From: Acidimicrobiales bacterium
Lineage (GTDB): Bacteria > Actinomycetota > Acidimicrobiia > Acidimicrobiales > VFJN01
Reading direction: 5' to 3'
Assembly (NCBI GenBank): GCA_046598435.1
Contig: JBKJIL010000136.1
Location: 1-49,691 of the forward strand
Length of the DNA stretch: 49,691 bases
Shown: piece by piece, positions 1 through 49,691 of the stretch
How positions within the stretch are numbered: position 1 is the stretch's first letter
Layout: the number at the start of each line of letters is the position of its first letter
The notes under the pieces: model-generated
What the model saw: the letters and a program-made list of their open reading frames with translations, nothing else
Databases searched by the model: none
Told to the model about the DNA's origin: nothing
Made by a program: the position numbers and the translations under genes

Positions 1-447
1 GTTCACCCGCAGGGGGCGCCACTCGCCCGCCGCAGGGGGCGCTGGCCCGGGCTCGGGGGCCGGTGCCGGCTCGGGGGTCGGTGCCGGCTCGGGGCCGGAC
101 GCCGGTGGAGCGGTCGAGGGCGTCGGTGGAGCGGTCGAGGGGACCGGCGGCGCGGCGCTGGGCGGCGGTGGCGAGCCCGTGGTCGGGGTGGGCGACCCGA
201 CTGCCGCGGGAGCGGTCGGCGCCTGTCGCGCTGTCGCTGGGGCCTCCCCGCCGGAGGCTGGCGCCGCGGCTGGCGCCCGCTCGGCGAGCACCGGTGTGGC
301 CGGGGGTGGGGGCGGTGACGACGCCGCCGTCGTCACCGCCTCACCCGAAGGTGGGCCCTCCGTCGCGTGCCCGTCGAGCGGTGCGGCGCCGCTCACGAGG
401 AGCGCCCCCGCGGCCATCACCGCTCGCACAGCACCGAACCCCACCAC
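1..447 (-). CDS. partial CDS (start in window, runs off the left edge): membrane-anchored Pro/Ala/Thr-rich protein
   Basis: The minus frame ending exactly at nt 1 is open from GTG at 447/444, with an in-frame TGA just upstream. It translates VVGFGAVRAVMAAGALLVSGAAP (a hydrophobic N-terminal helix) followed by a long P/A/T-rich linker with PSTAPPT and PEPAPx repeats. Third codon positions are mostly G/C. Not in the ORF track because it is incomplete. Confidence 0.35.
   Translation of the reverse strand, partial: MVGFGAVRAVMAAGALLVSGAAPLDGHATEGPPSGEAVTTAASSPPPPPATPVLAERAPAAAPASGGEAPATARQAPTAPAAVGSPTPTTGSPPPPSAAPPVPSTAPPTPSTAPPASGPEPAPTPEPAPAPEPGPAPPAAGEWRPLRVN
51..146. repeat. in-frame tandem repeats: 3 x 18 nt (GCTCGGGGGYCGGTGCCG-like, 51-104) then 2 x 21 nt (GTGGAGCGGTCGAGGGSNNCG, 105-146)
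   Basis: Read directly. On the minus strand they encode the EPAPxP and PSTAPPT peptide repeats of the partial gene. Confidence 0.6.
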
Positions 448-535
448 GCCGCTGACGATGAGCCATCTCTGGTCTCGTCACCGCTTCCGATCGCGCAGAA
501 GGCGGGTGACTGTGGTCACCGGGCACGACTTCGGC

Positions 536-2227
536 TCAGGGCTTGGCGGCGCTGCTCATCGTTCGGCCCACCGACACCAGGGAGCGCAGCACGCGGGGCA
601 TGCCGAGGAGACCACCCTTGATGTCGCGGGCCACCGGGATGCGGTAGGTGCTCGGCCGCGGACCCACCCGGTCGGGCATCCAGCACGAGTGCAGCAGCAG
701 GTTCGGGTTGAAGGTGGGTGAGGAGGCGCGGGCGAGGGGCCCGGCCTCGATGTGCTGGGCGTCGAAGATCTGGATCTCCTTGGGCCCGTCCTGGTGCACC
801 ACGACCACGACGTAGCCGTCGTCGGGGTCATCGGCGCCGGCCCGGGGGACGAACGTCGGGGGCGACGGGAAGGACCCGTTCTCGTAGCTGAACACCTCGG
901 CCAGCTTCATGGCATCCAGATCGATCCGGGCGAGGGTGCCCGGCCGCGGCTTGGTGGGCAGATCCGCAGGGGCCACGAGCCCGTCGGTGGCCTCGCCGTA
1001 GAGGGCCCACCACTCCTCCGGTACGAGCTCGGGGTCGAAGCCCAGCCCGGTGTACCAGAGCTGGCGCTGGTGGCGGCGCGCGTCGGCCCGATGGGTGTCG
1101 GAGGTGAAGAGGATGCCGCCCCACACCCGTTCCTCGTCGACCACCGTGTCGGACTCGACGATCTCTCCGGTCGTGGGGTTGATGCGGTAGCACCCGATCA
1201 TCGACGGCTGGAGGGCGAGTGTGATCAGGCCCTCGTAGTTCGGGTCGATGGAGCGGCCCGAGTGGTGGTCCACCGAGTCCCGCGTCATCCACAGCATCAG
1301 GTCGCTGAGCGGGATCTGCTGCAGGACGACCCGCAGGAGGCCATCGGTCTCCTCCCGATCCACCAGCAGATGCCCGGTGGGGGTGGGGATCTGCACCTCG
1401 ACGGCGGCCACCGAGCCGCCCACCGGGGTGTTTCGGAGGTCGGCCTTGGCCACGATCCAGAGGTTGGTGTGCTCCTGGTTCCGACGCGTGCGGGCATCGC
1501 CGCGGAGCGTCTCGGGCTCGAAGATGAAGGGCAGGTCGGCGAAGACGAGGTGGTGCTCGGTGGCCTTGATGTCGTGGATCGAGTCGAAGCCCGACATGCC
1601 CGTCACCCGCCAGCGCTCGATGGCGCCATCGAGGCCCCAGCGCGCCACGTAGGTCTCGCCGGCCCCTCCCGGTTCGGTCACCTGCATGTAGTTGACGAAG
1701 TAGAGGGCGTGCTCGTCGAGGTCGGGCGCCGGGTGGGCGGCCACCGCGCACAGCGGCTCGAGGGGACCGGGCAGCGACTGGAGCCACTCCTCGTTGGCCC
1801 CGACCGGCGTGAGGTACTCCATCGTCTCGGGATCCACCTCCACCGGACGACCGCCGTCGTAGCCGAGGAAGAGCCGGCCATCGAGGGGCTGCACGTTGGT
1901 GTTGGCGAGGTTGGTGATCCCGAACGGGGAGACCTCGATGAACTGGAGCATCTTGAACAGCCAGGGCAGACGGCGGCGCAGGCGATCCATCGGGCTGCTC
2001 ACGCGCCGGTGCTGCACGGAGATGCGGCCATCGGCGTCGGGCACCATGCGGATGCGAGCGAGGAGGCCCTGCTCACCGAACCAGTGCCCACCCGGTCGCC
2101 GCTTGTCGGGACCGACCACGAACACCGAGCCGGCGACGTCGGTCGGCCAGTGGCCCTCGATGACCTCGAGGCGGTGGTCCTTCGGTCCTTGCCCCCAGAA
2201 CAGGTTCTTGGTCAACGTCGCCATCAA
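536..2227 (-). CDS. carotenoid cleavage oxygenase (RPE65/CCO) family protein, long divergent paralog (CCO-1, ~563 aa)
   Basis: 563-aa ORF. Candidate iron-ligand His motifs are AAHPAPD, SIHDIKATEHHLVF, PTGHLLVD and LLLHSCW. It ends with the CCO-like block DDGYVVVVVHQDGPKEIQIFDAQHIEAGPLARA. TTG at 2227 or ATG at 2224, preceded by GAGAGGGG. Confidence 0.85.
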   Translation of the reverse strand: MMATLTKNLFWGQGPKDHRLEVIEGHWPTDVAGSVFVVGPDKRRPGGHWFGEQGLLARIRMVPDADGRISVQHRRVSSPMDRLRRRLPWLFKMLQFIEVSPFGITNLANTNVQPLDGRLFLGYDGGRPVEVDPETMEYLTPVGANEEWLQSLPGPLEPLCAVAAHPAPDLDEHALYFVNYMQVTEPGGAGETYVARWGLDGAIERWRVTGMSGFDSIHDIKATEHHLVFADLPFIFEPETLRGDARTRRNQEHTNLWIVAKADLRNTPVGGSVAAVEVQIPTPTGHLLVDREETDGLLRVVLQQIPLSDLMLWMTRDSVDHHSGRSIDPNYEGLITLALQPSMIGCYRINPTTGEIVESDTVVDEERVWGGILFTSDTHRADARRHQRQLWYTGLGFDPELVPEEWWALYGEATDGLVAPADLPTKPRPGTLARIDLDAMKLAEVFSYENGSFPSPPTFVPRAGADDPDDGYVVVVVHQDGPKEIQIFDAQHIEAGPLARASSPTFNPNLLLHSCWMPDRVGPRPSTYRIPVARDIKGGLLGMPRVLRSLVSVGRTMSSAAKP

Positions 2228-2263
2228 GGGCCCCTCTCGCCGTCGGCAGCTCAGCCACCCGTA

Positions 2264-2280
2264 GGTGAACAGTGTTCACC
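2264..2280. promoter_or_regulatory. perfect 8-1-8 palindrome GGTGAACAGTGTTCACC, putative TetR operator (site 1)
   Basis: Read directly. It lies in the divergent gap between CCO-1 (start 2227) and the TetR gene (start 2379). It is the A/T-rich core of a family with five related copies in the window. Confidence 0.6.
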
Positions 2281-2347
2281 ACGTGACCCGAGAGCGCAAG
2301 CCGCGAGCGGCGCGAATCACCCGCGGTCACCAGAGACGGCCGCCATG

Positions 2348-2364
2348 GGTGAACAGCGTCATCT
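2348..2364. promoter_or_regulatory. operator half-site GGTGAACAGCGTCATCT (site 2, degenerate right half)
   Basis: The left half is identical to site 1. It ends 15 nt upstream of the TetR ATG and just upstream of a possible -10 (CATCAT, 2367-2372) that sits 6 nt before the ATG. Confidence 0.3.
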
Positions 2365-2378
2365 GGCATCATGCAGCG

Positions 2379-2999
2379 ATGGGAGACGAGCAGTCCGAGC
2401 GGGCCCCCCTGCGTCGGGAGACCATCGTGGCCGCCGCTCGTGAGCTCATCCGCTCGGGCGGGCTCGACGCGCTGTCGCTGCGCCGGCTGGCCAAGCACCT
2501 CGGGGTGACGGCACCGGCGCTCTACGCCCACGTGAGCGACAAGCGCGATCTCCTGCGCGCTGTCGCCGAGCTCGAGTTCGATCAGCTGCTCGTGCGGTTC
2601 GATGCCGTGGACGCGCCGGCACCGCTCGATCGCATCCGGGCCCACTGCCGCGCCTATGTCGACCATGCCCGGGAGAACCCTGAGCTCTTCGACGTGATGT
2701 TCCTGTTCCCGCCCGACCTCGGGCCCTCCGACCTCCCGGAGGGCACCGTGCTGCCGGCCGCCACGAAGGTGTTCACGGTGGCCTTGGGTGCTGTCGAGGC
2801 CGCCATCGCCGACGGCGCCCTCGTCGCCGACGACGCCCTCGTGGTGTCCCTGGCGCTGTGGACGGCGAACCACGGGGTGGCCTCGGCGCTGCAGCTCGGG
2901 TTCGCGCTCCCCGCGGAGCTGGAGGAGCAGCTCATCACCGAGGTCACCGAGACGCTGCTGCGGGGCTGGGCACCAGCCTCCACCAAGCGCCGCAGGTGA
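2379..2999 (+). CDS. TetR/AcrR family transcriptional regulator
   Basis: The HTH region reads LSLRRLAKHLGVTAPALYAHVSDKRDLL. I chose ATG 2379 rather than the ORF-track GTG 2265, because the extension is Arg-rich and would read through the palindrome. Confidence 0.85.
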   Translation: MGDEQSERAPLRRETIVAAARELIRSGGLDALSLRRLAKHLGVTAPALYAHVSDKRDLLRAVAELEFDQLLVRFDAVDAPAPLDRIRAHCRAYVDHARENPELFDVMFLFPPDLGPSDLPEGTVLPAATKVFTVALGAVEAAIADGALVADDALVVSLALWTANHGVASALQLGFALPAELEEQLITEVTETLLRGWAPASTKRRR

Positions 3000-3025
3000 A
3001 CAGCGTTCATCCGTTGGGCTAGAGT
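2995..3025 (+). promoter_or_regulatory. operator site 3 (GGTGAACAGCGTTCATC, 2995-3011) overlapping a sigma-A-like promoter: -35 TGAACA (2997-3002), 17 nt spacer, -10 TAGAGT (3020-3025)
   Basis: Read directly. It overlaps the TetR stop codon (2997-2999) and lies 42 nt upstream of the amidohydrolase ATG. An SD (GAGGGA) sits before 3067. Confidence 0.5.
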
Positions 3026-3066
3026 GCCGCCGCCGGCGAGGGCCGGCTCCGATCCCGAGGGACGCC

Positions 3067-4422
3067 ATGCCCGCAGCGACGCAACGTCTGGTGCTCACCG
3101 GCGGCACCGTGATCGACGGCACCGGGGGCCCGCCCCGCCCGGACACCACGGTGGTGATGGAGGACGGCGAGATCACCGTCGTCGGCGCCCACGGGCCGGT
3201 CGAGCGAGAGGGGGCGGAGAACGCCCCCGAGGTGCGGATCGACTGCCGAGGCCGGTGGGTGCTGCCCGGACTCATCGATGCCCACTGCCACAGCACGTTC
3301 GGCGAGCCGGCCTCCAACGACGAGCTCTTCTTCCATCGCCCCCAGAGCACCTCGGCCTTCCTCGCCGCCCACAACGTCGGCAAGCTCCTGCGGGCGGGGG
3401 TGACCGGGTTCCTCGACCCCGACTGCATCTTCGACCTGGGCCCTGCGCTGCGCGACGCCATCGAGGCGGGGCTCGTGGAGGGGCCCCGCATGCGGGCCGG
3501 CATGAACGCTCTGCTCACCACGGCCGGGGGCACGGCCGGACGGCTGATCCCCAACCGCGGCACCCTGGCCTATGCCCACGTCGTCGGTGACCGCGGCGAG
3601 ATGGTCCGGGTGACCCGCGAGCAGATCAAGCACGGTGCCGACTGGATCAAGATCCACGTGACGGGCCTGCTCCCCGGCCGGTCGGGCGAGCACTCGGTGT
3701 GGAGCGACGACGAGCTCCGCGCCGTGGTGGAGACGGCCCACGCCCTCGACACTCCGGTGGTGGCGCACTGCCGCACCGCAGGCTCCACCACGCAGGCCGC
3801 CCGCGCCGGGATCGACCTCATCCTGCACGGCTCGTTCATGGACGAGGAGGCGCTGGAGGCGGTCGTCGGCGCGGGGAGCGCGCTGTGCCCGACCTTCACG
3901 TTCCTCGCCAACCTCTGCGACCACGGCCACCTCGTGGGTGCGGCCAACGGCCAGATCGACCTCTTCCGAGGCGAGATCGCGGCCACCGCGGCCATGGTCC
4001 GACGAGCCCACGACGCGGGGGTGCCCCTGCTGTGCGGCTCGGAGAGCGGCTTCTCCCTCACGCCCTACGGCCACTGGCACGCCCGCGAGCTCGAGCTCTT
4101 CGTGTCAGAGATCGGCCTCGACCCGCTCACCGCCATCCGCTGCGCCACCGCCAACGGCGCACTGGCGCTGCGGATGGCGCCGGGACGGATCGGCGTGGTG
4201 GCCGTGGGGGCCCTGGCCGACCTGCTGGTGGTCGACGCCGACCCGAGCGCGGACGTCAGCGTGCTCGGCGATCGCTCCCACCTCCGCGCTGTGATCAGCC
4301 GAGGACGCCTGGTCGACCTCGACCGCCCCTGGCCGGAACGGCAGCCCCTTCCCGGCGAGCGGGTGGGCACCTGGTCGACCGCCCTGCTGACCCGCGACCT
4401 CGTGGCGGGCACCGGCGCATGA
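3067..4422 (+). CDS. amidohydrolase family protein (imidazolonepropionase/prolidase-like metallo-hydrolase)
   Basis: Starts MPAATQRLVLTGGTVIDGTG. Has the HxH metal motif in LPGLIDAHCHSTFG, and ADLLVVDADP near the C-terminus. Confidence 0.8.
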   Translation: MPAATQRLVLTGGTVIDGTGGPPRPDTTVVMEDGEITVVGAHGPVEREGAENAPEVRIDCRGRWVLPGLIDAHCHSTFGEPASNDELFFHRPQSTSAFLAAHNVGKLLRAGVTGFLDPDCIFDLGPALRDAIEAGLVEGPRMRAGMNALLTTAGGTAGRLIPNRGTLAYAHVVGDRGEMVRVTREQIKHGADWIKIHVTGLLPGRSGEHSVWSDDELRAVVETAHALDTPVVAHCRTAGSTTQAARAGIDLILHGSFMDEEALEAVVGAGSALCPTFTFLANLCDHGHLVGAANGQIDLFRGEIAATAAMVRRAHDAGVPLLCGSESGFSLTPYGHWHARELELFVSEIGLDPLTAIRCATANGALALRMAPGRIGVVAVGALADLLVVDADPSADVSVLGDRSHLRAVISRGRLVDLDRPWPERQPLPGERVGTWSTALLTRDLVAGTGA

Positions 4423-5207
4423 CGGCGCGCCGGGTGCTCGTGACGGGCGCCGCGGGCGGGCTGGGCGCCGCCATCGCGGCGCGGTTCGCGGCCGGGGGCG
4501 ACCGGGTCGGCGTGCTCGACGTCGACGGCGAGGCCGCTCAGCGTTGCGCCGCGTCACTGCCCGGCGAGGCGGTGGGGCTGGCGGCATCGGTGACCGACCC
4601 GACCGCCGTCGACGCGGCGTTGGATCGCTTCGGCCTCCCCGACGTCGTGGTCAACAACGCCGGCATCGTGCGCTTCGGGCCGCTGGCCACGCTGGACCTG
4701 GCCGACTGGCGAGCGGTGGTGGACGTGAACCTCACTGGCACCTTCGTGGTCGGCCGGACGGTCGCGGCGCGCTGGCTGGCCGCGGCCCGCCCTGGTGCCA
4801 TCGTGAACGTGACCTCGATGAACGGCGTGGCCCCCGGGCCCAGCTCCGGGGCCTACGGCCCGACCAAGGCAGCCGTCGCCCTGCTCACCCAGCAGATGGC
4901 CCTCGAATGGGGTCCCTCCGGCATCCGCGTGAACGCGGTCGCGCCCGGCCTCATCGATGGCGGCATGTCCACTGCCATCTACGCCGACGAGGCCACCCGG
5001 GCGGCCCGCTCGGCCAAGGTGCCGCTCGGCCGTCTCGGCGTGCCGAACGACATCGCCGACGCGGTCTGGTGGCTGGCCTCCGACGCCGCCACGTACATCA
5101 CCGGCCAGCAGCTCCTCGTCGATGGCGGCGTCACCATGGCCATGATCGCCAACCTGCCCCGACCGGCCTCGGTCGACGGCGTGGGCCATGGGCCCGACGC
5201 CGGATGA
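4419..5207 (+). CDS. short-chain dehydrogenase/reductase (SDR)
   Basis: Motifs VLVTGAAGGLGAAIA (TGxxxGxG), NNAG and YGPTKAA (YxxxK). ATGA overlap with the upstream stop. Confidence 0.85.
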   Translation: MTARRVLVTGAAGGLGAAIAARFAAGGDRVGVLDVDGEAAQRCAASLPGEAVGLAASVTDPTAVDAALDRFGLPDVVVNNAGIVRFGPLATLDLADWRAVVDVNLTGTFVVGRTVAARWLAAARPGAIVNVTSMNGVAPGPSSGAYGPTKAAVALLTQQMALEWGPSGIRVNAVAPGLIDGGMSTAIYADEATRAARSAKVPLGRLGVPNDIADAVWWLASDAATYITGQQLLVDGGVTMAMIANLPRPASVDGVGHGPDAG

Positions 5208-5917
5208 GCGCGCCCCGAGCACTCGTCCTGACCGGCGGGCCCCACCCCTTCGCCGAGACCACGCCACTGCTCGCGACGCTCCTCGAGGACGTGGGGTGCC
5301 TGGTCACCGTGGTGGACGACCCCGATCGAGCGGCCGAGGGCCTCGCGGCAGGCGGCGTCGACCTGTTCGTGGTGAACGCCCTGCGCTGGCGGATGTTGGC
5401 CGGTCGCTACGACGAGCTCCGTCCCACCCACGCCTACGCCACGACGCCCACGACGGCGGCGGCCATCGGCGCATGGGTGACCGGGGGCGGCAGGATGCTC
5501 GCCTGCCACGGTGCCCCTATCTGCTTCGACGACTGGCCCGGCTGGGGAGACCTCCTCGGCGCCCGGTGGAGCTGGGAGCGCTCGAGCCACCCACCCGTCG
5601 GCGCTGTCGCGGTGCACGTTGCGGCCCCCGCGCACCCGCTCGTGGCCGGGCTGACCGACACCGTGATCATCGACGAGTGCTACGGCTTCCTCGACCACAC
5701 GACGCCCATCGACGCCCTCCTCACCGGGGCGCACGGCGGACGCCAGCACCCGCTGCTCTGGGAGCACCGTCCGGGCGCAGGGCACGTCGTGGTGTGCCTG
5801 CTCGGGCACGGCCCCGAATCGTTCCAGCACCCCACCCACGCCGAGGTCCTGCGCCGCAGCGTGGTCCGCCTGCTCGAACGCAGCCCGGCACTGCCATCGA
5901 CCAGGGAGGGACGTTGA
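5204..5917 (+). CDS. ThuA-like domain protein (class-I glutamine-amidotransferase-like fold), function unknown
   Basis: Segments ALVLTGGPHPF, GGRMLACHGA, HPLVAGL...IIDECYGF and VVVCLLGHGPESF resemble the ThuA (trehalose utilisation) domain. ATGA overlap upstream. Confidence 0.55.
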   Translation: MSAPRALVLTGGPHPFAETTPLLATLLEDVGCLVTVVDDPDRAAEGLAAGGVDLFVVNALRWRMLAGRYDELRPTHAYATTPTTAAAIGAWVTGGGRMLACHGAPICFDDWPGWGDLLGARWSWERSSHPPVGAVAVHVAAPAHPLVAGLTDTVIIDECYGFLDHTTPIDALLTGAHGGRQHPLLWEHRPGAGHVVVCLLGHGPESFQHPTHAEVLRRSVVRLLERSPALPSTREGR

Positions 5918-7107
5918 CCGACACCATCACGCTCACCGACTACGACGACGTGCTGGCCGCCTACCGGAGCAAGCACTTGCGCCAGGCCCTCTACGACGCC
6001 GGCGAGGTCGTGATGGCCGATGTGCTCGTCAACCTCCACGGCGACGAGCACCGAGCTCGGCGACGGCTCGAGAACCGGCTGTTCCGCCGAGACGCCCACG
6101 AGCGCTACGAGCGTGAGCTGTTCCCGTCGGTGATCGCCGAGTCGATGGCGCCTCACCTGGCCGCCGGCCGCGGCGAGCTCGTCGAGCTCAGCCACCAGCT
6201 CCTGATGAACCTGGCCGCCCTCACCGCCGGCGTCGACCGCCCCCGAGGGACGATCGAGGAGTCGCTGCGCCTCTATGACTACCTCATGCGCTTCATCGAA
6301 GGCGCCACGCTCGCGCACTACACGGGCGACCGGGCGGCCAAGGAGGCGGAGGTGGCCGCCGCCCTGGCCGGCTTCGACGAGGCCTTTCTCGCGCCGTCGG
6401 TCGAGCGCCGTCAACGGCTGCTGGCCGAGGAAGCAGCAGGCGGGGCGCCGGCGCCGGACGACGTGCTCACCGTGCTGCTTCGCAACGACGATGCCCTCCA
6501 CCTCCCGCATGACGTCGTGCTGCGAGAGACCTGCTTCTTCCTGCTGGCCGGCGCCCACACGTCGGCCACCGCGTTCACCCGCACGCTGCACCACCTCTTC
6601 GGCTGGCTCGATGCGCACCCCGGCGACGCCGACCGGCTGCGCACCGATCGCCTCTTCGTGCAGCGCTGCGTGCACGAGGCCATCCGTCTGCAGCCGTCGA
6701 GCCCGATCGGGATGCGCTGGGCGCTGGCCGAGGTGACGCTCCCCAGCGGGCAGGTGCTGCCCGAAGGCGCGCGGGTGGTGATGGACCTGTTGGCGGTGAA
6801 CCGCGACCCGCAGGTGTGGGGGCCCGACGCGGAGGACTTCGTGCCCACGCGAGAGGTGCCGGCCGGCCGGGCGCCGTGGGGTCTGTCGTTCGGTTCGGGG
6901 ATGCACGCCTGCATCGGGCAGGACCTGGCCGCCGGTCTGGCCTTCAGCACCGAGCGAGATCCCGCCGACCACCTCTTCGGCCTCGTGCCCATCGCCGTGC
7001 AGTGGATGGTGGAGCACGGTGCCCGACCCGACCCGGAGCACCCGGCCGTGCTCGATCCCGCCAACGAGCGCGGCTACTGGTCGTCGTTCCCGATCCTGCT
7101 CGGATGA
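5914..7107 (+). CDS. cytochrome P450
   Basis: Heme-thiolate loop FGSGMHACIG, ExxR as EAIRL, I-helix LLAGAHTSATAF. TTG start in a TTGA overlap with the upstream stop, preceded by GGGAGGG. Confidence 0.85.
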   Translation: MTDTITLTDYDDVLAAYRSKHLRQALYDAGEVVMADVLVNLHGDEHRARRRLENRLFRRDAHERYERELFPSVIAESMAPHLAAGRGELVELSHQLLMNLAALTAGVDRPRGTIEESLRLYDYLMRFIEGATLAHYTGDRAAKEAEVAAALAGFDEAFLAPSVERRQRLLAEEAAGGAPAPDDVLTVLLRNDDALHLPHDVVLRETCFFLLAGAHTSATAFTRTLHHLFGWLDAHPGDADRLRTDRLFVQRCVHEAIRLQPSSPIGMRWALAEVTLPSGQVLPEGARVVMDLLAVNRDPQVWGPDAEDFVPTREVPAGRAPWGLSFGSGMHACIGQDLAAGLAFSTERDPADHLFGLVPIAVQWMVEHGARPDPEHPAVLDPANERGYWSSFPILLG

Positions 7108-8099
7108 CCGACTCGACCGGCGTGACCGGACCCGTCAGGGCCTGGACCCACCCGGTCGCCTGGCCCCCCGATGGCCCCAACCGACTGCTCGTGGACTACC
7201 ACGCCCATGTGGTGCTGCCCGGCATGGAGGGGCGCGCCGGTTCCGCCGGGCCAGAGTCGGGCGTCGACGAGGCCGGGTGTCCCTGGTACCGCGTCGGGGG
7301 CTATCGGCTCGACGGCGTGCGCTACCCCGGGACCCCGTTCAGCGATCTCGAGCTCCGGCTGGCCGCCATGGACGAGCTCGGCATCGACGCCCAGGTCCTG
7401 TCACCCAACCCGCTCACCTACTTCCACCACGTCGACGCCAGCACCGCGACAGACCTGAGCCGCTGGCACAACGACACCTTGGCTGCGCTGGTGGACACGG
7501 CGCCCACCCGGCTGGCCGGCTTCGCCCAGGTGCCGATGCAGGATCCCGTTCGGGCCGCCGCTGAGACGCGCCGAGCGGTGACGGAGCTGGGTCTCGTCGG
7601 GCCGTACCTCGGCACCGACATCGGGCGAGACCTCGACGACCCCGCCCTGGACGCCCTCTGGTCGACCTGCGAAGAGCTCGACGTGCCCGCATTCATCCAT
7701 CCGGGGGTGCAGGGCACGGATGGGCCCCTGCGCGACCCGCGGCTGCGACGCTTCGACCTCGACCTCACGGTGGGGTTCCTCTACGAGGAGACGGTGGCCG
7801 TGGCACAGCTGGTCTTCGGCGGGGTGCTCCACCGCCATCCCGACCTGCGGGTGTGCCTGTCACACGGCGGCGGCGCCACGATCTGGCTGCGCGAGCGCTG
7901 GCAGCGGGCAGTGGAGGTGCGGGGATGGGTGCCGGAGTGGTTGCGGGAGCCGGGCGCCTTCGACGCCCAGCTTCGCCGGCTGTGGTTCGACGCCCACACC
8001 GGTGGCCCCGCGTCCCTGGGGTTCCTCACCCAGGCCGTCGGCACCGAGCACCTCACCTTCGGCACCAACCTGGCCGGCTGGGACGCCCCACGCCCGTGA
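7104..8099 (+). CDS. amidohydrolase_2 (ACMSD/LigW-like decarboxylase/hydratase) family protein
   Basis: Segments LLVDYHAHVVLP (HxH), IDAQVLSPNP, FIHP and LRVCLSHGGG. ATGA overlap upstream. Confidence 0.75.
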   Translation: MTDSTGVTGPVRAWTHPVAWPPDGPNRLLVDYHAHVVLPGMEGRAGSAGPESGVDEAGCPWYRVGGYRLDGVRYPGTPFSDLELRLAAMDELGIDAQVLSPNPLTYFHHVDASTATDLSRWHNDTLAALVDTAPTRLAGFAQVPMQDPVRAAAETRRAVTELGLVGPYLGTDIGRDLDDPALDALWSTCEELDVPAFIHPGVQGTDGPLRDPRLRRFDLDLTVGFLYEETVAVAQLVFGGVLHRHPDLRVCLSHGGGATIWLRERWQRAVEVRGWVPEWLREPGAFDAQLRRLWFDAHTGGPASLGFLTQAVGTEHLTFGTNLAGWDAPRP

Positions 8100-8121
8100 C
8101 CCGCAGGCAGTCGCCGCGGCG

Positions 8122-8565
8122 CTAGCTGCCGTCGGCCAGGGCCGCCTCTTCGCGCAGGCGGGCCCGGCGGGCTACGAGGAGCCCGACCGCCGCCGCCGCC
8201 GCGGCCAGAGCCACGACGAGGACCTGACGCTGTCGTTGGGTCCTGTCGTCCTCGGGGTTCGATCGGAACCGGGCGATGTCCTCGAGCTCACCGCGAGAGA
8301 GGCCATCGGCCTCGCCGAGATCGATCCGAGCGACGCGTCCGGATTCGGGATCTACGTCGAGATGCAGCGTCCTGCCCGACTCGACGACGGTCACCGGCCA
8401 CACCCCGTCCACGGGCTCCTCGGCCACTCGCACCCGCTCGGCCACGAGGCCGGCGGAGCCGAACGCCCCGGTGACCACCGCCGGGACGTCGTCGCGGCCG
8501 AGGCTCGCAGTGGAGCAGGCGGCGACGAGCGCAACGAGCAGGAGGGCCAGTGCCCGACGGCTCAC
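8122..8565 (-). CDS. lipoprotein with a PepSY-like fold hint and a C-terminal TM helix, function unknown
   Basis: Lipobox in VSRRALALLLVALVAAC. The segment VDGVWPVTVVESGRTLHLDVDPESGRVARIDL is PepSY-like. C-terminal helix VLVVALAAAAAAVGLLV. GTG start in a GTGA overlap with the upstream stop; GTG 8568 is the alternative. Confidence 0.55.
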   Translation of the reverse strand: MSRRALALLLVALVAACSTASLGRDDVPAVVTGAFGSAGLVAERVRVAEEPVDGVWPVTVVESGRTLHLDVDPESGRVARIDLGEADGLSRGELEDIARFRSNPEDDRTQRQRQVLVVALAAAAAAVGLLVARRARLREEAALADGS

Positions 8566-9791
8566 CACTTGAGGTAGACGTCGGAGAAGCGGGCTCGGAG
8601 GCGGTCGCTGTGGCCGACGAGCCACGCGAGGGTGGGGAACCGCGTCCGCCAGACCCGGCCAGTCAGCTGCGCGGCGCCGAGCATGGCCATGAGGGCAGCG
8701 AGCACGACGAGCCATCCCCAGGTTCGGGACGTCACCGTCACCGAGGAGATGACCGACTCCGTGAACGCCTCCGTCGACGGGCCCTCTGCGGCCGGGAGCG
8801 GGCCCGTGGTGACGGCATCGGCGGGCAGGGCCAGCCTCCCCCCGGGTGCATGGGGGAGGGGGGCGACGAGCGCGCCGTCGGTCGCCTCGCCATCGCCATC
8901 GCCGCTGGTGGGGGCATCAGGTCCGAGGGCGCCGAGGATCGTGACGGTGGCGTTGATGGAGCCGATCCGGTAGCCCGCCCCCTGGCCCGTGCTCGGGTCG
9001 GTGAGGAGGAAGTTGAAGCCGCCGCCCGATGCCGTCGCACCCTTGGTGTCGGCGTGGCTGCGGGGCTCGCCGGCCTCGACGCGTGGGCCGCCTCCCTCGC
9101 GCATCGGGTCGGTGAAGGGGTCCGCCGGACGCCCCTCGAGCGGCACCTCTTGCGCACCGGAGAGCCCCACGAGGGTCGAGTCGACGTCGGCCGTCGCCTC
9201 GGTGGGACCGACCACGAGGGTGAGGGTCTCCCCCATCGTCCGCGCGGAGACGCCTGGTGCCAGCACGACGTTGTCGGCCTCCCAGCCCACCACGACCGTG
9301 ACGACGTCGCAGTCGACCGTGGAGGTGGTCCACGCCCGGGCGCTGTCGGCGGTGGCCCCGCCGACGCCGAGGTCCTGGGCCCCGCTCGAGATGGCGCTGG
9401 CCGACGTGGGCGACACGCGGGTCTCGGAGGTGCCACCCCAGTCCGCCCTGGTCTCGTCGGGGATGTCGCCCGACGGGTAGGCGGAGACGGCGCGCACGAG
9501 CGGCGGGGAGCCGGCGGGGAGGAGCGCCTCGAAGGCGCCGGCGTACTGCGGGCCAGCCTCGGCGTAGGTGAACTGCGGCTTGGTGGCCTGCTCGATCTGG
9601 CTGTACACGTTCGAGAGGCCGTACTCGGCGGGGGAGGCGATCACCGGCCTGCTCACCGCTCCTTCGGCGACGACCAGCGCGTTCACGGTGGGACGGGCGC
9701 ACTCCTCCTTGGCGCCGAGGGCCGGCCCGGCCGAAAGGGCGACGACGCTCACCAGGACGGCGACGCCGGATGCGAGACGGAGGGCTCTCAT
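8562..9791 (-). CDS. exported protein of unknown function with a C-terminal membrane anchor (409 aa)
   Basis: Signal peptide MRALRLASGVAVLVSVVALSAGPALGA. C-terminal TM helix WGWLVVLAALMAMLGAA. No family recognised. ATGA overlap with the stop of the ABC ATPase gene. Confidence 0.6.
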   Translation of the reverse strand: MRALRLASGVAVLVSVVALSAGPALGAKEECARPTVNALVVAEGAVSRPVIASPAEYGLSNVYSQIEQATKPQFTYAEAGPQYAGAFEALLPAGSPPLVRAVSAYPSGDIPDETRADWGGTSETRVSPTSASAISSGAQDLGVGGATADSARAWTTSTVDCDVVTVVVGWEADNVVLAPGVSARTMGETLTLVVGPTEATADVDSTLVGLSGAQEVPLEGRPADPFTDPMREGGGPRVEAGEPRSHADTKGATASGGGFNFLLTDPSTGQGAGYRIGSINATVTILGALGPDAPTSGDGDGEATDGALVAPLPHAPGGRLALPADAVTTGPLPAAEGPSTEAFTESVISSVTVTSRTWGWLVVLAALMAMLGAAQLTGRVWRTRFPTLAWLVGHSDRLRARFSDVYLKW

Positions 9792-10522
9792 GCGCCCGAC
9801 CCCGAGAGGAACACGGCTCGCACCAGATCGCCCCGACCGGTGAGCTCTGCGGTGGGACCTTCGAACTGCACCTTGCCTCGCTCCAGGAAGTAGGCCCGCT
9901 CGGTGAAGCGGGCGGCGGTGGCGAGCCGCTGCTCGACCACCAGCAGCGCGATGCCACTGGCGTGGAGGTCTGAGACCACCTCGATCAGGCGCTCGATGAC
10001 GGTGGGCGCCAGACCGAGGCTGAGCTCGTCGATGATGAGCATCCGGGGCCGGTGCACCAGTGCGCGGGCCAGGGCCAGCATCTGCTGCTGGCCGCCGGAC
10101 AGCGAGCCGGCCTGCTGGTCGAGGCGCTCCTGCAGGATCGGGAAGCGGCTGAAGACGACGTCCTCGGCTTCCGCGACCCGCGCCGCGTCCTTGCGGAAGG
10201 GCCACATGGCGATGCGCAGCGATTCCCGCACGGTGAGCTTCGGGAACGTGCAGTGCCCGCCGGGGATGTGGACGATCCCCCGACGCAGGAGGGCCTGCGG
10301 GCCCTCGGTGGTGACGTCGACCCCGTCGATCAGCACCCGCCCGCCCACGAGGGGCTGCACCCCGGTGACCGCCCTGAGCAGCGTCGACTTCCCGGCGCCG
10401 TTGGTGCCGAGCAGCGCCACCGACTCGCCGGCCGCCACGGTGATCGTGACGCCGTCGAGGATCCGGAGCTTGCCGTAGCCGGCTTCGATGTCCTGGGCGT
10501 GGAACAAGGGGGCGTCAGTCAC
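9788..10522 (-). CDS. branched-chain-amino-acid-type ABC transporter ATP-binding protein (LivF-like)
   Basis: Walker A GTNGAGKST, signature LSGGQQQMLALARAL, Walker B MLIIDE. GTG start in a GTGA overlap. Confidence 0.85.
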   Translation of the reverse strand: MTDAPLFHAQDIEAGYGKLRILDGVTITVAAGESVALLGTNGAGKSTLLRAVTGVQPLVGGRVLIDGVDVTTEGPQALLRRGIVHIPGGHCTFPKLTVRESLRIAMWPFRKDAARVAEAEDVVFSRFPILQERLDQQAGSLSGGQQQMLALARALVHRPRMLIIDELSLGLAPTVIERLIEVVSDLHASGIALLVVEQRLATAARFTERAYFLERGKVQFEGPTAELTGRGDLVRAVFLSGSGA

Positions 10523-12369
10523 GGGTGGGCTCCTGCGGTGCCGGCGGCCACGGCATCGTCGAGGCCGAGGTAGGCCACGACCATCTGCGGATCGGCCAGC
10601 ACCTCGTCGGGGGTTCCGGAGATGAGCACCCGACCGCTGTCCATGCCGACGATGCGATCGCTCACCGCGGTGACGAGGGCGACGTCGTGCTCCACGAGCA
10701 CGATCGACACACCCGTGGCCACGGCGATCCGCTTGATGAGCGGCTGCAGGGCGCGGGCCTCGGCTTCGGCGAGCCCAGCCGCCGGCTCGTCGAGCAGCAG
10801 CAGGCGGGGACGTTGCGTGAGCATGGCAGCGAGCTGCACCAGCCGCAGCGTGCCATAGGAGAGCTCGTCGGCGCGGGCGTCGGCGAAGGGCGTGAGATCC
10901 ACGACCTCCATCACGGCCTCGACGTGGGCACGGGCCTCGGATTCCTCGCTCCTGGCCCGGGGGAGGCGCAGGCCGTCGGCCAGCAAGCCATGCCTCATGG
11001 CGGGGTGCTTGGCGACCAGCAGGTTCTCGAGCACGGTCAGCGTGGGGAACAGCTGTGCGTGCTGGAAGCTCCGGCTCACGCCGAGCTTGGCCCGCTCGTG
11101 GGGGAGGTGGCCGAGGAGTGGCTGACCGTCGAGCAGCACGGTGCCGTCGGAGGCCGCCACGAAGCCGGAGATCACGTTGATGAGGGTGGACTTCCCGGCG
11201 CCGTTGGTGCCCAGCAGGCCAACCACCTCGCCCGGCTCCACCAGCAGGTCCACGTCGTCGAGGGCGGTGATGCCCCCGAAGTGGCAGGAGATGCCGCGGC
11301 ACTCGAGTCGGGCCCCGCCGGGCCACTCGTGGAGGGCGACGTCTGCGTGGGGGGTGCCGGGCGCCTCACGGTGGGCGGTGCGCTCCCGGGCGCCGAGGCG
11401 ACGGGCGCGCCAGTCGCGGAGCATGCCGCTCACGCCCTCGGGTGCTCGCAGGTACACGAAGACCGTGCCGGGACCGGCCACCGCGAAGAGCAGGAGCCCG
11501 AAGTGCTCCCACTCCCCTACGGGGGTGAGCTGGAGCAGCACCCGGAAGCCGGCCGCGATGACCGGACCGGCGAGCGAGGTCACCCCGCCCAGCATGGTCA
11601 GCCCGAAGAACTCGATTCCCCGGTCGATCCCGAACACGCCCGACAGCGAGCTCACGCCCCCGAGCAGCCCGGCGAAGAGGGCGCCGGCCACCCCGGCGAT
11701 GAACCCCGAGACGACGAACGCCACGAGGCGGGCCTTGACGACGTTGATGCCGAGGGCCTCCGCAGCCTGGGGGTTGTCGCGGCTGGCGATGAGGGCTCGG
11801 CCCACGCGGCCCCGCCGCCAGGCCGAGGTGAAGCCGAACGCGGCGACGAGCACGGCCGCGCAGAGCAGGAGGTACGACGGGTCGCTCTGGGCGAAGGAGG
11901 GGCGCGGCGCGGGCACGCTGACGGCGCCGCCGCCACAGCACCACTCGTTGGTGAAGACGACCTCTTCGATGAGCGACACGAACCCGAGGGTCATGACGAT
12001 GAACGCGGCGGGCGGGAGGCGCAGCACCGGGAGGCCGACGATGACGCACGTGCCGGCGGTGACGAGGCCCGCCACCAGCACGGCCAGCAGGAAGGGCAGG
12101 TCGTACCGGGTGATCGCAGTGGCTGCCGCGAAGGCACCCACCCCGAAGTAGGCCGCCGTCAGGAGCGAGATCACACCGGCCTGTCCGGTGATGACCACGA
12201 GCGAGAGGAACAGGAGCGTGAAGATGCAGAAGCGGGCCATCTGGAACGACTCGTAGTTGCCGGCCACCATCGTCCAGGCCACGAGCAGGCCCAAGCCGGC
12301 GAGGGCGGCCGTCGTCAGCACCCGACGCTCCCCGAGGGCCTGCACCCGACGAAGCAGCGAGTCGATCAC
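10519..12369 (-). CDS. fused Liv-type ABC permease (LivM-like) and ATP-binding (LivG-like) protein, 616 aa
   Basis: The N-terminal half is polytopic (FCIFTLLFLSLVVITGQAGVISL...). The C-terminal half has GTNGAGKSTLINVISG, LSYGTLRLVQLAAML and LLLLDEPAAG. GTG start in a GTGA overlap. Confidence 0.8.
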   Translation of the reverse strand: MIDSLLRRVQALGERRVLTTAALAGLGLLVAWTMVAGNYESFQMARFCIFTLLFLSLVVITGQAGVISLLTAAYFGVGAFAAATAITRYDLPFLLAVLVAGLVTAGTCVIVGLPVLRLPPAAFIVMTLGFVSLIEEVVFTNEWCCGGGAVSVPAPRPSFAQSDPSYLLLCAAVLVAAFGFTSAWRRGRVGRALIASRDNPQAAEALGINVVKARLVAFVVSGFIAGVAGALFAGLLGGVSSLSGVFGIDRGIEFFGLTMLGGVTSLAGPVIAAGFRVLLQLTPVGEWEHFGLLLFAVAGPGTVFVYLRAPEGVSGMLRDWRARRLGARERTAHREAPGTPHADVALHEWPGGARLECRGISCHFGGITALDDVDLLVEPGEVVGLLGTNGAGKSTLINVISGFVAASDGTVLLDGQPLLGHLPHERAKLGVSRSFQHAQLFPTLTVLENLLVAKHPAMRHGLLADGLRLPRARSEESEARAHVEAVMEVVDLTPFADARADELSYGTLRLVQLAAMLTQRPRLLLLDEPAAGLAEAEARALQPLIKRIAVATGVSIVLVEHDVALVTAVSDRIVGMDSGRVLISGTPDEVLADPQMVVAYLGLDDAVAAGTAGAHP

Positions 12370-13277
12370 GTCATGGCTCCGGCCCGCTCCGACTGTCCGA
12401 GCTGACGCGACAGCCCGAAGATGGCCACCACGGTGATGAGGGCGAAGCTGAGGGCGCCACGCATGGCGTTCCACGGCGGGCTGAAGCCGACCAGCTCCTG
12501 CTCGAGGATCCCGAGCACGAAGGCGGCCAGGACCGTGCGCTTCAGATCGATGAACGCCCCCGTGAGGGCAGCCGCCAACCCGCGGATCGTCTCGGCGAAG
12601 AGATAGGTCGGGATCAGGAACGACGTCGCCGACACCGACAGCACCCCGGCCAGCGCGGCCAGCACGCCGGTGGCGGCCCAGGCGGCGGTGGTGATCCGGC
12701 GCGACGGCAGCCCGGCCAGCGAGGCCGACAGCGGGTTCTGCGAGCTGGCCCGAAGCGCCAGCCCGAAGTCGGTTCGATGCAGCACCAGCTGCAGCACGCC
12801 GAACACGATCAGGCCAGCGACGGGCAGGGCCAGCTGCTGGGCGGTGGCCGATGCCCCGAAGATGGTGAAGCGGGTGGACTCGGGGAACAGGGGCCCGGAA
12901 CCTCGGGGCCCACCGTCGAGCAAGCCGAAGTTGATGAGCAGCACGCCGCCGACCGCCTGCAACCCGACCCCGGTGGCGACGGAGACGACCACCTTGGCGG
13001 CCATCGACGCCGACTCGAGGCGCACGAACACGAGGCGATAGAGCACCGTGGCCATCGCGCCGCCGAGGCACAGCGCCGCCATCAGTGCCACCCCGACCGG
13101 TGCCTGGCGGGCGACGAGCACGTAGGTGAGGGCGCTCACCATGGCCACCCCCGCGTGGGCGATGTGGAGGTACCCGCTGGCCCGATAGGCCAGAACGAGC
13201 CCGCATCCCAGGAGGGCGTAGAGGCCGCCCGCGGACAGGCCGATGAGCAGGAACGGCCAGACCAGCTCGACGCTCAT
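12366..13277 (-). CDS. Liv-type ABC transporter permease (LivH-like)
   Basis: Starts MSVELVWPFLLIGLSAGGLYALLGCGLVLAYRASG, a typical LivH N-terminus. ATGA overlap with the SBP stop. Confidence 0.85.
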   Translation of the reverse strand: MSVELVWPFLLIGLSAGGLYALLGCGLVLAYRASGYLHIAHAGVAMVSALTYVLVARQAPVGVALMAALCLGGAMATVLYRLVFVRLESASMAAKVVVSVATGVGLQAVGGVLLINFGLLDGGPRGSGPLFPESTRFTIFGASATAQQLALPVAGLIVFGVLQLVLHRTDFGLALRASSQNPLSASLAGLPSRRITTAAWAATGVLAALAGVLSVSATSFLIPTYLFAETIRGLAAALTGAFIDLKRTVLAAFVLGILEQELVGFSPPWNAMRGALSFALITVVAIFGLSRQLGQSERAGAMT

Positions 13278-14719
13278 CGGACCGGGCCCGGCAGATTGTG
13301 GACGGCGCTCGGGTACACCCAGTCGGGGGTCATCCGGGTGAAGGTGCCGTTCGGGTTGAGCTTCACGATGTGCGCCCCGGTGATGCTCCCGTGGTCGCGG
13401 GGACCGAGCGAGAACGGCGCCGTGAGTCCGCCCGCGTCGTAATTCTTCAGCCCTTCGATGTAGCGGGCCAGGCCCGCTCGGGTGACGTTGTCGCCCATCG
13501 AGCGCACCCCATCCTCGATGAGGCGCATCCCGAGGTACGAGTACAGCGTGACGAGGCCGACGTCGCCGTCCGGGTAGTACTCCTTCATCAGCGACAGGTA
13601 GTCCTGCATCCCGGGGCCCTGCATGTCCTCGGTGGCGTAGCCCTCGGTGTCGGCGAACACATCCCGGTCGGTGAGGGCGGCATGGCCGGCGATCGTGGTG
13701 GTGAAGGGGTCGTACATGATCGTGCAGAGGTAGGGGGCCTGCCAGCCGGCCTGGTCGGCGGCCTGCATGTTGAAGGCGCACAGCACGCCGTGGCTGCCGA
13801 TCACCATCTGCGCGCCGGCGGCCCGCATCTTCACCACCTGGCTCGACTGGTTCGTCATGGTGGCGTCGTAGGTGACGGCCTCCTCGTCGACGATCTCGAT
13901 GCCCACCCGACCGAGGGCGGCCCGCTGCTGCTCGGCGATGAACGACGTGAGGGCATCGGTGAAGTAGAGGAGCGCCACCTTCAGCGGGAGCCCCTTGCGC
14001 TGCAGGTACGCCTTGGCGTAGTCGGCGCCGATGGAGGCTCGGCCGGGGACGGTGAGCCCGACGCTGAAGTTGTACGGCGACAGCTCCGGCTTGCGCGACT
14101 GGGTGCCACTCGAGCCCTGCACCATGGGCACGCCCTTGGTGTTGAGGTACGGCACGACCTGGTCGAGCGAGGCGTTCACCACGAAGGTGTTGGCGAGGGC
14201 GAACACGCCGTCGTTCTCGACCGCCTTCTTGGCCTGGGCCAGTCCCTCGTCCGGGCAGTTGGTGCACACGTCGTAGCCGAGCACCTCGAGCTTGCGACCG
14301 TTGATGCCCCCGCGCGCGTTCAGGCGCTCGGCATAGGCCAGCGCGATCCGATAGGGCGGCTCCCCGACGAACTTCTGTCCCCCGGAGAGCGTGGACAGCA
14401 CGCCGACCTTGATCGGACCCTCGAGGGACGGCCCGTCGGGGACCTGTCCGGTCCCTCCCCCGCCCGTCGTACCGGTTCCGCCACCGGTCGTGTCCCCCGG
14501 GTTGCCGCCTGTGGCCCCGTCGCCGGCCACCACGTCGCCACCGGCCGAGCCGGCCAGTCCATCGGCGCCGTCCCCAGCCACCCCCACCTGTCGGGTCGAG
14601 TCCTGGCTCACCTCGAGGGTGCTGGTCTGCGAGCAGGCGCCGGCCACCGACGCCAGCAGCACCAGCGTCGCCCAACCCCGTCGCACCTTCGATGTCCGCA
14701 CTGCCCCCACCCCCTTCAC
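13274..14719 (-). CDS. Liv-type (PBP type 1) ABC substrate-binding lipoprotein with a long Gly/Thr-rich tether
   Basis: Lipobox LLASVAGAC. A G/T/D-rich linker follows, then IKVGVLSTLSGGQKFVGEP...INGRKLEVLGYD, typical of the LivJ/K fold. Confidence 0.8.
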   Translation of the reverse strand: MKGVGAVRTSKVRRGWATLVLLASVAGACSQTSTLEVSQDSTRQVGVAGDGADGLAGSAGGDVVAGDGATGGNPGDTTGGGTGTTGGGGTGQVPDGPSLEGPIKVGVLSTLSGGQKFVGEPPYRIALAYAERLNARGGINGRKLEVLGYDVCTNCPDEGLAQAKKAVENDGVFALANTFVVNASLDQVVPYLNTKGVPMVQGSSGTQSRKPELSPYNFSVGLTVPGRASIGADYAKAYLQRKGLPLKVALLYFTDALTSFIAEQQRAALGRVGIEIVDEEAVTYDATMTNQSSQVVKMRAAGAQMVIGSHGVLCAFNMQAADQAGWQAPYLCTIMYDPFTTTIAGHAALTDRDVFADTEGYATEDMQGPGMQDYLSLMKEYYPDGDVGLVTLYSYLGMRLIEDGVRSMGDNVTRAGLARYIEGLKNYDAGGLTAPFSLGPRDHGSITGAHIVKLNPNGTFTRMTPDWVYPSAVHNLPGPVR

Positions 14720-14770
14720 CCTCGTGTGTACCGCGGCGCCGCTAGGACACCGCCTGCTGCGATCTTCGCC

Positions 14771-16159
14771 TCACTCGGCGAGCCACGACCCATGGAAGCC
14801 GAACGGCGCCCGACGGGGCAGGTGGACCGTGGCCACTGGACCAGTGGCCGGATCGTGGGCATCGAGGATCACCACGTCGCTGCGGTCGGTCGCCGCGTCG
14901 TGGACGTAGCTGAGCAGCCAGCCGTCGTCCTCGCCTCGGCCGTCGGGATCGGGAGCGAAGATGGCCTCACCGGTCGTGCGGCCCGGGCCGTGGTGGTAGG
15001 ACGACTTGGCACCCGTGCGCATGTCGACGCGGCTCACCATGTCGAACGTGCCGCCACCGTGCACCGGCATCTCCGACCAGCCGGTGAGGTAGCCCACGTC
15101 GTTGCGCAGGCCCGTGCGACGCTCGTCGATGCGAGGGAAGTCGGCGTTGTCGTCGTCGATCTGCTCCTGCTTCACCGCCCCCGAGGTGAGGTCGATCGTC
15201 CAGCGGGTGAGGTGTGGGAGCACGAGGTCGGCCCGGCCCTGGTCGTCGAGACCCATCTCGAGGCGCTCTTGGCGGCAGCCGACCAGCTCGATGGTCCCCT
15301 CGTGCTCGAAGGCGTTCAGGAAGTGGAACACGTACCCCGGCTCGATCTCGAACCAACGGATCGAGGATGCCCCGAGCGCACGCTCGAACACCCCGATGCG
15401 GGTCCCGCGCTCGGGCCGCCAGTCGAAGATCTTTCCACCGGCGAGGGCGGCGTGCAGGTCGAACACGGCGGGGGCGTCGAGGAACAGCACGTGGCGATCC
15501 GTGATGGCGAAGTCGTGCATCATCACCGGATCAGGCAGCTCGATCTCCGCCTTCTCCACGAGGGCTCCGCCGGCGTCGAGCCGGTAGAAGGTGAGGTACG
15601 GCCGCACCAAGCCGTACCCGAAGAAGAGCAGGTCGCCGGTGGCGGGGTCCTCGTGAGGGTGGGCGGTCATCGAGCCGTTGAGCTGGCCCCCGAAGTCGAA
15701 GGGCCCGATGGTCTCGAGCTCGGGGCTGATCTCGTGGGGCTGGCCCACCTCCCAGAGCGCCATGATCCGCTCCGCGTGGCGGATGACGTGCGTGTTGGCG
15801 ACGTTCTTCACGTGGCCCACCTCGGCTCGCACCTCAGCCTCCGCGCCGTCGAGGTCGACCATCCCGCCGAAGCAGGAGCGACCCACTCGCCGCTCGGCCC
15901 GCAGACCGGCCGTCTCGACCCATCGGTTCTTGTAGCGGCGGGCCTTGCCGTCGCGGAACCACAGGCCGTGGAGCATGCCGTCGCCGTCGAAGAGGTGGTA
16001 GTCGCCCCGCGGCTCGAACTCGGGGTTCGGCCCGTTGCGCAGGAACAGCCCGTTCAGCCCCGCGGGCACCGAGCCGGTGACCGCGAGGTCGTGGATGTCG
16101 ACCTCATCGTGGACGGGCCGCAGCGCGCCGGTGAGGTATGGGTTCTCCCCCTGAGCCAT
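14771..16159 (-). CDS. carotenoid cleavage / lignostilbene dioxygenase family protein, canonical length (CCO-2, 462 aa)
   Basis: YHLFDGDGMLHG, then the four-His set: TAHPHEDP, MMHDFAITDRH, VFHFLNAFEHEG and FGFHGSW. Confidence 0.9.
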   Translation of the reverse strand: MAQGENPYLTGALRPVHDEVDIHDLAVTGSVPAGLNGLFLRNGPNPEFEPRGDYHLFDGDGMLHGLWFRDGKARRYKNRWVETAGLRAERRVGRSCFGGMVDLDGAEAEVRAEVGHVKNVANTHVIRHAERIMALWEVGQPHEISPELETIGPFDFGGQLNGSMTAHPHEDPATGDLLFFGYGLVRPYLTFYRLDAGGALVEKAEIELPDPVMMHDFAITDRHVLFLDAPAVFDLHAALAGGKIFDWRPERGTRIGVFERALGASSIRWFEIEPGYVFHFLNAFEHEGTIELVGCRQERLEMGLDDQGRADLVLPHLTRWTIDLTSGAVKQEQIDDDNADFPRIDERRTGLRNDVGYLTGWSEMPVHGGGTFDMVSRVDMRTGAKSSYHHGPGRTTGEAIFAPDPDGRGEDDGWLLSYVHDAATDRSDVVILDAHDPATGPVATVHLPRRAPFGFHGSWLAE

Positions 16160-16165
16160 GTCGGG

Positions 16166-16193
16166 ACTTTACAGTGTTCACCCGGGGTGTCAA
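16166..16193 (-). promoter_or_regulatory. sigma-A-type promoter TTGACA (16193-16188), 16 nt spacer, TAAAGT (16171-16166), overlapped by operator site 4 (plus strand ACTTTACAGTGTTCACC, 16166-16182)
   Basis: Read directly on the minus strand. The -10 ends 6 nt (CCCGAC) before the CCO-2 ATG and no SD is visible, which suggests a leaderless mRNA. Confidence 0.6.
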
Positions 16194-16203
16194 AAGACGG
16201 GCG

Positions 16204-17409
16204 TCAGCCCTCCACCCGATCGTCGAGGGCCGACGACACGGCGCAGCCCTCGGGCACGTCACCGATGGCCAGGTCGACGGCCCGGTGGAAGTGGTGGATC
16301 AGCCGCTCGTGCCATCCGATCTGGAACGGCCGAGCGCCGCGGGACTCGACCGAGCGCTGGATGGCGTTCATGTTGGCGGTGTCCTGGGCCATGACCGTCT
16401 CGAAGAGCGTCATGCGCATGATGTGCTCCTCCAGCGGCTCGCCGTCGCCCCACGCCGGGGCGAACCACACCAGCTCGAGCTCCGTGGCCCGTGGACCGTC
16501 GGGCCACATGCAGAGCCAAGCGAAGGCGCCTGTGTCCATCGGGGCCACGATGTTGGGGAAGATGCCGAACGAGGTGCTCGTCTCGCGCCACAAGGACCCC
16601 ACCGACGGGTTGTCGGCCTCGGCCGACGGCGCCACGAACTCCATCAGCTCGGGCCGCTTCGCCACGGTGAGGCGGCTGTGCCCGTTGGGCAGCATGGCCA
16701 CCGTGACGGTGCGGTCGTCGTAGAGCAGCGCGGCGTTGTCCGGGTGCACGGTGCGCACGTGGTACACCTCGAGAAAGGCGTCGACGAGCAGCTTCCAGTT
16801 GCACTCGATGCGATGGTTCTGGCGGCCCAGCACCTGGAGCGACGGCCCGTCGATCTCCTGCATCTGGTCGCACAGCGGGCCGAGGAAGTCCACCAGCGGT
16901 GGCGCATCGGTGTCCTCGCACACGAAGAGGAACCCCTCCCACGTCTCGCAGCGCACCGGGGTCAGGCCGAGCGACGCCTCGTCGAGATCGGCGAAGGAGC
17001 GGCTGTCGGGCACCGCCTTGAGCACGCCGGTCGTGTCATAGGACCACGAGTGGTACTGGCAGGTGAGCCGCTTGGCCACGCCGCAGTCGTCGCGCACCAC
17101 GGGGGCTCCACGATGCCGGCAGCTGTTGTAGAAGGCGCGCACCACATCGTCGTGGCCCCGCACGATCAGGATCGGAGCACCCGAGCGGGTGAAGAGCTTG
17201 TAGGCGCCGGGCTCGCCGAGCTCGGACACGTGCCCGGCGAAGAGCCAGGCCCGACCCCAGATGCGCTCGTTCTCGAGCTCGAAGAGCCGCGGGTCGCGGT
17301 AGCGCTCCACCGGGATGGGCGGCACGGCCACCGCGTCGGCCGACGGGGCGGTGCGCTCGAGCCCGTCTGCCAGCTCGGCGCGGATCCGGTCCTCGAGCAC
17401 CTGGTCCAT
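16204..17409 (-). CDS. Rieske [2Fe-2S] aromatic-ring-hydroxylating oxygenase, alpha-subunit type (401 aa)
   Basis: Rieske motif CRHRG...(17 aa)...CQYHSW. Mononuclear-iron region LEVYHVRTVHPD. I chose ATG 17409 (MDQVLEDRI), preceded by GAGAGGGAGAA. The longer ORF-track N-terminus was rejected. Confidence 0.85.
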   Translation of the reverse strand: MDQVLEDRIRAELADGLERTAPSADAVAVPPIPVERYRDPRLFELENERIWGRAWLFAGHVSELGEPGAYKLFTRSGAPILIVRGHDDVVRAFYNSCRHRGAPVVRDDCGVAKRLTCQYHSWSYDTTGVLKAVPDSRSFADLDEASLGLTPVRCETWEGFLFVCEDTDAPPLVDFLGPLCDQMQEIDGPSLQVLGRQNHRIECNWKLLVDAFLEVYHVRTVHPDNAALLYDDRTVTVAMLPNGHSRLTVAKRPELMEFVAPSAEADNPSVGSLWRETSTSFGIFPNIVAPMDTGAFAWLCMWPDGPRATELELVWFAPAWGDGEPLEEHIMRMTLFETVMAQDTANMNAIQRSVESRGARPFQIGWHERLIHHFHRAVDLAIGDVPEGCAVSSALDDRVEG

Positions 17410-17429
17410 CGCGGTTCTCCCTCTCGTCA

Positions 17430-17446
17430 GGTGAACAGTGTTTAGT
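17430..17446. promoter_or_regulatory. operator site 5, GGTGAACAGTGTTTAGT
   Basis: Read directly, in the divergent gap between the Rieske gene (start 17409) and CCO-3 (start 17486). Confidence 0.5.
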
Positions 17447-17485
17447 GTACGCTCCGCCCGATCGTCCAGCCTCTGGGAGCGCCCG

Positions 17486-19195
17486 ATGCCCATCCCCACG
17501 TCCCTCCTCAGCGGCGAGCCGCCGGCCGACCTCGACCTCGCGGTCACCGCGGGCACCTGGCCCGCCGATCTCACCGGCGAGATGGTCATCAGCAGCCCGC
17601 AGCCGGACCCGAACCTGCCGCACGGCTTCTTCGGCTTCGGCGTGATGAACCGCCTCTCGCTCCAACCGGGCCTGCACGGCGCGCCGGCCGGCACGCTCGC
17701 CTGGCGGTCACGGCTGATCGACTCGCCGTCGCGCCGCCTCTACGAGCGCCGGCCCGACGTGTTCGAGGCTGGGGCCACCGGCTACACCACCCCGCTCGGC
17801 CCGCCCAACATGGCCAACACCGCCCCGCTCCCCTGGGGTGACCGTCTCTTCGCGACGTGGGACGTGGGTCGCCCCAGCGAGCTCGACCCGGTGACGCTCG
17901 GCTGGCTCGGCGATGTCGGCACGATCGACGCGTGGGGCGGCCAGAGCCTCGAGCTCGGCTCGGTGTTCCCGTTCCTCTTCACCTCGGCCCACCCTGTGGT
18001 CGACCCGGAACGCGGCTGCCTCTGGACGGTGAAGCTCGTCCCCGACCTCGCCAACGGCTTCGCCCAGGCGCCCACCATCGTCCGCTGGGACGGCGACGGC
18101 ACGCAGGTGAGGTGCTGGCCCATCGAGGGCGCGTCGGTCGCGGGATCGATGCACACGATCAGCCAGACCCAGCACTGGCTGATCATGTCCGACTCCGGGA
18201 ACTTCAAGGCCGACCCGGCCGCCATCTTCGGCGGCGAGAAGTCGGTGTCGATCGATGACGAGATCAGCCTCTACCTCGTGCGCAAGGACGAGATCGATGC
18301 CACGCCACCCGGCCAGCCCGTCACCGCGGTGCCGTTCCGCATGGGCCCGCCCCCCGGCCACTACTACGGCGTGTGGGACGACGCCGCGGGCGTGCGGGTG
18401 CTCTTCGAGCACATGGACATGCTCGACCTCGGCTTTCCGATCAGCGGCGCCGACCTCGACCGCAACGGCCACCCCGTCGATCCGGGCGTCGTGGGCTGGT
18501 ACTCGATGGGCCTGAGCACCGAGACGATCTCGGAGGCCACCCTCGACCCGACCAGCCGCAAGCTCACCGACCTCGTGTCGGTGAACGCCGACTGGTCATG
18601 GAACCTGCAGCTCTCCGCCATGGACTGGAGCACCGAGGGCATCTCGGCGCCGACGCTGCACCACGCCGCCTACCACGGCTGCCGCCCCGGTGGCATCACC
18701 CGTCGGGCGCTCGACTTCTACGCCGACCGGATCGACGAGTCGGCCATCCCCACCGAGGACACGCCTGGGGTGCTGGTGAGCTTCGAACGGGGCTCGCTCG
18801 AGGAGAAGGGTCGCTGGGAGTACCCCGACACGAGCGACTTCATCACCTCCCCCACCTTCGCCCCCCGCCTCGCTCCTGGCGGCCGCTACGCCGGCCCCAA
18901 CCCCGGCGGTCACGACGGCTACGTGGTGCTGCCCGTGCAGAACGACCGCGGCTTTCGCGTAGAGGTGTTCGACGCGAGCAACGTCGGCGCCGGCCCGATC
19001 GCGGTGGCATCGGCGCCCCGCGGCCAGACCGTCCCTGCGCTGCTCCACGCGGCGTGGCTGCACCGCGCCGCCGACGCCGTCGACAGCGAGCGGATGTCGT
19101 TCGGCAGCGAGCTGCGCGACGACGTGCTCGCATCCCTGGACCCCGAGCTCGCGCAGGTCACACGTCAGATCGCCGCCGACCTCGCCGGGGCCTGA
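17486..19195 (+). CDS. carotenoid cleavage oxygenase family protein, long divergent paralog (CCO-3, 569 aa)
   Basis: Candidate His motifs are TSAHPVVDPE, SMHTISQTQHWLIMSD, PPGHYYGVW and ALLHAAWL. Also the CCO-like block GHDGYVVLPVQNDRGFRVEVFDASNVGAGPIA. ATG 17486 after GGGAGC. Confidence 0.8.
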   Translation: MPIPTSLLSGEPPADLDLAVTAGTWPADLTGEMVISSPQPDPNLPHGFFGFGVMNRLSLQPGLHGAPAGTLAWRSRLIDSPSRRLYERRPDVFEAGATGYTTPLGPPNMANTAPLPWGDRLFATWDVGRPSELDPVTLGWLGDVGTIDAWGGQSLELGSVFPFLFTSAHPVVDPERGCLWTVKLVPDLANGFAQAPTIVRWDGDGTQVRCWPIEGASVAGSMHTISQTQHWLIMSDSGNFKADPAAIFGGEKSVSIDDEISLYLVRKDEIDATPPGQPVTAVPFRMGPPPGHYYGVWDDAAGVRVLFEHMDMLDLGFPISGADLDRNGHPVDPGVVGWYSMGLSTETISEATLDPTSRKLTDLVSVNADWSWNLQLSAMDWSTEGISAPTLHHAAYHGCRPGGITRRALDFYADRIDESAIPTEDTPGVLVSFERGSLEEKGRWEYPDTSDFITSPTFAPRLAPGGRYAGPNPGGHDGYVVLPVQNDRGFRVEVFDASNVGAGPIAVASAPRGQTVPALLHAAWLHRAADAVDSERMSFGSELRDDVLASLDPELAQVTRQIAADLAGA

Positions 19196-19198
19196 GCC

Positions 19199-19247
19199 GT
19201 TCTCGGGCGCTTTGGTGGGCACCACGCCCACAAGATCGCCCGAGAAC
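19199..19247. terminator. long bipartite hairpin between convergent genes (bidirectional terminator candidate)
   Basis: GTTCTCGGGCG CTT tg GTGGGC ACCAC GCCCAC AAG at CGCCCGAGAAC. The outer stem is a perfect 11 bp and the inner stems are 3 and 6 bp. There is no U-tract. Confidence 0.6.
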
Positions 19248-19270
19248 GCTGAGGCGGGGGGAGCGCGGCC

Positions 19271-20071
19271 TCACGCAGTGAGGTCGTCGAGGTTGGCCCA
19301 CGGCGAGACGACGAACTCGATGGCCCGCCGATACACCAGGGTGTGGAGGGGCACCGGCTCGAGGTAGCCGGCCCAGCGCGTGCCGTCCGCCACGACGACG
19401 TCGGCCGGGGGCACCTCCACCTGGTCGGCATCGGCCAGCCCGGCGTCGTAGAAGGTGCGGTCGCACACCCCGTTGGCCCAGTAGATGGTGTCGTTGGCGG
19501 TGGTCCACTCGGGGGCGCTGGCCACCCGCGCCGAGTCAGCGGCCAGGCGGATCTCGGCGGTGAGGGCGGCCTCGGGCGGGCCCACCACAGTCGTGATCCG
19601 ATCGCCCGCACGGGCGTGCTCTACGCGCGATGCCGGCGTCATCACGTCGATCGGGTCCATCGAGCGCGTGCTCGAGCGAGCGTCGACGATGAGGTAGCGG
19701 GGCACGCCGTCGGGATCGGCCACGTACACCGACCACTCGGCCCGCAGACCGTTGGTGATGCCGGACACCCGGTACACGTTGAGCGTCAGCAGGTGCTCGG
19801 GCTCGTCACCGGCCAAGCAGCGGATGGGTGCCAGCCTGAAGCCCGAGGGCAGCCGGAGGTCGGCCAGGAGCCGGTCGCGCTCCTCTGCTCGGATGCGGAA
19901 CACGAAGTACACCGAGGGCGGGTCGGCCTCCACGGTGAAGCGCACGAGTGGCGCCTCCCGGCCGAGCGCGATCATCACGGCCGAGCGCATCGCCAGCTGG
20001 GAGTACAGGAAGCGCCGCAGGGCGCGCCGGCCACGCAGGCCGCGCCGGGAGACCGAGTGCCAAGAGGACAT
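19271..20071 (-). CDS. hypothetical protein (266 aa), no family recognised
   Basis: Coherent ORF with protein-like composition (LTLNVYRVSGITNGLRAEWSVYVADPDGVPRYLIVDARSS...). I chose ATG 20071 because the ORF-track GTG 20086 lies inside operator site 6. Confidence 0.6.
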   Translation of the reverse strand: MSSWHSVSRRGLRGRRALRRFLYSQLAMRSAVMIALGREAPLVRFTVEADPPSVYFVFRIRAEERDRLLADLRLPSGFRLAPIRCLAGDEPEHLLTLNVYRVSGITNGLRAEWSVYVADPDGVPRYLIVDARSSTRSMDPIDVMTPASRVEHARAGDRITTVVGPPEAALTAEIRLAADSARVASAPEWTTANDTIYWANGVCDRTFYDAGLADADQVEVPPADVVVADGTRWAGYLEPVPLHTLVYRRAIEFVVSPWANLDDLTA

Positions 20072-20077
20072 CCGGCG

Positions 20078-20094
20078 AGTTAACACTGTTTACC
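20078..20094. promoter_or_regulatory. operator site 6, AGTTAACACTGTTTACC
   Basis: Read directly, in the divergent gap between the hypothetical gene (20071) and the acyl-CoA synthetase. A -10-like TACGGT (20114-20119) lies 8 nt before ATG 20128. Confidence 0.5.
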
Positions 20095-20127
20095 ACCACA
20101 GCGTCAACGATGGTACGGTCCCGCGCC

Positions 20128-21693
20128 ATGAGCCTGCTGACCCGTGACCTCGCCGCGGCCCGCCCCGACGCTCCTGCGCTGATCGACGACCGCGGCTCGA
20201 TCAGCTGGTCCGAGCTGGATCGCCGGGTCGACCACGTCCGCGCCGCGCTGCGGCATGCCGGACTGGCCGAAGGCGACGTGGTGGCCGTGATGGCCGGCAA
20301 CCAGCGGGAGACCTTCGAGCTGTCGCTGGCCTGCTTGCAGAGCGGGCTGCTCATCGTGCCGGTCAACTGGCACCTCGTCACGCACGAGCTCGACTACATC
20401 CTGCGGGACTCCGCGGCCCGAGCCCTCGTCGTCGATGAGCGCTGGCTCGAGGTGGCAGCTGCGGCCACGATCCCGGAGCACGCCATCGTCATCGGTCCCG
20501 ACGCCCCCAGTGGCTTCGTCACGTGGGACGACTTCCTCGACGGCCCCGACATCGGCCACGACACCGGCCCCGACAGCGCCGGTGCCGGATCCGCTGAGGC
20601 CGTGCGCGGGGGCGTCATGTTCTACACGTCGGGCACCACCGGCCAACCCAAGGGCGTGCGCGGAGCCCTGGCCGTGACCGGTGGGGACGCCGCCATGTGG
20701 CAGCTCCTGGCCAGCTCGGCGTCGATGTTCTCCCTGCCCGCCGAGGGTGCCTGCTTCCTGCTGGCCGGGCCCGTCTACCACTCCGCCCAGTGGGTGTTCT
20801 CCACGTTCTCGCTGCTCTCGGGCGCCACGCTCGTGCTGCAGCACAAGTTCGACCCGCTGGAGATGCTGGCCCTGATCGAGCGCCACCGTGTCACCAACAC
20901 CCACCTCGTCCCCACCCAGTTCAGCCGGCTCCTGCGGCTGTCCGAGGAGGACCGGGCCCGGCACGACCTGTCGAGCCTCGTGGCGGTCCACCACGGTGCG
21001 GCCCCGTGCCCGCCCTCGGTGAAGCGGGCCATGATCGAGTGGTGGGGGCCGATCGTGTCCGAGTACTACGGCGGCACCGAGGGCGGCTTCATCTCCATGA
21101 TCTCGGCCGACGAGTGGCTGGAGCGGCCCGGCAGCGTCGGTCGCATCATGCCGATCGTGGAGGTGTTCGTCACCGATGACGAGGGCCGTCGTCTCGAGCC
21201 GAACCAGCCCGGCCAGCTCTGGTTCAAGAGCCTCATGGGATCGAGCTTCGAGTACCACAACGCGCCCGAGAAGACCGCCAGCGCACACCTCGAACCGGGC
21301 GTCGCCACGCTCGGCGACGTCGGCTACTTCGATGACGACGGGTTCCTGTACCTGTCGGACCGCAAGATCGACATGATCATCTCGGGCGGCGTGAACATCT
21401 ACCCCGCCGAGATCGAGGCGGTGCTCACCGACCACCCCGCCGTCGACGACGCCGCCGTGTTCGGCGTGCCCCACGAGGAGTTCGGGGAGTCCGTGATGGC
21501 GGTGGTCGAGGCGCCTGGCGCGCCCGATGATCTGATCGACCAGCTCACCGCCCTCTGTCGGGAGCGTCTGGCCGGGTTCAAGTGCCCGCGCACGATCGAG
21601 GTCGTGGACGAGCTGCCCCGCTCCGAGGCCGGCAAGCTCCAGAAGCGCGTGCTCCGCGATCCGCACTGGGCCGGCGTCGACCGCGCCATCTGA
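20128..21693 (+). CDS. AMP-dependent acyl-CoA synthetase/ligase
   Basis: AMP-binding motif MFYTSGTTGQPKGV, then GDVGYFDDDGFLYLSDRKIDMIISGGVNIYPAEIE, and a C-terminal GKLQKR. ATG 20110 is an alternative start. Confidence 0.85.
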   Translation: MSLLTRDLAAARPDAPALIDDRGSISWSELDRRVDHVRAALRHAGLAEGDVVAVMAGNQRETFELSLACLQSGLLIVPVNWHLVTHELDYILRDSAARALVVDERWLEVAAAATIPEHAIVIGPDAPSGFVTWDDFLDGPDIGHDTGPDSAGAGSAEAVRGGVMFYTSGTTGQPKGVRGALAVTGGDAAMWQLLASSASMFSLPAEGACFLLAGPVYHSAQWVFSTFSLLSGATLVLQHKFDPLEMLALIERHRVTNTHLVPTQFSRLLRLSEEDRARHDLSSLVAVHHGAAPCPPSVKRAMIEWWGPIVSEYYGGTEGGFISMISADEWLERPGSVGRIMPIVEVFVTDDEGRRLEPNQPGQLWFKSLMGSSFEYHNAPEKTASAHLEPGVATLGDVGYFDDDGFLYLSDRKIDMIISGGVNIYPAEIEAVLTDHPAVDDAAVFGVPHEEFGESVMAVVEAPGAPDDLIDQLTALCRERLAGFKCPRTIEVVDELPRSEAGKLQKRVLRDPHWAGVDRAI

Positions 21694-21768
21694 CGCGCTG
21701 GTCCGGTCGCGCCGAGCTCACCCAGATGGTGAGAACGGGGCGAACCGCGCTGAACAGGAAGAACCCGA

Positions 21769-24741
21769 GTGGGTGCCGAACCTGGCGGGGTGAACCAACT
21801 CTCGAGGCACCCCCGCATCGTCGGCGCCCTGGCCTGTCTGCTGCTCCTGTCCGGGCTCGCGGCCAGCGCCCGCGAGGTGTCGCAGCGACACGACCGCGCC
21901 GCCGCCCAGCCCGCCGGGGCCAACGCCTCTCGGTTCCTCGAGCTGACCGGCGACGGCGCCGGTCCGGAGGCGTCGGTGGAGGTCGATGCTGACGGCGACG
22001 GCGACCCCGAGGTGGCGGCGTCGGTGGATCTGAGCTCCGTGGGTGTGAGCCCCGAGCTCGACGGGGTGCCGCGCACCCCCCAGGGCTGGGCCATCCGGCC
22101 GGCCGGCCAGCAGGTCGATGTGCTCCGCTTCCCGCTCGGGCTGGCTGCGTCACCCGACGGCCGCTCGATGGTCGTGAGCTCGGACAGCGGTGGGGTGCAG
22201 GGCCTGACGGTGATCGACACCGAGTCGCTCGTCAGCGTGCCGGTGCCGGCCGCCAACCTGTTCATGGGACTGGCCGTGACCCCCGACGGTCGCATCTTCG
22301 CCAGCGGGGGCAACGCCGACCGGGTGTTCCGGTGGCAGCTCGCGGGACCGGCGGCCGTCCCCCTCGACGCCACTGGCGGCCAGCCCCTCCCCATCCACAA
22401 CGGGTTCGGGGGCGCGTTCGCCCAGCTCGGCCTTCCCACGTCGCAGCCGGTGGGCGACGGCATCGTGGTGGGTGGCTACCCCGGGGCGCTGGTCCTCGAC
22501 GGCACCACGCTGTACGTCGCCGGCACCCTGAGCGAGCCATCGGACCCGAAGCACCCCTGCCCGAGCCGGCAGCCTGCCTGCGCGCGGGTCAGCATCGTGG
22601 ACACCGAGGCGGGCACGGTGACCAACCGCGTTCCCGTGGGCCTCGATGCCTTCGGGCTCGCCCTCGACAGCCGACGACACCGGCTCTACGTCACCAACTG
22701 GGCCGACGAGGCGGGCCGAGGGGGACGCTCGGGGGGCACCGTGTCGGTGATCGACGTCACCGATCCGGCCACCGCTCGTGAGGTGGCCAGCGTGGGTGTG
22801 GGTCACCACCCCTCCGCGCTGCAGCTCTCCGCCGACGGCAGTCGCCTGTTCGTTGCCGACACCAACGACGACACCATCACCGTGCTCGACGTCTCGGGCG
22901 CCCAGCCGACGGTTCGGGCGGTCGAGTCGGTGGCGCCGATGGCGGGTACCCCGGTGGGCGCGCACCCCGATGCCTTCGCGCTGTCGCCCGACGGGGACAC
23001 GCTCTTCGTGGCCCTGGCCGGCCTCAACGCGGTGGAGCTGCGCGATGGCCGCACGGGCGCTCGGCTCGCGGGCGAGCCCACCTACATCCCGACCGGCTGG
23101 TACCCGTCAGCCCTGGCCGTCTCCGGGGACGCCGACAGCTACCGACTATGGGTGGCCAACGCCAAGGGCCTCGGCCCCGGCGCGGGTGGCAACGGGTCCG
23201 TGTTCTTGCAAGGCACGTCATCCAACGGCTCCGTCAGCGCCATCGACCTCCCCGTGTCACCGGCCCAGATCGACCGCTGGTCGGCCAGGGTCCGGGCCAA
23301 CGACCAGCTCGATCGGGTCGCCGCCGACGCGTGCGCCCCGGCCGCGGGCGTGCGGGTCTCGGAGGTGCTGTGCCCGCCCGCCGGACGTCGTTCGCCGATC
23401 CGTCACGTCGTGTACATCGTCACCGAGAACAAGACGTTCGATCAGTACTTCGGCGACATCAACCTCACGGGCGGCAGCGACTTCGACGCCCTTCCCGCCT
23501 TGGCGCTCTACGGGCAGCCCATCACGCCGAACCACCACGCGCTGGCGACGCGCTACAGCCTGGCCGACCGCTTCTTCTCCGACGCCGAGGTCTCGGTCAC
23601 AGGGCACAGCTACACCTCGGGCGCGATCGCCACGGATCACAACGAGCGCACCTGGCCAGCCGACTACGACGAAGGGGTCCGCGGCAACCGCGGGGGCGGC
23701 GATCCGCTGCGGCCCGGCATCGGCGGGGCGGCGGGCGGGCTCATCAGCGAAGCAGAGGACGAGCTCGACGACCCCGAGGGCGGGTACATCTTCGAGGCCT
23801 TCCGGGAGGCCGGGGCCACGCCGCCCAGCGACCACCCCGGCCGGTTGAGCATGGCCATCTACGGGGAGCACACGGCCCGCGAGTCGGGCGACATGAGCGC
23901 GTATGTGGCACCCGGGTGGAAAGACGGCGACCTGCGGTACTTCGACACGTGCCGGGTGGCGCAGCTGATCCACGGGGAGGCCCCGAACGGACCCGTGCCG
24001 GAGGGGCTGCCGAGCGGGCCTGGCGTCCCTGTGGTGGGACCAGCCACGACGAACGACTGCGAGGGGCGGACCCTCCCGCCGCAGTTCACGCTGGCCCACT
24101 GGACCGACGTCCACGCCAGGACCGGGCGAGACGTGATGCCGAGCCTGCTGTACCTCAGCCTGCCGGTGAACCACACGTTCGGCGCCAACCTGGGCAGCCC
24201 CACGCCCCAGTCGATGGTGGCCGACAACGACGTCGCCATCGGGACGCTCGTCGATGCGCTGTCGCACAGCCCGTTCTGGGCCAGCACCGCCGTGTTCGTG
24301 ACCGAGGACGACACCCAGGTGGCGGCAGACCACGTCTCGTCGCTGCGGGACTACCTCCAGGTGATCAGCCCATGGGCCAAGCCCGGCGCCAACCACCAGT
24401 GGGGCTCCATGGGCTCGCTGCTGCGCACGATCGAGACGATCTTCGGGATCGAGCCCTTCTCCATCAACGACCGGGTGGCCCTCCCCCAGCACGGCGCCTT
24501 CCTGCGTCGGCTCCGCGACGAGCCCGACCTCGCCCCCTACGACCTCGTGCCCACCGTCGTGCCCTTCGCCGTCAACCAGCCGGGGATCCCCGGCCAGGCG
24601 TTGTCGATGGCCATGGACTTCAGCACCTACGACCGGATCGACGAGTCGACCTTGAACGCCATCCTCTACGCGCTGGGCCGCGGCACCAGCCTCGCCGACG
24701 CGTCAGCGTTCCTGGCCGAGTACGCCGTGAACAACCGTTGA
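21769..24741 (+). CDS. secreted fusion protein: YncE/YVTN-type beta-propeller plus phosphoesterase (phospholipase C / acid phosphatase, PF04185-like) domain, 990 aa
   Basis: Signal-like IVGALACLLLLSGLAASA. Repeated propeller blades (LAASPDGRSMVVSS, LAVTPDGRIFASG, LALDSRRHRLYVTN, LQLSADGSRLFVAD, FALSPDGDTLFVAL). Phosphoesterase signature VVYIVTENKTFDQYFGD and VFVTEDDTQ. AGGAAG lies 8 nt upstream of the GTG. Confidence 0.75.
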   Translation: MGAEPGGVNQLSRHPRIVGALACLLLLSGLAASAREVSQRHDRAAAQPAGANASRFLELTGDGAGPEASVEVDADGDGDPEVAASVDLSSVGVSPELDGVPRTPQGWAIRPAGQQVDVLRFPLGLAASPDGRSMVVSSDSGGVQGLTVIDTESLVSVPVPAANLFMGLAVTPDGRIFASGGNADRVFRWQLAGPAAVPLDATGGQPLPIHNGFGGAFAQLGLPTSQPVGDGIVVGGYPGALVLDGTTLYVAGTLSEPSDPKHPCPSRQPACARVSIVDTEAGTVTNRVPVGLDAFGLALDSRRHRLYVTNWADEAGRGGRSGGTVSVIDVTDPATAREVASVGVGHHPSALQLSADGSRLFVADTNDDTITVLDVSGAQPTVRAVESVAPMAGTPVGAHPDAFALSPDGDTLFVALAGLNAVELRDGRTGARLAGEPTYIPTGWYPSALAVSGDADSYRLWVANAKGLGPGAGGNGSVFLQGTSSNGSVSAIDLPVSPAQIDRWSARVRANDQLDRVAADACAPAAGVRVSEVLCPPAGRRSPIRHVVYIVTENKTFDQYFGDINLTGGSDFDALPALALYGQPITPNHHALATRYSLADRFFSDAEVSVTGHSYTSGAIATDHNERTWPADYDEGVRGNRGGGDPLRPGIGGAAGGLISEAEDELDDPEGGYIFEAFREAGATPPSDHPGRLSMAIYGEHTARESGDMSAYVAPGWKDGDLRYFDTCRVAQLIHGEAPNGPVPEGLPSGPGVPVVGPATTNDCEGRTLPPQFTLAHWTDVHARTGRDVMPSLLYLSLPVNHTFGANLGSPTPQSMVADNDVAIGTLVDALSHSPFWASTAVFVTEDDTQVAADHVSSLRDYLQVISPWAKPGANHQWGSMGSLLRTIETIFGIEPFSINDRVALPQHGAFLRRLRDEPDLAPYDLVPTVVPFAVNQPGIPGQALSMAMDFSTYDRIDESTLNAILYALGRGTSLADASAFLAEYAVNNR

Positions 24742-24883
24742 GCGGCATTCGCACCCCCCGACGCGGGTGCCGCGCGAGGTCGGCGTCGCGCCCTTCGTAG
24801 TGCTCCTTGCCACTGCGACAGCGCGGCGCGACGTTGGCCTCTGGCGTGCCGGGCGACCCCGCTCGCACGCGAGGGGAGGGCAC

Positions 24884-25513
24884 ATGTACTTGTTCACACG
24901 CGCCGGGCGGATGGCGCCCGGTTCGCTCCGGGAGGGCTTCTCGTTCGTCACCGCGATCACGGAGAAGGTCAACCAGGAAACGGGTCTCGACGTGCACACG
25001 TGGGGCGCCAGCATGTCGCCGGAGCTGGGGACGGTCGTGTGGGCAGCCTTCGTCGAGAACCTCGAGGAGCTCGAGGCAGCCGAGGACAAGCTGGCTGTGT
25101 CCGACTCCTACATGGATCTGGCCGAGAAGGGCGCCCAGCTCTTCGTGGGTCCGCTGACCGACGGCTTGGCCACCGTGGTATCGGGGCAGATCGACCGGTC
25201 GGCCCCGCTGCCGTCGTACGTCACCGTCGCACGCGCCGTCGCCGCCAACGGCAGGCTCACCGAGGCGATGACCGCCGGCGTGGAGATCGCCGAGGCGGCC
25301 ACGCGCATCAGTGGTGTGCAGACGTCGTTCCTCGCCGATGCCACAGGTGCCTACGGAGGCTGCCGCTGGAACTCCGGCCACGCCGACATCGCCAGCATGC
25401 AGCGGGCCGAAGCGGCCTTGGCGGCTGATCCCAGCTTCGCCAAGCTCATCGACAAGGTCGGCGGCGTCTACCAGGACGGCGTCACCCAGTCGATGTACCG
25501 CAGGATCATCTGA
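24884..25513 (+). CDS. hypothetical protein built from two homologous ~100-aa modules (possibly a ferredoxin-like Dabb/ABM-type fold)
   Basis: ATG 24884 after GAGGGGAGGG. Repeat 1 (YLFTRAGRMAPGSLRE...VVWAAF...EAAEDKLAVSDSYMDLAEK) aligns with repeat 2 (YVTVARAVAANGRLTE...CRWNSG...QRAEAALAADPSFAKLIDK). Confidence 0.65.
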   Translation: MYLFTRAGRMAPGSLREGFSFVTAITEKVNQETGLDVHTWGASMSPELGTVVWAAFVENLEELEAAEDKLAVSDSYMDLAEKGAQLFVGPLTDGLATVVSGQIDRSAPLPSYVTVARAVAANGRLTEAMTAGVEIAEAATRISGVQTSFLADATGAYGGCRWNSGHADIASMQRAEAALAADPSFAKLIDKVGGVYQDGVTQSMYRRII

Positions 25514-25530
25514 CGGATCTGGGCTGATCT

Positions 25531-25560
25531 GGGCTGAGCCGAGGGTGGTCGGCTCAGCCC
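25531..25560 (+). terminator. perfect 12-bp stem hairpin GGGCTGAGCCGA-GGGTGG-TCGGCTCAGCCC
   Basis: Read directly, 18 nt after the stop at 25513. It is preceded by the tandem GATCTGGGCT GATCTGGGCT. No U-tract, as for many actinobacterial terminators. Confidence 0.65.
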
Positions 25561-25614
25561 ACGCGGCCCGATCCTCAGGGGTTGGCGGCGCAGCGAGCCG
25601 GGAAGGAACGGGGG

Positions 25615-26658
25615 ATGCTGCCCCCGCGCCTCCCCCAGCCTCGCGGCCCGATCTCGGCCCACGCCCTGCGCCTGCTCCACCACGGCTCGGCCCCCGCACC
25701 GACCGCCTTCGCCGCCGCCATCGGGCGAGCGGATCTCGGTGACGACGATCTGCAGCTCGCGCTCTACGCGCTCTACGAGCTGCACTACCGCGGCTTCGAA
25801 GGGGTCGACCCCGCCATGGAGTGGGCGGCGGAACCTCTCGAGCTGCGGGCCCGGCTCGAGGCCCGGTTCGAGGAGCTCGTCCGCGCCGCCGTGCACGAGT
25901 CCGACACCAACGACCCCCCAGCAGACCCCCCAGCAGACCCCCCGGTCGACATCCACCGCGCCATCGCCGCGGCCGCCGGCCCGTCGCTGTCGCAGTGGGT
26001 CGAGCGGCACGCAACGGCGGAGCACCTTCGGGAGCTCGCCATCCACCGCTCGCCGTACCAGCTGAAGGAGGCGGACCCGCACACGTGGGCCATCCCCCGG
26101 CTGCCGGCGGGACCAGCCAAGAGCGCCCTGCTCGCGCTCCAGTTCGACGAGTACGGCAACGGTCGCCCGGGGCACACCCACGCCGAGCTCTTCGCGGACA
26201 CCATGCGCTCGCTGGACCTCGACGCCCGCTACGGCCACCACCTCGACGCCATCCCCGGCATCACGCTGGCCACGGTCAACCTGCTGTCGATGTTCGGCCT
26301 CCACCGGCGGTGGCTCGGCGCCTGCGTGGGACACCTCGCCGTGTTCGAGATGACCTCGGTCTCGCCGATGGCGCGGTACGCGGCGACGCACCGGCGGGTG
26401 ACAGGTGTCGAGTGGGGGTGCGAGTTCTACGACACCCACGTGGCCGCCGATGCGCTCCACGGGGTCATCGCGGCCGAGCAGCTGGTGCCCGCCTTCATCG
26501 AGCAGCTCCCGCAACAGGCCGACGACGTGCTGTTCGGTGCTCGTGCCCTGCTGGCGGTGGAGGAGCGCTTCGCCACCCACGTCCTGGATCGTTGGGCGCG
26601 TGGCCGCACCTCGCTCCTCGAGCCACGCCGCCAGGGAGCCGTGGCATCGGCGGCCTGA
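25615..26658 (+). CDS. iron-containing redox enzyme family protein (heme-oxygenase-like fold, PF14518-type)
   Basis: The block DDLQLALYALYELHYRGFEGVDPAMEWAAEPLELRARLEARFE, plus LALQFDEYGNG, ELFADTM and FEMTS...YDTHVAADALH, is typical of this family. ATG 25615 follows GGAAGGAACGGGGG. Confidence 0.7.
   Translation: MLPPRLPQPRGPISAHALRLLHHGSAPAPTAFAAAIGRADLGDDDLQLALYALYELHYRGFEGVDPAMEWAAEPLELRARLEARFEELVRAAVHESDTNDPPADPPADPPVDIHRAIAAAAGPSLSQWVERHATAEHLRELAIHRSPYQLKEADPHTWAIPRLPAGPAKSALLALQFDEYGNGRPGHTHAELFADTMRSLDLDARYGHHLDAIPGITLATVNLLSMFGLHRRWLGACVGHLAVFEMTSVSPMARYAATHRRVTGVEWGCEFYDTHVAADALHGVIAAEQLVPAFIEQLPQQADDVLFGARALLAVEERFATHVLDRWARGRTSLLEPRRQGAVASAA
25915..25938 (+). repeat. in-frame 12-nt tandem duplication (CCCCCAGCAGAC x2, plus a partial third copy)
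   Basis: Read directly. It encodes DPPADPPADPP inside the iron-enzyme gene. Confidence 0.6.
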
Positions 26659-26734
26659 GTCACGCATCGCTTCCCTTGGGGCGCCCGTTCATCTACGCTG
26701 AGTAGAAGAACCCCCCCGACGTCCTGGAGGACCC

Positions 26735-27583
26735 GTGCCGGCCAACCTCGCGCAACGCCCCCCGATCCGCCCCCGCAGCATCACCGTGCGCCGCCTCGAC
26801 CTCGACTATCCGGGGGCCGACCTGCCGAAGCACTTCGTGGCCGATGATCCCGTGCGCAGCCACATCGCGGCGATGCTGTCGTCGGTGTTCCCCGAGGGCG
26901 AGGACTTCTTCGTTCGCAGCGTGCGCAACTACCGAGACCAGATCTCCGACCCCGAGCTCAAGGAGCAGGTGAAGGGGTTCATCGGGCAGGAGGCGCTCCA
27001 CGGGCGTGAGCACCGCGCCTTCAACGAGCGCCTGCAGCAGCTGGGCTACCCCACCCGCTTCGTCGACCGGCGCACGAAGGCGGGGCTCGCGCTGCTCGCC
27101 AAGATCGCCCCCAAGCGCACGCAGCTGGCGGTCACGGCCGCCCTCGAGCACTACACAGCGACGCTGGCCGAGGTGCTCCTGCGGGACGAAGCCGCGCTCA
27201 ACGAGTTCACCTCCGAAGAGATCCGCACGCTGTTCGCGTGGCACGCCCTCGAGGAGACCGAGCACAAGTCGGTGGCCTTCGACGTGTTCCAGGATGTGTG
27301 CGGCAGCCGCCGGGTCCGGGTGGGCACGATGTACGCGGTGCACGCCGGCTTCCTCCTCGCCATGACCGCCTCGGTGGCCATGTCGGCGACATCCGAGCTC
27401 CGCGACCCGCGGCGTCTGGCCCGCAGCGTGCTCGGCCTGCGGTCGCACCCCTTCTTCCAGCGCGCCGTCCTGCAGCGCCTGCGCGACTACGACCGGGCCG
27501 ACTTCCACCCTGACGACCACGACACGACCGAGCTCCTCGAGCGCTGGCGCGTCACCCTGGCCGGTCTCGCCGCGGCGTCCTGA
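26735..27583 (+). CDS. predicted metal-dependent hydrolase (PF10118/COG3687-like)
   Basis: Segments FPEGEDFFVRSVRNYRDQI, GFIGQEALHGREHRAFNERL and WHALEETEHKSVAFDVF carry ExxH-type metal motifs. GTG follows GGAGGA. Confidence 0.65.
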   Translation: MPANLAQRPPIRPRSITVRRLDLDYPGADLPKHFVADDPVRSHIAAMLSSVFPEGEDFFVRSVRNYRDQISDPELKEQVKGFIGQEALHGREHRAFNERLQQLGYPTRFVDRRTKAGLALLAKIAPKRTQLAVTAALEHYTATLAEVLLRDEAALNEFTSEEIRTLFAWHALEETEHKSVAFDVFQDVCGSRRVRVGTMYAVHAGFLLAMTASVAMSATSELRDPRRLARSVLGLRSHPFFQRAVLQRLRDYDRADFHPDDHDTTELLERWRVTLAGLAAAS

Positions 27584-27601
27584 GCCGGTCGGAGCGCAGC
27601 G

Positions 27602-29503
27602 TCAGCCCACGTCAGCGGCGGCGCCGGCGAACTGGGCGTTGTAGAGCTTGAAGTAGGGGCCGTCGTGGCCCAGCAGCTCGGCGTGGGTGCCCTGCTCGAC
27701 GATGCGACCGTCCTCCATCACCAGGATGATGTCGGCACCGCGGATCGTGGAGAGCCGGTGCGCGATCACGAAGCTGGTGCGCTGCGCCCGCAGCGCGTTC
27801 ATGGCCTCCTGGATGAGCACCTCGGTGCGCGTGTCGACCGAGCTGGTGGCCTCGTCCAGGATGAGGATGGCCGGATCCGACAGAAAGGCGCGGGCGATGG
27901 TGAGCAGCTGCTTCTCCCCGGCGCTCACGTTGTCGCCCTCCTCGTTGATCAGCGTGTCGTACCCATCCGGGAGCGAGTGGACGAAGCGGTCGACGTAGGT
28001 GGTGCGGGCCGCGGCCAGCACCTCCGCATCGGTGGCACCGGGCTTGCCGTAGGCGATGTTGTCGCGGATCGTGCCGCCGAACAGCCAGGTGTCCTGCAGC
28101 ACCATCCCGACCTGGGAGCGCAGCTCCCGACGGGGAAGGGCGGAGATGTCCACGCCGTCCAGGGTGATCGACCCGCCGTCGATCTCGTAGAAGCGCATGA
28201 TGAGGTTCACGAGGGTGGTCTTGCCCGCCCCGGTGGGACCGACGACGGCCACCGTCTGACCGGGCTCGGCCACCACGGAGAGCCCCTCGATGAGTGGTCG
28301 GTCCGGGTCGTAGGAGAAGTGGACGTCGTCGAACACGATGCGCCCCTTGGCCGGGGCAGGGTCGACGGTCGCCGCCGGCTCGGGCGACTCCTCCTCGGCG
28401 TCGAGCAGCTCGAGGACGCGCTCCAGCGACGCGATGCCCGACTGGAACACGGTGGCCATCGACGCCAGGTTGGTGAGGGGCTGGGAGAACTGACGGGCGT
28501 ACTGGATGAACGCCTGCATCTCGCCCACGGTGATGGCCCCGCTGGCGATGCGCAGCCCACCCACCACCGCGATCAGGGCGTACTGGATGTTGCCCATGAA
28601 CAGCATGGTGGGCTGGATGAGGCTGGACATGAACTGCGCCCCGAAGCTGGCCTCGAACAGCTCGTCGTTCTTGTCGCTGAAGCGGGCCTCCACCTCGCGC
28701 TGACGCCCGAAGCTCTTCACGATGGCGTGGCCGGTGAAGGCCTCCTCCACCTGGGCGTTCAGCATCCCGGTGTGCGTCCACTGCGACATGAAGCGCGGCC
28801 GGGCCCGGGCGCCGATGACCTTCATGGCCCACAGCGAGGCGGGAACGGTGATGAGCGCCACGCCCGCCAGCAACGGCGAGATCGTGAACATCATGACGAT
28901 CACCCCGACCATGGAGAGCGTGGACGTGAGGATCTGGCTCACGGTCTGCTGCAGGCTCTGGGCCAGGTTGTCGATGTCGTTGGTGACCCGGCTGAGCAGA
29001 TCCCCACGGCTCTGGCCGTCGACGTAGCGCAGGGGCAAGCGGTTGAGCTTGGCCTCGATGGACGCCCGCAGCCCGTACATGGAGCGCTGCACGACCCCGG
29101 CCAGGATGTACCCCTGGAGGTAGGACAGGGCCCACGACAACAGGTACAGGCCCACCACGAAGGCCAGCATGCGATGCAGGCGGGCGTAGTCGATCCCGGC
29201 GGAGGTGATCACCCCCTGCACGATCACGTCGGTGGCGTTGCCGAGCAGGCGGGGCCCGACGACGACGAGCGCCACGCTCACGAGGGTGAGGGCGAGCACG
29301 GCCACCAGCTTCGAGCGCTCACCGGCCAAGAGGTCCCAGAGGCGACGCAGCGCCGTGGTGAAGTCGTGACTGCGTTCGGTGGGCATCCCGATGGCGCTGC
29401 CGAAACCGCCCTGACGGCGCTGCGACGGCGGTCCCGCCACCGCCAGGATCTCGCGCTCTTCGTCGCTGGTGCCCTTGGTGGGCTCCTTCGTGATCTCGTT
29501 CAC
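27602..29503 (-). CDS. ABC exporter, fused permease/ATPase (MdlB/type-1 exporter half-transporter)
   Basis: Six-TM N-terminal domain, then GPTGAGKTTLVNLI, VSAGEKQLLTIARA and ILILDEATSSVD. GTG start in a GTGA overlap with the upstream stop. Confidence 0.85.
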   Translation of the reverse strand: MNEITKEPTKGTSDEEREILAVAGPPSQRRQGGFGSAIGMPTERSHDFTTALRRLWDLLAGERSKLVAVLALTLVSVALVVVGPRLLGNATDVIVQGVITSAGIDYARLHRMLAFVVGLYLLSWALSYLQGYILAGVVQRSMYGLRASIEAKLNRLPLRYVDGQSRGDLLSRVTNDIDNLAQSLQQTVSQILTSTLSMVGVIVMMFTISPLLAGVALITVPASLWAMKVIGARARPRFMSQWTHTGMLNAQVEEAFTGHAIVKSFGRQREVEARFSDKNDELFEASFGAQFMSSLIQPTMLFMGNIQYALIAVVGGLRIASGAITVGEMQAFIQYARQFSQPLTNLASMATVFQSGIASLERVLELLDAEEESPEPAATVDPAPAKGRIVFDDVHFSYDPDRPLIEGLSVVAEPGQTVAVVGPTGAGKTTLVNLIMRFYEIDGGSITLDGVDISALPRRELRSQVGMVLQDTWLFGGTIRDNIAYGKPGATDAEVLAAARTTYVDRFVHSLPDGYDTLINEEGDNVSAGEKQLLTIARAFLSDPAILILDEATSSVDTRTEVLIQEAMNALRAQRTSFVIAHRLSTIRGADIILVMEDGRIVEQGTHAELLGHDGPYFKLYNAQFAGAAADVG

Positions 29504-31236
29504 GCCGACACCTCCTCGCCGATCTGCGACGCGACGATCTCCCGGTAGGTGGAGCAGGTCGCGAGGAGGTCGTCGTGGGCGCCGGCGCCGACGACAGCGC
29601 CATCTTCGAGCACGAGGATCTGGTCGGCCGAGGAGATGGTGGCCACCCGCTGGGCCACCACGAGCACCGCGGCAGCCCTCGTGTGCGGCTCGAGGGCGGC
29701 CCGCAACCGGGCGTCAGTGGCCAGGTCGAGGGCCGAGAACGAGTCGTCGAAGATGTAGACGTCGGGCTGCACCACGAGGGCCCGAGCGATGGCCAGGCGC
29801 TGCCGCTGACCACCGGACACGTTGGTGCCACCCTGACTGATCTCGCTGTCGAGACCCGCCGGCATGGCTCGCACGAAGTCCCCAGCCTGCGCCACCTCGA
29901 GCGCGGCCCAGAGCTCGTCGTCGGTGGCATCGGGACGTCCGTAGCGCAGGTTGCTGGCGACGGTGCCCGAGAAGAGGTACGGCTTCTGCGGCACGTAGCC
30001 GACCTTGCTCCACAGGAGATCCGGGTCGAGCTCTCGCACGTCGACCCCGTCGACCAGCACGGAGCCCGACGTGGCGTCGAAGAGGCGGGGCACCAGGTTC
30101 ACGAGCGTGGACTTCCCGGCGCCGGTGCTGCCCACGATGGCCGTCGTCTGGCCCGCCTCGATGCGAAGCGAGATGTCGCTGAGCACGGCGTGCTCGGCGC
30201 CCGGGTAGTGGAAGCCCACCCCGCGCATCTCGAGCGTGCCCCGCTCGAGCACCGCCATCACGGGGTGCTCGGCGGCGGTCACCGAGGAGGGCGTGAGCAG
30301 TACCTCTTGGATGCGATCGGCGGCCACCGCCGCTCGGGGGATCATCGAGACCATGAAGGTCGCCATCACGACGGCCATGAGGATCTGGACCAGGTAGCTC
30401 AGGTAGGCGATGAGCGAGCCGAGCTGCATCTCGCCGGCACCGATGCGGTTGGCACCCACCCAGAGCACCGCGATGCTCGACGCGTTGATGATGAACATCA
30501 CCGTGGGGAACATCGAGGCCATGAGGCGACCAGAGCGCAGCGACGTGTCGGTCAGGCTCTGGTTGGCCTCGGCGAAGCGAACGGTCTCCTCGGGCTCGCG
30601 AGCGAAGGCGCGCACCACGCGGATGCCCGTGATCTGCTCCCGCAGCACCCGGTTCACCCGGTCGATGCGCTCCTGCATGAGCTGGAAGTTCGGCACCATC
30701 CTGCGCACGACCGAGCCAAGGATCACCACGGCCGCCGGGATGCTCACGGTGGGCACGATCGAGAGGCCGACGTCTTCGCGCAGGGCCATGAACGTGCCGA
30801 TCACCATCGTGATGGGCACCGCGATCATCATGGTGCAGGCCATGACGACGAGGATCTGCACCTGCTGCACGTCGTTGGTGATGCGGGTGATGAGCGACGG
30901 CGCACCGAAGTGACCCACCTCGCGAGCCGAGAAGGCCGTGACCCGGTGGAACAGGTCGCGGCGCACGTCACGCCCGAAGCCCATGGCCGCCCGGGCGCCG
31001 AACCACACTGCCCCGGCGGCGAACACGATCTGGATGATCGTGAACCCACCCATCACCGCACCCGTGCGGTAGATGAACCCGTTGTCGCCTCGGAGCACGC
31101 CCTTGTCGATGATGTCGGCGTTGAGGGTGGGCAGGGTCAGGGCGGCGAAGGTCTGGACGGTCTGCAGCAGGACCACCAGCGCCACCGTCTTGCGATACGG
31201 CCCGAGATGGGACACGAGGAGGCGGCGCAGGCTCAT
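29500..31236 (-). CDS. ABC exporter, fused permease/ATPase (partner half-transporter)
   Basis: Motifs GSTGAGKSTLVNLV, VSGGQRQRLAIARAL and IYIFDDSFSALD. ATGA overlap with the TetR stop. Confidence 0.85.
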   Translation of the reverse strand: MSLRRLLVSHLGPYRKTVALVVLLQTVQTFAALTLPTLNADIIDKGVLRGDNGFIYRTGAVMGGFTIIQIVFAAGAVWFGARAAMGFGRDVRRDLFHRVTAFSAREVGHFGAPSLITRITNDVQQVQILVVMACTMMIAVPITMVIGTFMALREDVGLSIVPTVSIPAAVVILGSVVRRMVPNFQLMQERIDRVNRVLREQITGIRVVRAFAREPEETVRFAEANQSLTDTSLRSGRLMASMFPTVMFIINASSIAVLWVGANRIGAGEMQLGSLIAYLSYLVQILMAVVMATFMVSMIPRAAVAADRIQEVLLTPSSVTAAEHPVMAVLERGTLEMRGVGFHYPGAEHAVLSDISLRIEAGQTTAIVGSTGAGKSTLVNLVPRLFDATSGSVLVDGVDVRELDPDLLWSKVGYVPQKPYLFSGTVASNLRYGRPDATDDELWAALEVAQAGDFVRAMPAGLDSEISQGGTNVSGGQRQRLAIARALVVQPDVYIFDDSFSALDLATDARLRAALEPHTRAAAVLVVAQRVATISSADQILVLEDGAVVGAGAHDDLLATCSTYREIVASQIGEEVSA

Positions 31237-31838
31237 CGCTGCGCCTCGATGCCCCGCAGCAAGAGGGCCACGATGGCCGACGGCGCGAGCGGCTCGCTGG
31301 CGAGGATCGGGTGCGTGACCGACAAGGTGAGGGCACGGAGCAGCCGCCCGGCGGCCTGCGGCTCCACGGTCAGACGATGGCGCTCCGGCTCGAAGAGGGC
31401 GGTCATGGCGGCGCTCTCGCTCAGTGGCCGAGCGGCGCTGTCGCGCAGCTTCGATCCGAGGTTCGACAGCAGCTGCCAGATGTCGACCACCCGGCGCTGG
31501 TAGATGGCGGCGGCCTCGAGCAACCGCTCCTCGAAGGGCGCGTCAGGATCGATGGCGCGCAGGGCAGCCTCGGTGGGTCCCATGTCCAGGGCCGCCTCCA
31601 GGGTGGCCGACAGGAGCTCGTCCTTGTCGGCGAACACACGGAAGATCGTCCCCTCGGCGATCCCCGCGGCCTCCGCGATCTGGCGGGTGGTGACCATCTC
31701 CCCGTGCTCGACGAGCAGGGGCCGGGTGGCCTCGATGATGGCGGCCCGCCGTTCGGGCGCCGGCAGCGCCGAGGCTCGACGGGATGACGTGGCGGAGGAG
31801 GGCACCGCCGCACCGTATCTGAGTGAGTGCTCACTCAA
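31233..31838 (-). CDS. TetR/AcrR family transcriptional regulator
   Basis: HTH region TTRQIAEAAGIAEGTIFRVFADKDELL. Start is TTG 31838 or GTG 31805. Co-operonic with the two ABC exporter genes. Confidence 0.8.
   Translation of the reverse strand: MSEHSLRYGAAVPSSATSSRRASALPAPERRAAIIEATRPLLVEHGEMVTTRQIAEAAGIAEGTIFRVFADKDELLSATLEAALDMGPTEAALRAIDPDAPFEERLLEAAAIYQRRVVDIWQLLSNLGSKLRDSAARPLSESAAMTALFEPERHRLTVEPQAAGRLLRALTLSVTHPILASEPLAPSAIVALLLRGIEAQR
31820..31837. promoter_or_regulatory. 8-2-8 inverted repeat TGAGTGAG-TG-CTCACTCA, candidate operator
   Basis: Read directly. It sits at the 5' end of the TetR gene, in the divergent region facing the acyl-CoA dehydrogenase gene. Confidence 0.45.
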
Positions 31839-31936
31839 GTAACTTGTCCCGAGAGGCGGCGACGCTTCGCCGTCGCCTACGTTGCCTGCCCGACCGCTTC
31901 GGTCACCCCGTCCGCCACAACGCAGAGGATCCGTCC

Positions 31937-34090
31937 ATGTCGATCGCCATCACCGAAGACCACCGCGCCCTGGCCGACACGGCCGCTGACCTGCTGCTGA
32001 AGCGCGATGCCCGCGGTGCTGCTCGGGCGCTGCTGGAAGCGCCCACGGAGACCCTGCCGGAGCTGTGGGACGAGCTGGTCGCCCTGGGCTGGCTCGGCTT
32101 GCACCTCCCCGAGGCCCACGGTGGCTCGGGCTACAGCCTCGAAGAGCTCGTGATCGTGGTGGAGGAGCTGGGCCGGGCCATGACGCCTGGCCCGTTCGTG
32201 CCGACCGTGCTGGCCAGCGCCGTGCTGGCGGCCGCCGGCGACGACGCCCTGCAGGCGGCGCTGCTCCCCGGACTGGCCGATGGGTCGGTGACCGGGGCCG
32301 TCGGGCTCGGCGGCTCCATCACGGTCACCGGCGGCACCGCGTCCGGCTCGGCCGGCGTGGTGCTGGGGGGCGGCTTGGCCAAGCTCCTCCTGCTCGTCGC
32401 CGGTGACGACGTCGTCGTCGTCCAGGTGGGCGACGGGGTGACCGTCGAGGTGCCCGCCAACCTCGATCCCACGCGGCGCTCCGCCAGGGTGACCCTCGAC
32501 GGCGCCTCCGTCACCGTGGTGAACGGCGCCCGCCAGGTGCTGGTGGACCTGACGCGGCTCATCCTGTCGGCTGAGGCCGTGGGCCTGGCCCGCGAGTGCA
32601 CCGAGCAGGCCGCGGCGTACGCCAAGGAGCGCATCCAGTTCGGTCGGCCCATCGCGATGTACCAGGCCGTGAAGCACCACTGCGCCAACATGGTCGTGGC
32701 CACGGAGCTGGCCACCTCGGCCGTGTGGGACGCCGCCCGGGCGGCCGCCACCGGCGGCGACCAGCTCAGCTACGCGGCGGCCGTGGCCGCCACGCTGGCC
32801 GCCCCGGCGGCCGACCTCTGCGCCAACCTCAACACCCAGGTGCATGGCGGCATCGCCATCACGTGGGAGCACGACGCCCACCTCTACATGCGCCGGGCCA
32901 CCACGCTGCTGAGCTTCCTGGAGGCCGACAGGGCCGCCGCCGACCTCACGGATCTGACCCGCGCCGGCGTGACCCGCGCCAAGACCGTCGAGCTGCCGCC
33001 GGAGGCCGAGGCCATCCGCGACGAGGTGGCCGCCTTCGCCAACAGCATCAAGGGCCTCTCACCCGACGAGCAGCGCAGCAAGCTGATCGAGACCGGCTAC
33101 GTGATGCCCCACTGGCCCAAGCCCTACGGGCGGGCCGCCGGCGCCATCGAGCAGCTCGTGATCGAGCAGGAGTTCGAGGCGGCCGGCATCAAGCGCCCCG
33201 GCTACGGCATCACGGCGTGGAACATCCTCACCCTGATCCAGTACGCCACCCAGGATCAGCTCGACCGGTGGGTGCAGCCGGCGCTCAACCAGGACGTCAT
33301 CTGGTGCCAGCTCTTCAGCGAGCCCGACGCCGGGTCCGACGCGGCCGGCGTGAAGACCAAGGCCACGCGAGTGGAGGGGGGCTGGCTCGTCAACGGTCAG
33401 AAGGTGTGGACGAGCGGCGCCCACGTCTCGGGCATGGGCTTCGCCACCGTGCGCACCAACCCCGACGTGCCCAAGCACCAGGGCATCACGACGATGGTGA
33501 TCGACATGCACGCCGACGGCGTCGAGGTGCGCCCCCTCAAGATGACCACGGGCAACTCGGAGTTCAACGAGGTCTTCTTCAACGACGTGTTCGTGCCCGA
33601 CGACGACGTCGTCGGGCCCGTCGACGGCGGCTGGACGGTGGCCCGCGCCACCCTCGGCAACGAGAGCGTGAGCATCGGCGGTGGCGGCGGCGGCATGTCG
33701 CTCCCGGCCACGGCCCTGATCGCGCCCTTCGACGCCCACCCCGAGCGTCTCGCCGGCGGTGCCGCTCGGGTCGGCCGCTACGCGGCCGAGCACCAGGCCA
33801 TGGGCCTGCTCAACCTGCGCAGCGCCAACCGGGCCGTGGCCGGCGGCGAGCCCGGGCCGGAGGGCGCGATGACCAAGCTCGTGCTGTCGGAGATCGGCCA
33901 CGAAGCGGCCGCCATCCTCACCGAGCTCGGTGGCACCGACAGCGCGTTCATGGAAGGCCCCGGCCTCATGAGCAACATGCTCGTGCTCATGCACCGGGGC
34001 ATGTCCATCGCCGGCGGCACCTCCGAGATCAAGCGCAACCAGATCGGCGAGCGCATCCTCGGTCTGCCCCGCGACCCGCTGATCAAGTAG
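31937..34090 (+). CDS. fused two-domain acyl-CoA dehydrogenase (717 aa)
   Basis: Two complete ACAD-like halves. The first ends ...RIQFGRPIAMYQAVKHHCANM...VHGGIAITWEHDAHLYMRRA. The second contains WCQLFSEPDAGSDAAGVKT, WLVNGQKVWTSGA and IAGGTSEIKRNQIGERILGLPRD. ATG 31937 follows GAGGAT. Confidence 0.8.
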   Translation: MSIAITEDHRALADTAADLLLKRDARGAARALLEAPTETLPELWDELVALGWLGLHLPEAHGGSGYSLEELVIVVEELGRAMTPGPFVPTVLASAVLAAAGDDALQAALLPGLADGSVTGAVGLGGSITVTGGTASGSAGVVLGGGLAKLLLLVAGDDVVVVQVGDGVTVEVPANLDPTRRSARVTLDGASVTVVNGARQVLVDLTRLILSAEAVGLARECTEQAAAYAKERIQFGRPIAMYQAVKHHCANMVVATELATSAVWDAARAAATGGDQLSYAAAVAATLAAPAADLCANLNTQVHGGIAITWEHDAHLYMRRATTLLSFLEADRAAADLTDLTRAGVTRAKTVELPPEAEAIRDEVAAFANSIKGLSPDEQRSKLIETGYVMPHWPKPYGRAAGAIEQLVIEQEFEAAGIKRPGYGITAWNILTLIQYATQDQLDRWVQPALNQDVIWCQLFSEPDAGSDAAGVKTKATRVEGGWLVNGQKVWTSGAHVSGMGFATVRTNPDVPKHQGITTMVIDMHADGVEVRPLKMTTGNSEFNEVFFNDVFVPDDDVVGPVDGGWTVARATLGNESVSIGGGGGGMSLPATALIAPFDAHPERLAGGAARVGRYAAEHQAMGLLNLRSANRAVAGGEPGPEGAMTKLVLSEIGHEAAAILTELGGTDSAFMEGPGLMSNMLVLMHRGMSIAGGTSEIKRNQIGERILGLPRDPLIK

Positions 34091-34099
34091 GGGCTGCGC

Positions 34100-35638
34100 T
34101 CACGTCTGATCGCGCAGCAGGCGTCGGAGGATCTTCCCGGACGCCGACTTCGGCACCGCGTCGATGAACGTGACCCGGCGGATCTGCTTGTAGCTGGCCA
34201 CCTGGCCGGCGACGAAGGCCTGCACGTCCTCGGCGCTGAGCTCCTGGCCGTCCTTCACCACCACGAAGGCGGCCGGGAGCTCACCGGCCTCGTCGTCGGG
34301 GATGCCGATCACGGCCGCGTCGGCCACCGCCGGATGTGTGAGGAGCAGCGCCTCCAGCTCGGCCGGCGGCACCTGGAAGCCCTTGTACTTGATGAGCTCC
34401 TTCAGGCGGTCGACGACGAACAGGTGGCCGGCGGCATCGACGTGGCCGATGTCGCCCGTGTGCAGCCACCCGTCGCTGTCGATGGTGGCGGCGGTCGCCT
34501 CCGGGTTGTTGAGGTAGCCCTTCATCACCTGCGGGCCCCGCACCCACACCTCGCCGTCCTCGCCCACGCCGAGCGACTGACCGGTGGGGTCCACGATCTG
34601 CAGCTCCGTGGAGGGGACCGTCACGCCCACCGATCCCGGCACGAACCCGCCGGGTGGGGTGGCGTGGGTGACCGGGGACAGCTCGGTCATGCCGTAGCCC
34701 TGCACCACCTCGCAGCCCAGGCGCGCCCCGCACTCGAGGGCCAGCTCGGCCGACAGCGGCGCGGCGCCGGAGAACACGACCTTGAGCGCGGAGAGGTCGA
34801 AGCTGTCGACCAGCGGGTGCTTGGCCAGCGCGACCACCATGGGCGGCGCCACGAAGGCCCGCGACAGCTGGTGCTCCTGGTGCAGCGACAGGAACTGCTC
34901 CAGATCGAACCGGGGCATCGTCACGATGGTGGCGCCCGCCGCCAGCCCCATGTTCATGAGCACCTGCATGCCATAGATGTGGAAGAACGGCAGCACGGCG
35001 ACGAAGGCGTCGTCCTCGGTGAGCGGGATGGTCGCCTGCGCCTGCACGATGTTGGCCACCAGGTTGCGGTGCGTGAGCATGACGCCCTTCGACAGGCCCG
35101 TGGTGCCCGACGAGTACGGCAGCACGACCACGTCGTCGAGGTCCACCGGCACCTGCTCGGCCAGGGGCTCGCCGAACAGCGCCGTGAGCGAGGTCTCGCC
35201 CTCGGCCTCGCCCAGGACGTACAGCTCGGTGACCGCGGTGCCCTCCATGGCCTTGCGAGCCACGTCCAGGAACATCGGGATCGTCACCAGTCGCGTGGCG
35301 CCGGCATCGACGAGCTGATGGTGCACCTCGTGGTCCGTGTAGGTGGGGTTCACCGTGGTGACCACGCCGCCCGCCAAGGCCACGCCGTGGAAGACGACGC
35401 CGTACTCCGGGCAGTTGGGCGCCATGATCGCCAGCACCTCTCCCTTGGCCATGCCCGCGGCCACCAGCCCGCCCGCGAGCCGCCGGATGGCCGCGTCGAG
35501 CTCGCCGTAGGTGAGCGTGCGACCGGACACGTCGATGAAGGCCGCCTTCGTGGCCAGCTCGTCGGCTCTGCGGAGCACCAGCTCGGTGAGGGGCACCGCG
35601 GGGATGGTGACGTCGGGAAGCGGGCTGGCGTGGATCAT
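34100..35638 (-). CDS. 4-coumarate-CoA-ligase-like / long-chain acyl-CoA ligase (512 aa)
   Basis: Motifs LPYSSGTTGLSKGVMLTHRNL, GEVWVRGPQVMKGYLNNPEAT, DGWLHTGDIG, KELIKYKGFQVPPAELE and SGKILRR. ATG 35638 (MIHASPLPD). Confidence 0.85.
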   Translation of the reverse strand: MIHASPLPDVTIPAVPLTELVLRRADELATKAAFIDVSGRTLTYGELDAAIRRLAGGLVAAGMAKGEVLAIMAPNCPEYGVVFHGVALAGGVVTTVNPTYTDHEVHHQLVDAGATRLVTIPMFLDVARKAMEGTAVTELYVLGEAEGETSLTALFGEPLAEQVPVDLDDVVVLPYSSGTTGLSKGVMLTHRNLVANIVQAQATIPLTEDDAFVAVLPFFHIYGMQVLMNMGLAAGATIVTMPRFDLEQFLSLHQEHQLSRAFVAPPMVVALAKHPLVDSFDLSALKVVFSGAAPLSAELALECGARLGCEVVQGYGMTELSPVTHATPPGGFVPGSVGVTVPSTELQIVDPTGQSLGVGEDGEVWVRGPQVMKGYLNNPEATAATIDSDGWLHTGDIGHVDAAGHLFVVDRLKELIKYKGFQVPPAELEALLLTHPAVADAAVIGIPDDEAGELPAAFVVVKDGQELSAEDVQAFVAGQVASYKQIRRVTFIDAVPKSASGKILRRLLRDQT

Positions 35639-35740
35639 GGCGGTCGACTCCAGGGTCGGGATCAGCGAGGGGGTGCGCCCGTTGGCGCGGGCACACCTTG
35701 CCTCATGACGGGTCCCCCACGCGGGCATCGATGCCGTCAT

Positions 35741-35761
35741 TGGTATCCGATCGGATACCAT
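35741..35761 (+). promoter_or_regulatory. perfect 20-bp palindrome TGGTATCCGATCGGATACCA (35741-35760) overlapping a -10-like TACCAT (35756-35761)
   Basis: Read directly. The -10-like hexamer ends 6 nt (GACCCC) before the XRE ATG at 35768, and no SD is visible. Confidence 0.6.
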
Positions 35762-35767
35762 GACCCC

Positions 35768-36082
35768 ATGGAGGCTGCACCCGCGCTGCGCAGTGCCCGA
35801 CGCCGAGCCGGCCTGTCGCTCCGTGCCCTCGCGGCGCGCGCCGGCACCTCGCACTCGACGCTGGCCGCCTATGAGGCCGGGCGCAAGGCACCGAGCGTCG
35901 ACACGTTCGAGCGGGTCCTGCGGGCGGCCGGCTACGAGCTGCGTGCCGAGCTGACACCTGCCGTCGGCGGCCCCGATGCTGCGGCGCGTGGTCGGGAGCT
36001 CGTCGAGGTGCTCGACCTGGCCGCCCGGTTCCCGGCGCGCCACTCCCCCAGGCTCGACTTCCCGCGGTTCGGCCCGACGTGA
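35768..36082 (+). CDS. XRE-family helix-turn-helix protein (104 aa), putative antitoxin/regulator
   Basis: The HTH_XRE pattern reads LRSARRRAGLSLRALAARAGTSHSTLAAYEAGRKAPSVDTFERVLRAAG. Confidence 0.75.
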   Translation: MEAAPALRSARRRAGLSLRALAARAGTSHSTLAAYEAGRKAPSVDTFERVLRAAGYELRAELTPAVGGPDAAARGRELVEVLDLAARFPARHSPRLDFPRFGPT

Positions 36083-36609
36083 CCGGCATCCCCGAGAAGA
36101 TGCTGGCCATCCACGGCTCGCTCGACCGGGCGGAGATCCCTCATGCCTTCGGCGGCGCGCTGGCCCTGGCGTGGTGCACCCAACGAGCGCGGGGCACGAT
36201 CGACATCGACGTGAACGTCTTCGTCGACACCACCCGCACCCGTGAGGTGCTCGCTGCGCTGCCCGATGACATCGCGTGGTCACCACCGGACCTCGAGCAG
36301 ATCGAGCGGGATGGGCAGCAGCGCCTGTGGTGGGATACCACGCCGATCGACGTGTTCCTGAACACCACCGAGTTCCACGATCGAGCGGCCGGGCGGGCGC
36401 GCTGGGAGCTGTTCGAGGGGGTCGAGCTGCCGTTCCTGTCCTGCACCGACCTGGCCGTCTTCAAGGCCTTCTTCAACCGCACCAAGGACTGGGCCGACCT
36501 GGAGGAGATGCGAGCCGCCGACACCCTCGACCTCGACCGGGTCCTCGGCGTGCTGGTGCGCTACCTCGGCGCCGACGACGAGCGCATCGAGCGGCTGCGC
36601 ACCCTCTGA
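36079..36609 (+). CDS. small nucleotidyltransferase-fold protein (176 aa), putative toxin partner
   Basis: The segment FGGALALAWCTQRARGTIDIDVNVFV matches the G[GS]-x(9-13)-DxD pol-beta-type NTase signature. GTG start in a GTGA overlap with the XRE stop. Confidence 0.6.
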   Translation: MTGIPEKMLAIHGSLDRAEIPHAFGGALALAWCTQRARGTIDIDVNVFVDTTRTREVLAALPDDIAWSPPDLEQIERDGQQRLWWDTTPIDVFLNTTEFHDRAAGRARWELFEGVELPFLSCTDLAVFKAFFNRTKDWADLEEMRAADTLDLDRVLGVLVRYLGADDERIERLRTL

Positions 36610-36627
36610 CCGTGCGGGTGCCCACGA

Positions 36628-38733
36628 TCAGGTGACGTCGAGTGGGGTGGGGCGCAGGTCGAGGCGACGCAGCAGCTGGGCGTTGAGGGCGACCACCACG
36701 GTGGAGGCGCTCATGAGCACCGCACCGACGGCCGGCGAGAGGGTGAACCCGGCGAAGGCCAGCACCCCGGCGGCCAACGGGATGGCAACGAGGTTGTAGC
36801 CGGCGCCCCAGGCGACGTTCTGGAGCATCTTGCGGTAGCTGGCCCGCGAGAGCCGGATCACCCCGATGACCGACCGGGGATCGGAGGACGCCAGCACGAC
36901 GCCCGCTGACTCGATGGCGACGTCGGTACCGGCGCCGATGGCGATGCCGACATCGGCCCGGGCCAGCGCGGGCGCGTCGTTGACCCCGTCGCCCACCATC
37001 GCCACCGTCAGGCCCCGGGCCTGCAGATCCGTCACCGCCCGGTCCTTGTCCTCCGGGAGGACTTCAGCGAACACCTCGTCGATGCCGAGCTGGCTGGCGA
37101 CGGCGTCGGCCACCTGGCGAGCGTCGCCAGTGATCATCACCACGCGGACGCCGAGGGCATGGAGCTCGTCGACGGCCTGGCGGGACTCAGGACGGATCTC
37201 GTCCTCGAGGGCCAGCGCCCCGACCACCGCGCCGTCCTTCAGCACGTAGAGGACGGCGGCGCCGCGGGCGCGCCACTCGTCGGTTGCGGGCGCGATGCCC
37301 GCCGGTTCACCGAGCTCCCGCTGACGCAGGAGCGCCGGACCCCCGACCGCGACGGCGGCGCCCTCGACGGTGGCCTCCACCCCTCGTCCGGTGATCGACC
37401 GGAACCCGCTGGCCGTCGCCGTGAGCGACCGCGCTGCGGCGGCGGTGACGATGGCACGGGCCAACGGGTGCTCGGAGTCGGCCTCCACGGCCCCGGCGAG
37501 TCGGAGCACCTCGTCATCGGTGACCCCGTCGGCGCTCACGACCCCTGACAGGCGATGGTTGCCCAGGGTGAGCGTGCCGGTCTTGTCGAAGATCACCGTG
37601 TCGACGGTCCGCATCCGCTCGAGCGCCATGCGGTCCTTCACCAGGATCCCGGCCGTTGCCGAGATGGAGGTCGACAAGCTGATGACCAGCGGGATGGCCA
37701 GGCCCAGAGCGTGGGGGCACGCGATCACCAGCACGGTGACCGTGCGGACGAACGCCGTGCTCGTCTCGCCGAGCAGCGACCACACGATGAACGTGGCGGC
37801 GCCCGCCGTGACGGCGACGTAGAAGAGCAGCGCCGCGACTCGGTCGGCGAGGGCCTGGGCGCGCGACTTGGATGCTTCGGCGTCGGCCACCAGGCGCTGG
37901 ATGCCGGCCAGCGCCGTGTCGTCACCGACAGCGTGGACGCGCACCCGGATGGACGTGTCGGTGGCGACGGTTCCCGCGATCACCGCGTCGCCCGGTCCCT
38001 TGGCGACGGGACGCGACTCGCCGGTGACCATGGACTCGTCGAGCTCGACCTCGCCGTCGAGGATGACGCCGTCCGCTGGGACTCGCCCACCTGGGCGGAC
38101 CAGCACGACATCTCCGGCCACCAGGCGGGCGAGGGCCACCGTCTCGACCCCGTGATCAGTGACCCGTTCGGCCTCGTCGGGCAACAGCGCAGCGAGGGCG
38201 GCGAGCGCCCCCTGGGCCTGCCCGAGAGCCCGCATCTCGAGCCAGTGCCCGAGCAGCATGATCGTCACGAGGGTGGCCAGCTCCGGCCACAGGTCGACCT
38301 CCAGCAGCTCGAGGGTGGTGGAGGCCGAGGCCCCGAAGGCCACCAGCAGACCGAGGGAGATGAGCAGCATCATCCCGGGTCGCCGGGCGCGCAGCTCACC
38401 CCAGCCGGCCGTGAGGAACACGGGGCCGCCGTAGGTGAACACCATCGTCCCGAGGACGGGCGAGATCCAGCGGTCGCCACTGAAGCCCGGCGGGCTCCAG
38501 CCGGTCAGCTCCATGAGCATGTGGCTGTAGGCCACGACCGGGACGGTGAGCACGAGGCTCAGCCAGAACCGCCGGCGGAACATGGCGGCATGGTCACCGT
38601 GCCCCCCGTGGTGGCCCGCATGGGCGTGGTGCTCGGCGGTGGTGGGGGCGGCGGGGTCCTCGTCGTGAGAGAGGTGGTGGCCGTGGAGGTGGTCGCCGTC
38701 CTCGGCCACCCCATGCAGCGTGGAGGCGGTCAC
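36628..38733 (-). CDS. copB: copper-translocating P1B-type ATPase, CopB-like (His-rich N-terminus, CPH motif)
   Basis: His-rich N-terminus HLHGHHLSHDED...EHHAHAGHHGGHGDH. TM6 motif IACPHALGLA. Also FDKTGTLT and MVGDGVNDAPALA. GTG start in a GTGA overlap with the copZ stop. Confidence 0.85.
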   Translation of the reverse strand: MTASTLHGVAEDGDHLHGHHLSHDEDPAAPTTAEHHAHAGHHGGHGDHAAMFRRRFWLSLVLTVPVVAYSHMLMELTGWSPPGFSGDRWISPVLGTMVFTYGGPVFLTAGWGELRARRPGMMLLISLGLLVAFGASASTTLELLEVDLWPELATLVTIMLLGHWLEMRALGQAQGALAALAALLPDEAERVTDHGVETVALARLVAGDVVLVRPGGRVPADGVILDGEVELDESMVTGESRPVAKGPGDAVIAGTVATDTSIRVRVHAVGDDTALAGIQRLVADAEASKSRAQALADRVAALLFYVAVTAGAATFIVWSLLGETSTAFVRTVTVLVIACPHALGLAIPLVISLSTSISATAGILVKDRMALERMRTVDTVIFDKTGTLTLGNHRLSGVVSADGVTDDEVLRLAGAVEADSEHPLARAIVTAAAARSLTATASGFRSITGRGVEATVEGAAVAVGGPALLRQRELGEPAGIAPATDEWRARGAAVLYVLKDGAVVGALALEDEIRPESRQAVDELHALGVRVVMITGDARQVADAVASQLGIDEVFAEVLPEDKDRAVTDLQARGLTVAMVGDGVNDAPALARADVGIAIGAGTDVAIESAGVVLASSDPRSVIGVIRLSRASYRKMLQNVAWGAGYNLVAIPLAAGVLAFAGFTLSPAVGAVLMSASTVVVALNAQLLRRLDLRPTPLDVT

Positions 38734-38951
38734 GACCGGACCTCGTAGCCGGCGTCGGCCACGGCGCGCCGGACGGTTGCCCCGTCGGGCTGGTGCACGG
38801 CCGTGACGGTGACGGCGCCGCTGTCGAGATCCACGGCGACGTCGGTGACGCCATCGACGGCCGCGAGGGCGGCGGTGACGGAGGCCACGCAGTGGCCGCA
38901 CGTCATGCCCTCGACGCGGTAGGTGATCGTGGTGGGCTCGATGTCGCACAT
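38730..38951 (-). CDS. copZ: heavy-metal-associated (HMA) copper chaperone
   Basis: 73 aa with the GMTCGHC metal-binding loop. Confidence 0.85.
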   Translation of the reverse strand: MCDIEPTTITYRVEGMTCGHCVASVTAALAAVDGVTDVAVDLDSGAVTVTAVHQPDGATVRRAVADAGYEVRS

Positions 38952-38974
38952 GGCCTGGCTCCCGTTCTGTCAGC

Positions 38975-39024
38975 GTACCCCTAGGGGGTATGTCACATAC
39001 TAGGGGGGGGTATCGGGATGTCAA
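38975..39024 (-). promoter_or_regulatory. cop promoter: TTGACA (39024-39019), 16 nt spacer, TAGTAT (39002-38997), with two CsoR-type boxes (minus strand ATACCCCCCCCTAGTAT 39013-38997 and ATACCCCCTAGGGGTAC 38991-38975)
   Basis: Read directly. Box 1 fills the spacer and the -10. Box 2 lies just downstream of the predicted transcription start. The boxes resemble the TACCC...GGGTA operators bound by CsoR-family copper repressors. Confidence 0.6.
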
Positions 39025-39043
39025 CCCCTGATGTCCACGGAGG

Positions 39044-41341
39044 TCACACCGAGGCCGGCACCTCGTCACCGACGTCGAGCGGCGCGGCGGCGCTCGTGCC
39101 CTCGACGGCGACGTGGGGAACGACCCGGTCGAGCCAGCGCGGCAGCCACCAGTTCCGGTCGCCGAGCAGCTCCATGGTCGCGGGCACCAAGAGCATGCGG
39201 ACGATCGTGGCGTCGAGGAAGATCGCCGACGCCAGGCCGGTGCCCATGAGCTTGAAGGTGCGGTCGTTCTCGAGGATGAAGCTCCCGAACACCACCACCA
39301 TGATCGCGGCCGCCGCCGTGATGACCTTGGCCGTGGCGGCCAGGCCATCGGCGACCGAGGTGCGGCTGTCTCCCGTGCGGAGCCACTCCTCTCGCACCCG
39401 GGACAGGAGGAACACCTCGTAGTCCATCGAGAGCCCGAACACGATGGCGAACAGCATCATCGGCATCCAGGGCTCCACCGGGCCCGGCTGCACGCCGGTG
39501 AGGTCGCTGAGCCAGCCCCACTGGTAGAGGGCCACCATGATCCCGTAGGCGGCGCCGATCGACAGCAGGTTCATGATCACGGCCTTCAGCGGCACCAGCA
39601 ACGAGCGGAAGACCACCATCAGCAGCAGGAACGACAGGACCAGCACGGCCCCGAAGAAGATCGGGATGCGGTCGGCCATCAGCGACGAGGCGTCGATGTT
39701 GGCGGCGACGATGCCGGTCACCTTGACGTCGAGGCCGAGCTGCGCCTCGACGGGCGGGATCACCTCGTCGCGCAGCCGGTGCACCAGCGCTTCGGTGGCC
39801 TCCTCCTGAGGTCCCCCGGTCGGGGCCACGAACCACCGCACGGCCGTGCCCGCCTCGTTGGGCTGTGGCCCGAGGACTGCAGCCACGGCGGGGTCGGTCT
39901 CGACGGCGGCGTTGAGCGCGGCCAGCGCGGCCACGTCCGTGCCCGGCGGGAGCTCGGCCACGAGGAAGAGCGGCCCGTTGAAGCCGGCCCCGAACCCTTC
40001 CACCAAGAGGTCGTAGGCCTGCTTGGTGGTGGTGTCCTCCGCGAAGTTGCTCTCGTCCGAGAAGGCCAGCCGCAAGCTGAGCACTGGGACGGCGAGGAGG
40101 AGCAGGACAGCCGATCCCCCCACCGCGGCACGCCACGGCCGGCGCTGGATGACACGGCTCCAGCGATAGGCCAGCGTCTCGCGCCGGGGCTTCGGGGGTC
40201 GGTGCGCGATCTCCACCTTGAGGGCGGGCACGAAGAGCCCGGCGACGAGGACGACGAGGGCCAGCGGCATCGCCGCCATCAGGGGGGTGACGTCGAGCCC
40301 GAAGCCCACCAGCCCCACGGCCACGAGGGTGGCCGCGATGAGCCCTCGCCGCTTGGTGCGCTCGATGTTGTCTCCCGCGAAGCCGAGGAAGGCCGGCAGC
40401 AGCGTGAGCGAGGCGGCCACGGTGAGGGCGACCGTGACCGCTGCCGTGACGGCCAGGCCCTGCACGAACCCGATGCCCATGAGGAGCATGCCGAGCACCG
40501 ACACCACCACCGTGGCCCCCGCGAACAGCACCGAGCGACCGGCGGTGTCCATGGCGATGGCGACCGACTCGCGCACGGTGTGACCGACGTGGAGCTGCTC
40601 TCGATGGCGGGTGATGATGAGCAGCGCGTAGTCGATGCCCACCCCGAGGCCGATCATGATGCCGATGAAGGGAGCGAACTCGGGCACCTCGATCACGTTG
40701 CTGAAGAGCACCACCCCCGCCCCACCGATGCCGATCCCCACGAGGGCCACGGTAACGGGAAGCCCCATCGCCAGCACCGACCCGAAGGCGACGATGAGGA
40801 TGATCACGGCGAAGGCCAGGCCCAGAGCCTCCGAGTTGGGCTCTTCGAACTCGGCGAAGATGAACCCGCCCAACTCCACGCGCAGCCCGGCGATGTCCGG
40901 GACGCGTTCGAGGATCGCCACCCGGGCGTCCGCCGCGTCGGCGAAGTCGACGTCCTCGGGGAACTCGATGTTGGCGTAGGCGATGGTGCCGTCGGCGGAG
41001 ACCTGGCCGCTGGCGTCGTACGGGCTCACGACCCGGCTCACCCCGGCCATGGTGGTGACGCCCTCGAACAGGGTCGACATGGCCGACTGGATCTCCGGGT
41101 CGGTCACCCCTTGCTCGGCCTGGAAGACGACGGTGCCGGCCTGCCCGGCACCCTGACCCTCGAAGGCGGCGTCGAGGATGTCGAAGCCGGCCGTCGACTC
41201 GGCGCCTGGCAACGAGAAGTCCTGCCGGTAGTCGTCGCCCACGCCGCCGGCGATGCCGTTGGAGACGAACAGGACGGCGATCCAGAGGCCGAGGACGAGG
41301 CGACGCCGGTCGTGGCACCAGGGCCCGATGCGACTGAACAT
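39044..41341 (-). CDS. MMPL/RND-superfamily membrane transporter (765 aa)
   Basis: Starts MFSRIGPWCHDRRRLVLGLWIAVLFV. Two 6-TM bundles with duplicated DYALLIITRHRE and MDYEVFLLSRVREE motifs. AGGAGG lies upstream of ATG 41341. Confidence 0.85.
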   Translation of the reverse strand: MFSRIGPWCHDRRRLVLGLWIAVLFVSNGIAGGVGDDYRQDFSLPGAESTAGFDILDAAFEGQGAGQAGTVVFQAEQGVTDPEIQSAMSTLFEGVTTMAGVSRVVSPYDASGQVSADGTIAYANIEFPEDVDFADAADARVAILERVPDIAGLRVELGGFIFAEFEEPNSEALGLAFAVIILIVAFGSVLAMGLPVTVALVGIGIGGAGVVLFSNVIEVPEFAPFIGIMIGLGVGIDYALLIITRHREQLHVGHTVRESVAIAMDTAGRSVLFAGATVVVSVLGMLLMGIGFVQGLAVTAAVTVALTVAASLTLLPAFLGFAGDNIERTKRRGLIAATLVAVGLVGFGLDVTPLMAAMPLALVVLVAGLFVPALKVEIAHRPPKPRRETLAYRWSRVIQRRPWRAAVGGSAVLLLLAVPVLSLRLAFSDESNFAEDTTTKQAYDLLVEGFGAGFNGPLFLVAELPPGTDVAALAALNAAVETDPAVAAVLGPQPNEAGTAVRWFVAPTGGPQEEATEALVHRLRDEVIPPVEAQLGLDVKVTGIVAANIDASSLMADRIPIFFGAVLVLSFLLLMVVFRSLLVPLKAVIMNLLSIGAAYGIMVALYQWGWLSDLTGVQPGPVEPWMPMMLFAIVFGLSMDYEVFLLSRVREEWLRTGDSRTSVADGLAATAKVITAAAAIMVVVFGSFILENDRTFKLMGTGLASAIFLDATIVRMLLVPATMELLGDRNWWLPRWLDRVVPHVAVEGTSAAAPLDVGDEVPASV

Positions 41342-41470
41342 GGGGACACCCTCCTTCCGCGCAGCCACTGGGAGCACGTGGCTGGCATACAGCTCGAGTG
41401 GTGGGGCAATCGTAGGCACCGCTGCTTGCGCAGGGGTGGGCCTCGAGGTCCCCGGTTCGTGCTGGCCTCG

Positions 41471-41499
41471 ATGACAAGCGGACAACCCGGGCATATGGT
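41471..41499 (+). promoter_or_regulatory. promoter ATGACA (41471-41476), 17 nt spacer, TATGGT (41494-41499)
   Basis: Read directly. The -10 ends 6 nt (CACCAG) before GTG 41506 and there is no SD, which suggests a leaderless mRNA. Confidence 0.5.
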
Positions 41500-41505
41500 C
41501 ACCAG

Positions 41506-43200
41506 GTGCAGCCGGATCCGAGGGGCGGGCGGTATCGCGACGCGTTGCGCTCTCGCGACCTGAGGCTGCTCGCCTCCGCCACCGTGATCGACGGGCTCGG
41601 GTCCTGGGCCTACGCGACCGTGCTCATCGTGTACGTGTTCGAGCGAACCGGTTCACCGACCTGGATCGCACTCGTCACGGCATCCCGCTGGATCCCAAGC
41701 CTCCTCCTGGCCAGCTACGGCGGCGTGCTCGCCGACCGCTACGAGCGCACGCGGGTCATCGTCGTCTCGGCCTTGCTCCAGTGCCTCGTGACGATGGGCA
41801 TCGGGTTCGTCGTGGCCACCGACGCCCAGCTGTGGCTGCTGCTCGCCCTCTCCGCGCTGAGCGCGGTCATGTCGGCCCCGTACCGACCGGCGACGGGAGC
41901 GCTCACCCCCGAGGTCGTGCCCGAGAGCGACCTCACGGCCGCCAACGGCCTCTTCTCCACGCTCGAGAGCCTCGTGGTCGTTGTGGGGCCGGGCGTCGGC
42001 GGCGTGCTCGTCGCCCTCGACGCGCCCGTCGTCGCCATCGGGCTCGACGCGGCCACCTTCCTCATCGCCGCCGTCATCGCCTCGCGCCTGAGCGTGCGCA
42101 GCCGGGGGGACGCCAGCGAGCACGGCGAGTCGGCGTTTGCGGCGTTCGTCGATGGTCTGAAGGCGCTGCACAGCAACCGCACGGCGACGGTGCTGGTGCT
42201 GTTCTGTGCCCTCGACTCCGGCATCTACGGCGCGGCCACGGTGCTCTACGTGGGCATCAGCGACCAGCTCGGCACGGGCGCCGACGGGTACGGCTACCTC
42301 CTGGCCGGTGCCGCCCTTGGCGGGGTGATCTCCGCCGGGGTGGCCAGCCGCCTCAGTGCGTCGCGCCGGCTGGCGCCGGTCATCCTGGCTGGCATCGCCG
42401 TCCAGGCCGTGCCCTACGCGCTGACGGCGTTCGTCCACACGCCGGTGCTCGGGTTCGGCCTGCAGGTCGTCTCGGGGATGGGGATGATCATCGTCGACGT
42501 GCTGGCCATCACCGCACTGCAACGCGACATGCCCCGGGGCGTCCTCGGTCGGGTGCTCAGCCTCCTCGACGTCGCTGTCCTGGTGTCGATCCTGCTCTCG
42601 AGCTTTGCCTTCGCCTTCATCCTCGACGCCTTCGACCTGCATGCGTCTCTGTACATGGTCGGGATCGGCTTCCCGCTGGTGGCGGTCCTGTGCATCCGCC
42701 CCATGCTCCGGGCCGACCGCAATGCCGCCGCCCTCCTCCGCGAGATCGAGCCCCGCGTTGCCCTCCTGCGGGAGCTCGACCTGCTGGCCAAGGCATCCCA
42801 GGCAACGCTCGAGGGGCTCGCCCGGGCGATCGAGATCGTCGAGCTGCCCGGCGGCGCCGAGGTCATCCGCGAGGGCGAGCCTGCCGACGCGCTCTGGATC
42901 GTCATCGATGGCGAGGTCACCGTCACGGCGGGCGGGACCTTCCTGCGAACGCTGGGGCCCCGCACCTACGTCGGTGAGATCGGCCTGCTCCGCGGGATCC
43001 CTCGCATCGCAACCGTTCGCACGGCTCAACCCTCCCTGCTGTGGCGGCTGTCCGGTGAGGCGTTCCTCGCCGCCGTGCAGACGGAGAGCGCGAGCATCTC
43101 CTTGCGTGGGGTCACCGTGATCCGACTGGCCCATACCCGTCCAGACCTTGCTGCCGACCAACCGGAGGATCAGGCACTGCCACAAGGGTCGGACGTCTAG
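41506..43200 (+). CDS. MFS transporter fused to a C-terminal cyclic-nucleotide-binding domain (564 aa)
   Basis: N-terminal ~12 TM with MFS motifs (GGVLADRYERTRV). The C-terminus EVIREGEPADALWIVIDGEVTV...GPRTYVGEIGLLRGIPRIATVRT matches the cNMP-binding beta-barrel and phosphate-binding cassette (GE..L......R.A.V). Confidence 0.8.
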   Translation: MQPDPRGGRYRDALRSRDLRLLASATVIDGLGSWAYATVLIVYVFERTGSPTWIALVTASRWIPSLLLASYGGVLADRYERTRVIVVSALLQCLVTMGIGFVVATDAQLWLLLALSALSAVMSAPYRPATGALTPEVVPESDLTAANGLFSTLESLVVVVGPGVGGVLVALDAPVVAIGLDAATFLIAAVIASRLSVRSRGDASEHGESAFAAFVDGLKALHSNRTATVLVLFCALDSGIYGAATVLYVGISDQLGTGADGYGYLLAGAALGGVISAGVASRLSASRRLAPVILAGIAVQAVPYALTAFVHTPVLGFGLQVVSGMGMIIVDVLAITALQRDMPRGVLGRVLSLLDVAVLVSILLSSFAFAFILDAFDLHASLYMVGIGFPLVAVLCIRPMLRADRNAAALLREIEPRVALLRELDLLAKASQATLEGLARAIEIVELPGGAEVIREGEPADALWIVIDGEVTVTAGGTFLRTLGPRTYVGEIGLLRGIPRIATVRTAQPSLLWRLSGEAFLAAVQTESASISLRGVTVIRLAHTRPDLAADQPEDQALPQGSDV

Positions 43201-43256
43201 CGAGCCGAGCTGACGCCTCGGACCTGCGCCGCCCCACTCACTCTAAGGCATCACCC

Positions 43257-43285
43257 TTGCAATTTTAAGGTTGTGCCCTTACTCT
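43257..43285 (+). promoter_or_regulatory. promoter TTGCAA (43257-43262), 17 nt spacer, TACTCT (43280-43285), in an AT-rich island
   Basis: Read directly. The -10 ends 6 nt (GGGATC) before GTG 43292, which suggests a leaderless mRNA. Confidence 0.5.
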
Positions 43286-43291
43286 GGGATC

Positions 43292-43927
43292 GTGCAACAG
43301 GACCCCAGAGCTCGCATGATCGATGCCGCCGAGCGGATCGCGGCTGAGCGGGGCCTCGCCGCGCTGACTGTGCAGGCGGTGCAGGAAGCCGCCGGGCAGA
43401 GGAACAAGTCGGCCGTGCAGTACCACTTCGGGGGCCGCCAAGGCTTGGTGGACGCGTTGGTCGCGACCCGGATGGCCACCGCCAGCGAGCGACGAACTGG
43501 GATGCTCCTCGACCTCGGCGAGGGTGCGACAGTGCGGGCGCTGGTCGAGGTGCTGGTGGTCCCGCTGGTCGAGTCCGTGCTCAGTCGTCAGCCCAGCTAC
43601 TGGGCCCGGTTCCTCGTGCAGGCCATCGGCGACCCGACCACCGGCTTGGCTGCGCTCGGCCAGGTAGACGACCGAGCGCTGCGGGCCGCGCAGGCCCGGC
43701 TCGAGGCGCACCTCGCCCACGTCTCACCGTCGGCCCGCACGCTGCGGGTCCAGTCGATCTTCGGGTACGCCTGCGTCGTCCTTGCCGCCTACGAGGTCGG
43801 CGCCCTCCCGCTCGAGCTCACCGGCACCGCCCTGACGAACGAGATCGTCGACGCCTGCTGCGGCCTGATCGCAGCGCCGACCTCCGATCCCGCCCACCCC
43901 CCGCTGACTCCGAAGGACCCGAGATGA
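43292..43927 (+). CDS. TetR/AcrR family transcriptional regulator
   Basis: HTH region LTVQAVQEAAGQRNKSAVQYHFGGRQGLVDAL. GTG 43292 was chosen from the promoter geometry; the ORF track starts at TTG 43271. Confidence 0.75.
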   Translation: MQQDPRARMIDAAERIAAERGLAALTVQAVQEAAGQRNKSAVQYHFGGRQGLVDALVATRMATASERRTGMLLDLGEGATVRALVEVLVVPLVESVLSRQPSYWARFLVQAIGDPTTGLAALGQVDDRALRAAQARLEAHLAHVSPSARTLRVQSIFGYACVVLAAYEVGALPLELTGTALTNEIVDACCGLIAAPTSDPAHPPLTPKDPR

Positions 43928-44781
43928 CCACCACCACCATGATCGTGACCCCGCACGCCGGCACCGGCGTAGAGATCAGCGGCGTCGACGTCCGCTCCGC
44001 CGACGACGCCACCTTCGGCGAGATCCGTGACCTCTTCCACCAGCACGGCCTGGTGTTCCTCCGGGATCAGGCGCTCTCCGAGACCGACCACATCGCCCTC
44101 GCCCAGCGGCTCGGATCGCTCAACGTGAACCGGTTCTTCGTGAAGCACCCTGCGCACCCCGAGATCGCCATGGTCACCAAGGAGGCCGATCAGCGGCTCA
44201 ACGTCGGCGGGTTCTGGCACACCGACCACAGCTACGACCTCGAGCCGGCGCTCGGCTCCATCCTCGTCGCCCGCGAGCTGCCCGACCGCGGTGGCGACAC
44301 CCAGTTCCTCAGCACCTACGACGCCTTCGACAGCCTGCCCACGATGCTCCAGAACCGCCTTCGGGGCATGCGCGCCGTCCACTCGGCCAAGCACGCCTTC
44401 GGCACCACGGCCTCCAAGATCCGCGAGCTGATCGACCCGCAAGCACGCTCCGAGAACACCGAGGTGGCCGACGAGCTCGGCACGGTCAGCCACCCCGTCG
44501 TGATCCGCCATCCCCTGTCGGGCCGGGAAGCGCTGTTCATCAACCCCAGCTTCACCATCCGCTTCGAGGGGTGGTCGACGATCCGCTCGGCGCCGCTCCT
44601 CGCGCTCATCTACACACGCGTCCTGACGTCGGGCGGCATCGCCACCTTCCAATGGAAGCCCGGATCCGTCGCCATCTGGGACAACCGCGCCACCTGGCAC
44701 AACGCCAAGAACGACTACCGCGGCCAGCGTCGTGAGATGCACCGGATCACCCTCGACGGCTGCGCCCTCGATGCCGCCTGA
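43924..44781 (+). CDS. TauD/TfdA-family Fe(II)/2-oxoglutarate-dependent dioxygenase
   Basis: HxD motif in FWHTDHSYD. Distal His in VIRHP... and AIWDNRATWHNA. Also RREMHRITL. ATGA overlap with the TetR stop. Confidence 0.8.
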   Translation: MTTTTMIVTPHAGTGVEISGVDVRSADDATFGEIRDLFHQHGLVFLRDQALSETDHIALAQRLGSLNVNRFFVKHPAHPEIAMVTKEADQRLNVGGFWHTDHSYDLEPALGSILVARELPDRGGDTQFLSTYDAFDSLPTMLQNRLRGMRAVHSAKHAFGTTASKIRELIDPQARSENTEVADELGTVSHPVVIRHPLSGREALFINPSFTIRFEGWSTIRSAPLLALIYTRVLTSGGIATFQWKPGSVAIWDNRATWHNAKNDYRGQRREMHRITLDGCALDAA

Positions 44782-44893
44782 GCTTGCGCCCGTGGATCGA
44801 CCCGACGTGGTGCTGCTCCTCACCGACCAGGAACGAGCGGCCCCCTCCTACGAGGCACCGGAGCTGCGCCGCTGGCGTGCCGAGCACCTGGCC
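44771..44893 (+). pseudogene. remnant of a sulfatase-family gene (N-terminal ~41 codons only)
   Basis: The ATG at 44771 overlaps the TauD end. MPPELAPVDRPDVVLLLTDQERAAPSYEAPELRRWRAEHLA resembles a sulfatase N-terminus (PxVVLxLTDQ). The frame then loses protein-like character as it meets the 3' end of the convergent gene (stop at 44922). Confidence 0.35.
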
Positions 44894-44921
44894 TGCGAGC
44901 GCTGTCCTACACCGACGGGCG

Positions 44922-47716
44922 TCACTCGAGCCCCGTCAGCGCGTAGCGAACAGCCTCATCGCTGCTCATCAGCTGTCCTTCGCGGCGCCGCCGACGTGCG
45001 ACCTCGGGATCGAGGGCGCGGCGCACGATCGGCACGTAGTGCCGGTAGAGCGCGTAGCCGGTCGGCGCGCCGAACCCAGCACCCGCACCGCCCGCGGTAA
45101 CGGCCGTCGCGCGCGCCGCCGCGAGCAGGCGCGCGGCGGACTCGACGTCGTGCCCACCGACGAACACGACGACCGCGCACGTGATCAAGGCATCGTTGAG
45201 CAGGAGGGGGTCGCCGGTCGCCTGCGCCCCCAGGAGCTGGTCGCGCGCGTGGCTGTGGGCGCGCTGCGCTTCGCCAGCGGCGGCAGCGGCGACGGCGATG
45301 CCGGCGGCGGCGGACAGCGCCTGTGTTGGCGCCCACCGGACCCCCGGGCCACGGGCGAGCAACCGCTCCGCCTCCGCGGCGGACGCGAGCGAAGCGTCGT
45401 CGTCGCCGAGCAGGTGGCTGATCACGGCACGCCGGCTCATCACTTGGGCGTTGTAGACGGGGTCGTTCGTGATGAGGTCCCCCGTCTGTCGGGTCCCGGC
45501 GGCTCGATCGGTGTAGGCGAGCGCGGCCTCGAGGTCGCCGAGGATGAGCTCTGTCATCGACCGGTAGTTCGCCATGAGGACCTCGGCGGTCGGCTGATCC
45601 TTCGGCATCGTCGCGAACGCGAGGTCCGACATCGTGCGGGCTTCGTCGGCGAGCTCAGCCGAGCCCAGCAGCTCGGAGACGACGCTGAGGTTGAACGACA
45701 GCATCGTCATCGAGACGAGCCGCCCCAGCGACCACCCGCCGGCACCGAGCTCGATCGCTTGCCTGGCGTCGGCCACCGCTGCCTCGACTGACCAGCCCAT
45801 CTGCGCGTAGGAACGCATGCTGTAGATGTCGACGAGGTCAACGGTGTCGGCGTCGGCTGGGTCGTCGATGATGCGCGATGTCCACTCGATGACGTCGGTG
45901 AACTCTCCGGTGTTGTTCCAGAACGACCCGATCTGGGCGACTGCGCGCGCGAGGTCGTGCGGCGTCCCGCGGCAAGGGCCCACCGCAGGGAGGCTCGGAT
46001 GTTCGCCATCTCGACGTCGAGACGCTCGTAGAGGCCCGGGTCGAGCCAGAGCCTGTCGCGCTCGAAGGCGTCGAGCCACGCGAGGTAGACGTCGCAGTGC
46101 CGCGTGCGAAGCTGGTCGGCCTCGTCGCTGGCCCGCAAGTGCTCCTCGGCGAAGAGGCGAACGCTCTCCAACAACCGGTAGCGGACCTCTTCACCATCGA
46201 GAAGGACGTTGACGAGCGACTTGGCCACCAGAGAGCCGAGCAGATCGAGGGTCGTCGCGGCGAGATCGCCATCGCCGCACACCGACTCGACCGCGGCGAG
46301 GCCGAACGTCCCGGGGAACACGCCGAGCCTCGCCAGCAGCCGCTGCTCCCGCTCATTGAGGAGGTCGTAGCTCCAGTCGAGCGCCGCTTGCAGCGTCTGC
46401 TGCCGCTGCACGCGGCGCCGACCGCCTGTCAGCAAGCGAAACATGTCACCGAGCCGTCCGGCGATCTGCTGGGGGGAGAGGTGAGACGCGCGGGCGGCCG
46501 CCAGCTCGATCGCCAAGGGAATGCCATCGAGGCGGCGACAGATCTCGGCGATCGCATCGGCGTTGCTCACGGTCACGTCGAAGTCGGGGGCGACGGCCTG
46601 CGCTCGTGCGACGAACAGCTTGGCCGCGTCCGAGCCCATCACGTCGCCGTCGCCAGTCGGGACCGAGAGCGAAGGCACGCGCACGGCTCGCTCGTCGTCG
46701 AGGTCCATCGCTTCGCGACTCGTCGCCAGCACGGTCACGTTGGGGCAGCCATCGAGGATGCGGTCGATGAGCTGAGCGCTGTCGTCGAGCACGTGCTCGC
46801 AGTTGTCCACGATCAGCAGGCAGCGAGCGCGTGAGAGGCGGTCGAGCACCTGCTGACCGACCTCCGTGGCCTGCACCCCCACCGCCTTGGGCAACCCCAG
46901 CGCGCTCCCGACTGCGCCGGTCAGCTCGTTCGGGTCTGAGACTGCCGCGAGGTCGACGAAGAACACGCCATCGGCATAGCTGTTCACGAGCTCGGCGCCG
47001 ACGTGCAGCCCGAGCCGCGTCTTGCCACAACCGCCGATGCCGGTGAGCGTCACCAGGCGATGGTGCTCGAGGAGCGCGCGCACGGCCTGGATCTCGTCCT
47101 CGCGGCCGACCAGCGGCGTCCGTTGCGTCGGCAGGTTGTGGTGGAACGAGCCGAGGGCGCGCAGCGGCGGGAAGTCCGCCTGCACGCCCTCGACGACGAC
47201 CTGGAAGATGCGACGGGGCTCGGCCAAGTCCTTCAGGCGATGCAAGCCGAGGTCACGCATCGCGACGGCCGTGCCGAGCCGCTCGGCCGTCGTCGCCGAC
47301 AGCACGATCTGGCCACCGTGGCCGGCGTCGGCGACGCGTTTGGCCGCATGCACCGCGTGGCCGACGTAATCGCCGTCGCGCACGAGCGCGTCGCCTGTGT
47401 GGAGACCGATCCGGACGCGTATGGCGTTGCCGTCCGGCCAAGGATGGCCTTCGATCGCGCGCTGCCCGTCGCTCGCGGCGAGGACCGCATCGAGGGGCTT
47501 CGCGAACGCTACGAAGAACGCGTCGCCCTCCGTCGCCACCTCCACGCCACCGTGAGCGGCAAACGCCGATCGGAGCAGCTCCTGGTGTGCCTCCAACAGA
47601 TCCGCCCACGCCGCATCTCCGAGCGCTTCCGCCAGGCGCGTCGATGCCTCGATGTCCGTGAACACGAAGGTCACCGAGCCCTCCGGCAGCTTCCGCATCG
47701 AGCTCATGAGTCCCAA
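44922..47716 (-). pseudogene. class III adenylate/guanylate cyclase, NB-ARC/AAA (STAND) ATPase and TPR-like regulator, interrupted by a frameshift near 45960-45970
   Basis: ORF 45707-47716 carries FVFTDIEASTRL, EGDAFFVAF and RIGLHTGD (cyclase), then Walker A GIGGCGKT and Walker B CLLIVDNCEH, and stays sensible up to ...NIRASLRWALAAG (G codon at 45965-45967). ORF 44922-46079 is in a different frame and is sensible only from ...TPHDLARAVAQIGSFWNNTGEF (T codon at 45963-45965) onward. Confidence 0.75.
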
Positions 47717-48039
47717 TTGTGCACCCGGGCGATGCGATCACGGCGGCCAGGGTCGCTGGGTCGTTGATGCGCCGGGCCATGTCGTCGGGCCACGTACCGC
47801 CCACTTACGAGAGGTGCGGGCTGGTCAGCCCGGGTTGGTCTGGTGGGTCGATCCGGCGGTGAGGGGGTGCTGCTGGCCGGGAGAGAGGGCCACGGCGACC
47901 TCGGTCGGACCCGGGCGTAGGCAACCGACGCGATCGGGCCTGTAGGCACGACTGGGCCCGGCTCTGTCTCGTCGAGCCGGCAACCCCATGACCGAGCAGC
48001 CACGCTGCCCCGGGCGCTCGAGCTGGAGGTCGCACCCGG

Positions 48040-48891
48040 TCACCCGCTGACCAGCGGTCGCTCTGGTGCTCGCGCGTCGAACGGGGCAGGTTCGTGCACG
48101 CGAGTGCCAGGGCGGCGTCCCGTGATCAGGAGCACCACTGCGGCGAGCACGGCGAGGGTGGCGGCCCATTGGCTGGAGGTGAGGAACAGGCCGTGGGTCT
48201 CGTCGATGCGGAAGAAGTCCTCGGCGATCCGGCCGATCCCGTACCAGGCGACGAAGGTCAGGAACAGCGACCCGGTCGACAGTCCGCGGCGCCGGAGCCA
48301 CAGCAGGAGCCCGAGCAGTGCGAGCACGGAGACCAGGTCGTAGAGGGCCGGCTGGTGCACGGCTTGGCCGATCGGGGCGTTGCACGGTGACGCGCTGTCG
48401 GCGCCGGTGCAGCGGTAGCCGAGGAGCAGGTCGGTCTGCTTGCCGAGGTGGTCGCCCACGATGAGGTCACCCACCCGGCCTACGGCGATGCCCAGGGCGA
48501 GGCCCGGTGCGGCGGCGTCCATGACGGTCCAGAAGTCGAGGCGTTGGCGTCGCATCTCGGGGATGGCAGCCAGCACCGCGAAGACGATCCCGCCGAGCAG
48601 GGAGGCGCCGCCCTCCCACACCCGCAGGGCCTCGAGCGGTCGATCGGCGTAGTCGCCCAGATGGTTGAGGACGTAGGCGAAGCGGGCCCCGATCAGCGCG
48701 GCGATGATCGCCCGGGTCAGCAGTCGCCACAGGTGCTCCTCGTCGATCCCGCGCGCCCTGGCGTCGGGGAGCATGAGCCTGGCCCCAGCGAGGAACCCGA
48801 CGCCGGTGGCGATGCCGTGGGGGGACACCGACAGCGGGCCGAGGTGGAGCTTGGGGATCGGTGTGTAGTCGAGGAACGCGAGCACGTTCAT
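48040..48891 (-). CDS. lgt: prolipoprotein diacylglyceryl transferase
   Basis: Segments SPHGIATGVGFLAG, RVWEGGASLLGG and IAVGRVGDLIVGDHLG (the Lgt GRxGNxxNxE-type motif). ATGA overlap with the cupredoxin stop. Confidence 0.85.
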   Translation of the reverse strand: MNVLAFLDYTPIPKLHLGPLSVSPHGIATGVGFLAGARLMLPDARARGIDEEHLWRLLTRAIIAALIGARFAYVLNHLGDYADRPLEALRVWEGGASLLGGIVFAVLAAIPEMRRQRLDFWTVMDAAAPGLALGIAVGRVGDLIVGDHLGKQTDLLLGYRCTGADSASPCNAPIGQAVHQPALYDLVSVLALLGLLLWLRRRGLSTGSLFLTFVAWYGIGRIAEDFFRIDETHGLFLTSSQWAATLAVLAAVVLLITGRRPGTRVHEPAPFDARAPERPLVSG

Positions 48892-49352
48892 TCGACGACC
48901 AACGTGCCTTCCATGCCGGCGGCCCGGTGCCCGGCGACGGTGCAGTAGAACGTGTAGCGGCCCGGTTCGTCGGCGCGGAGGCCACCCTCGTTCGTCTCGT
49001 CGGCGTCGGCGGCGACGTGGGTGTCGAGCTCGTCGATGGTGAAGTCGTGCAGGAGATCCTCGGACGTGAGGACGATGGCGACGTCCTCGCCGGCGGTGAC
49101 GGTGATCTCGCCGGGGTCGAACTCGAACGACGTCGCGGTGACCTCGATGCGCCGGGCGCCGTCGGCGACCGGGCTGCTCTCGTTGTGGCCCATGGCGCCG
49201 TCATGGCCCGTGCCTCCGCCCATCGTCCCGTCCCTCCCGGAGTCGGACATGGGCATGTCGGCGGAGGTGGTGTCGTCGTTGTCCCCACAGGCGGCAAGAA
49301 CGAAGGCGGAGGTCGCAACAAGGGCGAGGAAGAGCGTGGTGGATCGGCGCAT
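48888..49352 (-). CDS. cupredoxin (type-1 copper) lipoprotein with a Met/His-rich N-terminal region
   Basis: Lipobox FVLAAC. Then DMPMSDSGRDGTMGGGTGHDGAMGHNE. Copper-ligand pattern LLHDF...YTFYCTVAGHRAAGMEG (H...C-x4-H-x4-M). Confidence 0.8.
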   Translation of the reverse strand: MRRSTTLFLALVATSAFVLAACGDNDDTTSADMPMSDSGRDGTMGGGTGHDGAMGHNESSPVADGARRIEVTATSFEFDPGEITVTAGEDVAIVLTSEDLLHDFTIDELDTHVAADADETNEGGLRADEPGRYTFYCTVAGHRAAGMEGTLVVE

Positions 49353-49432
49353 GGGAGCGCGCTCCCTTCAAGAGAACCAATGGGAGAGGGCGACGCCGGC
49401 GGCGTCGAGGGTTCAGCTGAAGGAACGGCGCT

Positions 49433-49691
49433 TCAACAGCGCATGCCCGCGAGCCGGACCCAGGCCGGGTCCGGGGGCCGCAGCAGCTGACGCGCAGCTC
49501 GGACGCGACCCAGGGCCGAGACGACGAGCGTCGACAGGCGAGTGCCCGTCACCCGTCGAGCGAGACGCAGACCGACGACCGTGGCCACGATCGCCACGCA
49601 GGCCGCCATGACGTGGCCGAACGTGCAGCCCTCACAGCCCGCATCGCGGTGCTCCGCCGGAGTCTCGGCGTGGTGGCCGTGCGTGGGCGCG
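49433..49691 (-). CDS. partial CDS (3' end in window): small His/Cys-rich membrane protein, unknown function
   Basis: A minus frame is open from the window edge to TGA at 49433-49435. It translates ...HGHHAETPAEHRDAGCEGCTFGHVMAACVAIVATVVGLRLARR... (one TM helix). Absent from the ORF track because its start lies outside the window. Confidence 0.3.
   Translation of the reverse strand, partial: APTHGHHAETPAEHRDAGCEGCTFGHVMAACVAIVATVVGLRLARRVTGTRLSTLVVSALGRVRAARQLLRPPDPAWVRLAGMRC

What the first reader, a model, noticed from the sequence alone, without database searches (positions are those of the whole stretch)
536..21693. Oxygenase-dense catabolic supercluster with three CCO-family genes: candidate uncharacterised pathway for a stilbenoid, apocarotenoid or lignin-derived aromatic
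**Content of these 21 kb:**
- three carotenoid-cleavage/lignostilbene-dioxygenase family genes
- a Rieske oxygenase
- a P450
- an SDR
- a ThuA-like protein
- two amidohydrolase-superfamily enzymes, one of the ACMSD/LigW type
- an acyl-CoA synthetase
- a Liv-type ABC importer
- one TetR regulator

**Established knowledge.** Lignostilbene-alpha,beta-dioxygenases belong to the CCO family. LigW-type decarboxylases belong to amidohydrolase_2. Some Liv-type binding proteins, such as CouP of Rhodopseudomonas palustris, bind hydroxycinnamates.

**Inference.** The combination and the shared operator suggest import, double-bond cleavage, ring or side-chain oxidation, decarboxylation and CoA activation of one substrate class. 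I do not recognise this gene order as a described pathway.
Basis: inference. Interest (0 to 1): 0.75.

Follow-up and report, generated by a model that had tools for sequence, protein, structure and literature searches.

The report
TetR-controlled three-CCO oxygenase catabolic regulon
A 21-kb block in an Acidimicrobiia genome is a real, conserved set of genes under one repressor, combining an importer, three double-bond-cleaving (carotenoid-oxygenase-family) enzymes and helper oxygenases and hydrolases for a still-unknown unsaturated compound, and its enzymes lack the residues that define stilbene- and lignin-cleaving relatives.

Summary

A 13-bp palindrome, TGAACAGTGTTCA, occurs five times with at most 2 mismatches. 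This gives 8 strand matches against 0.27 expected by chance. All five sites are intergenic and lie inside the block. The same motif sits at equivalent positions in related genomes.

Synteny holds in Actinospongicola halichondriae (a cultured species) and in several Acidimicrobiia MAGs. The part conserved in the most reduced locus seen is TetR + CCO-A + CCO-B + CCO-C + Liv-type ABC importer + FadD-like CoA ligase. The Rieske gene, the Amidohydro_1-SDR-ThuA-P450-Amidohydro_2 operon and an unknown 266-aa protein form an accessory module.

- All three CCOs keep the four iron-binding histidines.
- None has the Lys-134/Tyr-101 pair that defines lignostilbene/stilbene dioxygenases.
- CCO-B is closest to apocarotenoid oxygenases.
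- CCO-A and CCO-C belong to a small, deep-branching, uncharacterised clade. It is 12-18% identical to every solved CCO and has altered second-sphere residues.
- The "ACMSD/LigW-type" enzyme has Asn in place of the catalytic and metal-binding Asp.

The substrate remains unknown. The best guess is an imported polyene or alkenyl carboxylate (apocarotenoid-like). No paper describing the cluster was found.

Verdict: a real, undescribed and testable new variant of a catabolic regulon, of moderate interest.

The parts
536..2227 (-). CCO-A: divergent carotenoid-cleavage-oxygenase family protein of about 563 aa (ATG at 2224 or TTG at 2227)
   Evidence: Pfam RPE65 143 bits, E 1.9e-41. The four His ligands are kept and are conserved in 10 homologues. 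It is 28% identical to CCO-C over the full length. More than 280 homologues were found, and the named ones are Acidimicrobiales/Actinomycetota MAGs.
2266..2278 (.). Operator O1, perfect palindrome TGAACAGTGTTCA, in the divergent CCO-A/TetR intergenic region
   Evidence: The same motif lies upstream of CCO-A orthologues in L001-L004 and L030.
2379..2999 (+). TetR-family repressor (TetR_N + TetR_C_33)
   Evidence: Pfam. Orthologues sit in L001 (71%), L005, L013 and L030 next to cluster genes.
2997..3009 (.). Operator O2 (TGAACAGCGTTCA), overlapping the TetR stop codon and upstream of the Amidohydro_1 operon
3067..4422 (+). Amidohydro_1 metallo-amidase/carboxypeptidase, first gene of a five-gene operon whose genes each overlap by 4 bp
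   Evidence: Pfam. PDB sequence matches are prolidase, the Cc2672 Arg-carboxypeptidase, ochratoxin amidohydrolases and molinate hydrolase, at 97-139 bits.
4419..5207 (+). Short-chain dehydrogenase/reductase
   Evidence: Pfam adh_short_C2 193 bits. It is fused to ThuA in one relative, L006.
5204..5917 (+). ThuA-like protein
   Evidence: Pfam ThuA 79.5 bits.
5914..7107 (+). Cytochrome P450
   Evidence: Pfam p450. The FGSGMHACIG Cys-ligand motif is present.
7104..8099 (+). Amidohydro_2 protein, ACMSD-like but with Asn at the catalytic Asp position. The start is revised to the ATGA overlap with the P450 stop codon.
8562..9656 (-). Conserved hypothetical protein with a C-terminal hydrophobic helix, last gene of the importer operon. 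Its start is uncertain.
   Evidence: No Pfam or NCBIfam hit. A 50%-identical orthologue occupies the same position in L007.
9788..13277 (-). Liv-type ABC importer membrane and ATPase components: LivF-like ATPase 9788-10507, permease-ATPase fusion 10519-12345, permease 12366-13277
   Evidence: Pfam ABC_tran and BPD_transp_2.
13274..14719 (-). Substrate-binding lipoprotein (Peripla_BP_6) with a lipobox and a Gly/Thr-rich linker
   Evidence: Pfam 155 bits. N-terminal sequence. No close ligand-defined structure was found.
14771..16159 (-). CCO-B: canonical carotenoid-cleavage oxygenase with an ALWE motif (the same W-E pair as in Synechocystis ACO, whose W149 and E150 are named in the PDB entries)
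   Evidence: Pfam RPE65 445 bits. The best NCBIfam equivalog is 8'-apo-carotenoid 13,14-cleaving dioxygenase, at 350 bits against a 675-bit cut-off. PDB matches.
16166..16193 (-). Promoter-like site (TTGACA-16-TAAAGT) whose -10 element overlaps operator O3 (16168-16180), upstream of CCO-B and the importer genes
16204..17409 (-). Rieske non-haem iron oxygenase alpha subunit. No beta subunit, ferredoxin or reductase is encoded nearby.
   Evidence: Pfam Rieske + Ring_hydroxyl_A. CxH...CxxH and HxxxxH motifs are in the sequence. PDB and NCBIfam matches cover mainly the N-terminal half.
17432..17444 (.). Operator O4 (TGAACAGTGTTTA) in the divergent Rieske/CCO-C intergenic region
   Evidence: It is conserved at the same spot in L005, L006, L008 and L028.
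17486..19195 (+). CCO-C: very divergent CCO-fold protein of 569 aa
   Evidence: Pfam RPE65 87 bits. Four His are kept. AF2 pLDDT 88.8, pTM 0.90. Foldseek probability 1.0 to ACO, LSD, NOV1, NinaB and RPE65 at 12-18% identity.
19271..20071 (-). Conserved 266-aa protein of unknown family and fold
   Evidence: No Pfam hit even at E 10. 358 homologues were found. AF2 pLDDT 88.6. No PDB fold match: best E 0.047, TM 0.14. It is syntenic in L005, L006 and L007.
20080..20092 (.). Operator O5 (TAAACAGTGTTAA on the minus strand) between the 266-aa gene and the CoA ligase gene
   Evidence: It is conserved in L005 at 13208.
20128..21693 (+). FadD4/PRK12406-like acyl-CoA synthetase, 521 aa (start revised)
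   Evidence: Pfam. NCBIfam 491 bits. It lies adjacent to CCO-A in L001 and L030.

Best explanation
This is a TetR-repressed catabolic regulon of an Acidimicrobiia bacterium.

Proposed mechanism (all steps inferred):
1. In the absence of inducer, the TetR protein binds the palindrome TGAACAGTGTTCA at five promoter regions and shuts off all transcription units. At least one site overlaps a -10 element.
2. When the substrate or a breakdown product is present, the units are expressed.
3. A Liv-type ABC importer with a lipoprotein binding protein takes up a soluble, probably carboxylate-bearing, unsaturated compound.
4. Three non-redundant Fe(II) four-histidine CCO-fold dioxygenases (A, B, C) cleave carbon-carbon double bonds at different positions or in successive intermediates. 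This gives aldehydes or ketones.
5. An accessory module tailors or unmasks the substrate. It comprises the Rieske oxygenase, P450, SDR, ThuA-like protein, a peptidase-like Amidohydro_1 amidase, an atypical Amidohydro_2 enzyme and the unknown 266-aa protein.
6. A FadD-like ligase converts the resulting acid to a CoA thioester for beta-oxidation-type breakdown.

The most likely substrate class is a polyene or alkenyl carboxylate of the apocarotenoid type, possibly amide-conjugated. A 4-hydroxystilbene or lignin fragment is less likely.

What is shown: gene content, the operator, conservation, retention of the iron ligands, the fold of CCO-C, and absence of the LSD catalytic residues.

What is inferred: direction of transport, order of steps, substrate class.

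The confidence score (0.8) is for the co-regulated catabolic regulon. Confidence in the apocarotenoid or polyene substrate class specifically is about 0.3.
For: - **Operator.** Five sites with at most 2 mismatches, giving 8 strand matches against 0.27 expected. All are intergenic and confined to 2.2-20.1 kb.
- **Promoter overlap.** A promoter-like TTGACA-16-TAAAGT overlaps site O3.
- **Operator conservation.** The motif is conserved at orthologous intergenic positions in L001-L006, L008, L010, L013, L028 and L030.
- **Synteny.** A. halichondriae (L005), a 44-kb JGI contig (L006) and an Acidimicrobiaceae MAG (L007, all 14 genes from the 266-aa gene to the 364-aa gene) share the cluster. So does L028, at 52% CCO-C identity.
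- **Minimal module.** L030 holds only TetR + CCO-B + CCO-C + Liv ABC + CCO-A + CoA ligase.
- **Translational coupling.** The five-gene operon has 4-bp overlaps throughout.
- **Lipoprotein SBP**.
- **Iron ligands.** Four His are conserved in all three CCOs and in 20 homologues.
- **CCO-C fold**.
- **CCO-B affinity.** It scores best against the apocarotenoid 13,14-dioxygenase equivalog and has the ALWE motif.
- **Paralogue retention.** Three paralogues are kept together across deep divergence. This fits a substrate with several double bonds (inference).
Against: - No substrate evidence of any kind exists.
- No aldehyde dehydrogenase is encoded in the block to turn CCO aldehyde products into acids for the ligase.
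- Liv-type importers are not known carriers of hydrophobic carotenoids.
- CCO-B reaches only about half the equivalog cut-off (350 of 675 bits).
- No electron-transfer partners for the Rieske oxygenase or the P450 are in the cluster.
- L007 carries the whole cluster but has no operator match even at 3 mismatches.
- The peptidase-like Amidohydro_1, and the (weak) best P450 hit to cyclodipeptide-associated P450s, point toward a peptide- or amide-containing substrate rather than a plain apocarotenoid.
Confidence: 0.8

Rival explanations
1. This is the first reader's leading option: a lignin-derived stilbene (lignostilbene, DCA-S) or plant stilbenoid (resveratrol-type) pathway. The CCOs would act as lignostilbene-alpha,beta-dioxygenases, the Rieske enzyme as an O-demethylase, and Amidohydro_2 as a LigW-like decarboxylase.
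For: CCO-B matches LSD and NOV structures at 198-220 bits. The Rieske + Amidohydro_2 + CCO combination has analogues in Sphingobium SYK-6 lignin-dimer catabolism (established knowledge; PMC8191317). Amidohydro_2 hits LigW and gamma-resorcylate decarboxylases at 64-73 bits.
Against: The LSD residues that bind the 4-hydroxyl group are absent. Lys-134 is Trp (CCO-B), Tyr (CCO-A) or Trp (CCO-C). The Tyr-101 position is a gap or Phe. LSD and NOV2 equivalog scores are 16-275 bits against cut-offs of 650-800. Amidohydro_2 has Asn at the catalytic Asp. No vanillin or vanillate, ferulate or protocatechuate genes are in the window.
Confidence: 0.12
2. The substrate is an amide- or peptide-linked unsaturated metabolite. 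Examples are a dehydro-diketopiperazine, a hydroxycinnamoyl- or polyenoyl-amino-acid conjugate, or another N-acyl amino acid. Amidohydro_1 would hydrolyse the amide bond, the Liv-type system would recognise the amino-acid part, and the CCOs would cut an exocyclic or side-chain C=C bond.
For: Amidohydro_1 groups with prolidase, Arg-carboxypeptidase and ochratoxin-amidase type enzymes that hydrolyse N-acyl amino acids and dipeptides (NCBIfam Xaa-Pro dipeptidase 180 bits). The SBP's only solved relatives are Leu/Ile/Val-type binding proteins. The top P450 NCBIfam hit is the cyclodipeptide-synthase-associated subfamily, though weak at 53 bits. A cultured relative comes from a sponge (PMC12263773).
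Against: The most reduced locus (L030) lacks Amidohydro_1 and the P450, so amide hydrolysis is not central. All similarity scores are far below family cut-offs. No CCO is known to act on such compounds.
Confidence: 0.2
3. The cluster is not catabolic. It would make a signalling or chromophore apocarotenoid (for example retinal) from endogenous carotenoids.
For: Known CCO-family enzymes include biosynthetic apocarotenoid- and retinal-forming oxygenases (established knowledge). CCO-B resembles the apocarotenoid type.
Against: An SBP-dependent importer and a CoA ligase belong to the same operator-controlled set. No carotenoid-biosynthesis or rhodopsin genes are in the 49.7-kb window. Three CCOs plus hydrolases is more than a single cleavage step would need.
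Confidence: 0.05

Closest known systems
Lignostilbene-alpha,beta-dioxygenases (LsdA, LSD4, NOV1) and the lignin-dimer catabolic genes of Sphingobium sp. SYK-6 / Novosphingobium aromaticivorans
   Same: Same protein fold and the same four-His Fe(II) centre. Both use CCO-family enzymes in catabolism alongside Rieske and Amidohydro_2 enzymes.
   Different: All three proteins here lack Lys-134 and Tyr-101. They fall far below the equivalog cut-offs. Gene order, regulator, importer and host phylum all differ. No downstream vanillate or protocatechuate genes are present.
Apocarotenoid oxygenases: Synechocystis ACO (PDB 2BIW) and the 8'-apo-carotenoid 13,14-cleaving dioxygenase equivalog NF052295 (assigned from memory to the Mycobacterium tuberculosis Rv0654 type)
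   Same: CCO-B has the ALWE motif, four His and two of the second-sphere Glu residues. It scores best against NF052295. ACO is the top structural match of CCO-C.
   Different: CCO-B reaches only 350 of 675 bits. CCO-A and CCO-C are 12-18% identical to ACO. They have Asp instead of Glu at the first second-sphere position and no acidic residue at the third. Known apocarotenoid oxygenases are not reported within importer/TetR regulons.
Liv-type (HAAT) ABC uptake systems for aromatic acids, such as the CouP/CouR hydroxycinnamate system of Rhodopseudomonas palustris
   Same: Both have a Peripla_BP_6 binding protein, two permeases and two ATPases under a local repressor, next to a CoA ligase.
   Different: No detectable specific similarity of the SBP to any ligand-defined binding protein. 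The regulator here is TetR-family. (From memory, the Cou regulator is MarR-type and the Cou pathway has no CCOs.)
ACMSD / LigW / gamma-resorcylate decarboxylase branch of Amidohydro_2
   Same: Pfam family membership is met, and HxH and the two downstream His residues are conserved.
   Different: The residue aligned to ACMSD Asp-291 is Asn (GTN[L/F]AGWD) in all five orthologues examined. No NCBIfam model matches.

Membership tests
Carotenoid cleavage oxygenase family (Pfam PF03055 RPE65) | Profile match above the curated gathering score | tested here: met
   CCO-A 143 bits, CCO-B 445 bits and CCO-C 87 bits, against a cut-off of 27.
Carotenoid cleavage oxygenase family (Pfam PF03055 RPE65) | Four conserved His ligands of the Fe(II) centre | tested here: met
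   All four columns are His in CCO-A, B and C and in 20 homologues. The positions were anchored on the CCO-B alignment to solved CCDs.
Carotenoid cleavage oxygenase family (Pfam PF03055 RPE65) | The CCO fold: a predicted structure that matches solved CCO-family structures | tested here: met
   Tested for CCO-C only. AF2 pLDDT 88.8, pTM 0.90. Foldseek probability 1.0 and TM 0.55-0.70 to ACO, LSD, NOV1, NinaB and RPE65. CCO-A was not modelled.
Carotenoid cleavage oxygenase family (Pfam PF03055 RPE65) | Three second-sphere acidic residues hydrogen-bonded to the His ligands (Glu-135, Glu-353, Glu-418 in LSD4; PMC8191317) | tested here: inconclusive
   CCO-B has Glu at the first and third positions. 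CCO-A and CCO-C have Asp at the first, and Pro and Ser respectively at the third. The middle position could not be aligned reliably. The result depends on the alignment.
Lignostilbene / stilbene-cleaving dioxygenases (LSD, NOV1/2) | Catalytic Lys-134 and Tyr-101 that bind the substrate 4-hydroxyl group (PMC8191317) | tested here: not met
   Lys-134 is Trp (CCO-B), Tyr (CCO-A) or Trp (CCO-C). The Tyr-101 column is a gap (CCO-B) or Phe (CCO-A, CCO-C) (reference).
Lignostilbene / stilbene-cleaving dioxygenases (LSD, NOV1/2) | NCBIfam equivalog score at or above the cut-off (NF053778 800 bits; NF053780 650 bits) | tested here: not met
   CCO-B 275 and 251 bits. CCO-A 31 and 35 bits. CCO-C 16 bits against NF053780 only.
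8'-apo-carotenoid 13,14-cleaving dioxygenase (NF052295) | Equivalog score at or above 675 bits | tested here: not met
   CCO-B scores 350 bits. This is the best of the three equivalogs but below the cut-off.
ACMSD/LigW-type decarboxylases (Amidohydro_2) | Pfam PF04909 match, plus the metal ligands HxH and His, plus the catalytic Asp on strand 8 | tested here: not met
   Pfam 105.6 bits. HAH, the IHP His and the SHGGG His are present. The position aligned to ACMSD Asp-291 is Asn in the window and in four orthologues.
Rieske non-haem iron oxygenase, alpha subunit | Rieske CxH...CxxH cluster motif and a catalytic domain with the His-His(-Asp) iron site | tested here: met
   Pfam Rieske 62 bits + Ring_hydroxyl_A 89 bits. 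CRHRG...CQYHSW and EVYHVRTVH are seen in the sequence. The Asp ligand was not located. No partner ferredoxin or reductase is in the block.
TetR-family repressor with palindromic operators | TetR_N HTH domain, plus a repeated palindrome in the promoter regions of adjacent genes | tested here: met
   Pfam. Five palindromic sites against 0.27 expected, conserved in relatives. Binding itself cannot be tested here.
Hydroxycinnamate-binding Liv-type SBPs (CouP-like) | Specific sequence similarity to a ligand-defined aromatic-acid binding protein | tested here: not met
   Best solved match is 4zpj at 37 bits (an uncharacterised receptor). The others are Leu/Ile/Val binders at 31 bits or less. Only generic Peripla_BP_6 membership holds.

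The most novel reading that the evidence does not exclude
CCO-A and CCO-C would represent a new functional class within the CCO fold. This class has the four-His iron site but a rebuilt second sphere, is about 565 aa long, and is 12-18% identical to all solved members. It would always be deployed with a canonical CCO as a three-enzyme set. The regulon would then be the first dedicated bacterial pathway for importing and mineralising a soluble polyene or unsaturated conjugate, such as apocarotenoid acids, in widespread soil, marine and sponge Acidimicrobiia. It could include chemistry that is not simple alkene dioxygenolysis, and the fold-orphan 266-aa protein could be a new enzyme.
Probability: 0.25. 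Interest if true: 0.75.

Novelty: new variant of a known kind. Interest (0 to 1): 0.55.

Why it matters
Bacterial CCO-family enzymes are characterised almost only as single enzymes: the stilbene-cleaving LSD/NOV type, the isoeugenol type, and a few apocarotenoid oxygenases. Here three distinct paralogues are kept together under one repressor, with an importer and a CoA ligase, across a poorly studied class (Acidimicrobiia). Two of the three belong to a small, uncharacterised deep branch.

If the substrate is an apocarotenoid or another polyene, this would fill a gap in how abundant pigment-derived carbon is recycled by bacteria. It would also supply new alkene-cleaving biocatalysts.

The question can be tested directly for three reasons:
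- The same cluster is present in the cultured, fully sequenced Actinospongicola halichondriae.
- The TetR/operator pair offers a ready-made biosensor for finding the inducer.
- The regulon boundaries are defined by the operator sites.

Tried and rejected
- **Source record not recovered.** Exact-sequence look-ups of CCO-B and of the 266-aa protein found no record. The organism is therefore inferred only from the names of homologues.
- **Generic repeat search.** It gave only chance-level repeats. The operator was found by reading the intergenic regions.
- **Rfam.** No RNA family was found anywhere in the window.
- **Terminator scan.** Nothing was found.
- **The two hypothetical proteins.** Pfam at E 10 and NCBIfam gave nothing. 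A fold search of the confident 266-aa model gave no meaningful PDB match.
- **The 983-aa beta-propeller/phosphoesterase gene (21790-24741).** It was considered as part of the cluster and rejected. It has no operator upstream and is absent from every related locus.
- **The FadE/FadD/MMPL genes further right.** They were considered as the beta-oxidation arm. No operator sites lie there and no synteny evidence was found, so they are left out.
- **Literature.** Seven searches found no description of this cluster or of the long CCO clade, and the A. halichondriae genome paper does not mention these genes.
- **Phylogeny not done.** Full phylogenetic placement against characterised CCO sequences could not be done because reference sequences were available only as alignment fragments. 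HMM scores, residue checks and Foldseek were used instead.

Full report
**1. Observation**

The window has about 71% G+C, so raw ORF lists are noisy. I called genes by third-position GC and codon-position pattern and annotated them with Pfam and NCBIfam. Every item in the finding is present at the stated place.
- Three RPE65/CCO-family genes: CCO-A 536-2227(-), 143 bits; CCO-B 14771-16159(-), 445 bits; CCO-C 17486-19195(+), 87 bits.
- A Rieske alpha subunit (16204-17409, -).
- A P450 (5914-7107, +) with the FGSGMHACIG haem-ligand motif.
- An SDR, a ThuA-like protein, an Amidohydro_1 and an Amidohydro_2 enzyme.
- An acyl-CoA synthetase.
- A Liv-type ABC importer. Its binding protein (13274-14719) is a lipoprotein with lipobox VAGAC followed by a Gly/Thr-rich linker.
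- One TetR gene (2379-2999).

Three starts were revised from the sequence:
- Amidohydro_1 starts at 3067.
- Amidohydro_2 starts at 7104, an ATGA overlap with the P450 stop codon.
- The CoA ligase starts at 20128.

Amidohydro_1, SDR, ThuA, P450 and Amidohydro_2 all overlap by 4 bp, so they form one translationally coupled operon. Two conserved genes have no family assignment: 8562-9656(-) and 19271-20071(-).

**2. The shared operator is real**

Reading the divergent intergenic regions showed a palindrome, TGAACAGTGTTCA. Allowing up to 2 mismatches gives 8 strand matches at 5 sites, against 0.27 expected. None of 100 shuffles reached 8. The sites are:
- 2266, between CCO-A and TetR.
- 2997, at the TetR stop codon, upstream of the five-gene operon.
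- 16168, between Rieske and CCO-B.
- 17432, between Rieske and CCO-C.
- 20080, between the 266-aa gene and the CoA ligase.

All five are intergenic and lie inside the block. None occurs in the other 28 kb. The only sigma-70-like promoter match in 20 kb (TTGACA-16-TAAAGT, 16193-16166, minus strand) has its -10 element inside the 16168 site. That is the geometry expected for repression by occlusion. The 983-aa gene that follows has no operator and is not conserved next to the cluster in relatives.

**3. Relatives**

Homologues of CCO-A, CCO-C and the 266-aa protein come from metagenomes and MAGs. Where named, these are labelled Acidimicrobiales, Acidimicrobiia, Microthrixaceae or Aquihabitans; the 266-aa family also includes Chloroflexota. 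One source is the cultured sponge isolate Actinospongicola halichondriae (PMC12263773). The window is itself a whole 49,691-bp NCBI contig. Gene-by-gene tblastn of fetched loci, together with the called genes of those loci, gave the following.
- **L007 (Acidimicrobiaceae MAG).** It carries all 14 genes from the 266-aa gene to the 364-aa gene in one array.
- **L005 (A. halichondriae).** The two halves that are separated in the window are joined into a single operon: Amidohydro_1-SDR-ThuA-P450-Amidohydro_2-CCO-B-SBP-permease. Rieske/CCO-C lie divergently, followed by the 266-aa gene, the CoA ligase and TetR.
- **L006.** Same as L005 but without CCO-B, and with SDR fused to ThuA.
- **L028 (CCO-C 52% identical).** It keeps the five-gene operon, CCO-B, Rieske and CCO-C, but has no importer.
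- **L001.** It holds Amidohydro_1, TetR, CoA ligase and CCO-A.
- **L030 (1.5-Mb contig).** It holds only TetR, CCO-B, CCO-C, the Liv importer, CCO-A and the CoA ligase.

The palindrome recurs at the equivalent intergenic positions in L001-L006, L008, L010, L013, L028 and L030. L007 is an exception, with no match. I conclude there are two modules. The core module, the one present in the most reduced locus seen (L030), is TetR + three CCOs + importer + ligase. The accessory module is Rieske + the five-gene operon + the 266-aa protein.

**4. The three CCOs**

CCO-B is a canonical member.
- It matches plant CCD1 and NCED at 240-269 bits, bacterial LSD and NOV1 at 198-220 bits, and ACO at 194 bits.
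- Its best NCBIfam equivalog is the 8'-apo-carotenoid 13,14-cleaving dioxygenase, at 350 bits, ahead of LSD (275) and NOV2 (251). All three are below their cut-offs.

CCO-A and CCO-C are about 565 aa long.
- They are 28% identical to each other over their full length (E 2e-50).
- They align only locally to CCO-B and barely to any solved CCO.
- An AlphaFold model of CCO-C built from 36 homologues is confident (pLDDT 88.8, pTM 0.90).
- The model matches ACO, LSD, NOV1, CAO1, NinaB, RPE65 and the archaeal CCD with probability 1.0. Identity is only 12-18% and TM-scores are similar for all of them (0.55-0.70). CCO-C is therefore equidistant from every characterised branch.
- An exhaustive phmmer scan of 1.84 billion representatives returned only 388 hits at E <= 1e-3 and 52 at E <= 1e-30. 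The clade is small.

Residue checks (reference positions from PMC8191317):
- All four His iron ligands are conserved in all three proteins and in 20 homologues.
- The second-sphere Glu-135 position is Glu in CCO-B and Asp in CCO-A and CCO-C.
- The Glu-418 position is Glu in CCO-B, Pro in CCO-A and Ser in CCO-C.
- Lys-134, which with Tyr-101 binds the 4-hydroxyl of stilbenes in LSDs, is Trp in CCO-B (motif ALWE, the W-E pair also found in ACO), Tyr in CCO-A and Trp in CCO-C.
- The Tyr-101 column is a gap or Phe.

So none of the three is an LSD-type enzyme by a defining feature that was tested and not met.

**5. Other enzymes**

- **Amidohydro_1.** It groups with prolidase, the Cc2672 arginine carboxypeptidase, ochratoxin-degrading amidohydrolases and molinate hydrolase. 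These are enzymes that cut N-acyl-amino-acid-type amide bonds.
- **Amidohydro_2.** It is nearest to ACMSD (100 bits), then to gamma-resorcylate, LigW and IDCase decarboxylases. It keeps HxH and two further His residues. However, the residue aligned with ACMSD Asp-291 is Asn, within a GTN[L/F]AGWD motif conserved in the window and four orthologues. Canonical decarboxylase chemistry should not be assumed.
- **Rieske protein.** It has the cluster and iron motifs, but similarity to named oxygenases is confined mainly to the N-terminal half. No beta subunit, ferredoxin or reductase is nearby.
- **CoA ligase.** It is FadD4/PRK12406-like. Its strongest NCBIfam matches are to acyl-CoA synthetase and fatty-acid-CoA ligase models.
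- **SBP.** It has no informative solved relative.
- **266-aa protein.** It has 358 detectable homologues and no Pfam domain. Its model is confident (pLDDT 88.6). It has no PDB fold match (best E 0.047, TM 0.14).

**6. Mechanism**

Shown:
- A TetR gene with five palindromic operators covering every transcription unit.
- An SBP-dependent importer.
- Three iron-site-competent CCO paralogues kept together.
- A CoA ligase.
- Conserved synteny.

Inferred:
- TetR represses the units until the substrate or a product binds it.
- The Liv-type system imports a soluble, probably carboxylate-bearing, unsaturated compound.
- The three CCOs cut different double bonds or successive intermediates.
- The accessory oxygenases and hydrolases unmask or tailor decorated forms of the substrate.
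- The ligase feeds the acid products into beta-oxidation.

Three observations make a polyene or alkenyl carboxylate (apocarotenoid-like) the best-fitting class, at roughly 0.3 confidence:
- Three non-redundant CCOs are retained together.
- The phenol-binding Lys/Tyr pair is absent.
- CCO-B has apocarotenoid-type affinities.

An amide-linked unsaturated metabolite is a serious rival (about 0.2) because of the peptidase-like Amidohydro_1 and the amino-acid-type SBP relatives. A stilbene or lignin substrate is disfavoured (about 0.1). A biosynthetic role is unlikely (about 0.05).

Weak points:
- The block encodes no aldehyde dehydrogenase.
- It encodes no redox partners for the Rieske oxygenase or the P450.
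- Liv-type carriers are not known for hydrophobic carotenoids.
- L007 has no operator match.

**7. Comparison and novelty**

The regulon works like other repressor-controlled aromatic or lipid catabolic clusters, and the enzymes belong to known superfamilies. It is therefore not categorically new. Four things are new:
- A conserved three-CCO set under one operator.
- A small, deep CCO branch (A and C) with a modified second sphere.
- An ACMSD-like protein with Asn at the catalytic Asp.
- A fold-orphan partner protein.

No paper describing the cluster or the long CCO clade was found in seven full-text searches. The genome paper on A. halichondriae does not mention it.

Verdict: a real, undescribed new variant of a known kind. 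Interest is moderate (0.55), mainly because a cultured host and a defined TetR/operator pair make the substrate question directly testable.

Noticed in passing
window 19271-20071 (-): The 266-aa protein has a confident AlphaFold model (pLDDT 88.6, pTM 0.84). The model is a long N-terminal helix followed by a beta-rich body. It has no Pfam domain and no PDB fold match, yet there are 358 homologues, including in Chloroflexota/Anaerolineales. Many polar residues are invariant (for example Y100, R101, E112, D139, H152, D194, D204, R205), so it may be an enzyme.
   Followed up: partly
window 7104-8099 (+); L005, L006, L007, L028 orthologues: The ACMSD-like Amidohydro_2 has Asn (GTN[L/F]AGWD) where ACMSD has the metal-binding and catalytic Asp-291. 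This is conserved in all five orthologues.
   Followed up: yes
L006 5230-6597: In one relative the SDR and ThuA-like genes are fused into a single 455-aa protein. This suggests the two proteins work together.
   Followed up: no
L005 7955-8695, L006 7958-8698, L007 4271-5008: Relatives carry a second, divergently oriented SDR gene between Rieske and Amidohydro_1. The window lacks it. In the window the Amidohydro_1-to-Amidohydro_2 operon has been moved next to TetR and CCO-A.
   Followed up: partly
L030 (CAWKUG010000003.1) 1000-13300: A minimal version of the regulon (TetR, CCO-B, CCO-C, Liv importer, CCO-A, CoA ligase) with three operator sites. It has no Rieske, P450 or amidohydrolase genes.
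   Followed up: yes
L007 (CAZCEZ010000001.1): This locus has the complete 14-gene cluster but no match to the operator even at 3 mismatches. Either its operator has diverged or its regulation differs.
   Followed up: no
window 21790-24741 (+): A 983-aa protein combines beta-propeller repeats (SGL/lactonase/YncE-like) with a C-terminal phosphoesterase (PF04185) domain. It lies directly after the CoA ligase gene but has no operator and is not conserved with the cluster.
   Followed up: partly
window 25615-27583 (+): An adjacent pair: a Haem_oxygenas_2 'iron-containing redox enzyme' (347 aa) and a PF10118 predicted metal-dependent hydrolase (282 aa, 260 bits). Neither matches any NCBIfam model.
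   Followed up: no
window 31937-34090 (+): A 717-aa protein made of two tandem acyl-CoA dehydrogenase units (IpdE2-like N-terminal half, PimC-like C-terminal half). It sits beside a long-chain acyl-CoA ligase (34100-35638, -), with an MMPL transporter further right (39044-41341, -).
   Followed up: no
window 41545-43200 (+): An MFS transporter fused to a C-terminal cyclic-nucleotide-binding domain.
   Followed up: no
window 1-535 (-): A Pro/Ala-rich low-complexity ORF runs off the left end of the contig. The window equals a whole 49,691-bp NCBI contig, so the left boundary of the cluster neighbourhood cannot be seen.
   Followed up: partly
L029 10001-11722: A CCO-C paralogue (56% identity) sits alone beside an esterase/lipase gene with none of the cluster genes. 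The long CCO clade is therefore also used outside this regulon.
   Followed up: no
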